Shown: positions 1 through 64,000 of the stretch, piece by piece
How the letters are laid out: the number at the start of each line of letters is the position of its first letter
Numbering within the stretch: the first letter of the stretch is position 1
Assembly: GCA_048885525.1 (NCBI GenBank)
Contig: JBHLLP010000013.1
Location: forward strand, 1-64,000
Length of the DNA: 64,000 nt
Reading direction: 5' to 3'
From: Candidatus Hermodarchaeota archaeon
GTDB lineage: Archaea; Asgardarchaeota; Lokiarchaeia; Sigyniarchaeales; SOKP01
Notes under the pieces: generated by a model
What the model was told of the DNA's origin: nothing
What the model saw: the letters and a program-made list of their open reading frames with translations, nothing else
Database searches by the model: none
Position numbers and translations under genes: made by a program

Positions 1-972
1 AGGTTAATTTCAGTAATAGCACAATTATGGGGATATCTTGGAGTCCCTCCATCAAGATTGAATGCATATGCTTATGTAGCAATGATTATTACTTTTTTAA
101 AATGGGGTGCAGCTTATCCAGTTGGACGATCCCACGCCTTATCAACTTCTATGGTAAAAGCTTTTGAAGAATTAGGTGGCGAGGTACGATATAATGCCTT
201 AGTAAACAGAATAATTGTTGAAAATGGGAGAGTTAAAGGAGTGGAATTACTAAATGGAAATGTATATAATTGTCAAGCTGTAATTTCAAATGTAAACCCT
301 ATATGCACAACTATGAAAATGCTTCCTAGGGATGTTGTGCCTGAGAATTATGTAAAAAAAATATATGCTCCAGAAATCGGTCCCTCTGCCTTTTCGGTTT
401 ATCTGGGATTAAAAGCTTCTTATAAAGAAATAGGATTGAATGCTCATGAATTTGCTATAAGCGAATCAGATGACATGGATAAAGCTTATGAAACTTTTGC
501 CAAACTAGAAGCTCCTAAATTTGTTGTAGCTGGGTGTTATAATCATGTGTACAATGATATTTCTCCTCCAGGAACTGCAGAACTTTGCATAACAACATTA
601 CAAATGGGTAAACTTTGGCATAATGTCTCTCCTGATCAATATCATAAAGTTAAAGATTATCTCTCAGATAAAATGGTTGAACTAATAGAGAAAACTATTT
701 GTCCAGATATACGGGATTATATAGAGGTAGCTGAGGCAGCAACGCCTTTAACTTATTATCGATATTCAAAAAACATGGAAGGAGCAATTTATGGTTATAC
801 TCAAGATTTATTAGATGGGCCTAATCTTAGACTAAAAAGTCGAGGCCCTATTCCCGGGTTATATCAATGTGGGGCTTGGACAAATATTGGTGGTGGATTT
901 TCAGCTAGTATTCTTAGTGGTAGAATTGCTGCAGGTATGTTTTTAAAAGATAATAAAGAAGGGAGGTGGTAA
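1..972 (+). CDS. Phytoene desaturase (CrtI) / retinol saturase-like FAD-dependent oxidoreductase, 5' partial
   Basis: Frame is open from base 1. Motifs YPVGRSHALSTSMVKAFEELGGEV, PSAFSVYLGL, ATPLTYYRYS..GAIYG and PIPGLYQCGAW..GGG match the C-terminal half of the CrtI/RetSat family. Confidence 0.8.
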   Translation, partial: RLISVIAQLWGYLGVPPSRLNAYAYVAMIITFLKWGAAYPVGRSHALSTSMVKAFEELGGEVRYNALVNRIIVENGRVKGVELLNGNVYNCQAVISNVNPICTTMKMLPRDVVPENYVKKIYAPEIGPSAFSVYLGLKASYKEIGLNAHEFAISESDDMDKAYETFAKLEAPKFVVAGCYNHVYNDISPPGTAELCITTLQMGKLWHNVSPDQYHKVKDYLSDKMVELIEKTICPDIRDYIEVAEAATPLTYYRYSKNMEGAIYGYTQDLLDGPNLRLKSRGPIPGLYQCGAWTNIGGGFSASILSGRIAAGMFLKDNKEGRW

Positions 973-2174
973 CCATGGAAAAAGAGATAATGAATGATGT
1001 AAAGAAATATCAAAAGCTTGAGAAATTAAAAAAAATGCGTGAAGAGGTTCAACAAATTCCATGGTATTTTGATGGATTAGAAAATCTCTGCGATAGAATC
1101 CATCCAGAAAAACAGTTCCTTCAAGTTACTGACATAGAAGAATTATCTAACGATACTAAGTTATTTCGATTCATATCTGCAAAACATAATAAACCATTAG
1201 CACCATTTCGGGCAGGTCAATATATTGGTCTTATTGTTGAAATCAATGGAGTTAGAACATCTCGACCTTTTTCATTAGTCTCATCTCCAAATCAACTTTC
1301 ATATTATGAGCTAGCTGTAAAAAGAAAAGAAAATGGATTCGTCAGTAATTACCTTATTGATAAAATAAAAGTTGGAAATATTCTCGAAGCAACAGAACCA
1401 TTAGGGGATTTATATTACAATCAAATATTTCATGGAAAAAATTTAGTATTTATTGCTGGGGGTTCTGGAATTACACCGTTTATATCAATGTTAAGAAACA
1501 TTACTGAGTTTAATTTGAAGCTGAATGTTTGGTTGTTTTTTGGATGTTTAACAGAAGAAGATATATTGTTTAGGACAGAATTAGATAATATTCAATCTCG
1601 ACGTTCCAATATCAAAGTAAAGTATATTCTTTCCGAACCAGGATCCAATTGGAAAGACGCCTGTGGGTTCATTACAAAAGATATAATCTTAGATGAAATA
1701 AAAACTATTGATGATAAATTCTTTTATATTGTTGGTAATAGAGCTATGTATTCCTTTATAGAAGAACAATTAAAAGAGTTAAATATTTCTGGATCTCGAA
1801 CTATCTTTGAATTATATGGTGTTCCTGATGACGTAACTAAAACTGTAGGTTGGCCAAAAGATATTATAGCATCAAATAAGGTAAAGATTATAATAGATTT
1901 CATAAAACAAGGAAAAAAAGTACAAGAAGCTATAGAAGCCCCAAGTATAGAACCAATATTGAATAGTCTTGAAAAAGAAAAGGGTCTAGAATTACTAATC
2001 AATAGTGGATGTCGATCAGGTGCATGTGCATTGTGTAGAACCAAACTTAAATCTGGTAGAGTCTTTTTGCTTCCAGAAGTCAAAATGAGAGAAATAGACC
2101 AAGAATTTGGCTTTATTCATCCTTGTGTGGCATATCCATTGACAAACATTCATTTAGATTTAACTCTAACTTAA
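966..2174 (+). CDS. FAD/NAD(P)-binding oxidoreductase with C-terminal [2Fe-2S] ferredoxin (PaaE/KshB/Hcr-type reductase)
   Basis: Motifs FRAGQY, RPFSLVS and FIAGGSGITPF, plus C-terminal CRSGACALC...C. Overlaps the upstream stop codon, suggesting translational coupling. Confidence 0.88.
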   Translation: MVTMEKEIMNDVKKYQKLEKLKKMREEVQQIPWYFDGLENLCDRIHPEKQFLQVTDIEELSNDTKLFRFISAKHNKPLAPFRAGQYIGLIVEINGVRTSRPFSLVSSPNQLSYYELAVKRKENGFVSNYLIDKIKVGNILEATEPLGDLYYNQIFHGKNLVFIAGGSGITPFISMLRNITEFNLKLNVWLFFGCLTEEDILFRTELDNIQSRRSNIKVKYILSEPGSNWKDACGFITKDIILDEIKTIDDKFFYIVGNRAMYSFIEEQLKELNISGSRTIFELYGVPDDVTKTVGWPKDIIASNKVKIIIDFIKQGKKVQEAIEAPSIEPILNSLEKEKGLELLINSGCRSGACALCRTKLKSGRVFLLPEVKMREIDQEFGFIHPCVAYPLTNIHLDLTLT

Positions 2175-2273
2175 ACAAAAAAAATTGAAATCTTATATTC
2201 CTTTTTATCCAATTATATATTTAATATTATAAATTGATTAAAATAAGTCAAAATGTATAAAGAAGTGTAATAA

Positions 2274-2675
2274 ATGAAAATTTTAACAGAAGAATGGGTT
2301 GAAGCATTCGGTAAAGCTATTAATGAAAATCCGGATTATAAACCATCAGCTTTAACTTGGGAAGGGGATATGCTTCTAGTCATTGAGCCTAGTGGAAATT
2401 TGGATCATGAAGTTAGAATTTTTATAGGTTTATATCATGGAGAATGCACTGGTACTAGATTGATTCCAGAAGGAGAAGAAATTGAAACAGAATATGTTAT
2501 GGCAGGACCTTATGATAATTTCGTATCAGTAATGAAAAAAGAAATTGATCCTATTAGAGCGATAATGGCTGGTAAATTAAGACTTGAAGGAGATATGGCA
2601 AAACTAATGCGACATACTAAAGCAGCCTTAGAAATTGTCAATAGTCTTGGAAGTTTCGAGACAGATTATTTATAA
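2274..2675 (+). CDS. SCP2 sterol/lipid-binding domain protein
   Basis: 133 aa with DPIRAIMAGKLRLEGDMAKLM, the SCP2 signature. Confidence 0.88.
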   Translation: MKILTEEWVEAFGKAINENPDYKPSALTWEGDMLLVIEPSGNLDHEVRIFIGLYHGECTGTRLIPEGEEIETEYVMAGPYDNFVSVMKKEIDPIRAIMAGKLRLEGDMAKLMRHTKAALEIVNSLGSFETDYL

Positions 2676-2735
2676 TTGAATTCAAATTTCATTTTTTTTA
2701 TCAAAATTTTTCTACTAATTTTATGAGGGTAAAAA

Positions 2736-3935
2736 ATGTGGTATTTCTATAGTCCAAATATTATTTATGGTGAGAATAGTCTAGATTTCCTTAATGATAT
2801 TAAAGGTAGTAAATGTTACATAGTAACTGATAAAATTATCGAAGAATTAGGCTATCTAAAAATTCTAACAGATAAATTAGCTAAATTTAAAAAAGAATAC
2901 AAGATATTTAATGAAGTTATTCCAGATCCCAGAGAAGATGGCGTATTAAAGGCGAGAGAAGAGTGCTTATCTTATTCTCCAGAGTTAATAATTGCCTTAG
3001 GAGGGGGATCCGTAATAGATACTGCTAAGACAGCATGGGTTTTATATGAATTTCCAGAGTTAAATATTGGAGATATCCATCTCTTTAGAACTGAATTATA
3101 TGAAACAGGAAAGAAATCAAAATTTATCGCAATACCAACCACTTCAGGAACAGGTTCGGAAGCATCAAATGGTACTATAATTTCAAAATTTGAAGATGAT
3201 ATATGGAAAAAATTCATTTACGCTCATCGAGGAATTACTCCTACCTATGCAATAGTGGATCCTATATTTCCAAAAGGAATGCCTCCAAATTTAACAGTTG
3301 ATACTGCTTTTGATGCATTATCACATGCGATTGAAGGAATGGTTTCTAATTGGAAAAATGAGTTTTCAAATGCAATGGGTTTGAAAGCTATAGAGTTAAT
3401 TTTTAAGTATTTGCCATTAGCTTACAAGGATGGGGAAAACATTGAAGCGAGAGATTATCTTCACCAGGCAGCTACTATGGCAGGTTTAGCGTTTAGTAAT
3501 TCTCAAGTTCATATTGGCCATGGAATGGGTCATAGTTGGGGTGCTATCTTTCATACCCCTCATGGAAGAGCTGTTGGAATTTTACTTCCATATATCTCCC
3601 AGTTTTGTCTAAACAACCCTGATACAAGTGATAATACTTTAGAAGTATATGAAAAAATAGCGAAACAAATGGGATGGGCTAAATGGGCTGATGACAGTAA
3701 AAAAGCAGCATTTAAAGCGGTAGATAAAATTAAAGAACTTCAAAAAACTGTAAAGTTTCCCACTTCTTTAAAGGATTTAGGTGTATCAAAAATAGAATTT
3801 GAGGAAAATCTGGATCTTTTAATTACATGTTGTTTTCAAGATGCTACAGCGGTTATGACACCAAGATCAATTACGGATGAGTACTTTAGAAAAATTTATG
3901 ATTATGCTTATAATGGAAACGACATTGATTTCTAA
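2736..3935 (+). CDS. Iron-containing (group III) alcohol dehydrogenase
   Basis: GGGSVIDTAK, IPTTSGTGSE, DALSHAIE and HGMGH..HG metal ligands. Confidence 0.93.
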   Translation: MWYFYSPNIIYGENSLDFLNDIKGSKCYIVTDKIIEELGYLKILTDKLAKFKKEYKIFNEVIPDPREDGVLKAREECLSYSPELIIALGGGSVIDTAKTAWVLYEFPELNIGDIHLFRTELYETGKKSKFIAIPTTSGTGSEASNGTIISKFEDDIWKKFIYAHRGITPTYAIVDPIFPKGMPPNLTVDTAFDALSHAIEGMVSNWKNEFSNAMGLKAIELIFKYLPLAYKDGENIEARDYLHQAATMAGLAFSNSQVHIGHGMGHSWGAIFHTPHGRAVGILLPYISQFCLNNPDTSDNTLEVYEKIAKQMGWAKWADDSKKAAFKAVDKIKELQKTVKFPTSLKDLGVSKIEFEENLDLLITCCFQDATAVMTPRSITDEYFRKIYDYAYNGNDIDF

Positions 3936-3943
3936 ATCTAATA

Positions 3944-5806
3944 GTGAAGAATATGGGAAATTTAAAGGGATTTGTAGGAAAGTTATTAGTAGTAAACCTT
4001 ACCACAAATGAGATTACTGAAGAAAATCTTAATGAAAAAATAGCAAAAGAATTTTTGGGAGGTGCGGGGTACTGTTGCAAGTATCTCTATGATCATATCT
4101 CTTTTGATACTGAACCATTATCTCCAGAGAATATTTTAATGTTTATGACAGGTCCTTTCTGTGGATCTAATGTTCCTACTAGTGGGAGATTTGTTGTATG
4201 TGCTAAATCTCCTTATACAGGAATATGGGGTGAATCTAATTGTGGAGGTTTTTTTGGTCCAGAGCTTAAAAAAGCAGGTTATGATGGAATTATCATAAAA
4301 GGTGCTTCTGAAAATCCAGTCTATCTAGAAATAACTGATAATGGTACTAATATTAAAGATGCATCCTCTTTATGGGGGAAAGGCATAATAGAAACCTCAC
4401 TAATTTTGAAAGAACAATCAGGCTCAAATTTAACAAGAATATCGTGTATTGGGCAAGCTGGTGAAAAATTAGTTAAATATGCGATTATTGCTTCGGAAGA
4501 AAAAGCTGCAGGAAGAACGGGTATGGGAGCAGTTATGGGATCTAAAAAATTGAAAGCTATAACTGTTCGTGGCAAGAAAAGGGATTTTGAAGCTACTGAT
4601 TCTGAAAAATTTAAAAAAGCAGTCCAAAAAACATTAAATGATGTAAATCAAGCATTCACAACAAAAATGTATGGTGATATTGGTACATCTGCGGGTATAG
4701 ATTTATGGAACAGCACGGGGGAGATACCTAAAAAATATTGGACTTTGGGTGAAGAATGGGAAGGTGCATACAACATTTCTGGTATGACAGCTTTAGAAAA
4801 AACAGTTACCCGAAAATATCCTTGTTTTTCATGCCCAATCGGATGTGCTAAAAAGGCAAAGGTAAAAGAAGGAGAATTTAAAACTGATGATGAAGTTGCA
4901 GCTCCAGAATACCAAACGCTTGCAGGTTTCGGTTCAATGATATTAAATGATAATATTGAGTCAATAGTAAAAGCAAATGAATTATGCAATGATTTCGGAA
5001 TAGATACAATTAGTACTAGCAGTATAATCGCTCTTTTATATTATTTAAATGATTCCGGTCAAATCAAACCAGAACAAATTGATGGTTTGAATCCCAAATG
5101 GGGAGATATTAAGCCAGCTTTAGATTTGATTAAGAAAATCTCATTTAAAGAAGGTATAGGAAACTTACTAGCAGAAGGATCTGATGCAATAGGGAAGGAA
5201 TTTAACATAAGTCAAGATGAAATCGCTACTGTGTATGGTATGGAAGTACCTTACCATGATCTTAGATCTAATTTCGGGATGGCAATTGCTTATGCTATAG
5301 CAGCGCCTAGAGGTCCTTGTCATAACACATGTGATATGTGTACAATTTTATTAGGAACTCCCCTCGAAGAATTTGAAATAGAAACCATTGATAAATATAA
5401 AGATAATTCAGAAATGGCTAAAATGAGTGCTCGAGCTCAAGACTATCGAGCTCTTTACAGTTCATTAGTCTTTTGTGTGTTTGCTAATCCATTACCCTCC
5501 TTAATTGCCGAATTAATAGAAACTGGTATCGGATTGGAATGTGATAATAAGAAACTTAGAATCTACGGTGAGAGAATTTTTATAATGAAAAGAATGTTTA
5601 ATCTGAAAATGGGTGTTACTCCTAAAGATGATAAATTACCTAAAATACTCCTTAATCCATTAGAAGGGACTGAGAGTGCAGGTAAAACCCCTAACTTCGA
5701 ACAACTAAAACAAGAATACTATAAATACAGATCTTGGGATATTAAAACAGGAGAATTGGATCAAGAAAACTTAAAAAAATTAGGTTTGGAAGGACTTAAA
5801 AAATAA
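3944..5806 (+). CDS. aor: Tungsten-containing aldehyde:ferredoxin oxidoreductase family protein
   Basis: KSPYTG..GESNCGG, AAGRTGMGAVMGSKKLKA, CFSCPIGC, DTIS and GPCH motifs. The likely start is the ATG a few codons inside the ORF. Confidence 0.92.
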   Translation: MKNMGNLKGFVGKLLVVNLTTNEITEENLNEKIAKEFLGGAGYCCKYLYDHISFDTEPLSPENILMFMTGPFCGSNVPTSGRFVVCAKSPYTGIWGESNCGGFFGPELKKAGYDGIIIKGASENPVYLEITDNGTNIKDASSLWGKGIIETSLILKEQSGSNLTRISCIGQAGEKLVKYAIIASEEKAAGRTGMGAVMGSKKLKAITVRGKKRDFEATDSEKFKKAVQKTLNDVNQAFTTKMYGDIGTSAGIDLWNSTGEIPKKYWTLGEEWEGAYNISGMTALEKTVTRKYPCFSCPIGCAKKAKVKEGEFKTDDEVAAPEYQTLAGFGSMILNDNIESIVKANELCNDFGIDTISTSSIIALLYYLNDSGQIKPEQIDGLNPKWGDIKPALDLIKKISFKEGIGNLLAEGSDAIGKEFNISQDEIATVYGMEVPYHDLRSNFGMAIAYAIAAPRGPCHNTCDMCTILLGTPLEEFEIETIDKYKDNSEMAKMSARAQDYRALYSSLVFCVFANPLPSLIAELIETGIGLECDNKKLRIYGERIFIMKRMFNLKMGVTPKDDKLPKILLNPLEGTESAGKTPNFEQLKQEYYKYRSWDIKTGELDQENLKKLGLEGLKK

Positions 5807-5820
5807 AGAAAAAAGAATAA

Positions 5821-6645
5821 TTATTTCCATCGCCATTTAGGTTTTGTTTTTTGAAGACGAGCAAGAGCTCCTGCTGTAGCATCTTTAGTTTGCAGTAATT
5901 GTGAACTAACTAGTGTTTCTAATTCTAATCCAAAGGCGGTATCCTTACCATAACAATCATCTATCAATTTTTTTGCAAGTCCCACTGCTAAAGGTCCACT
6001 AGTCATAAGCTCATCAGTATACTTTTGTATAATTGAATCTAATTCTTCATGGTCTTTAGCAACTCGATTTACAACACCAAGTCTATAAGCTTCCTGGCCA
6101 TCAAACATTCGTCCAGTTAAGATAATATCTTTAGTGTTTTGGATACCTACAAGTCTAGTTAATCTAATTGTACCACCTACATCAGGATTCATAGAAATCT
6201 TGCTTTCTAGCATATGAAATTCAGCTGATTGGGTACAGAATCGAAAATCACATGCTAATGCTAACTCAAATGCCATTCCATAACAGTAGCCGTTTATTTT
6301 AGCTATTACTGGTTTTTCCATCTTTTCAATTTTTGTAAAAATAGGATGAATCCAAGTATTTGCAAAATATCTAAAGTTCCTAGGAATTCTTAAATCCGGA
6401 ATGACACCTTCAGGATCTCTTTCTTGGCCTGTTAAAAAGTTTAAATCAATACCTGAACTGAAAAAATCATCTCCTCCAGTAATAATTACTACCCTTGCGT
6501 CAGTTCTTTCAACTTTATCAATTGCTTTTTGAAGTCCAACCATTAAATCATAATTCATTGCATTTTTTTTATCTAATCGATTCATTCTTATGGTTTTAAT
6601 AGTTTTATCTTCGTTTTCTTCTATTAATACTGCATTTTCATTCAT
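5821..6645 (-). CDS. Enoyl-CoA hydratase/isomerase (crotonase)
   Basis: FSSGIDL and KPVIAKINGYCYGMAFELALACDFR motifs, second Glu in MLESK, and PDVGG. Confidence 0.92.
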   Translation of the reverse strand: MNENAVLIEENEDKTIKTIRMNRLDKKNAMNYDLMVGLQKAIDKVERTDARVVIITGGDDFFSSGIDLNFLTGQERDPEGVIPDLRIPRNFRYFANTWIHPIFTKIEKMEKPVIAKINGYCYGMAFELALACDFRFCTQSAEFHMLESKISMNPDVGGTIRLTRLVGIQNTKDIILTGRMFDGQEAYRLGVVNRVAKDHEELDSIIQKYTDELMTSGPLAVGLAKKLIDDCYGKDTAFGLELETLVSSQLLQTKDATAGALARLQKTKPKWRWK

Positions 6646-6807
6646 TTTTTTTCTCTTCGATTATTTAATTTTTGAGTAATATAATTTTGTTTGGATAAAA
6701 AAACTAATTATTTCACTGAAAAAAGCTCCTTTTTTCTTATGCTAATTAAATTTTAATACATTACCATGTTTTCTTATTTAAAAATAAATATACATTGAGG
6801 ATTAAAA

Positions 6808-8820
6808 TTGAAGTTCTTTAAATTGTTTACACCTTTTAAAATTAGGAATATGACGGTTTCCAACCGTATCGTAATGCCTGCTTTAAATCTTAACCTAGCA
6901 GATAATGGTTTTATCACAAAAAGATTAATAGATTTCTATGTTGAAAGAGCAAAAGGTGGTGCTGGGATGCTAATAGTTGGAGGATGTTACATAGATCTTT
7001 ATGCAAAGGGAGTTCCTATGATGATATCAATTGAAAATGACGATTATATTCCAAAACTAACAGAATTTACAGAAGCAGTACATAATGCTCGAGATGATGT
7101 CAAAGTTGTCTGTCAATTATATCATAGTGGGGCTTATACATTTCCACAAATAATTGGGAAAGCGCCTATTGCGCCTTCTGCTGTATATAGTAATTTCAGT
7201 AAAACGACTCCCAGAGAAATGACTTTGGAAGATATTAAAACAGAGCAACAAGCTTTTGCTGATGCTGCCATCCGAGCAAAGAAAGCAGGATTTGACGCAG
7301 TGGAAATATGTGCTAATGCTGGTTATTTGTTCAGTCAATTTACATCTCCAAAAACAAATAGACGAACTGATGAATATGGCGGCAGTTTTGAAAATCGTTT
7401 AAGATTTCCTTTAGAAACTCTTGAATTAATGAGATCTAGTGTAAATGACTTTCCCATTGGATATCGAATTTCTGGCGATGATTTTGTTCCAGAGAGCAAC
7501 ACTTATAAAGAAAAAGCTATAATAGCAGAAAGAATATCTAAATACTTAGATTATTTAAATGTAACTGGAGGTTGGCATGAAACAAAAACCCCACAAACTA
7601 CTATGGATGTTCCAGAAGGATGTTATACATATTTAGCTGAAAATATCAACAATCGTGTTTCTATTCCAGTTTTTGCGTCCAATCGGATTAATAATCCTGA
7701 ATTAGCCGAACAAGTATTAATGGCTGGAAAGGCAGATGCCATATGTATGGGTAGAGCAATTGTAGCTGATCCTTATTTACCATTAAAAGCGAAAAAAGGT
7801 GAAATTAGAGACATAATGACATGCATTGGGTGCAATCAAGGATGTTTTGACGCTATTTTTAAGATGGTTCCAGTATCGTGTTTAAGAAACGCTAGAGCTG
7901 GAAATGAGGCTAAAACAGAATTAAAACCAATTAAAGATAAAAAGAAAATAATGGTAATTGGTGCAGGTCCTGGAGGCTTAGAAGCTGCCAGAGTTGCGGC
8001 AATGAGAGGACATGAAGTTCATATTTTTGAAAAAGATGACAAAATCGGAGGATTAATAAATATAATTTGGATCCCTCCTGGTAGAAATGAATTCAAAAGA
8101 ATGATAGATAATTATTCTTATTGGATTCAAAAATATGGAATCCACTTACATCTTGACCAAGAAGTTACATTGGATACCGTTAAGCAATTCAATTCTGATG
8201 TGGTCTTTATTGCAACTGGTGCAAAGCCAATAAAACCCCCAATTCCCGGCATTGAGAGTGAAAATGTTTATTGGGCTAATGATGTCTTTAGTATGGATGC
8301 TCCTGTGGGTAAAAACAATGTAATCATCGGTGGAGGCGCAACGGGAATTGAATTAGCGATTTATTTGGCCAAGTACGGCGCTTTGAGTCTTGAAGCATTT
8401 GATTTTCTTACTTCCTACAACGCTCTAGACCCAAATACTGCGTTGAATATGCTACATAACATGAGGAATAAAGTAACTGTCTTAGAACAACTACCAAAGT
8501 TGGGTTCTGCTTTGGGTAAGACCACAAAATGGGTCCTTCTTGATAAATGTGATGCATTAGGTGTTAAATTCCATACTGGTGTGAGAGTTAAAGAAATTGG
8601 AGAAAATTCTGTAAGTTATCTTGATACGAAAGATAATGAACAAATTATTAACGATGTAGATGTAGTGTATTATGCTACTGGAGTACAATCGAATGATTCT
8701 CTCTATAAAGAAATAAAACAGCTGGAAAATCTTAGAGTGGAGAAAATTGGGGATGCAAGAAAACCAGAAACAGTCTTAGAAGCAATTCATAAAGCTTATC
8801 AGCTCGCAAATAAAATTTAA
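6808..8820 (+). CDS. fadH: 2,4-dienoyl-CoA reductase-like NADH:flavin oxidoreductase (OYE TIM barrel + 4Fe-4S + FAD domain)
   Basis: NRRTDEYGGSFENRLRF, TGGWHE, CIGCNQGC and GAGPGGLEAA. TTG start. Confidence 0.85.
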   Translation: MKFFKLFTPFKIRNMTVSNRIVMPALNLNLADNGFITKRLIDFYVERAKGGAGMLIVGGCYIDLYAKGVPMMISIENDDYIPKLTEFTEAVHNARDDVKVVCQLYHSGAYTFPQIIGKAPIAPSAVYSNFSKTTPREMTLEDIKTEQQAFADAAIRAKKAGFDAVEICANAGYLFSQFTSPKTNRRTDEYGGSFENRLRFPLETLELMRSSVNDFPIGYRISGDDFVPESNTYKEKAIIAERISKYLDYLNVTGGWHETKTPQTTMDVPEGCYTYLAENINNRVSIPVFASNRINNPELAEQVLMAGKADAICMGRAIVADPYLPLKAKKGEIRDIMTCIGCNQGCFDAIFKMVPVSCLRNARAGNEAKTELKPIKDKKKIMVIGAGPGGLEAARVAAMRGHEVHIFEKDDKIGGLINIIWIPPGRNEFKRMIDNYSYWIQKYGIHLHLDQEVTLDTVKQFNSDVVFIATGAKPIKPPIPGIESENVYWANDVFSMDAPVGKNNVIIGGGATGIELAIYLAKYGALSLEAFDFLTSYNALDPNTALNMLHNMRNKVTVLEQLPKLGSALGKTTKWVLLDKCDALGVKFHTGVRVKEIGENSVSYLDTKDNEQIINDVDVVYYATGVQSNDSLYKEIKQLENLRVEKIGDARKPETVLEAIHKAYQLANKI

Positions 8821-8845
8821 TTTCCCAATATAAATAAAATTTGAA

Positions 8846-10396
8846 TTAAGAATTAAAGATTTTACCAGTTTTTTTTTCTTCTTCTTCACGAAGGGGTTGT
8901 TTCATTATCTTTCCTGTAGGAGTTTTAGGAAGGTCATCTCTAAATTCGACATATTTTGGTACTTTAAAATCCGCTAAATTTTGTTTGCAATATTCGATAA
9001 TCTCTTCTTCAGTTGCAGATTCCCCTTCTTTTAAAACAATAAAAGCTTTAGGAAGTTCTCCATAGATTTCGTCACGTACACCAATGACAGTCCCTAATGA
9101 AACTGCTGGATGAGAGTAAATTACTTCTTCAATTTCACGAGGATAAATATTCTCTCCTCCTCGAATTATCATATCCTTTTTGCGATCTGTTATATAGAAA
9201 AACCCATCTTCATCCATATATCCAATATCTCCCGTATATAGCCAACCATCTTTGAGAGTTTCATTGTTTGCTTCAGGGTTTTTAAAATATTCTTTCATGA
9301 CATTATCTCCCTTAACAACAATTTCACCTTTAGTATTCGGAGGAACTTCTTTTCCATCTTCATTAACAATTTTCATCTCATTTCCAGGTAAAGGAACTCC
9401 AATACTTCCTACTTTTCGTCTATCTTCTGTTTCTGTGGGTAAAGGATTAACTGAAGAAGCACATGTACCCTCCGTTAAACCATAACCTTCTACTATTTTG
9501 CAATTAAATGTATTTTCAAACTCCTTGAACACTTCAACAGGTAATGGAGCAGCACCACAAATAACAAACTCTAATGAAGAAAGATCTAAATTCTCATGTG
9601 GCATCCTTAATAAGATAGAGAGTACAGTGGGAACACAACTGAAAGTCGATGCCTTATACCTAGCAACGGTTTCCCAATGTGTTTGAGCTGAAAATCCAGG
9701 TGTTAATATACAACTTGCTCCAGTTGTAAGTGGTGCCATGACAGTTACTATTTGAGCATTCACATGAAATAAGGGTAAAATTAACATAAATCGATAATAC
9801 TCCTTCGCATCCATGAAATCTCGTATCATCTCAGCATTACGACGAATATTAAAATGAGTTTGTAATACTCCTTTAGGAAAACCAGTAGTTCCTGATGTAT
9901 ATAATATTGCGGCAGGATCTTCTTTTTCATTAATACTTACTTTGGGAGGGGGATCGGTAGATGCTTTTTCCATCAATTCTTCAAATCTTAAGGTACCTTC
10001 GATTGACTCTCCAATTACAATTATATCTTTCAAATCTGGAAGCTCACTTTTAATTTGGTTTACCAATTCCATAAATTTAGGAATAGTTATAATAGCTTTA
10101 GCCTCTGAATGCCCTACTACAAATTTAACTTCTCTAGGTTTAAATAACGCATTTACAGGACCAGTAACTGCACCTATTTTAGGGATACCTAAGTATAAAT
10201 ATACATACTCAGGCATATTTGGTAAATAAACACTAACTTTATCACCTTTTTTAATACCTAAATCGTATAAAAAATTCGCTACTTTATTTGTGAGTTCATT
10301 CAATTGAGCATAAGAAATAGTAATATCATTCCAGTACAGAAATATTTTGTCCTTATAGTTTTTTGCTTGGCTTTCCATTAATTCTCTTAAATTCAT
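8846..10396 (-). CDS. fadD: Long-chain fatty acid--CoA ligase
   Basis: YTSGTTGFPKG, EGYGLTE, TGD, RKKDMIIRGGENIYPREIE and PKTPTGK. Confidence 0.92.
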   Translation of the reverse strand: MNLRELMESQAKNYKDKIFLYWNDITISYAQLNELTNKVANFLYDLGIKKGDKVSVYLPNMPEYVYLYLGIPKIGAVTGPVNALFKPREVKFVVGHSEAKAIITIPKFMELVNQIKSELPDLKDIIVIGESIEGTLRFEELMEKASTDPPPKVSINEKEDPAAILYTSGTTGFPKGVLQTHFNIRRNAEMIRDFMDAKEYYRFMLILPLFHVNAQIVTVMAPLTTGASCILTPGFSAQTHWETVARYKASTFSCVPTVLSILLRMPHENLDLSSLEFVICGAAPLPVEVFKEFENTFNCKIVEGYGLTEGTCASSVNPLPTETEDRRKVGSIGVPLPGNEMKIVNEDGKEVPPNTKGEIVVKGDNVMKEYFKNPEANNETLKDGWLYTGDIGYMDEDGFFYITDRKKDMIIRGGENIYPREIEEVIYSHPAVSLGTVIGVRDEIYGELPKAFIVLKEGESATEEEIIEYCKQNLADFKVPKYVEFRDDLPKTPTGKIMKQPLREEEEKKTGKIFNS

Positions 10397-10515
10397 ATTT
10401 CTTCCCTTTTTTATTTGTTTTTATCATATAGCAAATTAAATAATCTTATATATAAATTTTATAATTAATTGAAATTCATCCATTATTAGATAAAGAGAAA
10501 AAAAAGATAAAAGTA

Positions 10516-11592
10516 TTAATGAATAATTGCTGGATAAGTTTCTTTGAAATAGCTTAATACAGTATCTGTAAATAATTCTAAAGATTGGAAGTAATTACCT
10601 ACTCCAAATACTTCAATTAAAAAATGCTCTACACCTGCTTCAATGAATTCCTCTATTTGCTCAATACAATCTTCTGGGTTGCCAGAAATGATCATTGAAT
10701 CAATAAGTTCCTCTGGAATGTTTTCCTTAGCAAACTCTGTTGCTTCATTCTGTGATTTAGCCATGTCTGACAAAGTTTCATTAATTACTCGATGGTGAAA
10801 TTTTTCAGGAACCTTTATGTTGTAATCTTCAAGAATATGTGAATTTACACTCATAGCAAGACCAAATGATTTTCCCATCTCTCGTGCGATATCTGGTTTA
10901 TCTTTACTTACTACAACAAATACTTCGCAAGCTTTTTCAATTTCATCCAATCTTCCTGCTTTTCCTAATATATTTAACCGTTTCTTAAATGATTGCGCAT
11001 TGCATATTGGAAGCCAACCATCCGCAACAAGTCCTGTAAACTCAATCAATCTTGGACCATTAGCAGCGATCCACAATTTTGGCAAATTTTTAGTTGGATA
11101 TTGTAATCGGGCATCCTTCAAGTTATAAAATTTACCTGTATAATCAACTCTTCCTTTTCTTGATTGAGTAGTTTTCCATAATTTTTTTATTATTTCAACA
11201 GCTTCAATTAATCTTGTTGCTGGTTTATCCCATTTAATTCCAAATTCATTTAAATTCATTGCTTCTCCAGCACCAATTCCTAGGATAAAACGATCATTAC
11301 TCAACCTTTGAATTGTAAGTGCATCTAATGCTATTTGAGCTGGATGTCTTCTATGAGGATCCGTGACACATGATCCTATTTTTACTTTTTCCGTCTGTGA
11401 AGCAGCAATAGGTATTATTACATTACTACTAACTACTTCAGCATTAATAGGAGATGAATTTAAATGATCCATCATAAAAATTGAGTCATATCCATTTTTT
11501 TCACAATACTGAATTGATTTTAAATATTCTTCTGTTTTTAATCCTAGATATGCAGCATTTGTTCCATGCTGAAAACCAAATTTAACACTCAT
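10516..11592 (-). CDS. LLM-class (luciferase-like, probably F420-dependent) oxidoreductase
   Basis: DH motif, RHPAQIA, RFILGIGAGE, AANGPR and ADGWLP. Confidence 0.85.
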   Translation of the reverse strand: MSVKFGFQHGTNAAYLGLKTEEYLKSIQYCEKNGYDSIFMMDHLNSSPINAEVVSSNVIIPIAASQTEKVKIGSCVTDPHRRHPAQIALDALTIQRLSNDRFILGIGAGEAMNLNEFGIKWDKPATRLIEAVEIIKKLWKTTQSRKGRVDYTGKFYNLKDARLQYPTKNLPKLWIAANGPRLIEFTGLVADGWLPICNAQSFKKRLNILGKAGRLDEIEKACEVFVVVSKDKPDIAREMGKSFGLAMSVNSHILEDYNIKVPEKFHHRVINETLSDMAKSQNEATEFAKENIPEELIDSMIISGNPEDCIEQIEEFIEAGVEHFLIEVFGVGNYFQSLELFTDTVLSYFKETYPAIIH

Positions 11593-11798
11593 AATTATGA
11601 TCCCTCAATTTGTTTGATTACAGTGGATATACTTTTTTATTTTATATTATAATAAGTATAATATTTTGAGGATTCTTTAAAATATTTTTACAGTTTTGAA
11701 TAAATAAAATCTAATGTGAAAATGCAATATATTAATATGAATAAAATCTAATTTCCATAGTAATCTAAGTTTATTACTCATAAATTAGAGATTAAAAC

Positions 11799-12701
11799 GT
11801 GATAAAAATGTCAGAACAAGATTTATCAAAAAAATTGATAATCAGTGCTGCTCTCACAGGAGCAGTAACCAATAGAGATATGAATCCTAATGTCCCCTTT
11901 ACTGCAGAAGAATTTGGAGATGAAGTAAAAAAATGTTATGAAGCTGGAGCAGCAATAGTGCACATCCATGCGAGAGATCCAGAAAAAGGTAATCCTACTC
12001 ATGAACTTGAAATTATAGGTGCCATACTTGATAATATAAAAGAAAAAGCTCCAGATATATTAATTAATCTAAGTACCGCAATTAGTTCAATTGTGTCTCC
12101 TAAACAAAGAATTGAGCCTATTAAAACATTTAAACCACCTATAGCTTCATTAAATACTAATTCAATGAATTTTGCAGTAGGAGATCATAAAACTGGACAA
12201 GTTGGACTTGGTGCTAAAAATATTTTTGAAAACACTTTTGATACAATCCAAAAATTTGCAAAAGCAATGCAAAAAGCGGAAACAAAACCAGAAATCGAAG
12301 TATACGATATTGGTGGAATGTATAATATTTTACATTTAGCAAAACAACAACCTAAAAGAATACTGGATCCTCCACTTCACTTTCAGTTTGTATTCGGCGT
12401 TTTAGGAGGAATACCGTTTTCTTATGAAAATTTAGCACATCTTATTAACCTAAAACCTCCGGATGCTACTTGGAGTGTCTGTGGTGTATCTAAAAATCAA
12501 TTTCAAGCCGCAATGTGTGCTGCTGCTATGGATGGTCATATTAGGGTTGGATTAGAAGATAATACAAGATTACCTAATGGTCAATTAGCCAAAGGAAGTT
12601 GGGAACAAGTTGAATGGGCAGCGAAGGTAGCACGTCTAGTAAATCGCGAACCAGCAACTCCCGCTGAAGCAAGAAAAATACTTAATTTATATCAGCAGTA
12701 G
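11799..12701 (+). CDS. Beta-keto acid cleavage enzyme (Kce/BKACE, DUF849)
   Basis: IISAALTGA, HIHARD and HIRVGLEDN motifs. The likely start is the ATG three codons into the ORF. Confidence 0.92.
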   Translation: MIKMSEQDLSKKLIISAALTGAVTNRDMNPNVPFTAEEFGDEVKKCYEAGAAIVHIHARDPEKGNPTHELEIIGAILDNIKEKAPDILINLSTAISSIVSPKQRIEPIKTFKPPIASLNTNSMNFAVGDHKTGQVGLGAKNIFENTFDTIQKFAKAMQKAETKPEIEVYDIGGMYNILHLAKQQPKRILDPPLHFQFVFGVLGGIPFSYENLAHLINLKPPDATWSVCGVSKNQFQAAMCAAAMDGHIRVGLEDNTRLPNGQLAKGSWEQVEWAAKVARLVNREPATPAEARKILNLYQQ

Positions 12702-12714
12702 ATTAGATGTATAT

Positions 12715-12752
12715 TTCTTTAATTTTTTTTATTTTTATTTTATCAATTTTTT
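12715..12752 (+). terminator. Oligo-T tracts, probable archaeal intrinsic terminator between convergent genes
   Basis: Several T runs directly after the BKACE stop codon. Confidence 0.4.
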
Positions 12753-12831
12753 GTGATTTAAGAAAAAAATAGGCATATGAATTTAGTCTAAATAAATATA
12801 TATAAAAAATAAAATAAAAAATTATTAAAAA

Positions 12832-13311
12832 TTATACTTCTTCCCAATATACTATATCTTTTAATGTTCCTTCTCGTTTATCTTTAGATCGAAAAATAGC
12901 TTTAACTTTTACTCCAGCAAAATCTTTACTAAGATCACTTGAATTAATCACACCCAGAATTGCACTTGTAGTGCCTTCAATATCTATAAAGGCAACAATT
13001 TTAGGGCTTATCAAATTTTTCCCATTGGCATTCAGTTTTGCTATGGTAAACAACCTAACGGTACCTACGGGAGGTAATTCTTTCCAATTACTATCTGGAA
13101 TTTCTTCAAAGCAATCTTCGCAATATAAACGAGGAGGACAATACACTTTGCTACATTTAGTACACTTACACGCTAAAAATGTATCGTTTTTCATAATATG
13201 CTTGAAAAACTTATCACCAGCAATTCCACTTGGATAAAAGTAATCTGCTTGCATATCCCCTCTCCAGTGCATTGGAGTAGTTGGATCAGTCTGTTTTTCT
13301 AAGAATCCCAT
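12832..13311 (-). CDS. DUF35 Zn-ribbon/OB-fold protein (thiolase/aldolase accessory subunit)
   Basis: CTKC..PPRLYCEDC followed by an OB fold. Start overlaps the upstream stop (TAATG) and has a GGAGGTG SD. Confidence 0.9.
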   Translation of the reverse strand: MGFLEKQTDPTTPMHWRGDMQADYFYPSGIAGDKFFKHIMKNDTFLACKCTKCSKVYCPPRLYCEDCFEEIPDSNWKELPPVGTVRLFTIAKLNANGKNLISPKIVAFIDIEGTTSAILGVINSSDLSKDFAGVKVKAIFRSKDKREGTLKDIVYWEEV

Positions 13312-13862
13312 TAATCTCCACCTCCTTTCAAAGGTTTGAAATATTTAATATCTGTTATAGAACCTTCTCTTTCATTTTCTGGTTTCCAAACTGCTTTCAC
13401 TTTCATCCCTATTTTGATCTCATCTTTAGTCATTTCTCCAAAATAAGTCATAAAGCCATGATGTGGAGGTGTACCGTCAAGATCAACCACTCCTACAAGA
13501 ATTGGGTCTTCAATTCTACGAGCATCGGGATCAAGATATGATATTGAAAATGTTTCTATAATTCCTGTATCTGGTAACTCTACCCATTCTTCTGTTGGTC
13601 CAAAGCAATATTCACAGAACATTCTTGGGGGTACTATAATTCTTTTACATCGTTTGCAATGGATTCCATAAATTTTACCTTCCTTTAACCCCATTAAAAA
13701 CTTACTCATTGCTGGACCTAAAGACCAACTATATTGAACTTCAGGTTCCCACCATGTATAGGTAATTTTTTTCTCATAAATATCTTTTTCATGAACATGA
13801 GTACCTGGAGCATATGGAGGCCACTCCTTATATTCTTTCTTTTCTACCATCTTTTTTATCAC
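13311..13862 (-). CDS. DUF35 Zn-ribbon/OB-fold protein
   Basis: CKRC..PPRMFCEYC and IGMKVKAVW. The likely start is the ATG at 13850, behind a GAGGTG SD. Confidence 0.9.
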   Translation of the reverse strand: MIKKMVEKKEYKEWPPYAPGTHVHEKDIYEKKITYTWWEPEVQYSWSLGPAMSKFLMGLKEGKIYGIHCKRCKRIIVPPRMFCEYCFGPTEEWVELPDTGIIETFSISYLDPDARRIEDPILVGVVDLDGTPPHHGFMTYFGEMTKDEIKIGMKVKAVWKPENEREGSITDIKYFKPLKGGGD

Positions 13863-13871
13863 CTCTTTAAT

Positions 13872-15035
13872 TTAACCTCTCCGAAGAGCGATTACAGTTC
13901 CCATTTGCATAATATCGCCCCAAGCTTGTGCAACACCAATTCTTGGGTCACCTGGGATTTGCCTTTTTCCTGCTACGCCTTTTAACTGCCAGTATAATTC
14001 ACAAACTTTCTGACCCATCGTTGCGGCTATTGGATTGCCAACGCCTAATAACCCTCCAGAAGGACAAATTGGAAGATCACCATCTCGTTGTGTAACTCCT
14101 TCTCTTGTAAGGATAGGAGCTTCACCTTTTTTACACAATAGTAAACCTTCCATATGATGTAATTCCTTATATGAGAATGGATCATATGGTTCAGCAAAAT
14201 CGATTTCTTTTCTCGGATTTTCAATCTTAGCCATTTTATAACACATTTTAGCAGCTTGAGCAACATAACGAGGGAAATACAAATCCCTATTGGTCCACAT
14301 TGTACTATCGATACTCCAACCAGTTCCAGCTACATAAATAGGATCATCAGTATATTTATGTACTATATCTTTATTACAAAATATTAATGCTGCAGCACCA
14401 TCACTAGGTGGACTAATATCCAATCTGTTTACAGGCCAAGCCATGATTTCAGAATTCAAAACATCTTCTACTGTGATGTTTGGATCCGCTAATTGAGCAG
14501 AAGGATGACCAACCGCATTTCTTTTATTTTTAACTGAAACTAACGCGATATCTTCTTTTTTAATGCCATGAACAGTCATATAACGATTCATTTCCATGGC
14601 AAACAACCATACAAGATTTGGAGTAAGAGGTCTATCTAAGATAGGATCCCAAATATGCCTGAAAGCTGTTTGCGGATGAGGATAACAATTACCCATTTTT
14701 TCTTCACACACAACTAAACATATATCAGCAACACCAGAAGCTACATGCCACCATCCCGCGATTGGAGCAAATACTCCAGTACCTCCACCATTAAATACTC
14801 TAACATATGGTTTACCTACTGCTGCTGATCCATCTATAAGGTTTTCTCCTTTCATGTGGATACCATCGAAGGCATCAGGAGCACTACCCATAACAACCAT
14901 ATCAATATCATCTTTTTCTAAGCCGGAATCTTCCATTGCCATTTTCGTAGCTAAATAAGAAAGTTCTTTTCCAGTTTCTTTTAAATGCCTACGGAAAAGG
15001 GTCATACCGGCTCCTATAACTGCTACTTCTTTCAT
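13872..15035 (-). CDS. SCP-x-type thiolase-fold protein lacking the catalytic Cys (Ltp3-like aldolase candidate)
   Basis: VAVIGAG, SDGAAA, EPYDPF and SGGLLGVGNP motifs. The nucleophile position reads GGGTG. Strong GAGGTG SD. Confidence 0.85.
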   Translation of the reverse strand: MKEVAVIGAGMTLFRRHLKETGKELSYLATKMAMEDSGLEKDDIDMVVMGSAPDAFDGIHMKGENLIDGSAAVGKPYVRVFNGGGTGVFAPIAGWWHVASGVADICLVVCEEKMGNCYPHPQTAFRHIWDPILDRPLTPNLVWLFAMEMNRYMTVHGIKKEDIALVSVKNKRNAVGHPSAQLADPNITVEDVLNSEIMAWPVNRLDISPPSDGAAALIFCNKDIVHKYTDDPIYVAGTGWSIDSTMWTNRDLYFPRYVAQAAKMCYKMAKIENPRKEIDFAEPYDPFSYKELHHMEGLLLCKKGEAPILTREGVTQRDGDLPICPSGGLLGVGNPIAATMGQKVCELYWQLKGVAGKRQIPGDPRIGVAQAWGDIMQMGTVIALRRG

Positions 15036-15050
15036 TTTTTTAACACCTCT

Positions 15051-16307
15051 TTATCCCCTCTTGAAAATTGCTACTGCTCCACTCCCAGAAGGAATGCCTC
15101 TCCATGCTTGAGCAAGTCCGACTTCTGCATCAGCCACTTGTCTTTTAGCAGCATGTCCACGAAGTTGCATAACAATTTCAAGAGCTTTTTGTATCCCTGT
15201 CGCTTCAAAACAATTTCCTACGCCTAAAGAACCACCGGACGTATTTGTAGGAAGTGAACCATTAATTTCTAATGCTCCTTCTTCAATTAATTGTTTTGCT
15301 TCACCAGGTCTGGCAAGACCTAATGCCTCTAGATGTTGAAGTTCCTTATAGGAAAATCTATCATCAACTTCAACAACATCAATTTCTTCTCTAGGTTCAG
15401 AAATCTTAGCCATCTTGTAGGCCATTTTTGCTGCTGTAGTAGCATAGCCCGCATTCATTCCTCTTGTACCTATCCAAGGAGTTTCTGAAGAGTATCCAAA
15501 ACCAGCCAAATAAATTGGTTCAATACCTAGATTCTTTGCTGTTTCATCATCAGCTAGAACAAAACATACTGCCCCATCAACATTAGGGCTGATGTCTAAT
15601 CTTTTAACGGGTTTGAAGAGATATTCAGATTTCATTACATCCTCAATTGAAATTTGAGCTTCATAATCAGCATATGGATTAAAAAATGCATTTTTCTTAT
15701 TCTTTACAACAACAGCAGCACATTGTTCTTCTGTGGTTCCTGTTGTTTTTAAATAATGTTGCATTTCTAATCCCGCCATAAAGTAAGGATGAATTCTTTC
15801 TTTTTCATCAGAACTTCCTACTAATGGTTTTGGAGCTTGTGGAGTGTATTCAGGACTTCCTCCATAATTAGGTCTCTCAACGGGTCCCGAAATAGGGCGT
15901 TCAAATCGGGGATCAAAAGCATGTAACATTATGTCTCCAAAAGTTAATAGATCCGAAATCTTGCTATGTGCTTCTACGGCTACAACATTAATATGTCCAG
16001 TTTTAATTTGCATGTAAGCATTGGCTAATCCAAAAAGTCCATCCCCACATACAGTACAGCAAGGTCTTAGGAGTGCCCCTACTTGATCTGGTACAAATTC
16101 ATCAAAAATACTGAAACCTTCCCAATAATCCTCCGCACATGTTATGAAACTATTGACATCTTTTCTAACATCGATACCTGCATCAACGTAAGCTTTCTTA
16201 CAAGCTTCATACATTATTTCTTTCCATTGTATATCTGGAGTTATCGAATTAAAATTTGTATAACCAATACCAATAACGCATACTTGTCTATCTGCCATTT
16301 TCATCAA
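15051..16307 (-). CDS. SCP-x-type thiolase-fold protein (Ltp4-like partner subunit)
   Basis: VDGAVCFVLA, EVDDRFSYKEL, NTSGGSLGVGN and AQAWRG motifs. First gene of a four-gene operon. Confidence 0.85.
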   Translation of the reverse strand: MMKMADRQVCVIGIGYTNFNSITPDIQWKEIMYEACKKAYVDAGIDVRKDVNSFITCAEDYWEGFSIFDEFVPDQVGALLRPCCTVCGDGLFGLANAYMQIKTGHINVVAVEAHSKISDLLTFGDIMLHAFDPRFERPISGPVERPNYGGSPEYTPQAPKPLVGSSDEKERIHPYFMAGLEMQHYLKTTGTTEEQCAAVVVKNKKNAFFNPYADYEAQISIEDVMKSEYLFKPVKRLDISPNVDGAVCFVLADDETAKNLGIEPIYLAGFGYSSETPWIGTRGMNAGYATTAAKMAYKMAKISEPREEIDVVEVDDRFSYKELQHLEALGLARPGEAKQLIEEGALEINGSLPTNTSGGSLGVGNCFEATGIQKALEIVMQLRGHAAKRQVADAEVGLAQAWRGIPSGSGAVAIFKRG

Positions 16308-16503
16308 TTTTCTTTTCTTTTTTTAAATTGAATTTTCAATACTTTTTTGTAGTTAGATTTTGTTTATTATAGATTTGATATTTTATTCTTATGTTTTATT
16401 TTGATTAAAAACTTTCTAATTGATTGAATTAAACTGGATGGGAAAAATATCCTATTTGAATGAGAAGAAAATTTAAAATCATAAGAAAATTGACTTATTT
16501 ATT

Positions 16504-17796
16504 ATGGATACAAGACTCCCGGAATTTCCAAAAATAGAAATTAGTCGAAGCATTCCTGAATTGGACTTATTAAACAACCCAATCCTTAATGTAAAAGAAA
16601 AGGAGTTTTTAGCTGAATTTTTTGAGTATATGGAAGAGACTCTTGAGAAAGATTTACTTTTATTAGAAGAGTTAAATTATTCAGCTGAGGAACCAATTCA
16701 AGAAAAGAAGCGTGAAATAGTAATTAATTTTATGAAAAAATTAGCAGAGAAAGGATACTATAGTACAGTGATAGATTTTGAACCTCACGAGGTTGGGAAT
16801 GTTACTAGAAATGCTCTTATTGCATTAGCTTTATGCGGAGGATTTTGGTCTCCTAATGCAGATAGATATGTGAATGGTAACTGGAGTATTGAAATGGGTA
16901 GACTAGCAGGAGGAACTCTTTATTGCAATCCTGTGAATTACAAAGCTAATGAATATCAAAGAGAGAAATATCTTATACCTGTTGTAAAAAATGGGTTAAT
17001 GGCAGCTTCTGCTATGACTGAATTTAATGCTGGTAGTGATATCGTAAGAATTGAGTTAAGACTTGATGATCAAGGAAATAAAGTAATAGCAAATGGCAAA
17101 AAACTTTTTATTACCAATGGCATGTTGGCAGAAAACATTATCCTTTACGGTCGACTAAATAGTGGACGATTAGGTGGTATAATAGTAGATACAGAGCATC
17201 AACAACTGAAAAATTTCGATTCTTCGAGAGTTAGAACTTATGGAATGAATGATGCCTTTGTCAGTCGATTAGTATTCAATGATGTTGAGCTTCCCAAAGA
17301 AAATCTTTTAGAAGGAGATGGGTTAGACATTATGTTTCATCAGTTAACTGAAGAAAGATTAGTTATCAGTGCAGAAGCTATAGGTGATTGTATTAAAAAG
17401 CTATTTTATTCTCATAGTTTCGCCCTTCAACGTGAACAGTTCAAACACAAATTACATCAATATCAAATTATTAGATTTCCAATTACAGAAAATATGCGTC
17501 AAACAAATTTATTTCTTTCAGCATTAATCAACTATGCTCGAGAAATTGATACACATCCACAATCAGCCAGTTCTAAATTAATGGCTAATCAAGCTATGGG
17601 ACTAAAAATACAATCATGTGAATTAGCTTTTCAAAGTTCAATAGATTTATATAGAACTATGGGCGGTCGTGCTTTTACAGAGCAATATTGTAATCAATTT
17701 GGGTTATTAGACGCTTTTTGTATGGTACATGGAGGAGGTTCACACTATATCTTGGGTGATGCCGAATCTAGAAGATTCTTTAAGACTAAAGATTAA
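16504..17796 (+). CDS. Acyl-CoA dehydrogenase (divergent)
   Basis: AMTEFNAGSD, NGKKLFITNG, LTEERL, REQF and MGGRAF motifs. Confidence 0.87.
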   Translation: MDTRLPEFPKIEISRSIPELDLLNNPILNVKEKEFLAEFFEYMEETLEKDLLLLEELNYSAEEPIQEKKREIVINFMKKLAEKGYYSTVIDFEPHEVGNVTRNALIALALCGGFWSPNADRYVNGNWSIEMGRLAGGTLYCNPVNYKANEYQREKYLIPVVKNGLMAASAMTEFNAGSDIVRIELRLDDQGNKVIANGKKLFITNGMLAENIILYGRLNSGRLGGIIVDTEHQQLKNFDSSRVRTYGMNDAFVSRLVFNDVELPKENLLEGDGLDIMFHQLTEERLVISAEAIGDCIKKLFYSHSFALQREQFKHKLHQYQIIRFPITENMRQTNLFLSALINYAREIDTHPQSASSKLMANQAMGLKIQSCELAFQSSIDLYRTMGGRAFTEQYCNQFGLLDAFCMVHGGGSHYILGDAESRRFFKTKD

Positions 17797-17840
17797 TACA
17801 ACAATTAAATTTCTTTTTATTAAAAAAAATTGGACCTATC

Positions 17841-18482
17841 TTGAAGGAAGATTTGGATATTGTTAAACTTAACAAAGAAGCTTGGGATAACGCTGCTGAA
17901 TCATATAACCAAGAATCTCATGGGAATATTTATTCCCTTTTTAATTATTTTTGTGAAAATCTCCCCAAAAAAGGATATATTTTAGATTTGGGATCAGGAA
18001 CAGGACTACCTTATGCAAAGTTACTGACAGAAAAAGGTTTTGATGTCTTAGGTATTGATTTATCCTCCGAGATGATAAAAATTTCGAAAAAGAATGTGCC
18101 CTCCGCTAAATTTAAAGAAATGTCTATGACAGACTTAAATTTTAAAAATGAATTTGATGGAATATTCTCTTCATACTCTATGTTATTACTTAATCCAAAG
18201 TTATTTAAGGAAACAGCAAGAAAAATAGTACAAGCTTTAAAAACAGGGGGTCTATTTTATCTTTGTTTAAATGCACCGTGGATAGAAGGGATTGACATAG
18301 ATAAGGATGTAATAATTGAATTTAAAGGTAGAAAAATGTATTCCAGACCATATTCTATGAAAGAAATTCTAGATATCTTTATCCCATTAGGAATGAAGCT
18401 TCTAAAATTCAAAAATGAGATTATAACTTCTGAAACATGGGGAAAAGAAAATATGAATACCTTTATTTTTAAGTTAGAATAG
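17841..18482 (+). CDS. Class I SAM-dependent methyltransferase
   Basis: ILDLGSGTG, GIDLSSEMI and LKTGG motifs. Confidence 0.9.
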   Translation: MKEDLDIVKLNKEAWDNAAESYNQESHGNIYSLFNYFCENLPKKGYILDLGSGTGLPYAKLLTEKGFDVLGIDLSSEMIKISKKNVPSAKFKEMSMTDLNFKNEFDGIFSSYSMLLLNPKLFKETARKIVQALKTGGLFYLCLNAPWIEGIDIDKDVIIEFKGRKMYSRPYSMKEILDIFIPLGMKLLKFKNEIITSETWGKENMNTFIFKLE

Positions 18483-18562
18483 AAACCTCTTCTATTATTA
18501 ATTTTACTATAAATCTTAAGAGAATATGTTATTAAATAAAAAATCTTAATTAGTGATAGATA

Positions 18563-19534
18563 ATGGATTACTTCAAATTCGAAAGCTTCGATATTACTCC
18601 ATTAGTTGAAGAACATAAAGGAAAATCCCTCGAGGAGTTATATCAAAATCAACGTGTTATTAAAAACTATATGGGTGAATTTATCGAATTTTATTGGGAA
18701 TTAGAAGATATTGCGTATGATATAAACTTAAATAAGACGAGGAAAAAATTACTAAATAACCTTAAAGCAGTAAATTTTATAGGGGATTATATAGAACAAA
18801 AACTAAAGCAAAGAGGAATAAAGACTCTAACAGACTTAAAGTTTAATTTGAATTTTAGTAAGGCCGCTACTCAAATTCTAACTTTGATACAAAATAAGGA
18901 TTATAAAACACTTACAAAAAATAAGTATGTTACTGATTTAGATGTGAGTTTTTGTTTTAATCTCGAAGATTTCTTATTCTTAGACATTGAGACACTTGGT
19001 ATAATTGATAGCCCTGTGATAATAGTAGGTGTTGGCTATTTTAAGAATAAAAAGTTTAAAATAAGCATATTTTTCACAAGAAAACTTGAAGACGAGATAG
19101 CAATTTATGAACATCTAAAAACCGAAGTATTTCCATATTTTAAATGTTTTATCACTTATAATGGAAAAACATTTGATATACCATATTTAGCAAATCGATT
19201 CCTATATTTTTTTGATGAAAATCCGATGATTTCAGAAGATGATCCTCCATATGAAAAAAATAATACAAAATTCCATCATATTGATTTATACCATCATTGT
19301 CGTCGTTTATTTAAAGGTAAGTTTAACATATATTCTTTAACAAACATGGAAGAGAATTTGTTGAATTTAACAAGAGAAAGTAGATTACCAAGTAATCTCG
19401 TTGGTCGTTGTTATAGAAAATATAATGAAAATGCTGAAAGATTTATTGGCTTAGTAAAGGAAATTATAGAGCATAATTTTTATGATGTATATTCAATGCC
19501 TTTAATTCTTAGAACATTGCTAACTTGTCTCTAA
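18563..19534 (+). CDS. RNase H-like / DEDD exonuclease (YprB/MrfB-like)
   Basis: FLDIETLG, TYNGKTFDIPYL, HIDL and HNFYDV motifs. Confidence 0.85.
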   Translation: MDYFKFESFDITPLVEEHKGKSLEELYQNQRVIKNYMGEFIEFYWELEDIAYDINLNKTRKKLLNNLKAVNFIGDYIEQKLKQRGIKTLTDLKFNLNFSKAATQILTLIQNKDYKTLTKNKYVTDLDVSFCFNLEDFLFLDIETLGIIDSPVIIVGVGYFKNKKFKISIFFTRKLEDEIAIYEHLKTEVFPYFKCFITYNGKTFDIPYLANRFLYFFDENPMISEDDPPYEKNNTKFHHIDLYHHCRRLFKGKFNIYSLTNMEENLLNLTRESRLPSNLVGRCYRKYNENAERFIGLVKEIIEHNFYDVYSMPLILRTLLTCL

Positions 19535-19551
19535 CAAGAAAATTAGTGAAA

Positions 19552-19944
19552 TCATTTCTTAGCTTTTAAGAAACGTTCCAGAGCTTTATAAATGTCTTCT
19601 TCTTTAAATGGTTTTTTAATATATTCTTTTGCACCCTTCTCTAAAGCGTCAGCAACAGTTACCTCTTGTCCCATTGCACTAACTACAACAATTTTCGCTT
19701 TATTGTTAATCTTCATGATATCTTCAATCGCTTTAATACCATCTGCTTCTGGCATGATCAAATCCATAGTTACTAAATCCGGATTAAATTTCTTGTAAAG
19801 AGCTACAGCATCTACACCGTTTGTCGCTTCTCCTATTACTTCAGCATTTTCAATCTTTTCAACTATTTTTTTAATTCTGTTTCTGATGAAGGTTGCATCA
19901 TCAACGATTAATACTTTTTTATTCCCAGAATTTGGCATCTTCAA
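19552..19944 (-). CDS. Single-domain CheY-like response regulator
   Basis: VDD, MDLIMP, SA and KPF motifs are all intact. Confidence 0.92.
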   Translation of the reverse strand: MKMPNSGNKKVLIVDDATFIRNRIKKIVEKIENAEVIGEATNGVDAVALYKKFNPDLVTMDLIMPEADGIKAIEDIMKINNKAKIVVVSAMGQEVTVADALEKGAKEYIKKPFKEEDIYKALERFLKAKK

Positions 19945-20132
19945 ACTTCCATTTTTGATATTAATTAGCAGTACTTATAAATGAACTTAATTTTTTATTT
20001 TAAATCTTTACATTTCAAAAAGATCTGTATTAACCACACGTAAAACGATATATGCAAAATTCTCGTAAATTGTGAATTTGAGTTATTTAGAAATATAACA
20101 CAAGATTAAATTAATCTTAAAAATTCTTTAAA

Positions 20133-21827
20133 ATGATAGATATGGAAGTTTTGGAAAAAAAATTATTTGATCAATCTTGGAATTATAAAAATAGAGATGA
20201 AATCATAAAAAGACTGCAGGAAGCAGATTACGATATTGTAATTATTGGGGCGGGGATTACAGGAGCAGCAGTTGCTAGAGAAGCATCAATGAGGGGATTA
20301 AAAGTCGCTTGCGTCGATATGCAAGATTTTGCTGCTGGCACATCTTCAAGAAGTTCAAAAATAGGTCATGGAGGATTAAGATATCTTGCTTATAGTGAAA
20401 TGGATTTGGTAAGAGTAGCGTCAAGAGAAAGAAATTGGATGCGAGTACAAATTCCTCATTTAGTTAGACCAATACCATTTCATATACCCGTAATAGAGGG
20501 AGCAGTGTTTAAAAAAAGACAATTAGCTGCAGCACTTAAAATTTACGATTTTCTAAGTGATGATAAATCTGAATTTATAAATTTTAAAAAACATAAGTGG
20601 CACTCTGCTGAGGAAATTTTCGAATTAGAACCCGAATTTTTAAGAGATGGAAACCTAGGAGGAATTATCTATTATGATACCAACATCGACGATGCTAGAT
20701 TAACTATTGAAATATTAAAAGAAGCTGTTATAAGGGGAGCTGATGTACTAAATTACTGTAAAGTAAATGGATATATCAAAAAAGATAACATAATTATAGG
20801 AGTTAAATGTAAAGATATAGAAAATAATAACGATTTTGAAATCAAAGGGACTTTGGTTGTTAATGCAACAGGAATTTGGACAGATGAATTGCTTGAGCTT
20901 TATCCTGATGACATACCAAAACCTCTCATCCGTCCTACTAAGGGGGTTCATTTACAATATAGACGTAAATGTATCCGGAATAATATGGCTGATGTATGTT
21001 ATTCACCAATTGATGGTCGTATCTATTTTGTCCTGCCTAGAGATAAAGATTTTACCATAATTGGTACTACTGATACTGATTTTGACGGAGATTTAGCTAA
21101 TCCTTATTGTACAAAAGAAGATGCTGACTATTTAATTGAATCAACTCAAAAATTCTTCCCAAATGCACAATTAGGATATGAAAATATCATTTCAACTTAT
21201 GCCGGAATAAGGCCATTAGTAATGCAGAAGGGTAAATCTGAAAGTGAAATTTCCCGAGATCATATTGTATTTTTCTCTGATGATGGATTATTAACTATAA
21301 CTGGTGGTAAATTTACAGAATGGCGTGCTATGGCAGAGGACTTATTCATAAAAATAGAAAAAAAAGGACTATTCTCAAATATTAAAAGAGACAAACATTT
21401 TAGTAGACGACCATTTATAATTACTCTTGAAAAAGAAATCTGGGCAGAAAAATTAAAAGAATTTGATCTTAATCTAGATAATGATATTGCGGACCACTTA
21501 TATCAACAATATGGTAAGGGAGCTTTTAAAATTCTTGAAATGATTAAGCAAGAACCTTCTCTAAGAGAAAAAATAATTGAAGAGAATAATTTCATTAAAG
21601 CAGAAATTCTATATTCTCTAAGATATGAACCAACTCCGCACCTAATTGATGTTTTTTGTAGACGAACTGAAATGTCGCTATGGATTGATCATAAAAAAGC
21701 TTCCAACGCAGCTAGTAAAGTCGCTGAAATAATGGCTAATGAATACTCATGGGATGAAAACAAAAAAAATCAAGAAATTGAGATCTATATGGAGTACATT
21801 AAAAAAACTGTTTCTTTTATAACTTAA
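20133..21827 (+). CDS. glpD: FAD-dependent glycerol-3-phosphate dehydrogenase/oxidase
   Basis: IIGAGITG, GTSSRSSK..HGGLRYL, DDARL, GTTD, AGIRPL and GGK motifs. Confidence 0.9.
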   Translation: MIDMEVLEKKLFDQSWNYKNRDEIIKRLQEADYDIVIIGAGITGAAVAREASMRGLKVACVDMQDFAAGTSSRSSKIGHGGLRYLAYSEMDLVRVASRERNWMRVQIPHLVRPIPFHIPVIEGAVFKKRQLAAALKIYDFLSDDKSEFINFKKHKWHSAEEIFELEPEFLRDGNLGGIIYYDTNIDDARLTIEILKEAVIRGADVLNYCKVNGYIKKDNIIIGVKCKDIENNNDFEIKGTLVVNATGIWTDELLELYPDDIPKPLIRPTKGVHLQYRRKCIRNNMADVCYSPIDGRIYFVLPRDKDFTIIGTTDTDFDGDLANPYCTKEDADYLIESTQKFFPNAQLGYENIISTYAGIRPLVMQKGKSESEISRDHIVFFSDDGLLTITGGKFTEWRAMAEDLFIKIEKKGLFSNIKRDKHFSRRPFIITLEKEIWAEKLKEFDLNLDNDIADHLYQQYGKGAFKILEMIKQEPSLREKIIEENNFIKAEILYSLRYEPTPHLIDVFCRRTEMSLWIDHKKASNAASKVAEIMANEYSWDENKKNQEIEIYMEYIKKTVSFIT

Positions 21828-21936
21828 ATCTTTCAAACTCTAATTTTGAATTATTGGACTCCCTTTGAAATATATTTTTAAGTTTGTATATACAATATAA
21901 TAACAAAATTAAATTTACATTTAAGAGTGAACATAT

Positions 21937-22608
21937 TTGATTTTCCAATTTGATTTTACGGAACATATTTTAAAACCACTAGGAAAACTTGGTGGCTGGA
22001 TAATGCTTCTTTTAGGGATAATGTGGTTAATCTATGCGGTTTATGAGACAAAAAGGAGACAATCCTTTAAGAAAAGAAAAGTGGAAGACTGGGATTTTGA
22101 TGTTACAAAATTCTTGAAAGCAATAACTTACATAGGATTCATACTAGGGTTACTAGCTTTAATCTCTGGTTTTTCTGGATTAATGTTTGATATTCCACCT
22201 AGTGTAGCTTATGCTACAACTACCGAGAATAGTCGAAATCTATTTACATCTATACTCTTAATTATATTTGGGATTTTAACATTTGTAAAACCAGCAAACG
22301 ATTTACCACTAGCAAGTATAATTGGTGTTTTAGCTGCAACTCTTGTGGTAATTATTTTAACTTTAGCAATCCCTCAGCAACTTGTTGATGTAATTGCTGT
22401 CTTTGTTAATCCTAAGATTTTGTTGGCTATAATCTTCCTAATAATTTTTGCTATAGTGGCTCTTACAGCTAAATTTTATGTAAAAGTGTTCATGACCATA
22501 TCGAAAGCAATTTCTTGGCCCCCTTTAGCAGTTATTTTTGCGATCTTTTGTTTCATTCAAGGATTTCTACTATTAGCTGTTGGTGTTAGTATTTCAGGTT
22601 ATTTCTAA
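21937..22608 (+). CDS. Hypothetical multi-pass membrane protein (about 6 TM)
   Basis: Repeated hydrophobic stretches of about 20 aa. TTG start. Confidence 0.75.
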   Translation: MIFQFDFTEHILKPLGKLGGWIMLLLGIMWLIYAVYETKRRQSFKKRKVEDWDFDVTKFLKAITYIGFILGLLALISGFSGLMFDIPPSVAYATTTENSRNLFTSILLIIFGILTFVKPANDLPLASIIGVLAATLVVIILTLAIPQQLVDVIAVFVNPKILLAIIFLIIFAIVALTAKFYVKVFMTISKAISWPPLAVIFAIFCFIQGFLLLAVGVSISGYF

Positions 22609-22717
22609 TTCTTTTTAATTTTTTTTATATTTTGTAAGATTTTAAAGATAGATCATCTAATTTTTTATTAAAATAATCAAAATAAAGGTTTTTATCCCTA
22701 CATACTTTTTTTAAATT

Positions 22718-23203
22718 ATGAAGGCTCTAATTGCTTATTTCACAATGGGAGGAAGAACGAAGAAAACTGCCGAAGCAATCGCAACTGCTTTGACCAAATA
22801 TGAAGTAAGTTATTTTCCAATAGAATTAAAGGGGAAATTTATTGAAAAGATAAAAATGCTCGATAAATTCGAAAATAAAGATTTTTCAACAATACAAAAT
22901 AAATTAAAAAATCTTGATGCTCAACCTTATGATTTAATTTTCTTTGGTATGCCTACATATGGTAATTTTCCACCAAAAGTTTTTGATGAAATCTTGGTAA
23001 GAATGAGCAATCTTAATGGGAAAAGAGTAGTTGTATTCAATACAGCTCGTTTTACTGGTGGAAAGGCACTAAATTATATGAAAATAAAAGTTGAGGAAGC
23101 CGCTGCTGTAGTGGTTGAACAATCCAAATTCAGAAAATTATTTTGGATTGGTACAAAAAATGCCACTAAGTTTGGGAAGCGAATCAATGAAAGTCAGGAG
23201 TAA
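22718..23203 (+). CDS. Flavodoxin-like protein
   Basis: YFTMGGRTKKTAE phosphate loop and GMPTYG. Confidence 0.85.
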   Translation: MKALIAYFTMGGRTKKTAEAIATALTKYEVSYFPIELKGKFIEKIKMLDKFENKDFSTIQNKLKNLDAQPYDLIFFGMPTYGNFPPKVFDEILVRMSNLNGKRVVVFNTARFTGGKALNYMKIKVEEAAAVVVEQSKFRKLFWIGTKNATKFGKRINESQE

Positions 23204-23266
23204 AGATGCAAATTAGAAAATATATATAAAAATGGTTATTTTTTCATGTTTTTTTTAACACACCAG

Positions 23267-24379
23267 TCAAAAAAAACTAAATCTATGCGAAGGTTGCTTA
23301 TTAATTTCACCAATAATATCATTTTCTAATTTATAAGAGCAATTGGGACATTTTTGATCATCTGTAATATCGATTTTTTTAAAGCTATATCCTCTTCTTT
23401 CGAATAGTAAATAGTTACAGCTGGGACAATAAGTATTGCCTCCCTTCTCATGAGAGATGTTACCTACATATGGAAAATATAATCCTGATCCTTTAGCGAT
23501 GCTATAAGCCATATCTAATGTTTCATAAGGAGTCCGTTTCATTGAGGGCATTTTGAAATCAGGATGATATGCAGAAAAGTGGACAGGGGTATTACTACCT
23601 AAATTATCCACTATCCACAAGCACAATTTCTGAATATCTTCTTTACTATCGTTTAAATCAGGTATAATTAAATTAGTGATTTCTACATGAATCCCATTAG
23701 ATTTAAATCGTTTAGCAGTTTTCAAAACTGGTTGAACTGACGTGACACCACATATCTTTTTATAAAAATCATCTGTCATTGCCTTAATATCTATATTTGC
23801 AGCATCAATTCCAATATCAATTAACTCTTTAGATGCTTCTGGAGTAGAATATCCATTTGTAACTAAAATAGTCTTAATATCATGCTTTTTCAGAAGGGGC
23901 ACTGTATCTATTATCCATTCATGCCATATTAATGGTTCATTGTATGTATAAGCAAGAGTTTTTGCTCCACTCTTAACAACTCTTTTTTCTAATTGCTCAG
24001 GGATCATTTCAACTAATGACATTCCTCGACCCTCATATCCCTGAAGGTCATAAAATCCATTTTTTCCGTTATCTGTTGGATTTGCTTGGCTTATAGACCA
24101 GTTTTGGCAATTTTGACACTTAAAAGAACATCCAATAGATGCGATTGAATAAGCTGTAGCTCCAGGCCAAAAATTATATAGTGGTTTCTTCTCAATAGGA
24201 TCTAAACTGCCAGATGATATCATTGAACCATAAATTAATGTGTATAATTCTCCATCAAAATTCTTTCTTGTTCTACATATCCCTACCTTCTCTGGAAGAA
24301 TTGTGCATTCATTGGCACATACATGACATTTAACCTTCTTATCTTCTAGTTTATCGAATAATCTCGCTTTTAATTTCAT
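23267..24379 (-). CDS. amrS: AmmeMemoRadiSam system radical SAM enzyme
   Basis: CHVCANEC, DPIEKKPLYNF, GCSFKCQNCQNW, YTYNEP and C-terminal CPSC...CPNC. Confidence 0.9.
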   Translation of the reverse strand: MKLKARLFDKLEDKKVKCHVCANECTILPEKVGICRTRKNFDGELYTLIYGSMISSGSLDPIEKKPLYNFWPGATAYSIASIGCSFKCQNCQNWSISQANPTDNGKNGFYDLQGYEGRGMSLVEMIPEQLEKRVVKSGAKTLAYTYNEPLIWHEWIIDTVPLLKKHDIKTILVTNGYSTPEASKELIDIGIDAANIDIKAMTDDFYKKICGVTSVQPVLKTAKRFKSNGIHVEITNLIIPDLNDSKEDIQKLCLWIVDNLGSNTPVHFSAYHPDFKMPSMKRTPYETLDMAYSIAKGSGLYFPYVGNISHEKGGNTYCPSCNYLLFERRGYSFKKIDITDDQKCPNCSYKLENDIIGEINKQPSHRFSFF

Positions 24380-24499
24380 ATCGCCACCTTAATTCAATAA
24401 TTTTTTGCTTATCTTATCACTAGATATATAATAGATATGAAATTTTATATTTCTTATACCTTTAAAATGTAAAATTAATAAAATAAGGAAATATTCAAT

Positions 24500-24934
24500 A
24501 TGTCGGGAATTGAAAAAGTTATTTCTTCTTTTAGAGGAAATTTTAATTGTGCTCAATCAATATTTAGAACGTATGCTACTCAATACGGCTTAGATGAAGA
24601 CACAGCCTTAAAATTAGCTACAGGGTTTGGAGGTGGTATGGGTCGTATGCAAAAAACATGTGGTGCAATATCTGGGGCTTTTATGGCTATTGGTTTAAAA
24701 TATGGAATGGGGCTTAATGGTGATATCGAAGCAAGAGATAAGACTTATCAGCTAATAAGAGAATTTACAAATCGATTTCAAGAAATTCATGGATCAATAA
24801 ACTGTAAGGAATTGCTTGGTTGTGATATTAGTACTCCTGAAGGAAGAGAATACTATGATCAAAATGATTTTTTTGAAAAGAAATGCTTTGAGTATGTAAA
24901 GGATTCAGCGAAGATCTTAGAAGAATTATTGTAA
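24500..24934 (+). CDS. C_GCAxxG_C_C family putative redox protein
   Basis: NCAQS, GFGGG, CGAISG, INCKELL and a further terminal Cys. Confidence 0.9.
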   Translation: MSGIEKVISSFRGNFNCAQSIFRTYATQYGLDEDTALKLATGFGGGMGRMQKTCGAISGAFMAIGLKYGMGLNGDIEARDKTYQLIREFTNRFQEIHGSINCKELLGCDISTPEGREYYDQNDFFEKKCFEYVKDSAKILEELL

Positions 24935-24973
24935 AGGAATCGAATAAAGGATATACATTTTATTTTTATTTTT

Positions 24974-25891
24974 ATGACAGAGAATGAAATTGAGTTTAAA
25001 AAAGAGGAATTAGAGCAATTATTAAATAAAAAACTGGAAAATTTAAAAGAATTAGAAAATTTTGGTAAAAATTCGAACTATATTAAAGAATTAAGCGATA
25101 TTGCTCTAATCCAATTACAATTGGAGAAATTTAGGGACTCAGAAAAAAATTATTTAATCTGTTTAAAACATTTTAAAAAACAAAAAGATCGATTAGGTCA
25201 AGCAGCAGTATTTGGTGTTTTGGGTACTCTATATTATAAAGAAGGCAATTACAATAAATCTATTGAATCTTATGAAAAAGCATATAATATTTATGAAGAA
25301 TTAAGACAAGTTCAAGAACAAATTACTTGTCTAAAAGGAATAGGGAACAGTTATATAAAACTAAATCAAAATGATGAGGCATGCGATATTTTCTTAGATT
25401 GCAGTGCGATCTGTTCAGATAACAATGATATTTATAATTTATTAGACTGTTTAGGAAATCTTATTTACATTCATGAAACCAATGAAAACTGGGATATTGT
25501 ATTTGAAGTATACAAAAAAGTATTAAAAGCCTTTAAAAAAATTAATGATAATAAAGGAATTATCACTTCTTATTTCAACCTAGGCATTCTTCAAAAGAAA
25601 GAAAATAACTTAGAGGAAGCAGTAAGATATTTTAAGAAAGGAACTAATCAAGCAATTGATACAAACTTTCCTGAATTTATTATCAAAGGTCTTGGTTACA
25701 TTGGTGAAGTTTCATTTTATATGGGAAGAATTAAGGAAGCAAAGAATCAATTTATTCGAGCATTGCATCTTGCCAAAAAAATAGGGGCAAATAATGCAAT
25801 TATTCAACTTAAAGTTCTTTTAAAATCACTGGGATTGCAGGATAAAAAAATAATTGAAGAACTTGGGAGTTTTGAAAATACCCAAAATTGA
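24974..25891 (+). CDS. Tetratricopeptide repeat protein
   Basis: Repeated TPR-like LG..Y...G....A...Y units. Confidence 0.87.
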   Translation: MTENEIEFKKEELEQLLNKKLENLKELENFGKNSNYIKELSDIALIQLQLEKFRDSEKNYLICLKHFKKQKDRLGQAAVFGVLGTLYYKEGNYNKSIESYEKAYNIYEELRQVQEQITCLKGIGNSYIKLNQNDEACDIFLDCSAICSDNNDIYNLLDCLGNLIYIHETNENWDIVFEVYKKVLKAFKKINDNKGIITSYFNLGILQKKENNLEEAVRYFKKGTNQAIDTNFPEFIIKGLGYIGEVSFYMGRIKEAKNQFIRALHLAKKIGANNAIIQLKVLLKSLGLQDKKIIEELGSFENTQN

Positions 25892-25941
25892 ATAAATATG
25901 AATGAGAAACTAGACAAAACTCTTTGATTAAAACAATACCA

Positions 25942-26103
25942 TTATTTCTTCTTAGAGTTTTTATGATTTTTATAATCTTCTTTTTTAGCTTTTCTTAAAG
26001 CCGGCTCACCACATTTATCACAAAAATCATAGACTGTGTGAGCAAATTCTCCACAATTCTCACATATATATGGATATGTTACTTTAAATAATTTGATGTC
26101 CAA
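25942..26103 (-). CDS. Small zinc-ribbon protein (53 aa), not in ORF track
   Basis: TTG start, translating to MDIKLFKVTYPYICENCGEFAHTVYDFCDKCGEPALRKAKKEDYKNHKNSKKK, with two CxxCG knuckles. Confidence 0.75.
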   Translation of the reverse strand: MDIKLFKVTYPYICENCGEFAHTVYDFCDKCGEPALRKAKKEDYKNHKNSKKK

Positions 26104-26187
26104 TATACTCAACTGATTTATTATTATTTTTTGTTAAATTCAAAGCTAACTTAATCCCTTATATTTATTTTTCTTTAAAGATTTATA

Positions 26188-26216
26188 TGTCAAGGTTTAT
26201 TTACTTGTCAAGGTTT
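26188..26216. repeat. 11-bp direct repeat TGTCAAGGTTT x2 (18-bp period), candidate operator
   Basis: Exact copies at 26188-26198 and 26206-26216 in a divergent intergenic region. Confidence 0.5.
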
Positions 26217-26498
26217 CTCGAAAGATAAATGATATTATCACAAATCATCTTGTAGTAATTCTGAATTTAAATTTAATATAAATAAAATGGTAGTTTATGT
26301 TGAAAATTTATTTGATAAAATGTTGATGCATTAAACCTCTAATTTTTAGATAATCTTTTTAAATAATCATTTGTTGAAAATACATAGAATATTGTTGGAT
26401 CAACATAGCGTTTTTTTGTTAATTTACAATCCAGTAAATAGTTATATTAAATCAATTTAGGTAAAAAATAGAAAATTTCAATTAGGTCAAAAAAAAAA

Positions 26499-27887
26499 AT
26501 GAAGATTTTACTGATTTATCCTCCTTTTCAGGTAGATAAAGGTATGGGAAAGGTTATGTGTAGCCCTCCTTTGTCTCTTCTAACACTTGCGGGCTCAGTT
26601 AGTAATCTTGATCACGAAATTGAAATACTTGATATGAATGTGGACTATTCTTATGATATTGAAAAGTTCTCCCAAAAGATACTTAAGTTTGATTTAGTAG
26701 GAATTACCTGTATGACTAATACATTTAAAATCGTATTAAATTTGTGCAGGATTGCTAAAAGAAATCGGATTCCTACAATTTTGGGTGGATTCCATCCAAC
26801 TTTGGTTCCTAATATTATTGAACAATTCGATTGTATTGATATGATCTGTCGTGGAGAAGGTGAAATTACTTTTAGAGAATTACTGGAAGGTAAACCAAAA
26901 CATCAAATCCTAGGGCTTTCATATAGAGAAAATGGTACTGTGATTCATAATCCTGATAGGCCATTTATTGAAAATCTAAACAGGCTTCCATTCCCAAATA
27001 ATGATCTAGTTGATCCTCACCCCTATCATTATATTTGGGTTCGATCATGGGTTTGTGAAACATCCAGAGGGTGTCCATTTAATTGTAATTTTTGTTGTGT
27101 CACTCAATTTCATAAAGGTAAGTATCGTACAAAATCTCCTGAAAGAATAATAGAAGAACTTTTAAAAGTACCAGAAAAAACAAAACTTATATTTTTCACT
27201 GATGATAATTTCAGTCTAAATAAGAAACGGACTATGAAGATTTGTGAGCTATTAGAAAAAACAAAACTAAATAAGCGATTAATGTTTGTATGTCAATCTA
27301 GAGTTGATGATATTGCCAATAATCCAGATATGGTTAAAGCCATGTCTAAGGCTGGTTTTATTTGCTTTTTTTTAGGATTTGAAAGTTTCAAACAAATATC
27401 ATTAAATAATATGCAAAAACAATATACTCTCGATAAAGTTCGAAAATGCGTGGAAATTTGTCATAAGAATGGTATAATGGTTTTTGGTTCATTTATTATA
27501 GGAAACATTGGAGAAACCATTAAAGATACATGGAGAACATTTAAATTAATGAAAGATTTAGAACTTGATATGATGATGACTAATCCGATAACTCCTTTTC
27601 CAGGAACACCACTCTATGACGATGCTGTTGATAAGGGATGGATCCCAAAAGACTTTAAATGGGAAAAATGGGATATTTCACCAGTTATGAATACACCAGA
27701 TATGACAATTGATGAAATCCAAGATCTATTAGACGAGAGTTATAGATTTTTCTATAATGATATTGGCTTTTTTCTTTTTGGAAAGAAATTGTTGAGAATT
27801 TTATTTAATCCTAAGTTTTGGTGGTATAGACACGTTGCTTTTTCAGTATTGACGAATGGATTAACAAAATTCTTAATGAAATTATAG
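26499..27887 (+). CDS. Cobalamin-binding radical SAM protein (class B)
   Basis: N-terminal B12-binding domain (PPLSLL, GGFHPT, GEGE), SRGCPFNCNFC, DDNF and TPFPGTPLY. Confidence 0.92.
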   Translation: MKILLIYPPFQVDKGMGKVMCSPPLSLLTLAGSVSNLDHEIEILDMNVDYSYDIEKFSQKILKFDLVGITCMTNTFKIVLNLCRIAKRNRIPTILGGFHPTLVPNIIEQFDCIDMICRGEGEITFRELLEGKPKHQILGLSYRENGTVIHNPDRPFIENLNRLPFPNNDLVDPHPYHYIWVRSWVCETSRGCPFNCNFCCVTQFHKGKYRTKSPERIIEELLKVPEKTKLIFFTDDNFSLNKKRTMKICELLEKTKLNKRLMFVCQSRVDDIANNPDMVKAMSKAGFICFFLGFESFKQISLNNMQKQYTLDKVRKCVEICHKNGIMVFGSFIIGNIGETIKDTWRTFKLMKDLELDMMMTNPITPFPGTPLYDDAVDKGWIPKDFKWEKWDISPVMNTPDMTIDEIQDLLDESYRFFYNDIGFFLFGKKLLRILFNPKFWWYRHVAFSVLTNGLTKFLMKL

Positions 27888-27961
27888 AAATATTTTGAAA
27901 ATATCGAAAAAATAGTCAATTAAAAAAATAATTAAAATGCAAATTATTTTAGTAGTTTGAT

Positions 27962-28672
27962 ATGATTCAAGCAATTACATTCGATCTCTGGAATACAATA
28001 TTTACTAATAAATTTTATACAGAAATACGAATAAATTGGTTTACCCAATTTTTAAAAGAAAGAGATATTTTCTTTTCTTTAATTGATATAAAGAATGCTT
28101 TTAATATAGCTTTTAATTTGCCAGAAGGTTATTTTAAGAAGAATAATCATATTTTTACAGAAGATCGACTATTAATAATGCTAAATATCCTTAAATTGGA
28201 TTTTTCTGAAAATGATAAAGATTTGATCAAGAATAAATTCGAAGCAGTAATGCTTGATGATCCTCCTTCTTTGAAGAAAGGAGTTAAACGAACCTTAGAA
28301 GAACTTTCTTTAACTTATAAAATTGGACTCATTTCAAATACTGGTATAACACCAGGAAGGATTATAATTAAGGTTTTTGAAGAATATAATATTCTCCAAT
28401 ATTTTCAAGTAATGATCTTCTCTGATGAGATTGGGTATTATAAACCACATACACTTTTATTCAATACAGCATTAAAAGAGCTTGAATGTGACCCAAGATA
28501 TGCAATTCATATTGGAGATAGGTTAGACACAGATATTAAAGGAGCTAAAGAATGTAAAATGTATACAATCTGGGTTAATGACTCTTTTCCGCAAAATTTA
28601 AAGGATATCAAACCTGATTACGAGATTCAAGAAATATCTGAAGCAATACCAATTATTAAAAATCTACGCTAA
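27962..28672 (+). CDS. HAD-superfamily hydrolase
   Basis: FDLWNTI, ISNT, KP and HIGDRLDTDI motifs. Confidence 0.9.
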   Translation: MIQAITFDLWNTIFTNKFYTEIRINWFTQFLKERDIFFSLIDIKNAFNIAFNLPEGYFKKNNHIFTEDRLLIMLNILKLDFSENDKDLIKNKFEAVMLDDPPSLKKGVKRTLEELSLTYKIGLISNTGITPGRIIIKVFEEYNILQYFQVMIFSDEIGYYKPHTLLFNTALKELECDPRYAIHIGDRLDTDIKGAKECKMYTIWVNDSFPQNLKDIKPDYEIQEISEAIPIIKNLR

Positions 28673-28788
28673 TAAAAATTTAAAGAGATCTTGAACCTTG
28701 ATTTTTATAATTTTCAGAATTATTATCAAATAATTATAAATAAAGTCATTTTCTTTTTAATTTTAAAAAGCTTAAATTTCATATACTA

Positions 28789-30210
28789 ATGAAAAATTGC
28801 CCTTATTGTAAGTTCCCAATTGAAGAACATTGGGCTTATTGTAGGAATTGCAATAAACCTTTAATTACTAATCTAGAAGATATATTAGACAGAAATGTGA
28901 AATTCCCCTATAATGAACCAGAGATTTATCATTTAGAATCGGAAGAAGAGAGCGAAACTTTTGATGATTTTATTATTAAAGATGAAGAAATTGATCAAAA
29001 AATAAAAAAAATTGATGAGATTTTAGAAAGTAAAGAAACTCTGGGAGAACCAATACCTGGAGCATTGCTATTGGAGAAGTCAAGTTTATATTACAAAAAA
29101 AGAGATTTAACTAAATCCTTGAAAAACCTAGAATTAGCTGTAAAAAATTTTAAAGAAGAAAATGATTTACTTAACACTGCTATATGCTACAATGAATTAG
29201 GAATAATCCGAGAAGATAATGGTTTTTTTGATCAAGCAATATATGATTTTAATAGATCTCTTGAAATTCTTAAAGATCTAAATGATAAAAACAAAATAAT
29301 TAAGGTATTAAACAATCTGGGGAATGTACATTTTATAATTAAAGAAATAGAACAATCATATAATTATTATCAAGAAGCATTTCAACTTGCTCAACAAGAA
29401 AACTTAATTTTTGAGGAAATTAAATCTTCTAGCAATTTGGTAGAAGTTCTTTATTTATTGAATGATTATGACCGAATTAAGAAAATTTTAGCAAAAAATT
29501 TGGAATTTTTTAAAGAAAATGAGGATATTTATGGGATTATTCAAACAGAAATAAAATATGGAAAGTTATATTATATAATTGGTGATAACTATCATGAATC
29601 TTACCAACATCTTACAGAGGCGTTAGATTTAATTAAAAGAATAGAACAAGATGTCTCTTTATATATTAAGGCAAAATTGGAATGGGAATGTTATTTATAC
29701 CTTGGAAAAATTTATCTTTTATGGGATAATAATACTAAAGCAGAGAGTTTATTATTCCAAAGCCTAGAAGCTATTCGTATTTTCGAATTAAGTGATAATA
29801 TCAAAGAGGGTGAAATATTGGAAACCTTAGCAGAAGTTAATATTTCTAAGGGAGATATTGAAAGAGCAATTGATTATTACGATCTAGCTCGTGAAATTTC
29901 TTTTAAATTTGGAGATAACGCCAAAAATGCCGAAATTAAGTTTAAAATGGGAAAGATTTACCTAGAGTTTAAAGAAGATACAATTAAAGCGATAAATCTG
30001 TTAGAAGACGCATTAGAAATTTATGAAGATTTAGAATCTATTAAAGATTGTGCTTTAATTTTACATAAGTTAGGAGATATTTATCTTAATAAGAGAATGG
30101 TAGAAATAGCAGTCTCTTACTTTGAAAAAGCACGAAATTATTATCGGATTATGAGAGATAAATATAGCGCAGAATTATTAAATGAGAAAATAAAATCATT
30201 AACTTTTTAA
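28789..30210 (+). CDS. Zinc-ribbon + TPR repeat protein
   Basis: N-terminal CPYC..CRNC, an acidic linker, then multiple TPRs. Confidence 0.87.
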   Translation: MKNCPYCKFPIEEHWAYCRNCNKPLITNLEDILDRNVKFPYNEPEIYHLESEEESETFDDFIIKDEEIDQKIKKIDEILESKETLGEPIPGALLLEKSSLYYKKRDLTKSLKNLELAVKNFKEENDLLNTAICYNELGIIREDNGFFDQAIYDFNRSLEILKDLNDKNKIIKVLNNLGNVHFIIKEIEQSYNYYQEAFQLAQQENLIFEEIKSSSNLVEVLYLLNDYDRIKKILAKNLEFFKENEDIYGIIQTEIKYGKLYYIIGDNYHESYQHLTEALDLIKRIEQDVSLYIKAKLEWECYLYLGKIYLLWDNNTKAESLLFQSLEAIRIFELSDNIKEGEILETLAEVNISKGDIERAIDYYDLAREISFKFGDNAKNAEIKFKMGKIYLEFKEDTIKAINLLEDALEIYEDLESIKDCALILHKLGDIYLNKRMVEIAVSYFEKARNYYRIMRDKYSAELLNEKIKSLTF

Positions 30211-30259
30211 ACCAGAAGTTATATGTGTAGAAATGGTTTCTTTCTTTGAAAAAAGACTT

Positions 30260-30943
30260 TTATTCATTTGATATTTCGAAATCTTCCTTCTTATAAACCT
30301 TTTTGCCAAATTCTTCAAAACCAATTCCTTTAATGAAAGAATATGAAACCTTGTTATCTTTATATACCTCCGCTCTTACTTCTTTAACATTACTATAATT
30401 CTCTTTTAAAAAATTCCATGCTGCCGTTCCCATAATAGTACCAACCCCTTTTCTTTGGAAACGCGGGATAACAGCTAAAGCAGCTATTACAGCAATTTCT
30501 TTATTCTCCCCTTCAAAATCTAAAAGTACAAATCCCGCATCAATACCATATACTTTTGCAATAAGAAAAACAGTATCAGGATAATCAAGGATTTTCTTCA
30601 AATCATTTTTAGTTATGGGTCTGTAAGGGGTATTTGAAAGTAACCATGCACGGTTATATATATTTTTTAGAATTTCTAAATCAGTTTCTGTTGCCTTTCT
30701 GATTTTCGCTTTAATAATGTTATGTTCTATTTTATCTTTTAATCTATTTTCGAATTCTTGAGTAATTCTTTCTACTGGAAGCCTCATTTGGATATAAACC
30801 ATCCCATCTTGATAAATCTCTTCTACAACTTCATCAACTTCCTGCTTATTCTTCTTTTTTGTTTCAATAGATAAAAAAAAAGCTCGTATTTTTCTCTTTT
30901 TGAGATCTAATCTTCTTTTACGTTCTATATTTGATTGTGACAT
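30260..30943 (-). CDS. GNAT family N-acetyltransferase
   Basis: AVIPRFQRKGVG acetyl-CoA motif and N..S..F...GF. Confidence 0.87.
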   Translation of the reverse strand: MSQSNIERKRRLDLKKRKIRAFFLSIETKKKNKQEVDEVVEEIYQDGMVYIQMRLPVERITQEFENRLKDKIEHNIIKAKIRKATETDLEILKNIYNRAWLLSNTPYRPITKNDLKKILDYPDTVFLIAKVYGIDAGFVLLDFEGENKEIAVIAALAVIPRFQRKGVGTIMGTAAWNFLKENYSNVKEVRAEVYKDNKVSYSFIKGIGFEEFGKKVYKKEDFEISNE

Positions 30944-30966
30944 GATAAAATGATAGATCTATAATA

Positions 30967-32601
30967 TTATTCTAAAACATTTAATTTTTCCCGGATTATT
31001 CCTTCCATCGCTTCATTAATAAGTAATTTTTCTCTTAATTTTGAAACTCCTAACTGAAGTCTCTTTTTAAAGTTGGGATCTTTTATCAAATTTTTACGTT
31101 CAGATGAAAATTCAAAATTTGATCTTATAGCCATATCACTTTCGACCCTTTCCTTTAGAATGTTTTTTAAATTATAAAAATTCTCTGAAATATTTACATA
31201 TATAGCGTCAGGGTCATTAATAATATAGCCTGGGAATACGATATTCATAGATTCTTCCATATTTGCCTCATCTTCAACAAACATTGTATAAATAGGCATA
31301 TAAATCCATTGTATTGGTCTTGAAAATAAATCTGATTGATTATCAGTGAGAGACCATTCTATTAATTTTTGAGCTTCATATAGACAATTATTATGTTTTA
31401 TTTCTATAATACTCTTAATTTTTGTAAACAGTTGTTCTATTTGAGTTTTTAAATTATCTAACTCAGAAATCTTTGCTTGTTTTTCGCTCTCAATTTCAGT
31501 TAGTAATTTATTCCTGTCTTTAAGTTTTAAATCTAAAGAATCCTTAAATTTTGCTAATTTTTGTTTTGCTTCATCATTAATTTGTAAAGATCGTTTCTTC
31601 AACTCATTATATTTTTGAAATAACCCTTCAAGAGATTCCAAAAAATTTTTACCTTCTTGTTTTAAATAATCAAACTGTGTTTCAAAATGAGGTATGAGAT
31701 CTTCAAAAACTCTACTTTTTAAAGAATCATCGCTCGTAAAGAATTTATTTTTCTTAATAATTTCTTCAAGGTGTCTTTCAGATGTTTTAAATAAAGTAGA
31801 CATGCTTTCAATTATCTTTTTCTTCTCATCAACATTCCATTGATCGATTTTATCTTGTTCTAGTTTTATTTGCTCATCTACTTGATAGGTATCTATTGAA
31901 GAAGAAGTTTTACTGATTTGACTTGAATACCTTGAATCTATATCTTTTAATTGAACATTTATATCTATAAGCCATTTGCTTACTTCTTTATCTATTAATT
32001 CAATTTGAGTTTTCCATCTTAACGCATTTCCCTTCATTGTATTAATAATATTTCGATATTCTTCCGAAATATTTAGCGCATCTTCAGTAGAAATACTAGT
32101 ATCTAAAACAGTATAATCTGTAATTGGTTTATATTCTATTAATGGGATAATTTTAATTAGCGATTGAAGAAATTCAGGATTAATCAGACCATCAATTTTA
32201 AGAGTGTGAAATTCTGATTCCTCTCCTTCCCCGATCTCTTCTGCTTCTATATCTCTATATGATAATATATCAATTAATATATTTAATTGTTCAATTTTAG
32301 TTCTATTGTCAACATTTCTTAGTATATGACCGATTAACGGTTGACGAGGGGGATTCGAGAACTTATCAATTTTATTAAATAGATTCAATCCATCTAGCAT
32401 TATATGAGTGGAAATTACTCCTTGAATACTTAAGATAGGCCAAAGAAGCCTAGAAAAAGATATAATCTTAGTATCTTTATTTAAATCTTTTGTTAATAGA
32501 TAAAATGCTAGAGCTAATTCATCATTTCCTTGAATTGAAAGGGGATGTGCATCTTTTCTAATAAAAAAAGGTAATAAGTATTGATTTCCGTGGACAGACA
32601 T
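30967..32601 (-). CDS. Hypothetical protein with long central coiled coil
   Basis: 544-aa ORF with a heptad-rich K/E/Q/L region in the middle. Confidence 0.8.
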   Translation of the reverse strand: MSVHGNQYLLPFFIRKDAHPLSIQGNDELALAFYLLTKDLNKDTKIISFSRLLWPILSIQGVISTHIMLDGLNLFNKIDKFSNPPRQPLIGHILRNVDNRTKIEQLNILIDILSYRDIEAEEIGEGEESEFHTLKIDGLINPEFLQSLIKIIPLIEYKPITDYTVLDTSISTEDALNISEEYRNIINTMKGNALRWKTQIELIDKEVSKWLIDINVQLKDIDSRYSSQISKTSSSIDTYQVDEQIKLEQDKIDQWNVDEKKKIIESMSTLFKTSERHLEEIIKKNKFFTSDDSLKSRVFEDLIPHFETQFDYLKQEGKNFLESLEGLFQKYNELKKRSLQINDEAKQKLAKFKDSLDLKLKDRNKLLTEIESEKQAKISELDNLKTQIEQLFTKIKSIIEIKHNNCLYEAQKLIEWSLTDNQSDLFSRPIQWIYMPIYTMFVEDEANMEESMNIVFPGYIINDPDAIYVNISENFYNLKNILKERVESDMAIRSNFEFSSERKNLIKDPNFKKRLQLGVSKLREKLLINEAMEGIIREKLNVLE

Positions 32602-32800
32602 GGACCATTCTTAAATTTTTAATTACATTCACATTATATATTTCAAATATATTAAATTTAAAGAGATTCAATTTTAAATTTTTAATCTTTTTTTGAGTAG
32701 TTATTTAAAAATTTACTTTTTTAAACTTCCTATTACTATCTGAAATCGGTTTTAGATAAATAATAATAAAAAATTGGAAAGAATGAAAAGTAGAATTGTT

Positions 32801-33658
32801 TTATTTAAGTTGTTCATAATTATTTGCAATTACCAAAATAAGAAGTGCTAATAATATTAGTAATGGGGGCATTACAGCTCTTAAATGGGGTAATGTAGCT
32901 ACATCAAGTGCACCTTGCAGTATTCGCCCTCCAACAAAATAAAGTAAGAATCCAATTGCGTTTAAGGCATAAGACCTTCTTAAGACTCCAAACGTTTTAT
33001 AAGCAAGATATAGAAAGATAAAAGGAATTAAAACAAGGAATAATGGCATAAAAATAAAATTAAACAGAAATCTACCAAGAGGATATTCCCATGAACCAAA
33101 TCTAATTAAAACTAAATCAACAGTAATACCTGGATAATCGTCTTCAAAATCGGGGTCCATAAATAGTCCATCTGATAATGTTAAAGCGAGAATGCCTATA
33201 ATTATGGGGAGAACAAATAATCCTATCCGAATAAGTAATTTAATATTCTTTTGATGTTTAAACCATGCTTTCAAAGACTTTTCTTCCCTTTTCTCCTCTT
33301 TTGTTTCAGGCGGAAATAAGAGGATTCCTAAAACTCCAACAGCACATGCTACACCTATCCAAGTAAAAAATGTAGCTAAACGAAAATTTAACATTAAAAA
33401 TTCAACAACTTCAGTACTATTCCCTCCATCGAATAGTTCTGGTGCGAAAAAATAATATACAATGAAAAATACTCTCGCAATACCAAAACACAGGAAAAAT
33501 AAACTAAAAAATAGCCAATATAACTTCCGTGAAGTTCTATATCGCATGAATAAGAAGTAAAAAAATAAGAGGAAGAAGTAACCTACAATTACAAAATAGA
33601 GACCCATTTCTATCGCGTCCCAAAATCCAAAATACTGATAAGTGTCTTGAAACAACAT
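32801..33658 (-). CDS. Hypothetical 7-TM membrane protein
   Basis: Seven hydrophobic segments counted by eye, with no soluble output domain. Confidence 0.8.
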   Translation of the reverse strand: MLFQDTYQYFGFWDAIEMGLYFVIVGYFFLLFFYFLFMRYRTSRKLYWLFFSLFFLCFGIARVFFIVYYFFAPELFDGGNSTEVVEFLMLNFRLATFFTWIGVACAVGVLGILLFPPETKEEKREEKSLKAWFKHQKNIKLLIRIGLFVLPIIIGILALTLSDGLFMDPDFEDDYPGITVDLVLIRFGSWEYPLGRFLFNFIFMPLFLVLIPFIFLYLAYKTFGVLRRSYALNAIGFLLYFVGGRILQGALDVATLPHLRAVMPPLLILLALLILVIANNYEQLK

Positions 33659-33777
33659 AATAAGTCAATTTTTTTTATTACTTTAAATAATATTATTATC
33701 TTTTAGTTGTATAAAAATTTATTTCAATTTGAGTAATTCTTAAAATACAAATATTATCAATTACTTTTAAAATCTAT

Positions 33778-35271
33778 ATGAAAATCGAGAATAACATTGA
33801 GACGTTTAATTCATTACTAAAAAGAAGAGGATTCATATGGGGACCTTCTCCTGAAATATATGGGGGATTTGCAGGTTTCTATTCCTATGGTCCAGCAGGG
33901 ATGGCTCTTAAAAATAATATTTTAGATTTATTTAGGAAAGAATGTCGTTATTTTGGATTTGGCGAGGTTGAATGCCCTACAATCATGCCAAGTATTGTTT
34001 GGGAAGCTTCAGGGCACTTAGAGAGGTTTATTGACCCTGTAATGAGATGTAATAAATGTAATACATTATATAGAGCTGATCAATTTCTTCAAGAAAATTT
34101 ACCAGACCTTGTAATTGATGGGTTATCATTTAAACAAATGGAGAATTTAATTAAAAAACACGAGTTGAAATGTCCAAAATGCGAAACTCCATTTCAGAAA
34201 ATAGAAGAATATAATCTTATGTTAAAAACATCTGTAGGAAATAATATTACTGCTTTTTTACGTCCAGAAACAGCTACCACCACTTATTTATTATTTAATC
34301 GTTTAGATCAAGATGCACGACGACAATATCCAATTAAAATTTTTCAATTCGGTAAAGCTTATCGGAATGAGATATCTCCTAGGCAAGGAGTTCTTAGAAT
34401 GAGAGCATTTGATCAATTTGAACTCCAATTATTTATTAGTAAACAGCAAGAAATGTCATTTGAGGATTATGAGGAAATTAAAATGAACGCACTACCGTTA
34501 TTGGATTGGCAACTCCAAAAAAAAAATATTGATAAACCTCAGACAATCTCACTTGAGAACGCAATTAAAACAAAACTTCTTAAAAAGCCAGCCTATGCAT
34601 ATTGTCTTTATATTACATACTATTTAACTAAAATATTAGGAATGCCAGAAGAACTAATTAGATTTAGGCAACATTCTATAAATGAGCGTGCTCACTATGC
34701 TGATGATGCTTGGGATTTGGAAATAAAAACTAAACAATTTGGATGGGTTGAAATTTGTGGAGTACATGACAGAACTGATTATGATTTAAGAAGACACGCA
34801 GAATATTCTAAACAAAATTTTGAAGTATCCATGGGGTCTGATCCAAATATTAAAGAAATTCCTCAAGTTCTTGAAATCGCATTTGGGATCGATAGAATTA
34901 TATATACTCTGCTTGAGACTACTTTTAAGGTTGAGGAAGGTAGAATAAATTTGAAACTCCATCCTAAATTAGCTCCTAATACAGTAGCAGTCTTTCCACT
35001 TGTTAAAAATAAAGAAAATATAAGAAAGTTGGCATTAAAAGTTCATAGAGAATTGTTAGAAAATCGGATTAGTTCATTTTTTGATGTTGCGGGTTCTATA
35101 GGAAAACGGTATAGGAGACAAGATGAGTTAGGAACTAAATGGTGTATAACTATAGATTATGAATCTTTAGATGATAATACTGTAACAATCAGAGAGCGTG
35201 ATTCAATGGATCAACTAAGAGTTAGTATCTCAGATCTTGCTGCAATTATAAAAAAGAAGCAAGAAGAGTAA
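33778..35271 (+). CDS. glyS: Glycine--tRNA ligase (archaeal/eukaryotic alpha2 type)
   Basis: RRGF..EIYGG, ASGH, LRPETA, GKAYRNEISPRQG and SIGKRYRRQDELG. Confidence 0.96.
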   Translation: MKIENNIETFNSLLKRRGFIWGPSPEIYGGFAGFYSYGPAGMALKNNILDLFRKECRYFGFGEVECPTIMPSIVWEASGHLERFIDPVMRCNKCNTLYRADQFLQENLPDLVIDGLSFKQMENLIKKHELKCPKCETPFQKIEEYNLMLKTSVGNNITAFLRPETATTTYLLFNRLDQDARRQYPIKIFQFGKAYRNEISPRQGVLRMRAFDQFELQLFISKQQEMSFEDYEEIKMNALPLLDWQLQKKNIDKPQTISLENAIKTKLLKKPAYAYCLYITYYLTKILGMPEELIRFRQHSINERAHYADDAWDLEIKTKQFGWVEICGVHDRTDYDLRRHAEYSKQNFEVSMGSDPNIKEIPQVLEIAFGIDRIIYTLLETTFKVEEGRINLKLHPKLAPNTVAVFPLVKNKENIRKLALKVHRELLENRISSFFDVAGSIGKRYRRQDELGTKWCITIDYESLDDNTVTIRERDSMDQLRVSISDLAAIIKKKQEE

Positions 35272-35407
35272 ATACTTAAACTTTTGCTAAATATTACGAT
35301 CCAATTGATATACTCCAAAAAAATTTTAAAGAGAAGCATTTTTTACAAATATAATTTATGAAATATACTTTGGTAACTACAATTTTAATTGCTTTATTTA
35401 GGTTATA

Positions 35408-38173
35408 ATGAGATTCTTGACTTTATTCAATACTAGAAAAAAAAGAAATCAGAAGAATCAATGGAGAAAAGTATTATTATGTCTTTTTTTTACAGTGATA
35501 ATCTCAGTTAATTTTATACAAATTACTGAAAATTATTTTAAATCAAAAAACTCTAACGAAATTTTACTAAAAAATGAAGATAATTACCAAGATAATATTC
35601 TAAATAATCTGAAAACATCTACTGACACTTCTATGCTTCAAAACCCTTTTACTAAAAATTTTGACCTTCTTCTTGAATTTTTTGAAAGTAAATATCAATC
35701 AAGCTTACAATTTAACGTACCTACGTATTATAGATATGGAGATAACCTAGGTGATATAATCGATGATACAATTTTTTCGGAAGACAATTTACTTTTCTAT
35801 AAGTCACTATTAACCGATATTGGCAGTTTTGAAACTTTTGATACATACTTAAAACTAAAAGAGACTACATTATGGTATAAAGGTAATACTAATCAATTTG
35901 AATATGGTTTTGTAAAGTCAATTGATAATACAACAGGACAAATAACGGATGACAAAAGATATCTTGTTGATAATCTGCTACCGATCTTTTTACTAATTGA
36001 AAACATCGGAGATGAAATAGATGATATATTTATTAATGGTATATATCCAGAAGATAGTATTAATGAAATGTTCAATCTAGTTAATTCTACTGAATTTTGG
36101 GATGATATAAATAAAGGATTTTATCACCATAATTCAACCACAAATAAAAATTCTGAAAGTAATTTTTATGCTATATTAGCCAATCTCTTAATTCATAGAA
36201 CTGGTAATTTAGACATTTCAATTCGGGATAGAGCATATGATTTAGCAAATCAAACTATGATTGCGTTGAAGGCTAGTATGTGGGATACACCAAATAAAGC
36301 TTTTTATTATCAAGCGAATAGTAATTGGAATGCAGCTGCAGTTATAGGGGGTACTAATTATCATTTAAGCACAAATTCTTTAGGAATATTCACTCTTTTG
36401 GAATTTTGGATTGAAACAGGCATGGAAAATGATTCCTTATTTTATCAAAATGCTAAAGATCTTTATGAAAGTCTAGAATTTTTATGGAATGGGAGTCTTT
36501 ACAGTAATATTGCTGATCCTGGTTGGGGAGGATTTTTTGATTCTAGTTTTAATCTTAAGTCTAATGCTATGATGATGAGCGCCTGTTTGAAGCTATTCGA
36601 AGTTACAGGTAATAAAACTTATTATGAAAGAGCTTTAAGAATTTTTGAGTCCTTAGAATTATATTTTTATGACAATAATTCTTATAAGTTTAGTTCCGTA
36701 AATTCTAATAAAAATTTTCATTCGAATCTAAAATTAAGTGAAGCTTATTTGGATGCTTTTAGTATTTATAATAATACAGTACTGATTGCTAATTATAATT
36801 TATCAAACCCAGTTCCAGATTTTATTTTTAATCAAGATGTTATGAATTTAACATCTGTTTATTCATATAAAAAAACAAGTGAATATTTTGATCCAGAAAG
36901 TAAATCTTATTTGCCTTTCACTGTACAATATAATATTACCAATGCCACTATTAATTATCTATTTAAATATCCAAATGGAACTTTCCTAAAACTATATAAA
37001 AATCAGATTAATAGTCCAGCAATATCTCATACTTTATTATACGGTATAGAAGATTCTTTACCTATAGGTGATGGTTATTTTATTTATGTGTGGGCTAATA
37101 CAACGTATTTTAAAATGGCAGATGTGTTAAAGCGTTTTAATGTTGTTTCGGGATTAATAAATAAAACTATTGAAGGATTATTAAGTACTTTATATCAAGG
37201 ACCAATTGTAAATGTAACTCTTATTATTAATTATACCCGTAGTGATAACTTAACATTAACAGCAACTTTGGAAGGGGAGGATATAATCAATTTTCCTTCT
37301 CAAGAGATTAATTTTACAGCTTCTCAAGAAATTCGAGTATCCTTCAACCTTACAGCCAAATTTGGAGCAATACCTGGTCCTAGTGAAATCTTTTTTAAAA
37401 TTAAGCAAGGTAATGTGCTATATCTCTTAATTAAAAGGGTGATCCAAATTGGCAATTCATTTGATTACAGTAATTTAATCTATGAAAATAAGATAGTACG
37501 AGGAGATAAAATATTTGTATCAATGAATTTAAAGAATTTTCTCCCAAATGCAACTCAAACCTTAAATGTGAGTTTTACAGGAATTTTTGAAAACTCTATT
37601 GAAGATTTTATTAAAGAAGAGATACTAAACGAACAAGAAACTAAAACAGTAACATATAATTTAAAATCTTTAGAATCTGTAATAAATGATACTATTAAGA
37701 TAAAAATGAGCATACTAATTAATACTACAGAATATTATTCGGAAATTCTTACAGTAGAATTATTAAATAAATTTGAGATATTAAGTATAAGTTTTCCGGA
37801 AAAAATACAACAAGGAACTCATGCTTATTTAGTAATTGTAATCAAAAACAATCAAGAAAACTCTGAAGGATTTTCATTGCAGATAAATGGAAAGTCTATT
37901 AGAACTAATATTGCTTTATTAACTTCTGGAGAGAATAGAATAGTAGCAGAAATTATACCCTCTCTCAATCCCTATGAATTTGGGATAAAGAGATATAGAG
38001 TTGTATTAAGAGATAGTTTAAATGAAGAAATAGCACGATTCTATTTTGAAATTAATTTGGATCTATCGACTTTAAATTTGATTTTATTTTATGTATTACC
38101 AGTAGTGGTACCTATAGGTATTATACTATTTTTTAAGAATAAAGATATAAAACATAAGAAATTAAGAAGATGA
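35408..38173 (+). CDS. Large cell-surface glycoprotein (probable alpha/alpha toroid + Ig-like domains, C-terminal TM)
   Basis: N-terminal signal/anchor, W-D...GFY repeats and LFEVTGNKTYYERA (six-hairpin glycosidase-like), more than 20 N-X-S/T sequons, C-terminal TM with a basic tail. Confidence 0.7.
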   Translation: MRFLTLFNTRKKRNQKNQWRKVLLCLFFTVIISVNFIQITENYFKSKNSNEILLKNEDNYQDNILNNLKTSTDTSMLQNPFTKNFDLLLEFFESKYQSSLQFNVPTYYRYGDNLGDIIDDTIFSEDNLLFYKSLLTDIGSFETFDTYLKLKETTLWYKGNTNQFEYGFVKSIDNTTGQITDDKRYLVDNLLPIFLLIENIGDEIDDIFINGIYPEDSINEMFNLVNSTEFWDDINKGFYHHNSTTNKNSESNFYAILANLLIHRTGNLDISIRDRAYDLANQTMIALKASMWDTPNKAFYYQANSNWNAAAVIGGTNYHLSTNSLGIFTLLEFWIETGMENDSLFYQNAKDLYESLEFLWNGSLYSNIADPGWGGFFDSSFNLKSNAMMMSACLKLFEVTGNKTYYERALRIFESLELYFYDNNSYKFSSVNSNKNFHSNLKLSEAYLDAFSIYNNTVLIANYNLSNPVPDFIFNQDVMNLTSVYSYKKTSEYFDPESKSYLPFTVQYNITNATINYLFKYPNGTFLKLYKNQINSPAISHTLLYGIEDSLPIGDGYFIYVWANTTYFKMADVLKRFNVVSGLINKTIEGLLSTLYQGPIVNVTLIINYTRSDNLTLTATLEGEDIINFPSQEINFTASQEIRVSFNLTAKFGAIPGPSEIFFKIKQGNVLYLLIKRVIQIGNSFDYSNLIYENKIVRGDKIFVSMNLKNFLPNATQTLNVSFTGIFENSIEDFIKEEILNEQETKTVTYNLKSLESVINDTIKIKMSILINTTEYYSEILTVELLNKFEILSISFPEKIQQGTHAYLVIVIKNNQENSEGFSLQINGKSIRTNIALLTSGENRIVAEIIPSLNPYEFGIKRYRVVLRDSLNEEIARFYFEINLDLSTLNLILFYVLPVVVPIGIILFFKNKDIKHKKLRR

Positions 38174-38180
38174 GTTAAAC

Positions 38181-39872
38181 TTGATAAAGAATCAACACAG
38201 AAAAACATTAATTACTATTTTTATTTTATTTGGTTATTTTGTTAGTTTACTTGTTTATACCTCTATCCCTCCACAAGATCAAACACTTGAGTTTTATAAT
38301 GATGAAAAGTTCAATATGCCGAATACAGCATTAGCTTTAAAATATTCTGATATTGAAAAAAATGACACCTATGTATATAGATTATTCGAAACTGTTAATT
38401 TCACTGTTAATTATTCTAATTTTCAGGAAGTAGATCACGTAGTAATGGAAATTTCCTTTAAAAATGGAAGTGTTGTAAATTACGATATGCTTTCTGGGGG
38501 TGTTAATGAAAGTTATTATGAGTTCAAGCCAGGATATAGAGCAGCATTGGGATTACATAATGTTAGTTTTTTAATTTATGATATAAACAACACTCTTTTA
38601 AATGATCATACAACATACACAAATTTCACCATTAATACAAACTATGGAGCAACTTTTCTTCCAAAACCTGAATATTATATAGGAGATACATTATCTGCCG
38701 ATATATTTTTAAGTAATTTTAGTAGTTCTAATAGAGATTACGATTTCGAACAATGGGATATCACCATTGTTGATGGAGTAAATGAGATTACACAACAAAA
38801 TTTATTAGATCTTGAGGCAAATACCAATTATATTAGATTTATAGTAGATAACGAAACTTTTAGAGAGGTCAATAAAGTTTATTATTTAAAAGTTAATATG
38901 ACTGAGCTTAATAGCGGTATGATAAGAGCTGCTTATTTTCCTTTCAATATAATAAATACTAATCCAGTAATTACTTCCATTGTAAATCTTTCTCATAGTG
39001 AGTTGTTTAGAACAGATGAGTGCATTGTTACATTAAATTCTACAGATCTTGAGACTGCACCTGAAAATCTTACTCTTACTATGTATATTAAAGATTCTGA
39101 AGGCGATGAGGTTCTTCAAGAAGTTTTACAATATGAAGGTGGGAATTCTTTTTCTGATAAATTTATCATTCCATGGTACAGACCTGTAGGAGAATATAGA
39201 ATTAATGTTGTAGCACGTGATGAACATGGAGGGACAGTTTCAAAAGAAGAATTCTTCACAGTAAAAAATAACGCTCCTGAAATTCATGGTTATAAGATTA
39301 ATGGACAATCCATGACTCAAAGTATTGCCGTACCATATGGTAGAAATTTAATTTTTTCATTTAATGTATCTGATACTGAAGGAGTTTCCTATATAATGGT
39401 TGCTCTTTTAGATCAAAATAACAATTGGTTTAATATTACAAAAGCTTATACGGGAGAAGATACTGAAATTACCATAAGAACTATTGATTTAATAACTGGG
39501 ACTTGGTTTGCTTATATTTATGTTATTGATTCTGATGGTGCAGTTACAAGTCTTATTGATGATTATAATATGGCTCCCCAAGGAATAACCATAATCCCAG
39601 ATGTTTTAAGCAATTTTGTACCTTGGATAGTGTTTTTCTTCGGTATAGGTATTGGGGCACTATTGGGTGTGGGTAGCATATATAAATATTTTAGATCAAA
39701 ATATGGAGAATCTCAATTAAGTTCACCGAAGAAGAAAGAAATTCCTATTAAGAAAAAAGAAAAAGTTAAACCAATTAAGAAGGAACTCGAAAACGAAGAA
39801 ATTCAAGAAATAAAATCTGAAGAGGAAGAAAAAGAGGAAGTTCCTAAACGCAAAATAAAAAGAAAATTATAA
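38181..39872 (+). CDS. Cell-surface protein with Ig/cadherin-like repeats, single C-terminal TM and charged cytoplasmic tail
   Basis: Signal peptide, N..P linkers, ARDEHGG and D.DG motifs, many sequons, Gly-rich TM, and a K/E-rich tail of about 60 aa. Confidence 0.72.
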   Translation: MIKNQHRKTLITIFILFGYFVSLLVYTSIPPQDQTLEFYNDEKFNMPNTALALKYSDIEKNDTYVYRLFETVNFTVNYSNFQEVDHVVMEISFKNGSVVNYDMLSGGVNESYYEFKPGYRAALGLHNVSFLIYDINNTLLNDHTTYTNFTINTNYGATFLPKPEYYIGDTLSADIFLSNFSSSNRDYDFEQWDITIVDGVNEITQQNLLDLEANTNYIRFIVDNETFREVNKVYYLKVNMTELNSGMIRAAYFPFNIINTNPVITSIVNLSHSELFRTDECIVTLNSTDLETAPENLTLTMYIKDSEGDEVLQEVLQYEGGNSFSDKFIIPWYRPVGEYRINVVARDEHGGTVSKEEFFTVKNNAPEIHGYKINGQSMTQSIAVPYGRNLIFSFNVSDTEGVSYIMVALLDQNNNWFNITKAYTGEDTEITIRTIDLITGTWFAYIYVIDSDGAVTSLIDDYNMAPQGITIIPDVLSNFVPWIVFFFGIGIGALLGVGSIYKYFRSKYGESQLSSPKKKEIPIKKKEKVKPIKKELENEEIQEIKSEEEEKEEVPKRKIKRKL

Positions 39873-39921
39873 AAAGAAAAATATTTTTTTATATATTAAT
39901 TTTAAACATATCAATTTCTTT

Positions 39922-40833
39922 TTAACTTAAAATTTCATAAAGTCTATATTTAAATTTACCAAGATTTCCACCATAATTCCCTGCAGATATTCGATTTATC
40001 CCTGGAACTTTAATTGCGGCTTCAATTCCCAATTTCATTGCTGTCTTAATAGGTTCTTCAGTAGCTCCATCAAAAATGATTTCATAAACACAATTATCTC
40101 CTTCTTTTAATTGGGAATTGTCTATTTTCTCTCTTAAGCTAGGACAAAGTGGATCATTAGTAGAGGCATTAAGAAAACTATACTTTGAACCAACTTTCGA
40201 ACCAGAACGTACAATTCCTCCTGGAAATGGAGCAATCACGTTAGGAATGTCTTTGACAGCTTCTATAGCCTTCTGGGCAGCTTCTAATGTAGAATCTTGA
40301 TCTCTTCCGATTATTAAAAAGTTCCCTCCAGCAATACCTTTCCCAACTTTGGCAACACTTTGAACAATAAATTCTCCTTCCATAACTGGAATTGACCATG
40401 TTTCAAAAGGATATTTTCCTTCAATTTTTTCCTGAAAACCATCTCCAAAAAATTTTAGATTTGCCCCTAATTTTATTTCGAACTCTTTTACAGGATCTAA
40501 AGAATTATCTAATGCATCAAAACACGCTGTTGTAGGACATGTAAAAACACACTGTCCAACACGATTCATAACAACATTACTCATCTCTTCTTTTTTGTTT
40601 TTGAAGAACATTAGAATTACACCTGGACGCTTATCAGGAGTTTTTTCACCGGAAACGAATATGTCAATTCCTGCCTCTGCATCGCAATGAATAGTTGATG
40701 TTCCATATCCAGTGGTTGTTTGAGCAGCAATTTTAGCCCATCTCTCATTTTTTGCAGTAACCAATATTCTGGTGAACCATGCTCCAAAAGCTTCACAGAA
40801 GGTATCTTCAATCTCTACACCATTTATCTCCAT
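39922..40833 (-). CDS. ftr: Formylmethanofuran--tetrahydromethanopterin N-formyltransferase
   Basis: MEINGVEIEDTFCEAF, CDAEAGID, GGIVRSGSKVGSKY and SAGNYGGNLG. Confidence 0.97.
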   Translation of the reverse strand: MEINGVEIEDTFCEAFGAWFTRILVTAKNERWAKIAAQTTTGYGTSTIHCDAEAGIDIFVSGEKTPDKRPGVILMFFKNKKEEMSNVVMNRVGQCVFTCPTTACFDALDNSLDPVKEFEIKLGANLKFFGDGFQEKIEGKYPFETWSIPVMEGEFIVQSVAKVGKGIAGGNFLIIGRDQDSTLEAAQKAIEAVKDIPNVIAPFPGGIVRSGSKVGSKYSFLNASTNDPLCPSLREKIDNSQLKEGDNCVYEIIFDGATEEPIKTAMKLGIEAAIKVPGINRISAGNYGGNLGKFKYRLYEILS

Positions 40834-41002
40834 TTTAAATACTTCACCTTGAAGCTATAAATTTTCTTTTTTTTTATAATTTTTATTTACTAATAGATTT
40901 CCTTGTTTTATAAAATTTAAAATAAAAAATAAAAACATTGAAAAATTGATAGGAATTATATTTTTAAATTTAAATTTGAAATTAAAACTAAGTATGTGAA
41001 AA

Positions 41003-41839
41003 ATGAGTGAAAAAGTGCTAAAGATAGGAATTTTAAAAAATGGAACTATCGGATCCTCATTACTCCTCGCATTTCTATTAGATGAACGTGCTGAGTCTAC
41101 GAGAATTAATGTCTATGAGGTAACTTCTGGAGCAAAAATGCATCCTCCGGAAATCTGCACAAGAACTATGGAAGAATTATTAAAATGGGAACCTGAATTA
41201 ATAATTATGTCAAGTCCAAATGCAGCTTTACCAGGACCAAAAGCAGCGAGAGAAATGGTTAGAAATATTCCAACAATAGTTATTTCTGATTCCCCTGCAA
41301 AAAAAGCTGTTGATGAAATTAAAGAGAAAAATATGGGCTATATCTTAGTAAATTGTGATAGCATGATCGGAGCACGCAGACCTTTTCTTGATCCCATTGA
41401 AATGAGTATATTCAACTCAGATTTATTAAAAGTATTAGCTATTACTGGTGCCCTACAGGTAATAGCAGAAGAATTAAACAGGGTTATTATGGATATGCTT
41501 GAAGGTAGATCACCTGTCTTACCACAACGTATTATTGATGCAGATAGTGCAACTGAAGCGGCACAATTCTCAAATCCTTATGCAAGGGCAAAAGCAATTG
41601 CAGCCTTTGAGCTAGCAGCTTCGGTATCTAGAGTTACAGGAAAAGCATGTTTCCAATTAAAAGAAAGGTCTGAATATATGCCATTATTAGCTGCAGCTCA
41701 TGAAATGATGAGAACTGCTGCTTTAATGTGCGATAAAGCAAGAGAAATTGAAAAATCCAACGATAAAGTTATCAGAAGACCACATCATGCAAAACAGCAT
41801 TTCTTAACTAAGATTGGACTATATGATAAAGAAGAATAA
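41003..41839 (+). CDS. mtd: F420-dependent methylene-H4MPT dehydrogenase
   Basis: LLDERA, SGAKM, SPNAALPGP, DSMIGARRPFLDP and AAAHEMMR. Confidence 0.96.
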   Translation: MSEKVLKIGILKNGTIGSSLLLAFLLDERAESTRINVYEVTSGAKMHPPEICTRTMEELLKWEPELIIMSSPNAALPGPKAAREMVRNIPTIVISDSPAKKAVDEIKEKNMGYILVNCDSMIGARRPFLDPIEMSIFNSDLLKVLAITGALQVIAEELNRVIMDMLEGRSPVLPQRIIDADSATEAAQFSNPYARAKAIAAFELAASVSRVTGKACFQLKERSEYMPLLAAAHEMMRTAALMCDKAREIEKSNDKVIRRPHHAKQHFLTKIGLYDKEE

Positions 41840-41899
41840 TTAAAAAGAAATTAATTAAACCTTACTAATTTTTTATTTAAAATTTTTGAATGGAATTTT

Positions 41900-42871
41900 T
41901 TAAAAATCAGATGATTTTAAATAAAGCTTTAGATTTTTGAATGTATCACCATTTAATGCATTCATGACACTTGAAAAAACTTCAGGTTGTTTATTTCTTG
42001 TTACAGCCATTAAAACTGCTCCATTACTAACTTCTTTCACCAAAATCCAACAATGATCTGATTCATAAACAATAGTAGATAATGATAAAGGAGATAAATT
42101 TACTATATTTTGAAATTCCATAATCTGTTGATAAATACTATAAATATTAGAATCTAAAGTCCCAATTTCAAATTTCATAAATTGTAATGGTTTTAATTCA
42201 AATTTACCAAATGTGGATGAAATTAGCAACCCATCAGGTTGATTGAATAAAAGATATTCTGACAATGTATTTAGTTTCAACTCATCTAATAAATATCGAA
42301 TTTTTCCTAAACGTTGCATTGACAATGTATTCTTTTGAATTTCATAATCAAGAATTTCAATTAACCTATGTTGTGCGCTACCTTCTTTTACTGATACTGG
42401 TGTAAAGGAAAGTTTCTCTAATAACCCACCATTTAAATTTTTTGTTAGAATTTCATAGAATTCGTCTTCCTTCGATTCTTCTAAATCAATTTTGTTTAAT
42501 AGAACATAGACCATATCGATTTTAGGAGAAAATTCAAAGGTATATGTCAAAAATTTATCAAAAATATTGCGTACCTCGGGATCAATTGCAGCAGAATCAA
42601 CCATAAATACCGCTGTAGTTGCCTCTGAAAATATCAATTCTCGTTGGGATTCAGAAAAGTATCTCTCCAAGTATCTTTCCTGTCCACCTAAATCCCAAAC
42701 ATTCAGCTCCATAATACCACGAAAGATAAAGTTTTCCCTTGAAACTCCTTTAGTCGGTTTTAAGTTTAAAACTTTCATAAAATTATATCCTAAACAAGTT
42801 GTCCGCATCAAAGATGTCTTACCCGCACCAGCAGGTCCAAATAAAAGAATTTTCATTTCAATGCAACCCAA
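41900..42871 (-). CDS. Rag/Gtr1-like small GTPase with C-terminal roadblock/longin-like domain
   Basis: GPAGAGKTS, PT, WDLGGQERYLERYF..QRELIF (RagA-like), NKID and SVK. C-terminal LFNQPDGLLISS alpha/beta domain. Confidence 0.85.
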   Translation of the reverse strand: MGCIEMKILLFGPAGAGKTSLMRTTCLGYNFMKVLNLKPTKGVSRENFIFRGIMELNVWDLGGQERYLERYFSESQRELIFSEATTAVFMVDSAAIDPEVRNIFDKFLTYTFEFSPKIDMVYVLLNKIDLEESKEDEFYEILTKNLNGGLLEKLSFTPVSVKEGSAQHRLIEILDYEIQKNTLSMQRLGKIRYLLDELKLNTLSEYLLFNQPDGLLISSTFGKFELKPLQFMKFEIGTLDSNIYSIYQQIMEFQNIVNLSPLSLSTIVYESDHCWILVKEVSNGAVLMAVTRNKQPEVFSSVMNALNGDTFKNLKLYLKSSDF

Positions 42872-43086
42872 ATTTGATTTTATTTTTTATTTATTTTCAA
42901 TATATTTTTTATACTTTAATTTTTATTTAATTTTTTCTAATTATTCAAAGAAAATACTTTTATTTGAAATTAATCTCATAAAGATTTGTATAAATTATTG
43001 AAAAAAATAAGAAAAAAACAAAAATAAAATATCACTTTTAATTAAAAAATTTATATTAAGAAATAAATAATTGGAATGATTAAAAA

Positions 43087-43620
43087 ATGGAAGATTCGCT
43101 TTTGAAACATATAAGAAATGTTCCAGATTGGCCAAAACCTGGAATTCAATTTAAAGATATTACTACGTTATGTAAAACTCACGCACCGTTTAAAGAATCT
43201 TGTGATAGAATTATAAAATTCTATCAAGATAAAGGAATTACTAAGGTAGCAGCCATTGAAGCACGTGGATACGTTTGGGGCGGAGTGTTAGCATATCAAT
43301 TGGGTGTTGGATTTGTTCTTATAAGAAAACCAGGTAAATTGCCTTACAAAACTCTAAGTGAAACTTATGAACTTGAATATGGGACAGATAGTATTGAAAT
43401 GCATATTGATGCGATTGAAGAAGGAGACAAAGTTTTGATTTTTGATGATTTATTAGCAACTGGAGGGACTGCTAAAGCAGCTTGTAATTTAGTTGAAAAA
43501 GCTGGTGGTATAGTGGTAGGCATTGCTTTTGTAATTGAATTAACAGGAAGTTTGCACGGAAGAGATAAATTAGAGGGTTATAATGTACTATCATTAGTAG
43601 AAATACCTGTTGAAGAATAA
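43087..43620 (+). CDS. apt: Adenine phosphoribosyltransferase
   Basis: DWPKPGIQFKDIT, RKPGKLP and DDLLATGGT. Confidence 0.96.
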   Translation: MEDSLLKHIRNVPDWPKPGIQFKDITTLCKTHAPFKESCDRIIKFYQDKGITKVAAIEARGYVWGGVLAYQLGVGFVLIRKPGKLPYKTLSETYELEYGTDSIEMHIDAIEEGDKVLIFDDLLATGGTAKAACNLVEKAGGIVVGIAFVIELTGSLHGRDKLEGYNVLSLVEIPVEE

Positions 43621-43648
43621 AATTATTCTCTTAAAAACTATTTATTTA

Positions 43649-44653
43649 TTATTTTTTTAATCTTTCTAATTCTGGAGGTATATAGCCAAAAGTATTAAAA
43701 AATCTTTTCCGTACTTTATTAATATCAAACTTTTGTGTTTGAGCACCTCTAGTTTCCACTACAAATGATCCAATTATAGCACCTAATCTGCATGAATCCA
43801 ACAAACTCATATCTAAAGTTATTCCTGTTAAAATTGCTGCCCGATATCCATCACCCGCTCCAGTAGTATCTTCTATTTTTTCTGGAGTCGCGATGGGTAT
43901 ATTGATTCTAAAGATTTTATTATTTTTGTCTTTATAAATCAATACAGAACCTTCAGATCCTCTTGTTATTATTATTGCTTTAACATATTCAAGAATATTT
44001 TCTTCATTTAGTTCGGATTTTTCCTTTATTTGCTTTATCTCATGGGTATTACCAATTAAAATATCTGATTTCTTAATTATATTTATTAAGTTTTCTTTCT
44101 CAAAAAGTGGGGTTACTTGACCAGGATCAAATATAGATGGTATTTTTAAATCACTTAATTGTGTAGCAAAATGAACCATAGCCTCAACGCTTTGAGTTGA
44201 ATTTATTGCGCAAATAAATTCTTCTGGATTTGAAATTTTTTCCTTTAAATTTATATCCTTACATTTATCTAAAGCACCACCATGAAAAATAATCATTTGA
44301 TTTGCTTTAATGTCATTTACTATATAACAAGCAGCAGTGAAAAGATCTTCATACACATCAACTAGCAAATCTATACTTTGAAATTGATTTATATGATCCT
44401 TGTATCCCAGTCTCTCGAAATCATGTCCAACAGAACCCAATATAGTGACTTTAGCAATATCTAAAAGTCCTAGGTTATAAGCAACATTACCGGCAGTTCC
44501 TCCAAAAAATTGAAGGCGGCTATTTGCTGTAACAGTACTTTGATATTCCTCTTTATCATGATCGATCGAAACTGCATTTATAAAATTTTCTTTAAAACCC
44601 ATAATATAATCAAAAGCTAATGATCCAAGAACAAGAACTTTATTTTTTTGCAT
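43649..44653 (-). CDS. PfkB family kinase (nucleoside/adenosine kinase-like)
   Basis: GSLAFD, GGTAGNVAY, FDPGQ and DTTGAGDGYRA. Confidence 0.88.
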   Translation of the reverse strand: MQKNKVLVLGSLAFDYIMGFKENFINAVSIDHDKEEYQSTVTANSRLQFFGGTAGNVAYNLGLLDIAKVTILGSVGHDFERLGYKDHINQFQSIDLLVDVYEDLFTAACYIVNDIKANQMIIFHGGALDKCKDINLKEKISNPEEFICAINSTQSVEAMVHFATQLSDLKIPSIFDPGQVTPLFEKENLINIIKKSDILIGNTHEIKQIKEKSELNEENILEYVKAIIITRGSEGSVLIYKDKNNKIFRINIPIATPEKIEDTTGAGDGYRAAILTGITLDMSLLDSCRLGAIIGSFVVETRGAQTQKFDINKVRKRFFNTFGYIPPELERLKK

Positions 44654-44824
44654 AACAGATTATATTTAATTTTAGAAATATATATTAAATAAATCAATAT
44701 TATGTTAAAATTTTATAGAATTTGGGAGTAGCTTGTAATTTTTTGAAAAATAATTTATAAAATTTTATATTTTATATTTTAAACACCCTATATATGCTAG
44801 ATTATAATAGAGAGGAGAAAAACG

Positions 44825-45574
44825 TTGGTAAAAATAGGAATTATTGGGGGTTCGGGATTAGATAATCCGGACATTTTAAAGGAAGCCAAGGATATTGAAG
44901 TTAATACTTCATATGGGAAACCTAGTTCTCCATTAAAACTAGGGAAGATTCATGATGTTGATGTAGTTCTTATTGCAAGACATGGAAGAGAACATAGAAT
45001 TCCACCAACACAAGTAAATTATAGAGCTAACATACAAGCATTAAAAGATCAAGGATGTTCACATATTCTCGCGACGACAGCTTGCGGGAGTTTGAGAGAA
45101 AAGATAGATAGAGGAGATCTAGTGATTCTTAATCAATTTATAGACTTCACTAGACTCAGAAAAATATCTTTTTTCGAAGAATTTGCTCCTGGAGATATGA
45201 AACATACACCAATGGCAGATCCTTTTTCAGAAGAGCTAAGAAAATTACTTATTGAAACTGCAAAGGAACTGAATCTTAAGCATCATGAAACTGGAACGGT
45301 CGTTACCATTGAAGGACCAAGATTTTCCACAAGAGCAGAATCAAATATGTTTCGGATTTGGGGAGCTGATGTAATAAATATGAGCATAGCTCCTGAAACT
45401 ATTTTGGCAAATGAAGCTGGAATTCCATACGCAGCCGTTGCTATGTCTACAGATTATGATTGTTGGAAAGTTGATGAAACTCCCGTTACTTGGGAAGAGA
45501 TATTAGAAATATTTGGTAAAAATGTTAATAATGTTGTAGCTTTATTAACAAATACTATAAAAAAATTAAAGTAA
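44825..45574 (+). CDS. mtnP: S-methyl-5'-thioadenosine phosphorylase
   Basis: GIIGGSGL, RHG..H..PP..VNYRANI, EGPRFSTRAES and TDYDCW. Confidence 0.95.
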   Translation: MVKIGIIGGSGLDNPDILKEAKDIEVNTSYGKPSSPLKLGKIHDVDVVLIARHGREHRIPPTQVNYRANIQALKDQGCSHILATTACGSLREKIDRGDLVILNQFIDFTRLRKISFFEEFAPGDMKHTPMADPFSEELRKLLIETAKELNLKHHETGTVVTIEGPRFSTRAESNMFRIWGADVINMSIAPETILANEAGIPYAAVAMSTDYDCWKVDETPVTWEEILEIFGKNVNNVVALLTNTIKKLK

Positions 45575-45753
45575 CATTCTTTTTTCTTATTAGCTTCTTC
45601 TTTTTCCATAAGAGATTATTTATCACATAAAAATACATATATAATTGTCTAATACTTTACATTTCAAAATTTGATAAAATTATTATTTTTTTTATATTTA
45701 CACAAGGTAAGAAAATGATTTAAAGCTAATAATATTCTTAAAGACCTTTAAAA

Positions 45754-47061
45754 ATGGTTACTATCTCTTTTCTCGGTGGATGTAGAGAAATTGGACGAAG
45801 TGCGATACTAATAGAATCTCAAAATGGTGCTAAATGCATTTTAGATTATGGGATTCGATTCAGTGGAGAAGAAAGACTCCCTAATAACACAAATTTAGAA
45901 AATTTGAAGGCTGTCGCTCTAAGCCATAGTCATATTGATCATTCAGGTGGATTACCTTTATTATATAAGAAAGATAAAGTTCCATTTTATACAAATTCTA
46001 TTTCTCTAGCAACAGCAGAAATTTTAATTAAAGATATGATAAAAATTTCAAATTATCCATTTCCTTTTGGGTATCGAGAAGTAGATTATCTAAAAAATAA
46101 CTCCTATTTTCTTGAAAATGGAACTCGTCAAAAAATTTTTGATAATTTCTTTATAACATTTCTAGATGCTGGACATATTCCTGGAAGTGTATCAATTTTA
46201 ATCGAAGTAGATCATAAAATAATTTTATATACTGGTGATATTAATACACAAGTTACTAATTTGATAAATCCAGCTAATTGTGCTAATATTCCTGAGATAG
46301 ATGCTTTAATCATAGAATCTACTTATGCCCTCAGAGAGCATCCCCCCCGAAGACAACTTGAAGCGAAATTTGTAGAAAAAATTATTGAAATAACAACTAA
46401 TGGGGGGAATGTATTAATCCCAGCTTTCGGAGTGGCACGATCTCAAGAAGCTTTATTGATTTTAGAGAAATATAATTATAATGGAAAAATCTTTATTGAT
46501 GGATTAGCAAGAAAAATATCTATGTTATATTTAGATTATCCTAATTATATAAAAAATATCAATTTCTTTAAGAAAGCATTAAAGAAAACACAGTTTGTGT
46601 CTAGACCTAAAATTAGGGCAAATATAAAAAACTCCCATGGAGTAATAATTGCTCCATCAGGGATGTTAAAGGGAGGTGCAGCAATTGATTACATCCAATC
46701 AATATTACTAGATCCCTTATCAGCTGTCTATTTAGTAGGATATCAAGTAGAAGGAACACCAGGTAGAAATTTATTAGATCAAGGGATTTTTGAATACAAA
46801 GACTCAAGACGAAAGCGTAATCACCTTACAGATTTAAGAATTGAAGCAAAATGTGATTATGATTATTTTGATTTTTCGAGTCATGTTGATAATGTTCACT
46901 TACATGATTATATTGAGAACTTAAATTTCCAAAGTATTTCAAATAGGGATGTTTTCTGTATTCATGGAGATAATAAGTCAACAACAAGTTTAGCAAGTGA
47001 ATTGGTGAAAAAGGGATATAATTCAGTAGCTCCAGAAACTGGAGAAATTTATCGGATATAA
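45754..47061 (+). CDS. MBL-fold beta-CASP ribonuclease (aCPSF2-like)
   Basis: GGCREIGRS, SHSHIDHSG, AGHIPGS, YTGD, ESTY and FSSH. No KH domains. Confidence 0.88.
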   Translation: MVTISFLGGCREIGRSAILIESQNGAKCILDYGIRFSGEERLPNNTNLENLKAVALSHSHIDHSGGLPLLYKKDKVPFYTNSISLATAEILIKDMIKISNYPFPFGYREVDYLKNNSYFLENGTRQKIFDNFFITFLDAGHIPGSVSILIEVDHKIILYTGDINTQVTNLINPANCANIPEIDALIIESTYALREHPPRRQLEAKFVEKIIEITTNGGNVLIPAFGVARSQEALLILEKYNYNGKIFIDGLARKISMLYLDYPNYIKNINFFKKALKKTQFVSRPKIRANIKNSHGVIIAPSGMLKGGAAIDYIQSILLDPLSAVYLVGYQVEGTPGRNLLDQGIFEYKDSRRKRNHLTDLRIEAKCDYDYFDFSSHVDNVHLHDYIENLNFQSISNRDVFCIHGDNKSTTSLASELVKKGYNSVAPETGEIYRI

Positions 47062-47080
47062 ATTTTTTGAATAAATCAAA

Positions 47081-48607
47081 CTATTTTTTATGCAGTTGAT
47101 TTCGAACTGCTATGTTGCATTTTTCTAAAAATAATTCTATTTTTCCAATGGGGATTTTTGTTCCTGCTGCTGGAGGATGACCCCCACCTAGTACATCTAA
47201 ATTTGATTGTTGGCAAGCATCTCTAATTACTTGTGAAAGGTTTACTCCTCTATTCACAATATATTCATGGGCTCTCGCAGACACTTTATACATATTCTCA
47301 TCCTTTCTTATTGCTAAACCAAATATTGGCTTTGATTTATCAAATCCTTCACTATTTTCAAAAACTAGCATTGATGCAATGGTTCCAACTATGTTTTCTG
47401 GAATCACATCCTCTCCAAAAAAATATTGAATATAATCCTTTTGCTGAATTTTTTGGTTATCATTTAACCATTTAAGACTCGTTACTAACGACTTTTTATA
47501 ATTTAAAAGTATTTCTTGAGATTTCTTATATGCGATTTTTCGATCTCCCATTGCTATAGCGATTCCTAATGAGGCACTGTTTGTTCGTCCACAGGCATTT
47601 AACAGATTGGAAAATTCAGCCGCATCATGCAATTCTGAACCAACTAATTCATTTTTTAATAAATATCTGTTTATAATTAATTTTTCTACAATTTCACTTG
47701 GTTCAATATCAAGTTTTATTGATGCATATTCAATTATTGCTGAAGAAATCTTTTGTTTTTCATCTTTATTAAGTTCATTCAGTGATTTTATATCTCCAGT
47801 AGAATTTTCCATTAAAATTCCTAAAGTTTGTAGAAATATTAAAGATCTATTAACATCACCTGTTAAGCCGGGTAAATTAATTTCTTTAGAATATGCAATT
47901 GCTTCATTTAAAGGTTTTATTGAAGAAAAATTTAAATCATTTTTAACTTCTATAAGATTCATATTTATAGCATCTTCAAGTATTAATGAATTTAAACTGG
48001 AAAAGGATTTATTTGGACCTTGATTTTGAATATCTCCAATAGCACCTATAAGTGCAATTACTGACAGATCAATATTGTTTTTATTTAGACATTTAGTAAA
48101 AAAATAACTTAAACCAGCGCCGGAGATCTCAATACTACCATCAAATCCATAAAAATATGGATTAATATGCCAATGATATGATTTTTTATAAATTTCGTCG
48201 ATTAAATCAAGATCTTCCATAGATGGTACATTCTGAGGAAGATGATGGTCTAGTATAATAAAAGAATTAAAATTTTCCTTCAAGATCAATTGATTTTGAA
48301 GTTCAGCATATTGTCCACTTCCGAAATCAGTAAAAATTAAAAAATTTTTGAATTCTTTTATATTATTAGAGATTTTTGTAATTTCTTCCCTTTCTAATTG
48401 GCGCAAAACAGTAATTTGGAATGGAATTTTTTCTCTAAATAAAGCTTTACCTAGTATTGCACCTGCGCTTAATCCATCAGCGTCTAAATGAGTATATATG
48501 TGAATTGGTGAACTAATTTTATTTAGACTATTAAGAAAGTTGTTTTTAACAACCTTTATTGCATCAAAAAGCTTTTCTAAATTTTCTTTGAAACGATTCA
48601 TCTTCAA
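47081..48607 (-). CDS. RecJ/Cdc45-like DHH family nuclease
   Basis: HLDADG, TDFGSG, DHH, GAIGD and GGGHPPAAG. Confidence 0.9.
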   Translation of the reverse strand: MKMNRFKENLEKLFDAIKVVKNNFLNSLNKISSPIHIYTHLDADGLSAGAILGKALFREKIPFQITVLRQLEREEITKISNNIKEFKNFLIFTDFGSGQYAELQNQLILKENFNSFIILDHHLPQNVPSMEDLDLIDEIYKKSYHWHINPYFYGFDGSIEISGAGLSYFFTKCLNKNNIDLSVIALIGAIGDIQNQGPNKSFSSLNSLILEDAINMNLIEVKNDLNFSSIKPLNEAIAYSKEINLPGLTGDVNRSLIFLQTLGILMENSTGDIKSLNELNKDEKQKISSAIIEYASIKLDIEPSEIVEKLIINRYLLKNELVGSELHDAAEFSNLLNACGRTNSASLGIAIAMGDRKIAYKKSQEILLNYKKSLVTSLKWLNDNQKIQQKDYIQYFFGEDVIPENIVGTIASMLVFENSEGFDKSKPIFGLAIRKDENMYKVSARAHEYIVNRGVNLSQVIRDACQQSNLDVLGGGHPPAAGTKIPIGKIELFLEKCNIAVRNQLHKK

Positions 48608-48709
48608 TGGAAGTAGATTGTCATAAATGCAAAATTAATATTATATTAAATTATCAAAATAATAATATATACTCAATTAAAAAAAGTAATTGCAATAAGG
48701 TGAAAATAA

Positions 48710-49705
48710 ATGCATCATTTAAAAATTAATGAATTAGCTAAAATTATCGTTGAGAAAATAATAAAGAATAAGGAAATCTACAATGCAGAGATTCATATAT
48801 TAGATAATGGTGCTACTATCCTTGATATGAGTAAGGCATCTTGGATTGGAGGAAAATTAGTTAGTGAAATATGTATGGGAGGTTTAGCTAGTGTTAAATT
48901 TTCTTCCTACAATTTAGATGGGCACTTCATACCTAGTGTTAATGTTTATACTTCTGAACCAATAATCTCATGCATAGCTTCTCAGTTAGCTGGTTGGAAT
49001 GTTAAATTAAAAAAAGAAGTAGAAAAAGAAGGACAAATAAAAAAGAAAATAATATTTCAATCTTTAGGCTCGGGACCAGCTCGAGCTAAGAGTAAAGTAG
49101 AAAAAGTATATGAAGAATTAGATTATACAGACAACTCAAACTGTGCAGTTATTGTTTTTGAGACTTCAAAATTGCCAAATGAAGAAGTTATGGATATTGT
49201 GGCTAATAAGTGTGGAGTTAATCCAAATAATACCTATTCAGTATGTGCTCCAACTGCATGTTTGACGGGTTCTATTCAAGTAGCCGCTAGGATAGTAGAA
49301 ACAGGAATCCATAAACTACATGAAATTAAATTTCCAATAGATGTAATAAATGATGGTTTCGGAACGACAACGATTGCTCCAATAGCCAAAGATGATCTTG
49401 GGGCAATGGGACGTACAAATGATTCGATAAGTGCAGCAGGTTTAACGTATTATACTGTTAATATAGAAAAAGAAAAAGAAGAAGAGTATTTTGAACTTCT
49501 TAAAAAAGCACCCGCAAGTACGTCTTCGAGTTATGGAAAACCCTTTATAGAAACCTTTGAAGCAGCCAATTATAACTTTTACGATATAGATCCGGGATTA
49601 TTTGCCCCAGCAGTTTATACAGTAAATAATATCAAAACCGGGAAAAGTGTAACAGTTGGAAAAGTAAATCACGAACTATTACGTCAATCTTATGGATTAA
49701 TATAA
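48710..49705 (+). CDS. mch: Methenyl-H4MPT cyclohydrolase
   Basis: EICMGGL, SQLAGW, GSGPARA, QVAARIVETGIHKL, MGRTND and IDPGLFAPA. Confidence 0.96.
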   Translation: MHHLKINELAKIIVEKIIKNKEIYNAEIHILDNGATILDMSKASWIGGKLVSEICMGGLASVKFSSYNLDGHFIPSVNVYTSEPIISCIASQLAGWNVKLKKEVEKEGQIKKKIIFQSLGSGPARAKSKVEKVYEELDYTDNSNCAVIVFETSKLPNEEVMDIVANKCGVNPNNTYSVCAPTACLTGSIQVAARIVETGIHKLHEIKFPIDVINDGFGTTTIAPIAKDDLGAMGRTNDSISAAGLTYYTVNIEKEKEEEYFELLKKAPASTSSSYGKPFIETFEAANYNFYDIDPGLFAPAVYTVNNIKTGKSVTVGKVNHELLRQSYGLI

Positions 49706-49780
49706 TAATTAAAAAAAATATACTCTATTTTTAATTTTCAAGAATTTTTTTTAAAAAAAACTCGAAATAAAAAAATTATA

Positions 49781-50899
49781 TTACATGTTTGTTAATTCCT
49801 CTTTATACCTGAGAACCTCAGCATCAGAAATATCTCGATCATATTTTATCTTTTTCTGGATTCCCAAGTATGCACAAGCGAGCTTAGCAGCAGCAACAAC
49901 TTCGGCTTTTTTAAGAGTAATAGAATATTCATCTTGTAGGATTTGATCTTCCTGATATTGGTTTCTTTGAAGTGTTTTATCTTGAAATCTAGTGGCTCTA
50001 TCATTTTTCATTTTATATAATAAAGAAGCCATTTTATGAGCCACTTTAAAAGGTAATTGATTTTTAACTATTAACCGTATTATATTGTTTACATCAAAAT
50101 AATTTAAAGTCTCAAATTTTGCTCGAAGATAACTTTTAAGATTCTCTGAGTTTCGTTCACATTCAATTTCTGTCCAATCATGTATTGCTAGTTTTCTTCT
50201 AAAAAATACTAATTCCCAATCAATATCTAATTCTTTAAATAATTCAAACAATTTAGCGTCATTTGCTTTTCGAGATTCTATAATTATGTAAAGTTGAAGG
50301 CCATAATATTTATGTTCCTGTTGAAGAAAAAAACCTCTTTGTTGCATAGAAGAAAGAATTAACACTTTTAATGAAATTATATTATCAGATAAGTTTTTTT
50401 TTCCACAGCTCAAATATATGACATTTCCTTCTTCACTTATATATTCACTATCTAGGAATCCCAAAATACTTTCTTTATTTTCTTTTATTAATTTTAATAA
50501 TCCACTAAGAGTTGGCTTAACTTCATATTTAATTAAATCTTTTTCACCAATTGTGACATAATCATTGTAATTACTGCCAATAGCTAACTTAATTGAATTT
50601 AATTTAAGTTCTTTATCTGAACCGAATACTTTTTGAAAAGCCCTATTTATTGGGAATACCTCGTCCTCTAAAATTTTCAAATCAGCCATTGAACTTTCAT
50701 ATGGCTCAGGATCATTCAACATTTTATTTAAGATAGGAGCTTCAGAAGCATCTACCTCTATCTCATATGATTTTGCTAAATCTTTTCTTATGATATAAAA
50801 TGATCTTTTCTTTTTATTAAAGATTGAAAGCGATGTATATTCATTAAGGACAGCCCTAAATTTTTCAATGAATTTACTTTCTGTACTATCTGAACCAAT
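49781..50899 (-). CDS. Hypothetical protein with C-terminal TFIIB/cyclin-box-like helices; probable ATT start upstream of the ORF-track ATG (50722)
   Basis: The frame is open about 66 codons upstream of the ATG, and the ATT at 50899 follows GGAGAAGG. C-terminus IIRL...QLPFKVAHKMA...VVAAAKLACAYLG. Confidence 0.65.
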   Translation of the reverse strand: MGSDSTESKFIEKFRAVLNEYTSLSIFNKKKRSFYIIRKDLAKSYEIEVDASEAPILNKMLNDPEPYESSMADLKILEDEVFPINRAFQKVFGSDKELKLNSIKLAIGSNYNDYVTIGEKDLIKYEVKPTLSGLLKLIKENKESILGFLDSEYISEEGNVIYLSCGKKNLSDNIISLKVLILSSMQQRGFFLQQEHKYYGLQLYIIIESRKANDAKLFELFKELDIDWELVFFRRKLAIHDWTEIECERNSENLKSYLRAKFETLNYFDVNNIIRLIVKNQLPFKVAHKMASLLYKMKNDRATRFQDKTLQRNQYQEDQILQDEYSITLKKAEVVAAAKLACAYLGIQKKIKYDRDISDAEVLRYKEELTNM

Positions 50900-51096
50900 C
50901 CTTCTCCGACGAATTATTAATCAACTGATTATTAATAATATTTTATTAAATGCCTTAATTAACTTATAAAATTTTTATCTTAAATTCTTATCTAAAATAT
51001 ACTATAACTTCTTTTTTTATAGATTAAAAAATAATATACCTTAAGAAGTAAGTGATTTTTAATAATTCATTTTTAGACTTAAAATCTTACGAAATT

Positions 51097-51276
51097 TCAT
51101 TGTAGTTCTTCTTCAGCGAAAAAATTCTCACCTTTTTTCACATATGTAATTGTGGAACCAAAATTATTACGTATTGTATATTTATCCCCTTGTACTTCCA
51201 ATATTTCAATAGAATATGATAACCTTCTTTGATTTAGAATTTCTTCAATGATTTTCTTTTCTTCTTTTAAGTCCAT
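51097..51276 (-). CDS. Small hypothetical protein (59 aa), not in ORF track
   Basis: MDLKEEKKIIEEILNQRRLSYSIEILEVQGDKYTIRNNFGSTITYVKKGENFFAEEELQ: ATG start, protein-like composition, located in an otherwise empty gap. Confidence 0.7.
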   Translation of the reverse strand: MDLKEEKKIIEEILNQRRLSYSIEILEVQGDKYTIRNNFGSTITYVKKGENFFAEEELQ

Positions 51277-51839
51277 AATTTATGGTTATTTTGCTATCAA
51301 AAAAAATTTATTATTATTCTTTATAAATTAAAATTTAATAAACCTATCTAATAAAACATTTTTTAATAACCTATTTACTCACAATTTAAAACTAAAGGTA
51401 AGGATGATTATAAAAAAACCTTAAAAGATAATAATCGAATAAAACCCGACTAACACGAGAATAATGCCTGATCTTGACAAACTGACAAAAGTTTATTATA
51501 TTATTAGAGAAAAATCTTTGATAGAATACGTAGAAAAAGTTCTAACAAAATAACTTTTTTGCTATATTCACGGAACCATTATTTCGATAAGATAAATCTT
51601 TTTTTATTGAATTCCTCATAATATTACAAATTTTTTATTCATTAAATTTGATATTTATATGAATAGCTTCAAATTTATTCATTTTAAACCTTTGTCTCTT
51701 ATTAAAAAATTGAATTTTTTTTATTAAATATAACATCTTTTTATATAAATAAGTGTTTAATTAACTTAATTAACAAAAACCACTATTTTTTCACTTAAAA
51801 ATTTGTCTAAAAAACTATAGCTTTATTTTTTGATGCAGG

Positions 51840-53090
51840 ATGGCAAAACAAAAACTTGATATCGGATTCTTCACTTCTATGTATTCTCAAGTTAATGGTA
51901 CTGCAATTGCTTGTAGAAATCTTGCTGAAGCTATTGCTAAATATACTGGACATAATGTTCATGTATTTGCACCTGGAATTGAAAAACCGAAAACTATAAC
52001 TAAAAATTTATATCTCCATAACTTCTTTGGAGCAAAAATTTCTCCCAAAACTGGTTTTGTCCTCAGTTTCCCTCTACATAGATACTTTTTCTGTAACCAT
52101 GATTACCTTGATATTGCTCATATTCACACCCATGCATCATTTGGTTCGATGGCTATTAATTGGGCAAAATATTTAGGTATTCCAATGACAGGAACGCATA
52201 ATTCCCCACTTTCGTTTTATACAGCACAATATATACCAATTTTAGGCAAACTTTTAGCAAGAATGGATTGGGTTTGGCGCTATGAAAGACATGTACTTGA
52301 TAAATATGATCTTGTCTCAGTACCAACGAAATCCAAAAAAGATTTACTTAGAGATCAAAGATTTAAAGAACCTATTGTGTGTTTAACTAATGGAATCTCA
52401 GATTTATATTTTACAGATGTAAAAGAAAATGGAATACGAGATAAATATAATTTAGATAGTAAAAAGATTCTGTTGTACGCATCACGATTATCTCCTGAAA
52501 AACATCAATTAAGCATAATTAAAACTTTTAAGAGTATACAAAAAGAAGTTCCAAATTCACATTTGGTTCTTGTCGGAAGTGATGGACCATCAAGTTCACA
52601 TGTTAAAAAATTGATTAAAAAGAGGCAATACAGAGATAATGTCTCGTATCTTGGTAGAGTGCCATTTACAGACCTACTTAAATTATACAATACAGCCGAC
52701 CTAGCTTGTCTTTGGTCTTGGATTGAAGCAGAAGGTTTAGTGTTGATTGAAGCAATGGCACAAGGTACTACTTGTATAGGAGCAAATGCAACTGGAATTT
52801 CAAATGTAATTCAACATGGCAAAACAGGATATCTTGCTAATAATCTTTATGATTTCAAGGATAGAGTAGTGGAATTATTTAAAGATGACGACTTACGAAC
52901 AGAAATGGGTATGAATGCTAAAATGATTGCTAGGAATTATCGGATTAGCAAAGTAGCCAAAACCTGGATAAAAATTTATAAATTCGTAATTAATGAACTT
53001 TATCCTCTCAGATATTATAAACAAGAACGAAAAAACCGCGTAGAATTAGTGAAGGAATTTATCCGCAAATTGCCTATTGTTTCTTTTTAA
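51840..53090 (+). CDS. Glycosyltransferase family 4
   Basis: QVNG, HIHTH, SRLSPEK and EAEGLVLIEAMAQG. Confidence 0.92.
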   Translation: MAKQKLDIGFFTSMYSQVNGTAIACRNLAEAIAKYTGHNVHVFAPGIEKPKTITKNLYLHNFFGAKISPKTGFVLSFPLHRYFFCNHDYLDIAHIHTHASFGSMAINWAKYLGIPMTGTHNSPLSFYTAQYIPILGKLLARMDWVWRYERHVLDKYDLVSVPTKSKKDLLRDQRFKEPIVCLTNGISDLYFTDVKENGIRDKYNLDSKKILLYASRLSPEKHQLSIIKTFKSIQKEVPNSHLVLVGSDGPSSSHVKKLIKKRQYRDNVSYLGRVPFTDLLKLYNTADLACLWSWIEAEGLVLIEAMAQGTTCIGANATGISNVIQHGKTGYLANNLYDFKDRVVELFKDDDLRTEMGMNAKMIARNYRISKVAKTWIKIYKFVINELYPLRYYKQERKNRVELVKEFIRKLPIVSF

Positions 53091-53103
53091 AAATTTATAA
53101 ATT

Positions 53104-53850
53104 TTAAAAATTATATTTCTTTCTAATCTCATTTAGTTTATTTTTACAATTGATGCAAAATCTATTTGATTTATTATCAATTCCATCTATTTCATTAGAA
53201 AATCGCATAATGCATAAATCATCATTACAGTGGCGGGATCCCAATATTAAATGGCCTACTTCATGGCATATTTCTTTAAGAACTCGATTTTCAAAAAGAT
53301 CTATATTTTCTGGTCTATTATAATATTCTTCTTTTAACTTAAATGAGGAAATTACACCACACCTATGTTTTAAATGAGTTTCGCCATATAAAAATAAAAT
53401 ATTATCATTACTACTTGAATATATTGGAAGATTAGTAATTGCAATTATCATTCCAAGATTTTCTTGAATCCTTTTATCTATTAAGATTTGGTAAAATTTG
53501 TTAGTTGGATGCATTTTAATTTTATTAGATGATTTTTTCATTTCTTTGTATTCCTTTTTTAATCCTTTGGAAAAAAGTTCATTAGAAAAATTATAATCGC
53601 CAAGATTTCTAATATCGAAGAAGAAAGAATCAAATACTTCATTTAAATGAGCTTTAATTTTTTTAAAAAAAGTATTATTAAACTCTCCAAAGAAAAGAAT
53701 TCCTAAATGACATGGTAGTAATATTTTTTCTGATACGACATCTAATAATTCAAATTCTTTTGGATAAGAAATTCCTATTCGCAGAATTACTTTTTTTAAT
53801 TTTTCTTTATATTTCCGGATTTTTTGCTCATATTTTTGAAGTTTTGGCAT
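53104..53850 (-). CDS. Archaemetzincin (peptidase M54)-like Zn metalloprotease
   Basis: KEICHEVGHLILGSRHC....CIM..S....D.K...FCINC. Confidence 0.87.
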   Translation of the reverse strand: MPKLQKYEQKIRKYKEKLKKVILRIGISYPKEFELLDVVSEKILLPCHLGILFFGEFNNTFFKKIKAHLNEVFDSFFFDIRNLGDYNFSNELFSKGLKKEYKEMKKSSNKIKMHPTNKFYQILIDKRIQENLGMIIAITNLPIYSSSNDNILFLYGETHLKHRCGVISSFKLKEEYYNRPENIDLFENRVLKEICHEVGHLILGSRHCNDDLCIMRFSNEIDGIDNKSNRFCINCKNKLNEIRKKYNF

Positions 53851-54004
53851 TATCAGAATAATAAAAGTTACATATTATAATAAATTTCTTGCAACTATAA
53901 AAATATCAGAAGAATGGAGTTTAAATCGTTTTTTATACGATTTGAGAAATTATTAATAATTTAATTTGGAAAAATATATTTTATTTAAATAATTATTCGA
54001 GATT

Positions 54005-54988
54005 ATGGAAGATCTACCTAAGGAAAAGCAAATTATCAAAAAGGATTTTATTCCTCACTTTTTTCCAACTTATAGAGTTAAAAGAAAATTGTATCCAATA
54101 CCGATTATTCTCGTAGTCGCTATAGCAGGAATTTTAGCATACTTAACTTATATTGAAGCCGAAATTCGGATAGATGGTGGATACTTTTCTGAAAGTGAGT
54201 TGGGCGCATTAGGAGGGCTTTTAAATGGTTTAATTTATACTGGATTAGCAGTAGTCTCAGCATTTATAATAATTTTTATTATTAAAAGAAAGGGTATAAA
54301 TGTTTTAATGTACATCTTTGGCTTTAGCTTTGGATTAATTGGATTTTTTCAAACATATTTTTTTGGATATATAATAATATACTTGTTATTTAATAGATTA
54401 CCTTACTTTTTCTATTTATTTTACTACGAGTTAATCATTCTCGCAGCAGCTTTTACAATTCTAATGCTTTATCTCTATTTCACTTCAACATCAATAAAAA
54501 TTAAGAATTTTATTGTCCTTTATATTGGACTGTTAATTGGGGCATCGATGGGTGTTTTAATGCCTCTTTGGACTACTTTGGCAATCCTAATAGGGATTTC
54601 GTGTTGGGATATTTTCGCTGTGTTTTATAAACATGGACCAATCAAGCAACTGATCGATATCGCTTCAAATCCCCAGGAAGGAGATGTTTTATCAGAACCA
54701 GAATTAAAACTAAAAATAGAAACTGGAGAATATGAGTATGATACTTCGAAACTAGAGATTGGAATTGGTGATTTAGCTTTTTATAGTATGCTTACTTCTA
54801 GCGCGCTTGTTCAATCCAATAATGTAATTGTGATGTTTTTAACTTCCTTAGCAATAATTATTGGGACAGGGATTACAATTTCAGGATTAAAACGAAATAA
54901 ACTTTTACCCGGACTCCCTATTTCAATTTTTTTAGGAATAGGAATAATGTTACTCTCGTGGTATTTAATCTCAACTTTTTTCATTTAA
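54005..54988 (+). CDS. Presenilin-family GxGD intramembrane aspartyl protease
   Basis: ISCWDIFAV...GPIK, GIGDLAFYSML and LPGLPISI motifs, with about 9 TM helices. Confidence 0.9.
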   Translation: MEDLPKEKQIIKKDFIPHFFPTYRVKRKLYPIPIILVVAIAGILAYLTYIEAEIRIDGGYFSESELGALGGLLNGLIYTGLAVVSAFIIIFIIKRKGINVLMYIFGFSFGLIGFFQTYFFGYIIIYLLFNRLPYFFYLFYYELIILAAAFTILMLYLYFTSTSIKIKNFIVLYIGLLIGASMGVLMPLWTTLAILIGISCWDIFAVFYKHGPIKQLIDIASNPQEGDVLSEPELKLKIETGEYEYDTSKLEIGIGDLAFYSMLTSSALVQSNNVIVMFLTSLAIIIGTGITISGLKRNKLLPGLPISIFLGIGIMLLSWYLISTFFI

Positions 54989-55024
54989 TAGGTATCATTT
55001 TTCTTAGAATTAAATTTTAATTTT

Positions 55025-56257
55025 ATGTTTAAATTAAAATTATTGGTAGATATATCGAGAATTAAAATTATGATTGATATAAATAATATAAAAACGGTTG
55101 CGGTAATAGGAGCTGGGACAATGGGTCATGAAATTGCTCAAGTCGCTTTAATGGGCGGCTTTAATCCAGTAATACTAAATGATCTAAACAATGATATTCT
55201 TAAGAGAGCAGCAAACAAAATTGAAAGTGGTTTAAGAAGATTGGAAGTTAAAGGAAAGCTAAAAGAAAGCTTTACAGCTTCTAACCTAATGGAACATTTG
55301 ATAATAGAAGAAGATCTAAAAAAAGCTGTATCAAACGCAGACTTTGTTTTTGAAGCAATTCCAGAAATCATGGAACTTAAGCAAGAACTTTTTAAGAAAT
55401 TAGGAATTCTTACCCCCGAACATACTATTTTGGCAACAAATACATCAACAATGAGTATTACGGAGATTGCTTCCCGCTCTGGCCGCCATAATAAAGTAAT
55501 TGGATGCCATTTTTTCACACCTATAGTTGTACTCAGATTAATTGAAATCACTAAGGGTGATAAAACTTCAATAGAAACTGTTGAAATTACTAGAAAGGTT
55601 TGTCAAAGATTCCCTGCCCTTAAAGGAAAGAGATTCCTACCCGTTCTTGAGAAAGAAAGTCCAGGTTTTATTGTCAATCGACTTACAATAGGAAACAGTG
55701 CTTATTTGAATTGGTTACTTGATTATGCAATTGAAAACAATATTCCTTTAGAACAAATAGATGCAGATACAAAAGAGTTTATGGAGATTGGACCTTTTGC
55801 AAGATGGGACTATTTAGGTCTTGATATTATTTATAATGTCATGAAATATTTTGAAGAAGTTTTGTCTCCTCAATTTGCACCAGGAAAAACTTTAACTAAA
55901 TTAGTGCATGAAGGGCATTTAGGAAGGAAAAATGGGAAAGGACTTTTTGAATGGAAGGATGGAAAACCAATTATAAATAAGGATATTAAGGCTGGACTTT
56001 ATAATCTTGATCTTTCAATGGCTATTCAATTGAATGAAGGATGTAAACTTTTAGAAGAGGGTATAGTCTCGAATTATAAATTAATTGATGATTCAATGAT
56101 TGCTGGAATGGATATGCCGGGACCATTTAGCTCAGGAAAAAGAAATTATAAGAAATGGAGTAAATTATTAGAAGATTTTGTAGAAAAATCAGGATTAACT
56201 TATTTATCTCCTTGTGAGTTAATGAAGTCAGGTAAATTTATTCAAATGCGGAAATAA
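55025..56257 (+). CDS. 3-hydroxyacyl-CoA dehydrogenase
   Basis: GAGTMG, EAIPE, ATNTST, HFF, PGFIVNR and a duplicated C-terminal domain. The likely start is the second Met. Confidence 0.92.
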   Translation: MFKLKLLVDISRIKIMIDINNIKTVAVIGAGTMGHEIAQVALMGGFNPVILNDLNNDILKRAANKIESGLRRLEVKGKLKESFTASNLMEHLIIEEDLKKAVSNADFVFEAIPEIMELKQELFKKLGILTPEHTILATNTSTMSITEIASRSGRHNKVIGCHFFTPIVVLRLIEITKGDKTSIETVEITRKVCQRFPALKGKRFLPVLEKESPGFIVNRLTIGNSAYLNWLLDYAIENNIPLEQIDADTKEFMEIGPFARWDYLGLDIIYNVMKYFEEVLSPQFAPGKTLTKLVHEGHLGRKNGKGLFEWKDGKPIINKDIKAGLYNLDLSMAIQLNEGCKLLEEGIVSNYKLIDDSMIAGMDMPGPFSSGKRNYKKWSKLLEDFVEKSGLTYLSPCELMKSGKFIQMRK

Positions 56258-56277
56258 TAGAATAATAAAGATTGGGA

Positions 56278-57543
56278 TTAAACCCATAAATTTAACCCAG
56301 AATCTTTAATAAATTCGGGTATTGCTCTTATTTTATTTTCTCCTAAGTCCAAAAACTCTAAAAATTCTAATTCTTTTATTGATTTGGGAATAAATTTAAC
56401 ATTATTCCTCCTTAAATCTAAATGTTTTAACGCAAGAAGATCTTTGATATAAATTGGAATTTTTGTTATATTCTGATCCCTTAGAACGAGTTCTTCAAGA
56501 TTTTTTAAAAAACATAATTGTTTTGGAATATAATTTATCTGGAAACTGTGATATCCGTATAAGTAAATCCCAACAATGTTTCCATCCGCATTTAGTTTAT
56601 ACTCACAGGCATATAATTTAAATTTCTTTTCTTTTTTTTTTACTTTATTTAATTTTATTCCCGTTAGAACTTCTAAAAAGCCTAGAATTGGAGCTTCATT
56701 AAAAATAACTCCTTCATTTATATATTTATCAGCAAAATTTTGTCTAATTAATTTGAAGAATGATTTAGGAATCTCCTCCATTAGAGTATTATTAGTATAA
56801 CTTAATCTTTCTAATGACTTTAGCTTGTCCCATTGTATGTCTGGGAACTTTTCAAAATTATTCCAATCTAAGTATAAATATTTTAAAGCAGAGAGGGATT
56901 CAATTGAATCTGGTATTGTTGTTAAACTATTATCCCATAAATTTAGGTGCTCTAAATGTGATAAAGCTCCAATAGAAGATGGTAATTTAATAAGCTTTTT
57001 TCCAGCAAAATCTAAAGCTGTTATATGTTTATTTTTTTTCACAGGTTTAAAAAAACCAACCTCTAAATTAGGACTTAATATACTTTCTATTTCTAATAAA
57101 AAATCTGCTTCTTTTGGATTAACTTCATAAATATTCGAAATCCTTTCTTGTAGAGTTTTTTCTAAGCGTTCAAAAATTTGTTTTCTAGAATGTTTCAATA
57201 AATTAAAAAGAGTACTTAATACTAAAATTGATTTATCATTTTGAATTATCCAATTCAATGGATTAATACATATTTTTGGGAATTGATAAAAGAGGATTTT
57301 AGCAGCAACACTTCGCATTAATGGATTTTCATCTGAGATTAAATAATTTTCAACAATTTTGTAATTTTCTTCATTTTTAATAATAATTTTTCCCAATACT
57401 TCCATACATTTAACTCTATTATCAAGATTATCGCTACTCTCGATTAACGAAATGAGTAGTCCATTAGCTTCCACTTTACTTAATTTGTTCTTATTTAGAT
57501 CAATAATAATTTGTTCTAATGTCTTGGATTTACTCATAATCAT
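56278..57543 (-). CDS. HEAT + leucine-rich repeat protein
   Basis: N-terminal DENPLMRSVAA HEAT-like segment and two blocks of LxxLxxLxLxxN repeats. Confidence 0.88.
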   Translation of the reverse strand: MIMSKSKTLEQIIIDLNKNKLSKVEANGLLISLIESSDNLDNRVKCMEVLGKIIIKNEENYKIVENYLISDENPLMRSVAAKILFYQFPKICINPLNWIIQNDKSILVLSTLFNLLKHSRKQIFERLEKTLQERISNIYEVNPKEADFLLEIESILSPNLEVGFFKPVKKNKHITALDFAGKKLIKLPSSIGALSHLEHLNLWDNSLTTIPDSIESLSALKYLYLDWNNFEKFPDIQWDKLKSLERLSYTNNTLMEEIPKSFFKLIRQNFADKYINEGVIFNEAPILGFLEVLTGIKLNKVKKKEKKFKLYACEYKLNADGNIVGIYLYGYHSFQINYIPKQLCFLKNLEELVLRDQNITKIPIYIKDLLALKHLDLRRNNVKFIPKSIKELEFLEFLDLGENKIRAIPEFIKDSGLNLWV

Positions 57544-57584
57544 ATTTCATAGATTTGGATAATTAGTAATGTTAACTCAAGCTC

Positions 57585-57627
57585 AAACAAACATTAATCA
57601 ATAATAACAAATTATAAATGTTTGTTT
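57585..57627. promoter_or_regulatory. 11-bp perfect inverted repeat AAACAAACATT-N21-AATGTTTGTTT overlapping a TATA-like TTATAAA; candidate operator
   Basis: Arms at 57585-57595 and 57617-57627, between the divergent LRR and HTH genes. Confidence 0.5.
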
Positions 57628-57679
57628 TTTAAAAGAAAAAAGATTATATGAATAATAAGCTCATTAAACTTTAACTATT

Positions 57680-57958
57680 ATGACTGAAGAAGAAAGTTCT
57701 CCTAAAACGGGCTTCGAAAAAATAATTGAGTATTTTAATAAAAATCTTGACTTAAACCACCCTATTGCCATCGCAAAAATTGTTGAAGATACAGGTTTTT
57801 CTTGGAGTTTTGTTAAAAAGACTTTAGCAAAAATAAAGGAACAATATGATGGATTCCATTTTGAAAAATCTGGAAATACATGGATTATATGGAAAGATCG
57901 TAATCATCTTATAAAAAAATTGGATGAAACTTGTTCTAGTTTATTAGATGAGACTTAA
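57680..57958 (+). CDS. Small winged-helix/HTH domain protein
   Basis: IAKIVEDTGFSWSFVKKTL HTH followed by a beta-hairpin wing. Confidence 0.7.
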   Translation: MTEEESSPKTGFEKIIEYFNKNLDLNHPIAIAKIVEDTGFSWSFVKKTLAKIKEQYDGFHFEKSGNTWIIWKDRNHLIKKLDETCSSLLDET

Positions 57959-58097
57959 AAACGCCTGTTAAAAATATTTATCTTTTTCTAAATTCTATAA
58001 AAGATGAATCTAAAAGTCTTTCTTAAAAATTAGACTGTTGATTGTTAATATACAATGTTGGCAAAATTTTTAGTAATAAATTTAAATTAAAAATGAA

Positions 58098-60077
58098 TTG
58101 ATATATATTATGAAATTCAATCAAAAAAACCTTGTAGAATTAATTATTGCAATAGTATTTTTTATGTCTTCATCCACTATCCTAATCTCCTCTAATAATA
58201 TTCACGCAAATAATTTCAAGGATGAAAATACCTTAACAGATCAACCAATCTTATCTGATTATGAGCAATTTATACAAGGAAATTTTTCTGGATATGAATT
58301 CTCAAATTATAATCTATCTGTATATCTTGATGAAGACACATCTACGGTTGCGGGGAATTTAACTCTTGATTATTATAATGACGATCCAGTAAATTTTACT
58401 CGGATTCCATTTCATATTTATGCTTCTGGAATGGAATATGACGTTAGACCGGGATATATCGAAATATTGAATGTAACCACCTTAGAAGCTCCTAAAGAAC
58501 AATTAGATTATGATTTCTATTCTAATATTCAATTAATGTGGGTTAATTTAACAGAGACACTAGAACCGGGGAACCGTACTTCTTTTATTATATCATTCAA
58601 TACAACTCTTCCTGATGGGGGAATAGATCGTGCAAATGAACATGGTTGGGATCATAATGAAACTCGTATTTTCAAGTTTGCAAATTGTTATCCCCAACCT
58701 TGTGTGTATGATGAATTTGATGGCTGGAACATTGATCCTTATATCTTGACTGGTGATCCTTTCTATTTTGACATGGCTTATTATGATTTAATCGTTAATG
58801 TACCTGAGAATATGACAGTAGCTGCTACAGGAGAACTGATAGAAAATAAAACTATAGGAGAGAGAACAATTCACCACTTCAATCCACATCTCCCAGTTCG
58901 AGAAATAACATTTTCAGCATCCCGCTATTTTATAGTAGAATCTAGGATCATTCCTGAAATCAATGTAACTGTTTCTAGTTATTTTCTTCCAAAATCGAAT
59001 TGGTTGTGGCATAAATTAGCATTAGACGTAGCAATTAATTCTGGTTCGCTATTCCATACGACATTCGGAAATTATTGTTATTCAACTTTTAACATTGTTC
59101 AAGAATATACACATCATGGAGGTATGGAATACCCATTACAAGTATATGCTGCAGAAGCAGCAGATTATCGTTCTGATGCTTTCTGGTTTCTTGAGACCGT
59201 TATATCTCATGAAACAGCACATCAATGGTTTTATAATCTCCTAGGTGTTGATGAAGTTGATTGGGGGTTTCTTGATGAAGGAATAGTATGTTGGGTTACA
59301 GATTGGTATAAAGATGTTTTTCATCCAGATTGGTACATATTTAGTCCTTACTGGGGCTTAGAAAGCGTTAGACATTACTCGTTGGACCATGGGTTACCAA
59401 ATAAAATTAATCAATCAATTCCCGATTGTTTAGCAAGTGGTACTAATTATTGGTATTTAGGTTATACAAAAACAAATACTATTCTCGAAAAACTAAGGTG
59501 TACATTAGGTCATGAAAAATTTATAGAGGGACTTGCATTATTCTTCCAGGAGTATTATTTTGACATAGCTGATTTATCAGATTTTCAAAATGCATTTGAA
59601 ACAGTTACAGGTGACTCTCTTGATTGGTTCTTCAATCCTTGGTTTGATAATCCTTACCTTCCTAAATATAGTTTCACTAACATTATATACGATGCTGCTA
59701 GTAATTTAATTAATATTACAATTGAAGATGTTAATGAAAATCTAAACCCGTTCAGTTATTCACAACTTATTCCTATCACGATCTATAGTAGTGGTTCAGC
59801 TATAGAATATTCTAGTTATAATTGGATTAACGGAACGACTTCCATAATTATTCCTATTCAAAATAAACCCATAAAGGTAAGATTAAATTATACAGATTTT
59901 GTTCTTGTACAATTTTCAGACTATAATTTAGATTATTTAGAGACTACAGTTATTACCATTATAAACGAAAGACGACCAAGAATTACCGGTTATAACATTT
60001 GGATTATCATAATTGCTTTTGGAGTTTTAGGACTAATAATTCTCTACAAAAAACCTAATTTTCTCAAAAATAAATAA
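58098..60077 (+). CDS. Secreted, membrane-anchored M1 family aminopeptidase with Loki-CTERM-like tail
   Basis: Signal peptide, GGMEY, HETAH...LDEG, and C-terminal ITGYN + TM + basic cluster. Confidence 0.88.
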   Translation: MIYIMKFNQKNLVELIIAIVFFMSSSTILISSNNIHANNFKDENTLTDQPILSDYEQFIQGNFSGYEFSNYNLSVYLDEDTSTVAGNLTLDYYNDDPVNFTRIPFHIYASGMEYDVRPGYIEILNVTTLEAPKEQLDYDFYSNIQLMWVNLTETLEPGNRTSFIISFNTTLPDGGIDRANEHGWDHNETRIFKFANCYPQPCVYDEFDGWNIDPYILTGDPFYFDMAYYDLIVNVPENMTVAATGELIENKTIGERTIHHFNPHLPVREITFSASRYFIVESRIIPEINVTVSSYFLPKSNWLWHKLALDVAINSGSLFHTTFGNYCYSTFNIVQEYTHHGGMEYPLQVYAAEAADYRSDAFWFLETVISHETAHQWFYNLLGVDEVDWGFLDEGIVCWVTDWYKDVFHPDWYIFSPYWGLESVRHYSLDHGLPNKINQSIPDCLASGTNYWYLGYTKTNTILEKLRCTLGHEKFIEGLALFFQEYYFDIADLSDFQNAFETVTGDSLDWFFNPWFDNPYLPKYSFTNIIYDAASNLINITIEDVNENLNPFSYSQLIPITIYSSGSAIEYSSYNWINGTTSIIIPIQNKPIKVRLNYTDFVLVQFSDYNLDYLETTVITIINERRPRITGYNIWIIIIAFGVLGLIILYKKPNFLKNK

Positions 60078-60079
60078 TA

Positions 60080-60244
60080 CTACTTTTTTTTTTCTAATTT
60101 AGTTTGAATATATTTGTATAAACTGAGTAGTTCTTCAAGGCTACATCTATCTATTAAATCCAATAGATTTTCTGACCATGATTCTGTACATTGCTCACAT
60201 TCAAATACAAAATCAAGCTTATCTTTTTTTTCTTTACTTTTCAT
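60080..60244 (-). CDS. Small hypothetical protein (54 aa) with CxxC, not in ORF track
   Basis: MKSKEKKDKLDFVFECEQCTESWSENLLDLIDRCSLEELLSLYKYIQTKLEKKK, with GTGTGA upstream and a stop abutting the convergent M1 peptidase gene. Confidence 0.6.
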   Translation of the reverse strand: MKSKEKKDKLDFVFECEQCTESWSENLLDLIDRCSLEELLSLYKYIQTKLEKKK

Positions 60245-60288
60245 TTCACACGACTTTTATCTATTTGGTATTTTAAGTAGGAATTCTA

Positions 60289-60519
60289 TTAGAAATATAA
60301 CCTACAACGGATATTCAAAAGATCTTCTCTTTTTGTTGAAAAGACATTAACTCCTTGTTTTCTTCTAAAATTTCTCTTATTTAGAGGATTAATTTCTACA
60401 ACTCTAAAAAATAATTGATTAGCTTTTACCCATAAGCGATCTATCATAACATTTATTTTATCTTCTGTTCCAGTGCTATACATTTGAAACGCTGAAAGTA
60501 TTTGTAAATTCGACTCCAT
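60289..60519 (-). CDS. Small hypothetical protein (76 aa)
   Basis: ATG-initiated ORF with plausible beta-rich composition, co-oriented with the 54-aa ORF. Confidence 0.6.
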   Translation of the reverse strand: MESNLQILSAFQMYSTGTEDKINVMIDRLWVKANQLFFRVVEINPLNKRNFRRKQGVNVFSTKREDLLNIRCRLYF

Positions 60520-61013
60520 ACTTTTTTATTTATATATACCAATTTAAACTACTGTTTTTAAAGAAAAAAAATTGATTAATTTGAAATTGTAATTGGCTTA
60601 ATCGAAAATTTAATTTTAGAAAGGATTCATGTAATACAAAAACCTTATTTGTCACCCTCCTCCCATCGGTATCTATATCACAGAAACTAACCTTACTATA
60701 TTTTTATTGCAGAATTTTTGAATCAATTGAAAATTTATCATCTACCTTTATAGATGATTATAATTCAATTGAAATTATTTTATTTAAAATCCACAAATTT
60801 TTTGAAAAATTAGCAAAGGTATAAAAAAAGGTCCTACTTAAATTATTAGGGATATTTACCAAATTCTCTAATTACTTCAACATGAAAGATTATTGTATTA
60901 AACACTACTAATCATATTATTGTAGTTTTCATTGTATCTATTCATATATTGAAGAGTGTGAAATTTCAAACTTTAAAAACTTTGAAAAATTGATCTAATT
61001 ATTAAAAACAAAT

Positions 61014-61973
61014 TTGGTTCAAAATTCTATGAAAATTGAAAAATCAAGTCAAGATCTTGAAAATGAAGTAATTTATGCTGGGCTTTGTATTCATTGTGGC
61101 TCTTGTAATGCTTTCTGTCCACATATGGATTTTAATAAAGAAACTGGAGAAGCTTATGTTGTAGATGAATGTGCTGAGACCGTAGGGCTCTGTTATAATT
61201 CCTGTCCACGAAGTTTCCTACCTGTATCAGAAATTGAACAAAAACTATTTGGGAAAACCCGTATAGATTTAGCTGTAGGAGTATATAATGATATAATTCA
61301 AGTAAAATCAAAAAATAAAAATGAAATTTTATACAACCTTGTGGTTGCTGCTTTTGAAGCAGGAATTGTAAAACATATGGTTCTAAGTGAAGTTAAAAGT
61401 AAAAAACCACCGGTAGCATTCCCAGTTGTAGTAGATACTGCAAAGGATGCTCAGCAATATATTCCAAAAGCAACAATGGATAATGCTGGTCCCTTAGTAA
61501 CGGGAATAGGACAAGCCTATAAAGACTATAAGCGTGATATTGGAATTCTTGGCAACCCTTGCCATATTCAAGGTCTTGCCAAAATCTTGGTTTCTGATTT
61601 TAATACTGGAGCAGAGCGTACATCATTAAGAATTGCTTATGCGTGTTCTTCTGGAGGTATGACTGGTTGCAAATATTGTACAGATTTCTCTGGGGAATTT
61701 TCAGATATTTCATACTCCCCATGGGGTGCACCAAAAGATTCTGGAGAAGCATTTCTTATAATCAGAACAAATGTTGGACAAAAATTAGTAGATACAGCGG
61801 TTAAAAAAAAATTAATCGAAATTACTAATCCAAATCCAGATTTATCTGAAATGAAAAAATTTCTTAATAAGAAACGTAAAAAGAACTTCTTAACTCTTCT
61901 TGGTAAAGATTTGATAACAGCTAAATACTTAGATCTTAATGTTGATGAGTTAAAAGATATTCTTGAAGATTAA
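61014..61973 (+). CDS. Coenzyme F420 hydrogenase/dehydrogenase beta-subunit (FrhB/FpoF-like) with N-terminal ferredoxin domain
   Basis: CIHCGSCNAFCP, CYNSCPR, GNPCHIQGL and GCKYCTDFSGEFSDIS. The likely start is the ATG at ~61029. Confidence 0.85.
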   Translation: MVQNSMKIEKSSQDLENEVIYAGLCIHCGSCNAFCPHMDFNKETGEAYVVDECAETVGLCYNSCPRSFLPVSEIEQKLFGKTRIDLAVGVYNDIIQVKSKNKNEILYNLVVAAFEAGIVKHMVLSEVKSKKPPVAFPVVVDTAKDAQQYIPKATMDNAGPLVTGIGQAYKDYKRDIGILGNPCHIQGLAKILVSDFNTGAERTSLRIAYACSSGGMTGCKYCTDFSGEFSDISYSPWGAPKDSGEAFLIIRTNVGQKLVDTAVKKKLIEITNPNPDLSEMKKFLNKKRKKNFLTLLGKDLITAKYLDLNVDELKDILED

Positions 61974-62035
61974 TATATTTTTTTTATTATCTTTTAAACA
62001 TTTTTCTGTTTTTTTCTAATCTAAAAGGATCAAGA

Positions 62036-62569
62036 TTATTTTATAAATTCCTTTTTTCTCAAAATCGAGCGAGTCAAGGTTTCAAAAATTATTTTGTTAT
62101 TTTCCCCACTCTTTGAAGAAGTTTCAAAAAAATGGACGATATTGTATCTTTTTTTAAATTCTTCAGCATTTTCATATTTTACACTTCTTCTAATATCTGC
62201 TAAATCAAGTTTTTCTCCTACGAGAATAAATATAGGATTATCAGCATTATCATTTACAATTTTATACCACTCTTCCAAAGAATCAAAACTTGTTCTTCTA
62301 GTAATATCGTAACATAACAAACATCCTGTTGCTCCTCTACAATAATTTGGTAAAAAAAGTCTAAAGCGTCTTTCTCCTGCAAAATCCCATATCTGGAGTC
62401 TGATATCATATTTATCGTCGATTTGGACATCAAAGGTCGCTAGATCTGTCCCAATTGTAATTTTCATAGGAATAAACTGCCCAGTAATTAATCTCTGCAC
62501 CATGGTGCTTTTACCTACACCTCCATCTCCCACTATAACGATTTTAAAGAGCATTTTTCGCTGAGCCAT
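62036..62569 (-). CDS. Rab-like small GTPase (Ras superfamily)
   Basis: FKIVIVGDGGVGKS, TIG.D, LQIWDFAGE, YCRGA, YDIT, EKLD and ETSSK. Confidence 0.92.
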   Translation of the reverse strand: MAQRKMLFKIVIVGDGGVGKSTMVQRLITGQFIPMKITIGTDLATFDVQIDDKYDIRLQIWDFAGERRFRLFLPNYCRGATGCLLCYDITRRTSFDSLEEWYKIVNDNADNPIFILVGEKLDLADIRRSVKYENAEEFKKRYNIVHFFETSSKSGENNKIIFETLTRSILRKKEFIK

Positions 62570-62634
62570 ATTCCAGAATCTAATTTTTTTTGAGAGATAA
62601 TTAATATTAATATAAATGACAGTTTAATAAATTT

Positions 62635-63510
62635 TTATTCACTTTGCAATTTTTCTTTAATTTTGTTACTCAAAGATTTAAGATTCTCAATAATTTTAAT
62701 TTGTATATTTCTAGGTAGTGGTTCGATAAATTTTTCCAATTTTTCTTCACTGAAATTGTTAATAGCTTTATAATTTAAAAAGAGAGCAAGAATTGTTAAA
62801 GTAGGTGAAATAAAAAGAATTCCGAATAACAAATATGAGAAAGATATTAGCTGTGAACCAGGGAGATATATCTGTATTCCTAAAAATAGATTATTATTTA
62901 ACAGAAGTATAACAATCAAATTAATAATGTTCAAAATTATAAAAACTAAAAAGTGTATAATGGAAATTATCTTAAAATCTGATAACTTTAAAAAAGATAT
63001 AATATTTTTCGAATCACTCGAAATTTGAGAATCTAATTTCCCTTCAAACTCATTAATTACAATTTCAAAACGTGTATATTTCCATAAATCAATAAAAATC
63101 CAAAAAAAAGTAAACGTGTATGAGAAGACAAGAATCCCTACAAAATAAGAATAATAATTATTAACTATATGAGGATTATATAGTGATTCAGCACCAAACC
63201 AGAATATTAAAATCAATTGAATCTGTGTGGAAAAAAAAAACCGATTAGCATTTTTTACTTCAGACCCTAATGGATTATAAATTATGTTACTTTTTTCAAA
63301 TTCTGTTCGCTTTTTATTAGTACTGAGAATTCTAAAAAAAAGTGAAAAAGAAAATGTTATTAATGGGAAAAGAAAAAAGATAATGTTATTCCACACTTGA
63401 GAAATGATTAATACAAAAGAAAAGGTGAATAAAATCAAATCTCGGAAAAAACCTTCAGAGATTATATCTTTTAATGTTAAAAAATGATTCTGATTATTTT
63501 TTTCATTCAT
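62635..63510 (-). CDS. Hypothetical multi-pass membrane protein (about 6 TM)
   Basis: Multiple F/I/L-rich hydrophobic segments. Confidence 0.75.
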   Translation of the reverse strand: MNEKNNQNHFLTLKDIISEGFFRDLILFTFSFVLIISQVWNNIIFFLFPLITFSFSLFFRILSTNKKRTEFEKSNIIYNPLGSEVKNANRFFFSTQIQLILIFWFGAESLYNPHIVNNYYSYFVGILVFSYTFTFFWIFIDLWKYTRFEIVINEFEGKLDSQISSDSKNIISFLKLSDFKIISIIHFLVFIILNIINLIVILLLNNNLFLGIQIYLPGSQLISFSYLLFGILFISPTLTILALFLNYKAINNFSEEKLEKFIEPLPRNIQIKIIENLKSLSNKIKEKLQSE

Positions 63511-63685
63511 TTTTTTATTAAAATATACGTAACAAATAAATTTTTACGATTTTAATTTAGAATATCAAAATCAAGAATGAAAACCTTTGACTCTTAAATG
63601 AAAGTCAAAAAATTTTAATTAAGCATATAATTTTTATTTCACAATATATCTCAAACACATTAATTCTGTAGTGTGTGTAGAAATT

Positions 63686-64000
63686 ATGAGTTCTAACATG
63701 AATGAAAGTAAGAAAACAGCACTCCACGATGTTCATTTAAAACATGGCGCACGGATGGTTAGTTTTGCTGGATGGCAGATGCCCGTCCAATATAAAAGTA
63801 TAATTAAGGAACATGAAGCTGTTCGTTCCTACGCAGGTATATTTGATATTTCACATATGGGTGAATTTTTCCTCAAAGGTAAAGATATATTCGATTTTCT
63901 TCAATATATAATGATAAACGATTTAAATTTATTGGAACCATCTAAAGGTCAATATTCATGCATGTGTTATGATAATGGAACTGTTGTAGATGATCTGGTG
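63686..64000 (+). CDS. gcvT: Glycine cleavage system aminomethyltransferase T, 3' partial
   Basis: Translated by hand: KTALHDVHLKHGARMVSFAGWQMPVQYKSIIKEHEAVRSYAGIFDISHMGE. Start is at 63686 or 63698. Confidence 0.95.
   Translation, partial: MSSNMNESKKTALHDVHLKHGARMVSFAGWQMPVQYKSIIKEHEAVRSYAGIFDISHMGEFFLKGKDIFDFLQYIMINDLNLLEPSKGQYSCMCYDNGTVVDDLV

Follow-up and report, generated by a model that had tools for sequence, protein, structure and literature searches.

Gene content of the island

The window, the 64,000-nucleotide stretch analyzed here, starts at base 1 of contig C13 of a Candidatus Hermodarchaeota genome. Positions 1-17796 hold 15 back-to-back genes (Table 1), and ORF listing with Pfam and NCBIfam scans gives each an acyl-CoA or redox family match. 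This confirms the run of 15 lipid and acyl-CoA genes in the initial annotation, whose list lacked the FNR-like reductase. Because the contig begins inside gene 1, only the C-terminal 323 aa of the CrtI-like flavoprotein are encoded, and its N-terminal 194 aa were not found in the rest of the assembly. The Pfam scan finds no 3-hydroxyacyl-CoA dehydrogenase (HADH) or SDR within 1-17796.

Both strands are used, and the 15 genes form at least seven transcription units. Tight coupling is limited to T2-T1-DUF35a-DUF35b (gaps of 15, 9, and -1 nt), CrtI-FNR (7-nt overlap), and ADH-AOR (8-nt gap). The GC fraction is 0.333 in the island and 0.285 at positions 22001-64000.

Table 1. Genes of the island, with the family matches on which each assignment is based
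Gene product	Coordinates	Strand	Basis
CrtI/amine-oxidase-like flavoprotein, 5' end cut	1-972	+	Pfam/NCBIfam
FNR-like FAD/NAD reductase with 2Fe-2S domain	966-2174	+	Pfam
SCP2	2274-2675	+	Pfam
Fe-ADH	2736-3935	+	Pfam
AOR	3944-5806	+	Pfam
Crotonase-family enoyl-CoA hydratase (ECH)	5821-6645	-	Pfam ECH_1
FadH-type 2,4-dienoyl-CoA/enoate reductase, OYE and Fe-S/FAD/NAD domains	6808-8820	+	Pfam; PDB 1ps9
AMP-forming acyl-CoA ligase	8846-10396	-	NF004837/PRK06187
Mer-like LLM, luciferase-family oxidoreductase, probably F420-dependent; accessory	10516-11592	-	Pfam Bac_luciferase
BKACE, beta-keto-acid cleavage enzyme family	11799-12701	+	Pfam BKACE
DUF35b, Zn-ribbon/OB-fold partner, 159 aa	12832-13311	-	Pfam zf-ChsH2
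DUF35a, Zn-ribbon and OB-fold partner, 183 aa	13311-13862	-	Pfam zf-ChsH2, OB_ChsH2_C
T1 thiolase-fold protein, 387 aa	13872-15035	-	NF004721/PRK06065
T2 degenerate thiolase-fold protein, 418 aa, first gene of core operon	15051-16307	-	Pfam Thiolase_C_1
ACAD*, divergent acyl-CoA dehydrogenase, divergently transcribed from T2	16504-17796	+	Pfam

The thiolase-fold and DUF35 proteins

T1 exceeds the cut-off of NF004721/PRK06065 (663 bits against 455) and carries Gly84 at the nucleophilic Cys site, Y284-D-P-F at the H-D-C-F motif, and G-N334-P at the G-H-P motif. None of the three motifs varies among 62 sequences from Asgard archaea, Thermoplasmatota, other archaea, and bacteria, and the mean column identity of T1 across domains is 80%. 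With Gly, Tyr, and Asn at the three catalytic sites, T1 cannot be a thiolase. Databases name both it and T2 acetyl-CoA acetyltransferase. In Ltp2 (YDHF), Sal (YDCY), and TbSLP (YDCF), the motif Tyr is the catalytic base and the nucleophile is replaced by Gly (PMC12329534). Tyr284 of T1 aligns with this base in the Ltp2 and Sal aldolases, and T1 is the probable catalytic subunit. The earlier claim that the thiolase-fold/DUF35 operon is no ordinary thiolase is borne out by this Tyr, and the proposed kinship to Ltp2-type aldolases extends to the motif. It does not extend to the protein overall: T1 is nearer by E-value to archaeal thiolases (3e-43) than to Ltp2 (1.6e-18), and it falls below every NCBIfam "lipid-transfer protein" cut-off.

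T2 has TV-CGDG at the nucleophile site, D-D-R-F at HDCF, G-N-C at GHP, and an insertion of about 35 aa, as aligned to canonical paralogs from its own genome. These Cys/His thiolases lie elsewhere, on C15 (followed by a DUF35 gene) and C43. T2 scores 470 bits against NF004722/PRK06066, short of the cut-off of 516. Across 69 orthologs, Cys87 is retained in 47, Asn365 in 48, and Cys366 in 39, and the nucleophile-site Cys is swapped for Ser or Thr in one quarter. T2 looks non-catalytic because the equivalent catalytic-site residues vary among orthologs, and it is probably a non-catalytic partner. The description "Cys-less" given to these proteins thus suits T1 and not T2, in which a Cys sits at the aligned nucleophile site, though it is not conserved.

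DUF35a carries a CxxC...CxxC pattern, and its stop codon is overlapped by the start of DUF35b, which adjoins it in 69 of 80 related loci. Some bacteria encode T1-DUF35-DUF35 fusions of about 730 aa that retain YDPF and GNP. The predicted T1-T2 heterodimer has an ipSAE of 0.94 (best control, 0.00); 58 of 80 solved complexes attained this mark, as did 2 of 110 mismatched pairs. The model runs have at least 91% of contacts in common, and partner pLDDT is at least 85. Because T1 and T2 meet in the model at the canonical interface of thiolase dimers, similarity to solved dimers of this kind may account for the pass. For T1 alone, the AlphaFold model is poor (pLDDT 65.8).

Distribution and synteny of the core

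T2-T1-DUF35a-DUF35b (12832-16307) forms the invariant unit. Species genomes that carry it number 209 and come from Asgard archaea, Thermoplasmatota, other archaea, and four bacterial phyla; about 70 of 80 loci drawn from these genomes contain all four genes. Retention of the unit is patchy: within the genus it is kept by 10 of the 53 other genomes, and within the phylum by 68 of 400. The complete 15-gene set is found only in the sister species (G003), which also holds a second set of ACAD, ligase, ECH, and a cassette of two thiolase-fold and two DUF35 genes. What had been read as one system of about 18 kb therefore contracts to these four genes; synteny across Asgard genomes upholds their clustering, and that of CrtI-FNR, SCP2-ADH-AOR, and LLM is sparse.

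One Asgard family shares a fixed frame of GlpD, RNaseH-like protein, in some cases a methyltransferase, ACAD*, T2, T1, DUF35, and DUF35, closed at the far edge of a variable region by ECH. The content between DUF35b and ECH differs per genome and includes BKACE, LLM, ligase, FadH, or additional cassettes that bring a second BKACE. In Asgard archaea, the core has an IVD-type ACAD, BKACE, and crotonase as neighbors. Outside Asgard, a class-I CoA-transferase pair directly adjoins it in 12-13 Thermoplasmatota loci, 6-7 bacterial loci, and one other locus; an ACAS_N-type (ACS-type) ligase is the alternative direct neighbor, and 2-oxoacid:ferredoxin oxidoreductases also occur nearby. None of these CoA-transferase subunits reaches an NCBIfam 3-oxoacid transferase cut-off, and no isoprenoid-type genes neighbor the core in Thermoplasmatota and bacteria. 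Two non-orthologous ACADs adjoin the core: ACAD* in 22 loci, all Asgard, where it lies beside T2, and an ACAD of the short-chain type in 13 loci, most of them from Thermoplasmatota. Asgard and Thermoplasmatota sequences are intermixed in the T1 tree, which indicates transfer.

Flanking genes

In ACAD*, helix G bears the IVD/LCAD-type catalytic Glu284, and H-G-G-G-S replaces the Y-E-G-T of MCAD. These motifs are invariant in 23 sequences, and the PDB entries most similar to ACAD* are isovaleryl-CoA dehydrogenases (E 1.8e-24). BKACE scores 315.9 bits in Pfam and 262 bits against the Kce equivalog NF052387, below the cut-off of 382. It is a regular Asgard neighbor, adjoining the core in 16 loci, and a second BKACE accompanies extra two-thiolase, two-DUF35 cassettes in L047 and L076. 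The crotonase has both catalytic Glu residues (alignment to 5zai) and orthologs at 88-96% identity in L029, L037, L039, L047, and L076. The ligase exceeds the NF004837/PRK06187 cut-off (537 bits against 476); orthologs at 87-89% identity occur in G003, G011, G014, and G016, and in Thermoplasmatota a ligase at 36-38% identity lies downstream of the core. The FadH-type reductase matches E. coli FadH (1ps9) over its full length (E 1.8e-107) and is retained in G003, G011, and G016. The best PDB match of LLM is Mer (2e-29), followed by F420 alcohol dehydrogenase (2.6e-16), and the gene is retained in three others only (G011, L047, and L076).

The SCP2-ADH-AOR trio as arranged in the island recurs in full only in G003. 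However, a locus from a distant Asgard family (L116) reads T2-T1-DUF35a-DUF35b-SCP2-ADH-AOR as one co-directional run, and L113 reads AOR-T2-T1 as one run with AOR directly upstream of T2. AOR also lies beside the core in L055, L057, L062, and L077, accompanied by SCP2 in L057 and L062. The assignment of these genes to the system thus holds at the level of families and not of strict orthology. The genome itself (G000) has 12 AOR-family matches, so an AOR close to any given locus is not rare. The CrtI-FNR pair is retained only in G003 and G016, and FNR alone is found in L039 too. The CrtI-like flavoprotein falls below all CrtI and CrtISO cut-offs in Pfam and NCBIfam, and the tie of this pair to the remaining genes is weak.

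Relation to known systems

The steroid side-chain aldolases Ltp2-ChsH2 and Sal-Shy (PDB 6ok1; PMC12329534) share with T1 a Gly at the nucleophile site and a Tyr opening the H-D-C-F motif. They share with the core an obligatory DUF35 partner, and they act after an ACAD and a hydratase with no dehydrogenase or thiolysis step. The product of Sal is an aldehyde that is subsequently oxidized (PMC12329534), as is proposed for T1. Unlike these enzymes, T1 has Asn at the GHP site, and its third motif residue is Pro instead of the His of Ltp2 or the Cys of Sal. The core also combines two different thiolase-fold subunits with two free DUF35 proteins, whereas the Ltp2/Sal type is a homodimer with its DUF35 domain on a MaoC hydratase. 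The island hydratase is instead a crotonase, and the hosts are anaerobes.

Actinobacterial Ltp3/Ltp4-type pairs are described from genetics only (Wilbrink 2012, cited in PMC10398937). The example compared here is a pair on Rhodococcus qingshengii plasmid pLP1, which is not annotated as Ltp3/Ltp4. Like the core, it places a degenerate subunit first, a Tyr-bearing subunit second, and a DUF35 third. The degenerate subunit reads RV-CND where T2 reads TV-CGD, both with a three-residue deletion before the Cys, and the Tyr-bearing subunit has the T1-like pattern GGAT, Y-A-P-F, A-N-P. The latter is only 35.7% identical to T1, and its best NCBIfam model is PRK08313, as opposed to PRK06065. PRK08313 and PRK07937 are presumably the Ltp3 and Ltp4 models. 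Unlike the island, the pLP1 pair is flanked by a ChsE-like ACAD pair and a MaoC hydratase pair.

By sequence, the closest structures are the archaeal mevalonate-type thiolase and Sulfolobus KT systems, in which adjacent archaeal genes encode thiolase-fold dimers, of one kind or two, held by DUF35. The mevalonate-type thiolase retains Cys and His and condenses acetyl-CoA, and the C15 copy has this canonical pattern; Sulfolobus KT is reported to be an active ketothiolase. T1 and T2 lack those residues. PhlA probably belongs to another branch of the thiolase fold. The PhlA/PhlC/PhlB Friedel-Crafts acyltransferase (PDB 5m3k; PMC2954200) resembles the core in combining one active and one inactive thiolase-fold protein with a DUF35 in one operon. 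PhlC, its active member, is described as a catalytically active thiolase-superfamily protein (PMC2954200). The match of the 5m3k system to T1 is weak (E 6.6e-14).

Proposed function and alternatives

We infer the reaction and its direction, the complex, and the roles of AOR, ADH, SCP2, and BKACE from these comparisons. The chance is about even that the core is a heteromeric retro-aldol lyase that replaces dehydrogenase and thiolase, with AOR oxidizing the aldehyde product. A T1/T2 thiolase-fold dimer would be stapled by the two Zn-ribbon/OB-fold DUF35 proteins, with T1 as a non-thiolytic C-C lyase and T2 as its non-catalytic partner. The ligase would form an acyl-CoA, the IVD-type ACAD would convert it to a 2-enoyl-CoA, and the crotonase would hydrate this product. 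T1, with Tyr284 as base, would then split the 3-hydroxyacyl-CoA to give acetyl-CoA plus an aldehyde shortened by two carbons, bypassing dehydrogenase and thiolase alike. AOR would oxidize the aldehyde to the acid and reduce ferredoxin, or the aldehyde would be reduced by Fe-ADH, and SCP2 may carry the hydrophobic intermediate. The acid would be reactivated by the ligase or, in other lineages, by the CoA-transferase pair or the ACS-type ligase.

A set of ligase, ACAD, crotonase, and lyase without a dehydrogenase fits hydration followed by retro-aldol cleavage. Several points count against the lyase: the Pro of T1 replaces a residue needed in both Ltp2 and Sal, T1 is by overall sequence nearer to the archaeal thiolases than to Ltp2, and BKACE is hard to place in the scheme. 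In addition, the Thermoplasmatota and bacterial operons run from CoA-transferase A/B or ACS-type ligase into T2-T1-DUF35-DUF35 without a hydratase. This arrangement is reminiscent of an ato-type acetoacetate operon and is as consistent with a 3-oxoacyl-CoA enzyme as with a lyase.

It is possible, though less probable, that the functional unit comprises only the core, ACAD*, BKACE, and perhaps ECH, and that CrtI-FNR, LLM, FadH, and possibly SCP2-ADH-AOR were gathered at an acyl-CoA gene hot spot without a common substrate. The fixed Asgard frame around variable content, the many transcription units on both strands, and the transfer indicated by the T1 tree all point this way. The operonic position of SCP2-ADH-AOR in L116 and of AOR in L113 does not, nor does the joint retention of ECH, FadH, and ligase in G003, G011, and G016. 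Such a hot spot can hold together with a retro-aldol lyase.

An unusual 3-oxoacyl-CoA enzyme, working on acetoacetyl-CoA as a thiolase or Claisen enzyme would but by a non-cysteine mechanism, is unlikely. Its acetoacetate would come from, or be used by, the CoA-transferase pair, BKACE, or the ACS-type ligase, much as in operons of the ato or lysine-fermentation type. The direct neighbors outside Asgard, the database names of T1 and T2, and the Asgard BKACE, whose family forms acetoacetate from a beta-keto acid and acetyl-CoA, agree with this. However, T1 lacks Cys or His at all three catalytic sites, the nucleophile-site Cys of T2 is replaced in a quarter of orthologs, the genome already has canonical thiolases, and the CoA-transferases fall short of 3-oxoacid transferase models.

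The initial annotation read the 15 genes jointly as an anaerobic pathway devoted to isoprenoid-type lipids (phytol, archaeal chains, or carotenoids) or sterol side chains, with beta-branches removed by hydration and retro-aldol cleavage. This is very unlikely. In its favor are the IVD/LCAD-type ACAD*, the CrtI-family flavoprotein and SCP2, the aldolase-motif Tyr, and the neighbors (ChsE-like ACAD and MaoC hydratase pairs) of the actinobacterial look-alike pair. The genome, 99.3% complete, also contains no carboxyltransferase or acetone-carboxylase-type gene, leaving retro-aldol cleavage as the sole known chemistry for beta-methyl branches. For the same reason, however, a beta-methyl chain would stall after its first branch, where cleavage of a 3-methyl-3-hydroxyacyl-CoA yields a methyl ketone. 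The recurrent AOR link implies aldehyde products, that is, unbranched C3 positions, and the sparse CrtI-FNR and SCP2-ADH-AOR, the core's non-isoprenoid settings outside Asgard, and the sub-threshold lipid-transfer scores of T1 add to the case against it. Of the features read as tuning to branched substrates, the IVD/LCAD-type helix-G Glu of ACAD* is borne out, and none of the tests points to phytol, archaeal lipid, carotenoid, or sterol.

Equally improbable is the synthetic direction, in which chains would be elongated, or archaeal fatty acids made, with no thiolase step: AOR and reduced ferredoxin would turn an acid into an aldehyde that is joined to acetyl-CoA, and the product would be dehydrated and reduced. 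In its favor, aldol reactions are reversible, the island has AOR, ECH, and a FadH-type enoyl reductase, and KT/DUF35 complexes, abundant in Asgard genomes, drive condensation in the Sulfolobus fatty-acid synthase (bioRxiv 10.1101/2024.07.05.601840), but that enzyme is described as a ketothiolase, both condensing and thiolytic, the Pfam scan finds no NADPH ketoreductase, MaoC dehydratase, or MDR enoyl reductase in the island, and so patchy a core is ill-suited to a core lipid pathway.

For the retro-aldol lyase, a hydrophobic, possibly branched acyl chain is compatible as substrate, and an isoprenoid or sterol chain is not indicated. Rather than one conserved system, the 15 genes form a patchwork of acyl-CoA genes that is specific to the lineage and surrounds a deeply conserved core operon, and the core unit is common to many anaerobic archaea and bacteria.

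Composition and Conservation of the Island

The source genome G000 (GCA_048885525.1) is a 3.58 Mb assembly of 87 contigs that is 99.3% complete, and base 1 of the window is base 1 of its contig C13. ORF listing and Pfam and NCBIfam scans bear out the initial annotation of 15 contiguous lipid/acyl-CoA genes within about 18 kb, at 1-17796 (Table). The truncated CrtI gene lacks its 5′ 194 codons, which are absent from the assembly. Island genes occupy both strands, and tight coupling is confined to T2-T1-DUF35a-DUF35b at 12832-16307, CrtI-FNR, and ADH-AOR. The scans found neither a 3-hydroxyacyl-CoA dehydrogenase nor a Cys/His thiolase among the 15 genes, so the island is not a canonical β-oxidation cluster. 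Five 3HCDH genes are found elsewhere in G000, including a 3HCDH_N gene in the window, 37 kb away from the island.

Table. Island genes and other loci discussed in the text. Positions refer to the window unless another contig is named.
Feature	Position	Strand	Basis	Remark
CrtI-family flavoprotein			Pfam/NCBIfam	5′ end cut by contig start
FNR-like reductase with 2Fe-2S domain			Pfam/NCBIfam	
SCP2, Fe-ADH, AOR			Pfam/NCBIfam	three genes
Crotonase (ECH)			Pfam/NCBIfam	both catalytic Glu present
FadH-type reductase			PDB 1ps9, E 1.8e-107	
AMP-forming ligase			Pfam/NCBIfam	
Mer-like LLM enzyme			Pfam/NCBIfam	
BKACE			Pfam/NCBIfam	
DUF35a, DUF35b			Pfam/NCBIfam	two proteins
Thiolase-fold T1	13872-15035	minus	Pfam/NCBIfam	
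Thiolase-fold T2	15051-16307	minus	Pfam/NCBIfam	
Divergent acyl-CoA dehydrogenase (ACAD*)	16504-17796	plus	Pfam/NCBIfam	last of the 15 island genes
Methyltransferase and RNase_H_2-superfamily protein	17841-19534		PF13482 (RNase_H_2)	
3HCDH_N gene	55094-55609			
CoA_trans pair	G000:C15:20258-21523	minus		
Canonical Cys/His thiolase	G000:C15:25058-26269			
DUF35 gene	G000:C15:26368-26469			follows the thiolase
Third thiolase-fold paralog	G000:C33:27116-28309			
Upstream extension in G003 (L122)	G003:C9:326001-343000			
Rhodococcus qingshengii pLP1 cluster (L123)	31184-46335			

Beyond position 17796 lie unrelated genes: a methyltransferase, an RNase-H-like protein, a response regulator, and GlpD. 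The methyltransferase and RNase_H_2 genes adjoin ACAD* in 20 Asgard loci and are part of a fixed chromosomal frame, not of the acyl-CoA genes.

Same-genus genomes were searched with T2 and 60-kb stretches were compared. Only G003, the nearest species, preserves the full order of the 15 genes, with protein identities of 78-96%; its LLM gene was undetected at the coverage threshold used. The BKACE-DUF35b-DUF35a-T1-T2-ACAD set is retained in six further genomes and ECH, FadH, and ligase in three, while CrtI-FNR is retained in G003 and G016 and SCP2-ADH-AOR in G003 only. T1 orthologs are patchy, occurring in 10 of 53 other congeneric genomes, in 27 of 85 genera, and, at phylum level, in 68 of 400 genomes; the T2-T1-DUF35a-DUF35b module is therefore accessory. 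With this patchiness and a full order confined to G003, the 18 kb does not form a single conserved system.

In this Asgard family, the fixed side of the frame consists of GlpD, the RNase-H-like protein, ACAD*, T2, T1, and two DUF35 genes, and ECH bounds the other side. The genes between differ per genome and comprise BKACE, LLM, ligase, FadH, or additional two-thiolase-fold/two-DUF35 cassettes that come with a second BKACE. The G003 island runs about 12 kb further upstream of CrtI. This extension encodes an ECH, AMP ligase, and ACAD, together with a second two-thiolase-fold/two-DUF35 cassette, a β-eliminating lyase, and, as the third of its kind, a thiolase-like/DUF35 pair. None of these genes has a close counterpart in G000. 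The complete genome G006 apparently encodes T2 without T1, but this state is probably an assembly artefact because the locus contains 200 N.

Thiolase-Fold Subunits T1 and T2

T1 and T2 were aligned with canonical paralogs from their own genome on contigs C43 and C15, which carry the motifs C-A-S, H-D-C-F, and G-H-P, and with the archaeal thiolase 7yvy. T1 contains G-G-G-T with Gly84 at the nucleophile site, Y-D-P-F (Tyr284, Pro286), and G-N-P with Asn334 at the GHP site; it thus lacks the nucleophilic Cys, the His of G-H-P, and the His/Cys of H-D-C-F. The T1 motif residues, including Gly84, Tyr284, and Pro286, are invariant in 62 of 62 sequences. T2 contains C-G-D after a three-residue deletion, with D-D-R-F and G-N-C in place of H-D-C-F and G-H-P. 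Its Cys87 is present in 47 of 69 orthologs (Ser in 10, Thr in 7), Asn365 in 48 of 69, and Cys366 in 39 of 69. Judged from these residues, neither subunit can perform thiolysis via an acyl-cysteine. Since the T1 motifs are invariant while Cys87, Asn365, and Cys366 of T2 vary, T1 is likely the catalytic subunit and T2 its structural partner. A catalytic role for T2 through Cys87 and Cys366 was rejected because both residues vary among orthologs.

In the retro-aldolases Ltp2 (YDHF), Sal (YDCY), and TbSLP (YDCF), the Tyr is the base of retro-aldol cleavage and a Gly occupies the nucleophile site (PMC12329534). T1 shares these features, with Tyr284 at the first Y-D-x-F/Y position and Gly84, both invariant. 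It differs in its invariant Pro286, where Ltp2 has an oxyanion-hole His and Sal a catalytic-acid Cys. Ltp2 also uses a second Tyr, Tyr344.

T1 does not belong to the Ltp2 family by sequence and is overall nearer to archaeal thiolases (E 3e-43, versus E 1.6e-18 for the Ltp2 structure 6ok1). It scores under all "lipid-transfer protein" cut-offs of 419-469 bits (PRK06059, 167; PRK08256, 156; PRK07855, 110; PRK07937, 72). T1 is instead a member of NCBIfam NF004721 (PRK06065; 663 bits, cut-off 455), and T2 falls just under NF004722 (PRK06066; 470 bits, cut-off 516); both models are unnamed "thiolase domain-containing protein" equivalogs, and each is passed by 1 of 14 control genomes. The T2/T1/DUF35 unit would be a variant of an enzyme kind already known, the thiolase-fold aldolase with a DUF35 partner.

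A third thiolase-fold paralog in G000, on contig C33, has G-P-A-S-G at the nucleophile site and keeps H-D-A-F and G-H-P. Without the Cys, the usual thiolase nucleophile is unusable.

DUF35 Partners and a Proposed Complex

Ltp2 and Sal have an obligatory DUF35 partner, and T1 likewise has predicted DUF35 partners: in about 70 of the best 80 loci a pair of DUF35 genes comes after T1, and fusions exist. In the fusions, which are about 730 aa long, a T1-like domain with intact YDPF and GNP is followed by two DUF35 domains in the same order as the genes. A search with DUF35a for longer proteins returned such T1-DUF35-DUF35 fusions and none with BKACE or SCP2. The corresponding BKACE search (at least 526 aa) returned one methyltransferase fusion only, and a BKACE-DUF35 fusion of about 450 aa would fall below that size. 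Four proteins of 512-624 aa (P0122-P0125) have a C-terminal domain 58-60% identical to DUF35a, and their N-terminal 350-460 aa have no Pfam match even at E 0.1.

The T1-T2 heterodimer model scored 0.94, with 0.00 for the best control; of 80 solved complexes 58 attained that mark, as did 2 of 110 mismatched pairs. The runs agreed in at least 91% of contacts, and partner pLDDT was no lower than 85. Because the two subunits meet in the model through the standard thiolase dimer interface, the result may mirror likeness to solved thiolase dimers. For T1 by itself, AlphaFold2 with an alignment of 19 rows gave a low-quality model, with a mean pLDDT of 65.8 and active-site loops below 50.

Distribution Across Archaea and Bacteria

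Screening 185,579 species genomes with the T2 alignment identified 209 that encode a relative. Archaeal hosts are Promethearchaeota/Hodarchaeota, Thermoplasmatota, Hadarchaeota, Bathyarchaeia, Baldrarchaeum, a haloarchaeon, and Methanobacteriota; bacterial hosts are Fraserbacteria, Bipolaricaulota/Acetothermia, Armatimonadota, and Thermotogae. In the best 80 loci T2 is followed by T1, and those without the full T2-T1-DUF35-DUF35 order are at contig ends or contain a gap. Among these 80, no island gene other than the core four is conserved outside Asgard, and ACAD* (22 loci) and BKACE (16 loci) accompany the module in Asgard only. In Thermoplasmatota, several bacteria, and one Methanobacteriota MAG, the module adjoins a divergent class-I CoA-transferase A/B pair, and in some Thermoplasmatales an ACS-type ligase takes this place. 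Further neighbours in Thermoplasmatota are an ACAD of the short-chain type, an AMP ligase, and two oxidoreductases, the 2-oxoacid:ferredoxin type and IOR.

T1 proteins are 65-97% identical across the two domains. In a T1 tree from a quick search, with outgroups on long branches, bacteria form one clade, other Asgard families branch lower, and the window's clade is nested in a well-supported group. Asgard and Thermoplasmatota sequences interleave within this group, which indicates, on the tree's topology, that the module moved between phyla by transfer. Island GC content is 0.333, rising to 0.38-0.39 within T1 and T2, compared with 0.285 at window positions 22001-64000. The raised GC and the T1 tree fit acquisition by transfer, and strong protein conservation could raise GC too.

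On contig C15 of G000, a CoA_trans pair lies 3.5 kb from a canonical Cys/His thiolase and DUF35 unit that is probably mevalonate-type. This arrangement recalls the pairing beside T2-T1 in other phyla.

Rhodococcus qingshengii plasmid pLP1 encodes a pair with the same two residue patterns as T2 and T1 (RV-CND; GGAT, Y-A-P-F, A-N-P), followed by DUF35 and flanked by an ACAD pair and a MaoC hydratase pair. The cluster comprises two mycofactocin-coupled SDRs, a thiolase, the ACAD pair, the split MaoC hydratase, a degenerate thiolase-like "hypothetical protein" of 304 aa, a Cys-less thiolase-like protein, DUF35, a class III CoA-transferase, an SDR, and a ligase. The 304-aa protein looks like a T2/Ltp4-like subunit that the annotation has missed. 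In an M. branderi record, no protein is named Ltp3 or Ltp4.

Pathway Partners and Proposed Cycle

ACAD* carries Glu284 in L-T-E-E-R-L, aligned with the IVD Glu, and H-G-G-G-S in place of Y-E-G-T; both are invariant in 23 sequences. By this alignment ACAD* is of the IVD type, defined by the helix-G Glu of IVD/LCAD, and no IVD equivalog model in NCBIfam matched it. BKACE scores 315.9 bits against Pfam PF05853 (cut-off 24.8) and 262 bits against NF052387, the model of the 3-keto-5-aminohexanoate cleavage enzyme Kce, under its cut-off of 382, which places it as a predicted family member and not as the lysine-fermentation Kce.

Ltp2 and Sal are fed by a ligase, an ACAD, and a hydratase without a dehydrogenase, and the island supplies the same sequence as ligase, ACAD*, and crotonase. 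Enzymes of aldehyde metabolism recur beside the module. In locus L116 of a distant Asgard family (65% T1 identity), the operon reads T2-T1-DUF35a-DUF35b-SCP2-ADH-AOR; in L113, AOR directly precedes T2; and AOR, with or without SCP2, accompanies the module in L055, L057, L062, and a Hadarchaeota contig. The AOR, SCP2, and ADH links are family-level, and chance proximity of AOR is not negligible because G000 has 12 AOR-family hits.

Together, the dehydrogenase-free ligase/ACAD/crotonase set and the recurrent aldehyde link favour a scheme in which the T1/T2 complex would cleave 3-hydroxyacyl-CoA to an aldehyde and acetyl-CoA, AOR would oxidise the aldehyde to the acid with reduction of ferredoxin, and the acid would then be re-activated. 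SCP2 suggests a hydrophobic chain as substrate. BKACE and CoA-transferases use acetyl-CoA to convert a free acid into a CoA ester. Their presence would fit acid re-activation and also an acetoacetate-centred reading. A route from Leu/isovalerate to acetone and acetyl-CoA, considered in view of the IVD-type ACAD and of OFOR and IOR in Thermoplasmatota, ranks as a minor possibility, since SCP2 and AOR suggest larger substrates that yield aldehydes.

The initial annotation proposed tuning for isoprenoid or sterol-like lipids, with branch points removed by hydration and retro-aldol cleavage. Hydration followed by non-thiolytic cleavage is supported, but an isoprenoid or sterol substrate is not singled out. 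CrtI-FNR and SCP2-ADH-AOR are the least conserved parts of the island, and the module is well established in lineages and gene contexts that lack isoprenoid genes. Neither a carboxyltransferase nor a hydantoinase-B-type gene was found in G000, so the methyl ketone from a 3-methyl retro-aldol cut would have no known anaerobic fate there.

More broadly, T2/T1/2×DUF35 could be the C-C-cleaving core of an undescribed β-oxidation variant in anaerobes of several archaeal and bacterial phyla, a tentative proposal that we consider rather unlikely to be correct. The variant would run from ACAD through hydratase, retro-aldol lyase, and tungsten AOR to re-activation by ligase, CoA-transferase, or BKACE. 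Each turn would exchange one thioester for a pair of low-potential (ferredoxin) electrons, which could drive the energetically unfavourable acyl-CoA dehydrogenase step during syntrophic growth.

Implications

Public records name both T1 and T2 acetyl-CoA acetyltransferases. A preprint reports a mean of 3.8 ketothiolase/DUF35 pairs per Asgard genome and takes them as a hint of fatty-acid synthesis (bioRxiv 10.1101/2024.07.05.601840). The literature searched held no description of the T2/T1/DUF35 family, and nothing relevant on DUF35/CoA-transferase operons or on Asgard β-oxidation with thiolase and AOR. Because the catalytic residues are absent in this family, such pair counts, and metabolic models of Asgard, Thermoplasmatota, Bipolaricaulota, and Fraserbacteria built on them, need care. 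The lyase question is directly testable by co-expression, given the four-gene operon and the conservation of T1 across two domains. If the variant is true, many Asgard "acetyl-CoA acetyltransferase/DUF35" pairs counted for fatty-acid synthesis would not be thiolases. If the lyase is true, a chemistry known only from steroid side-chain degradation would be a general anaerobic carbon-chain tool with its own bioenergetic logic.
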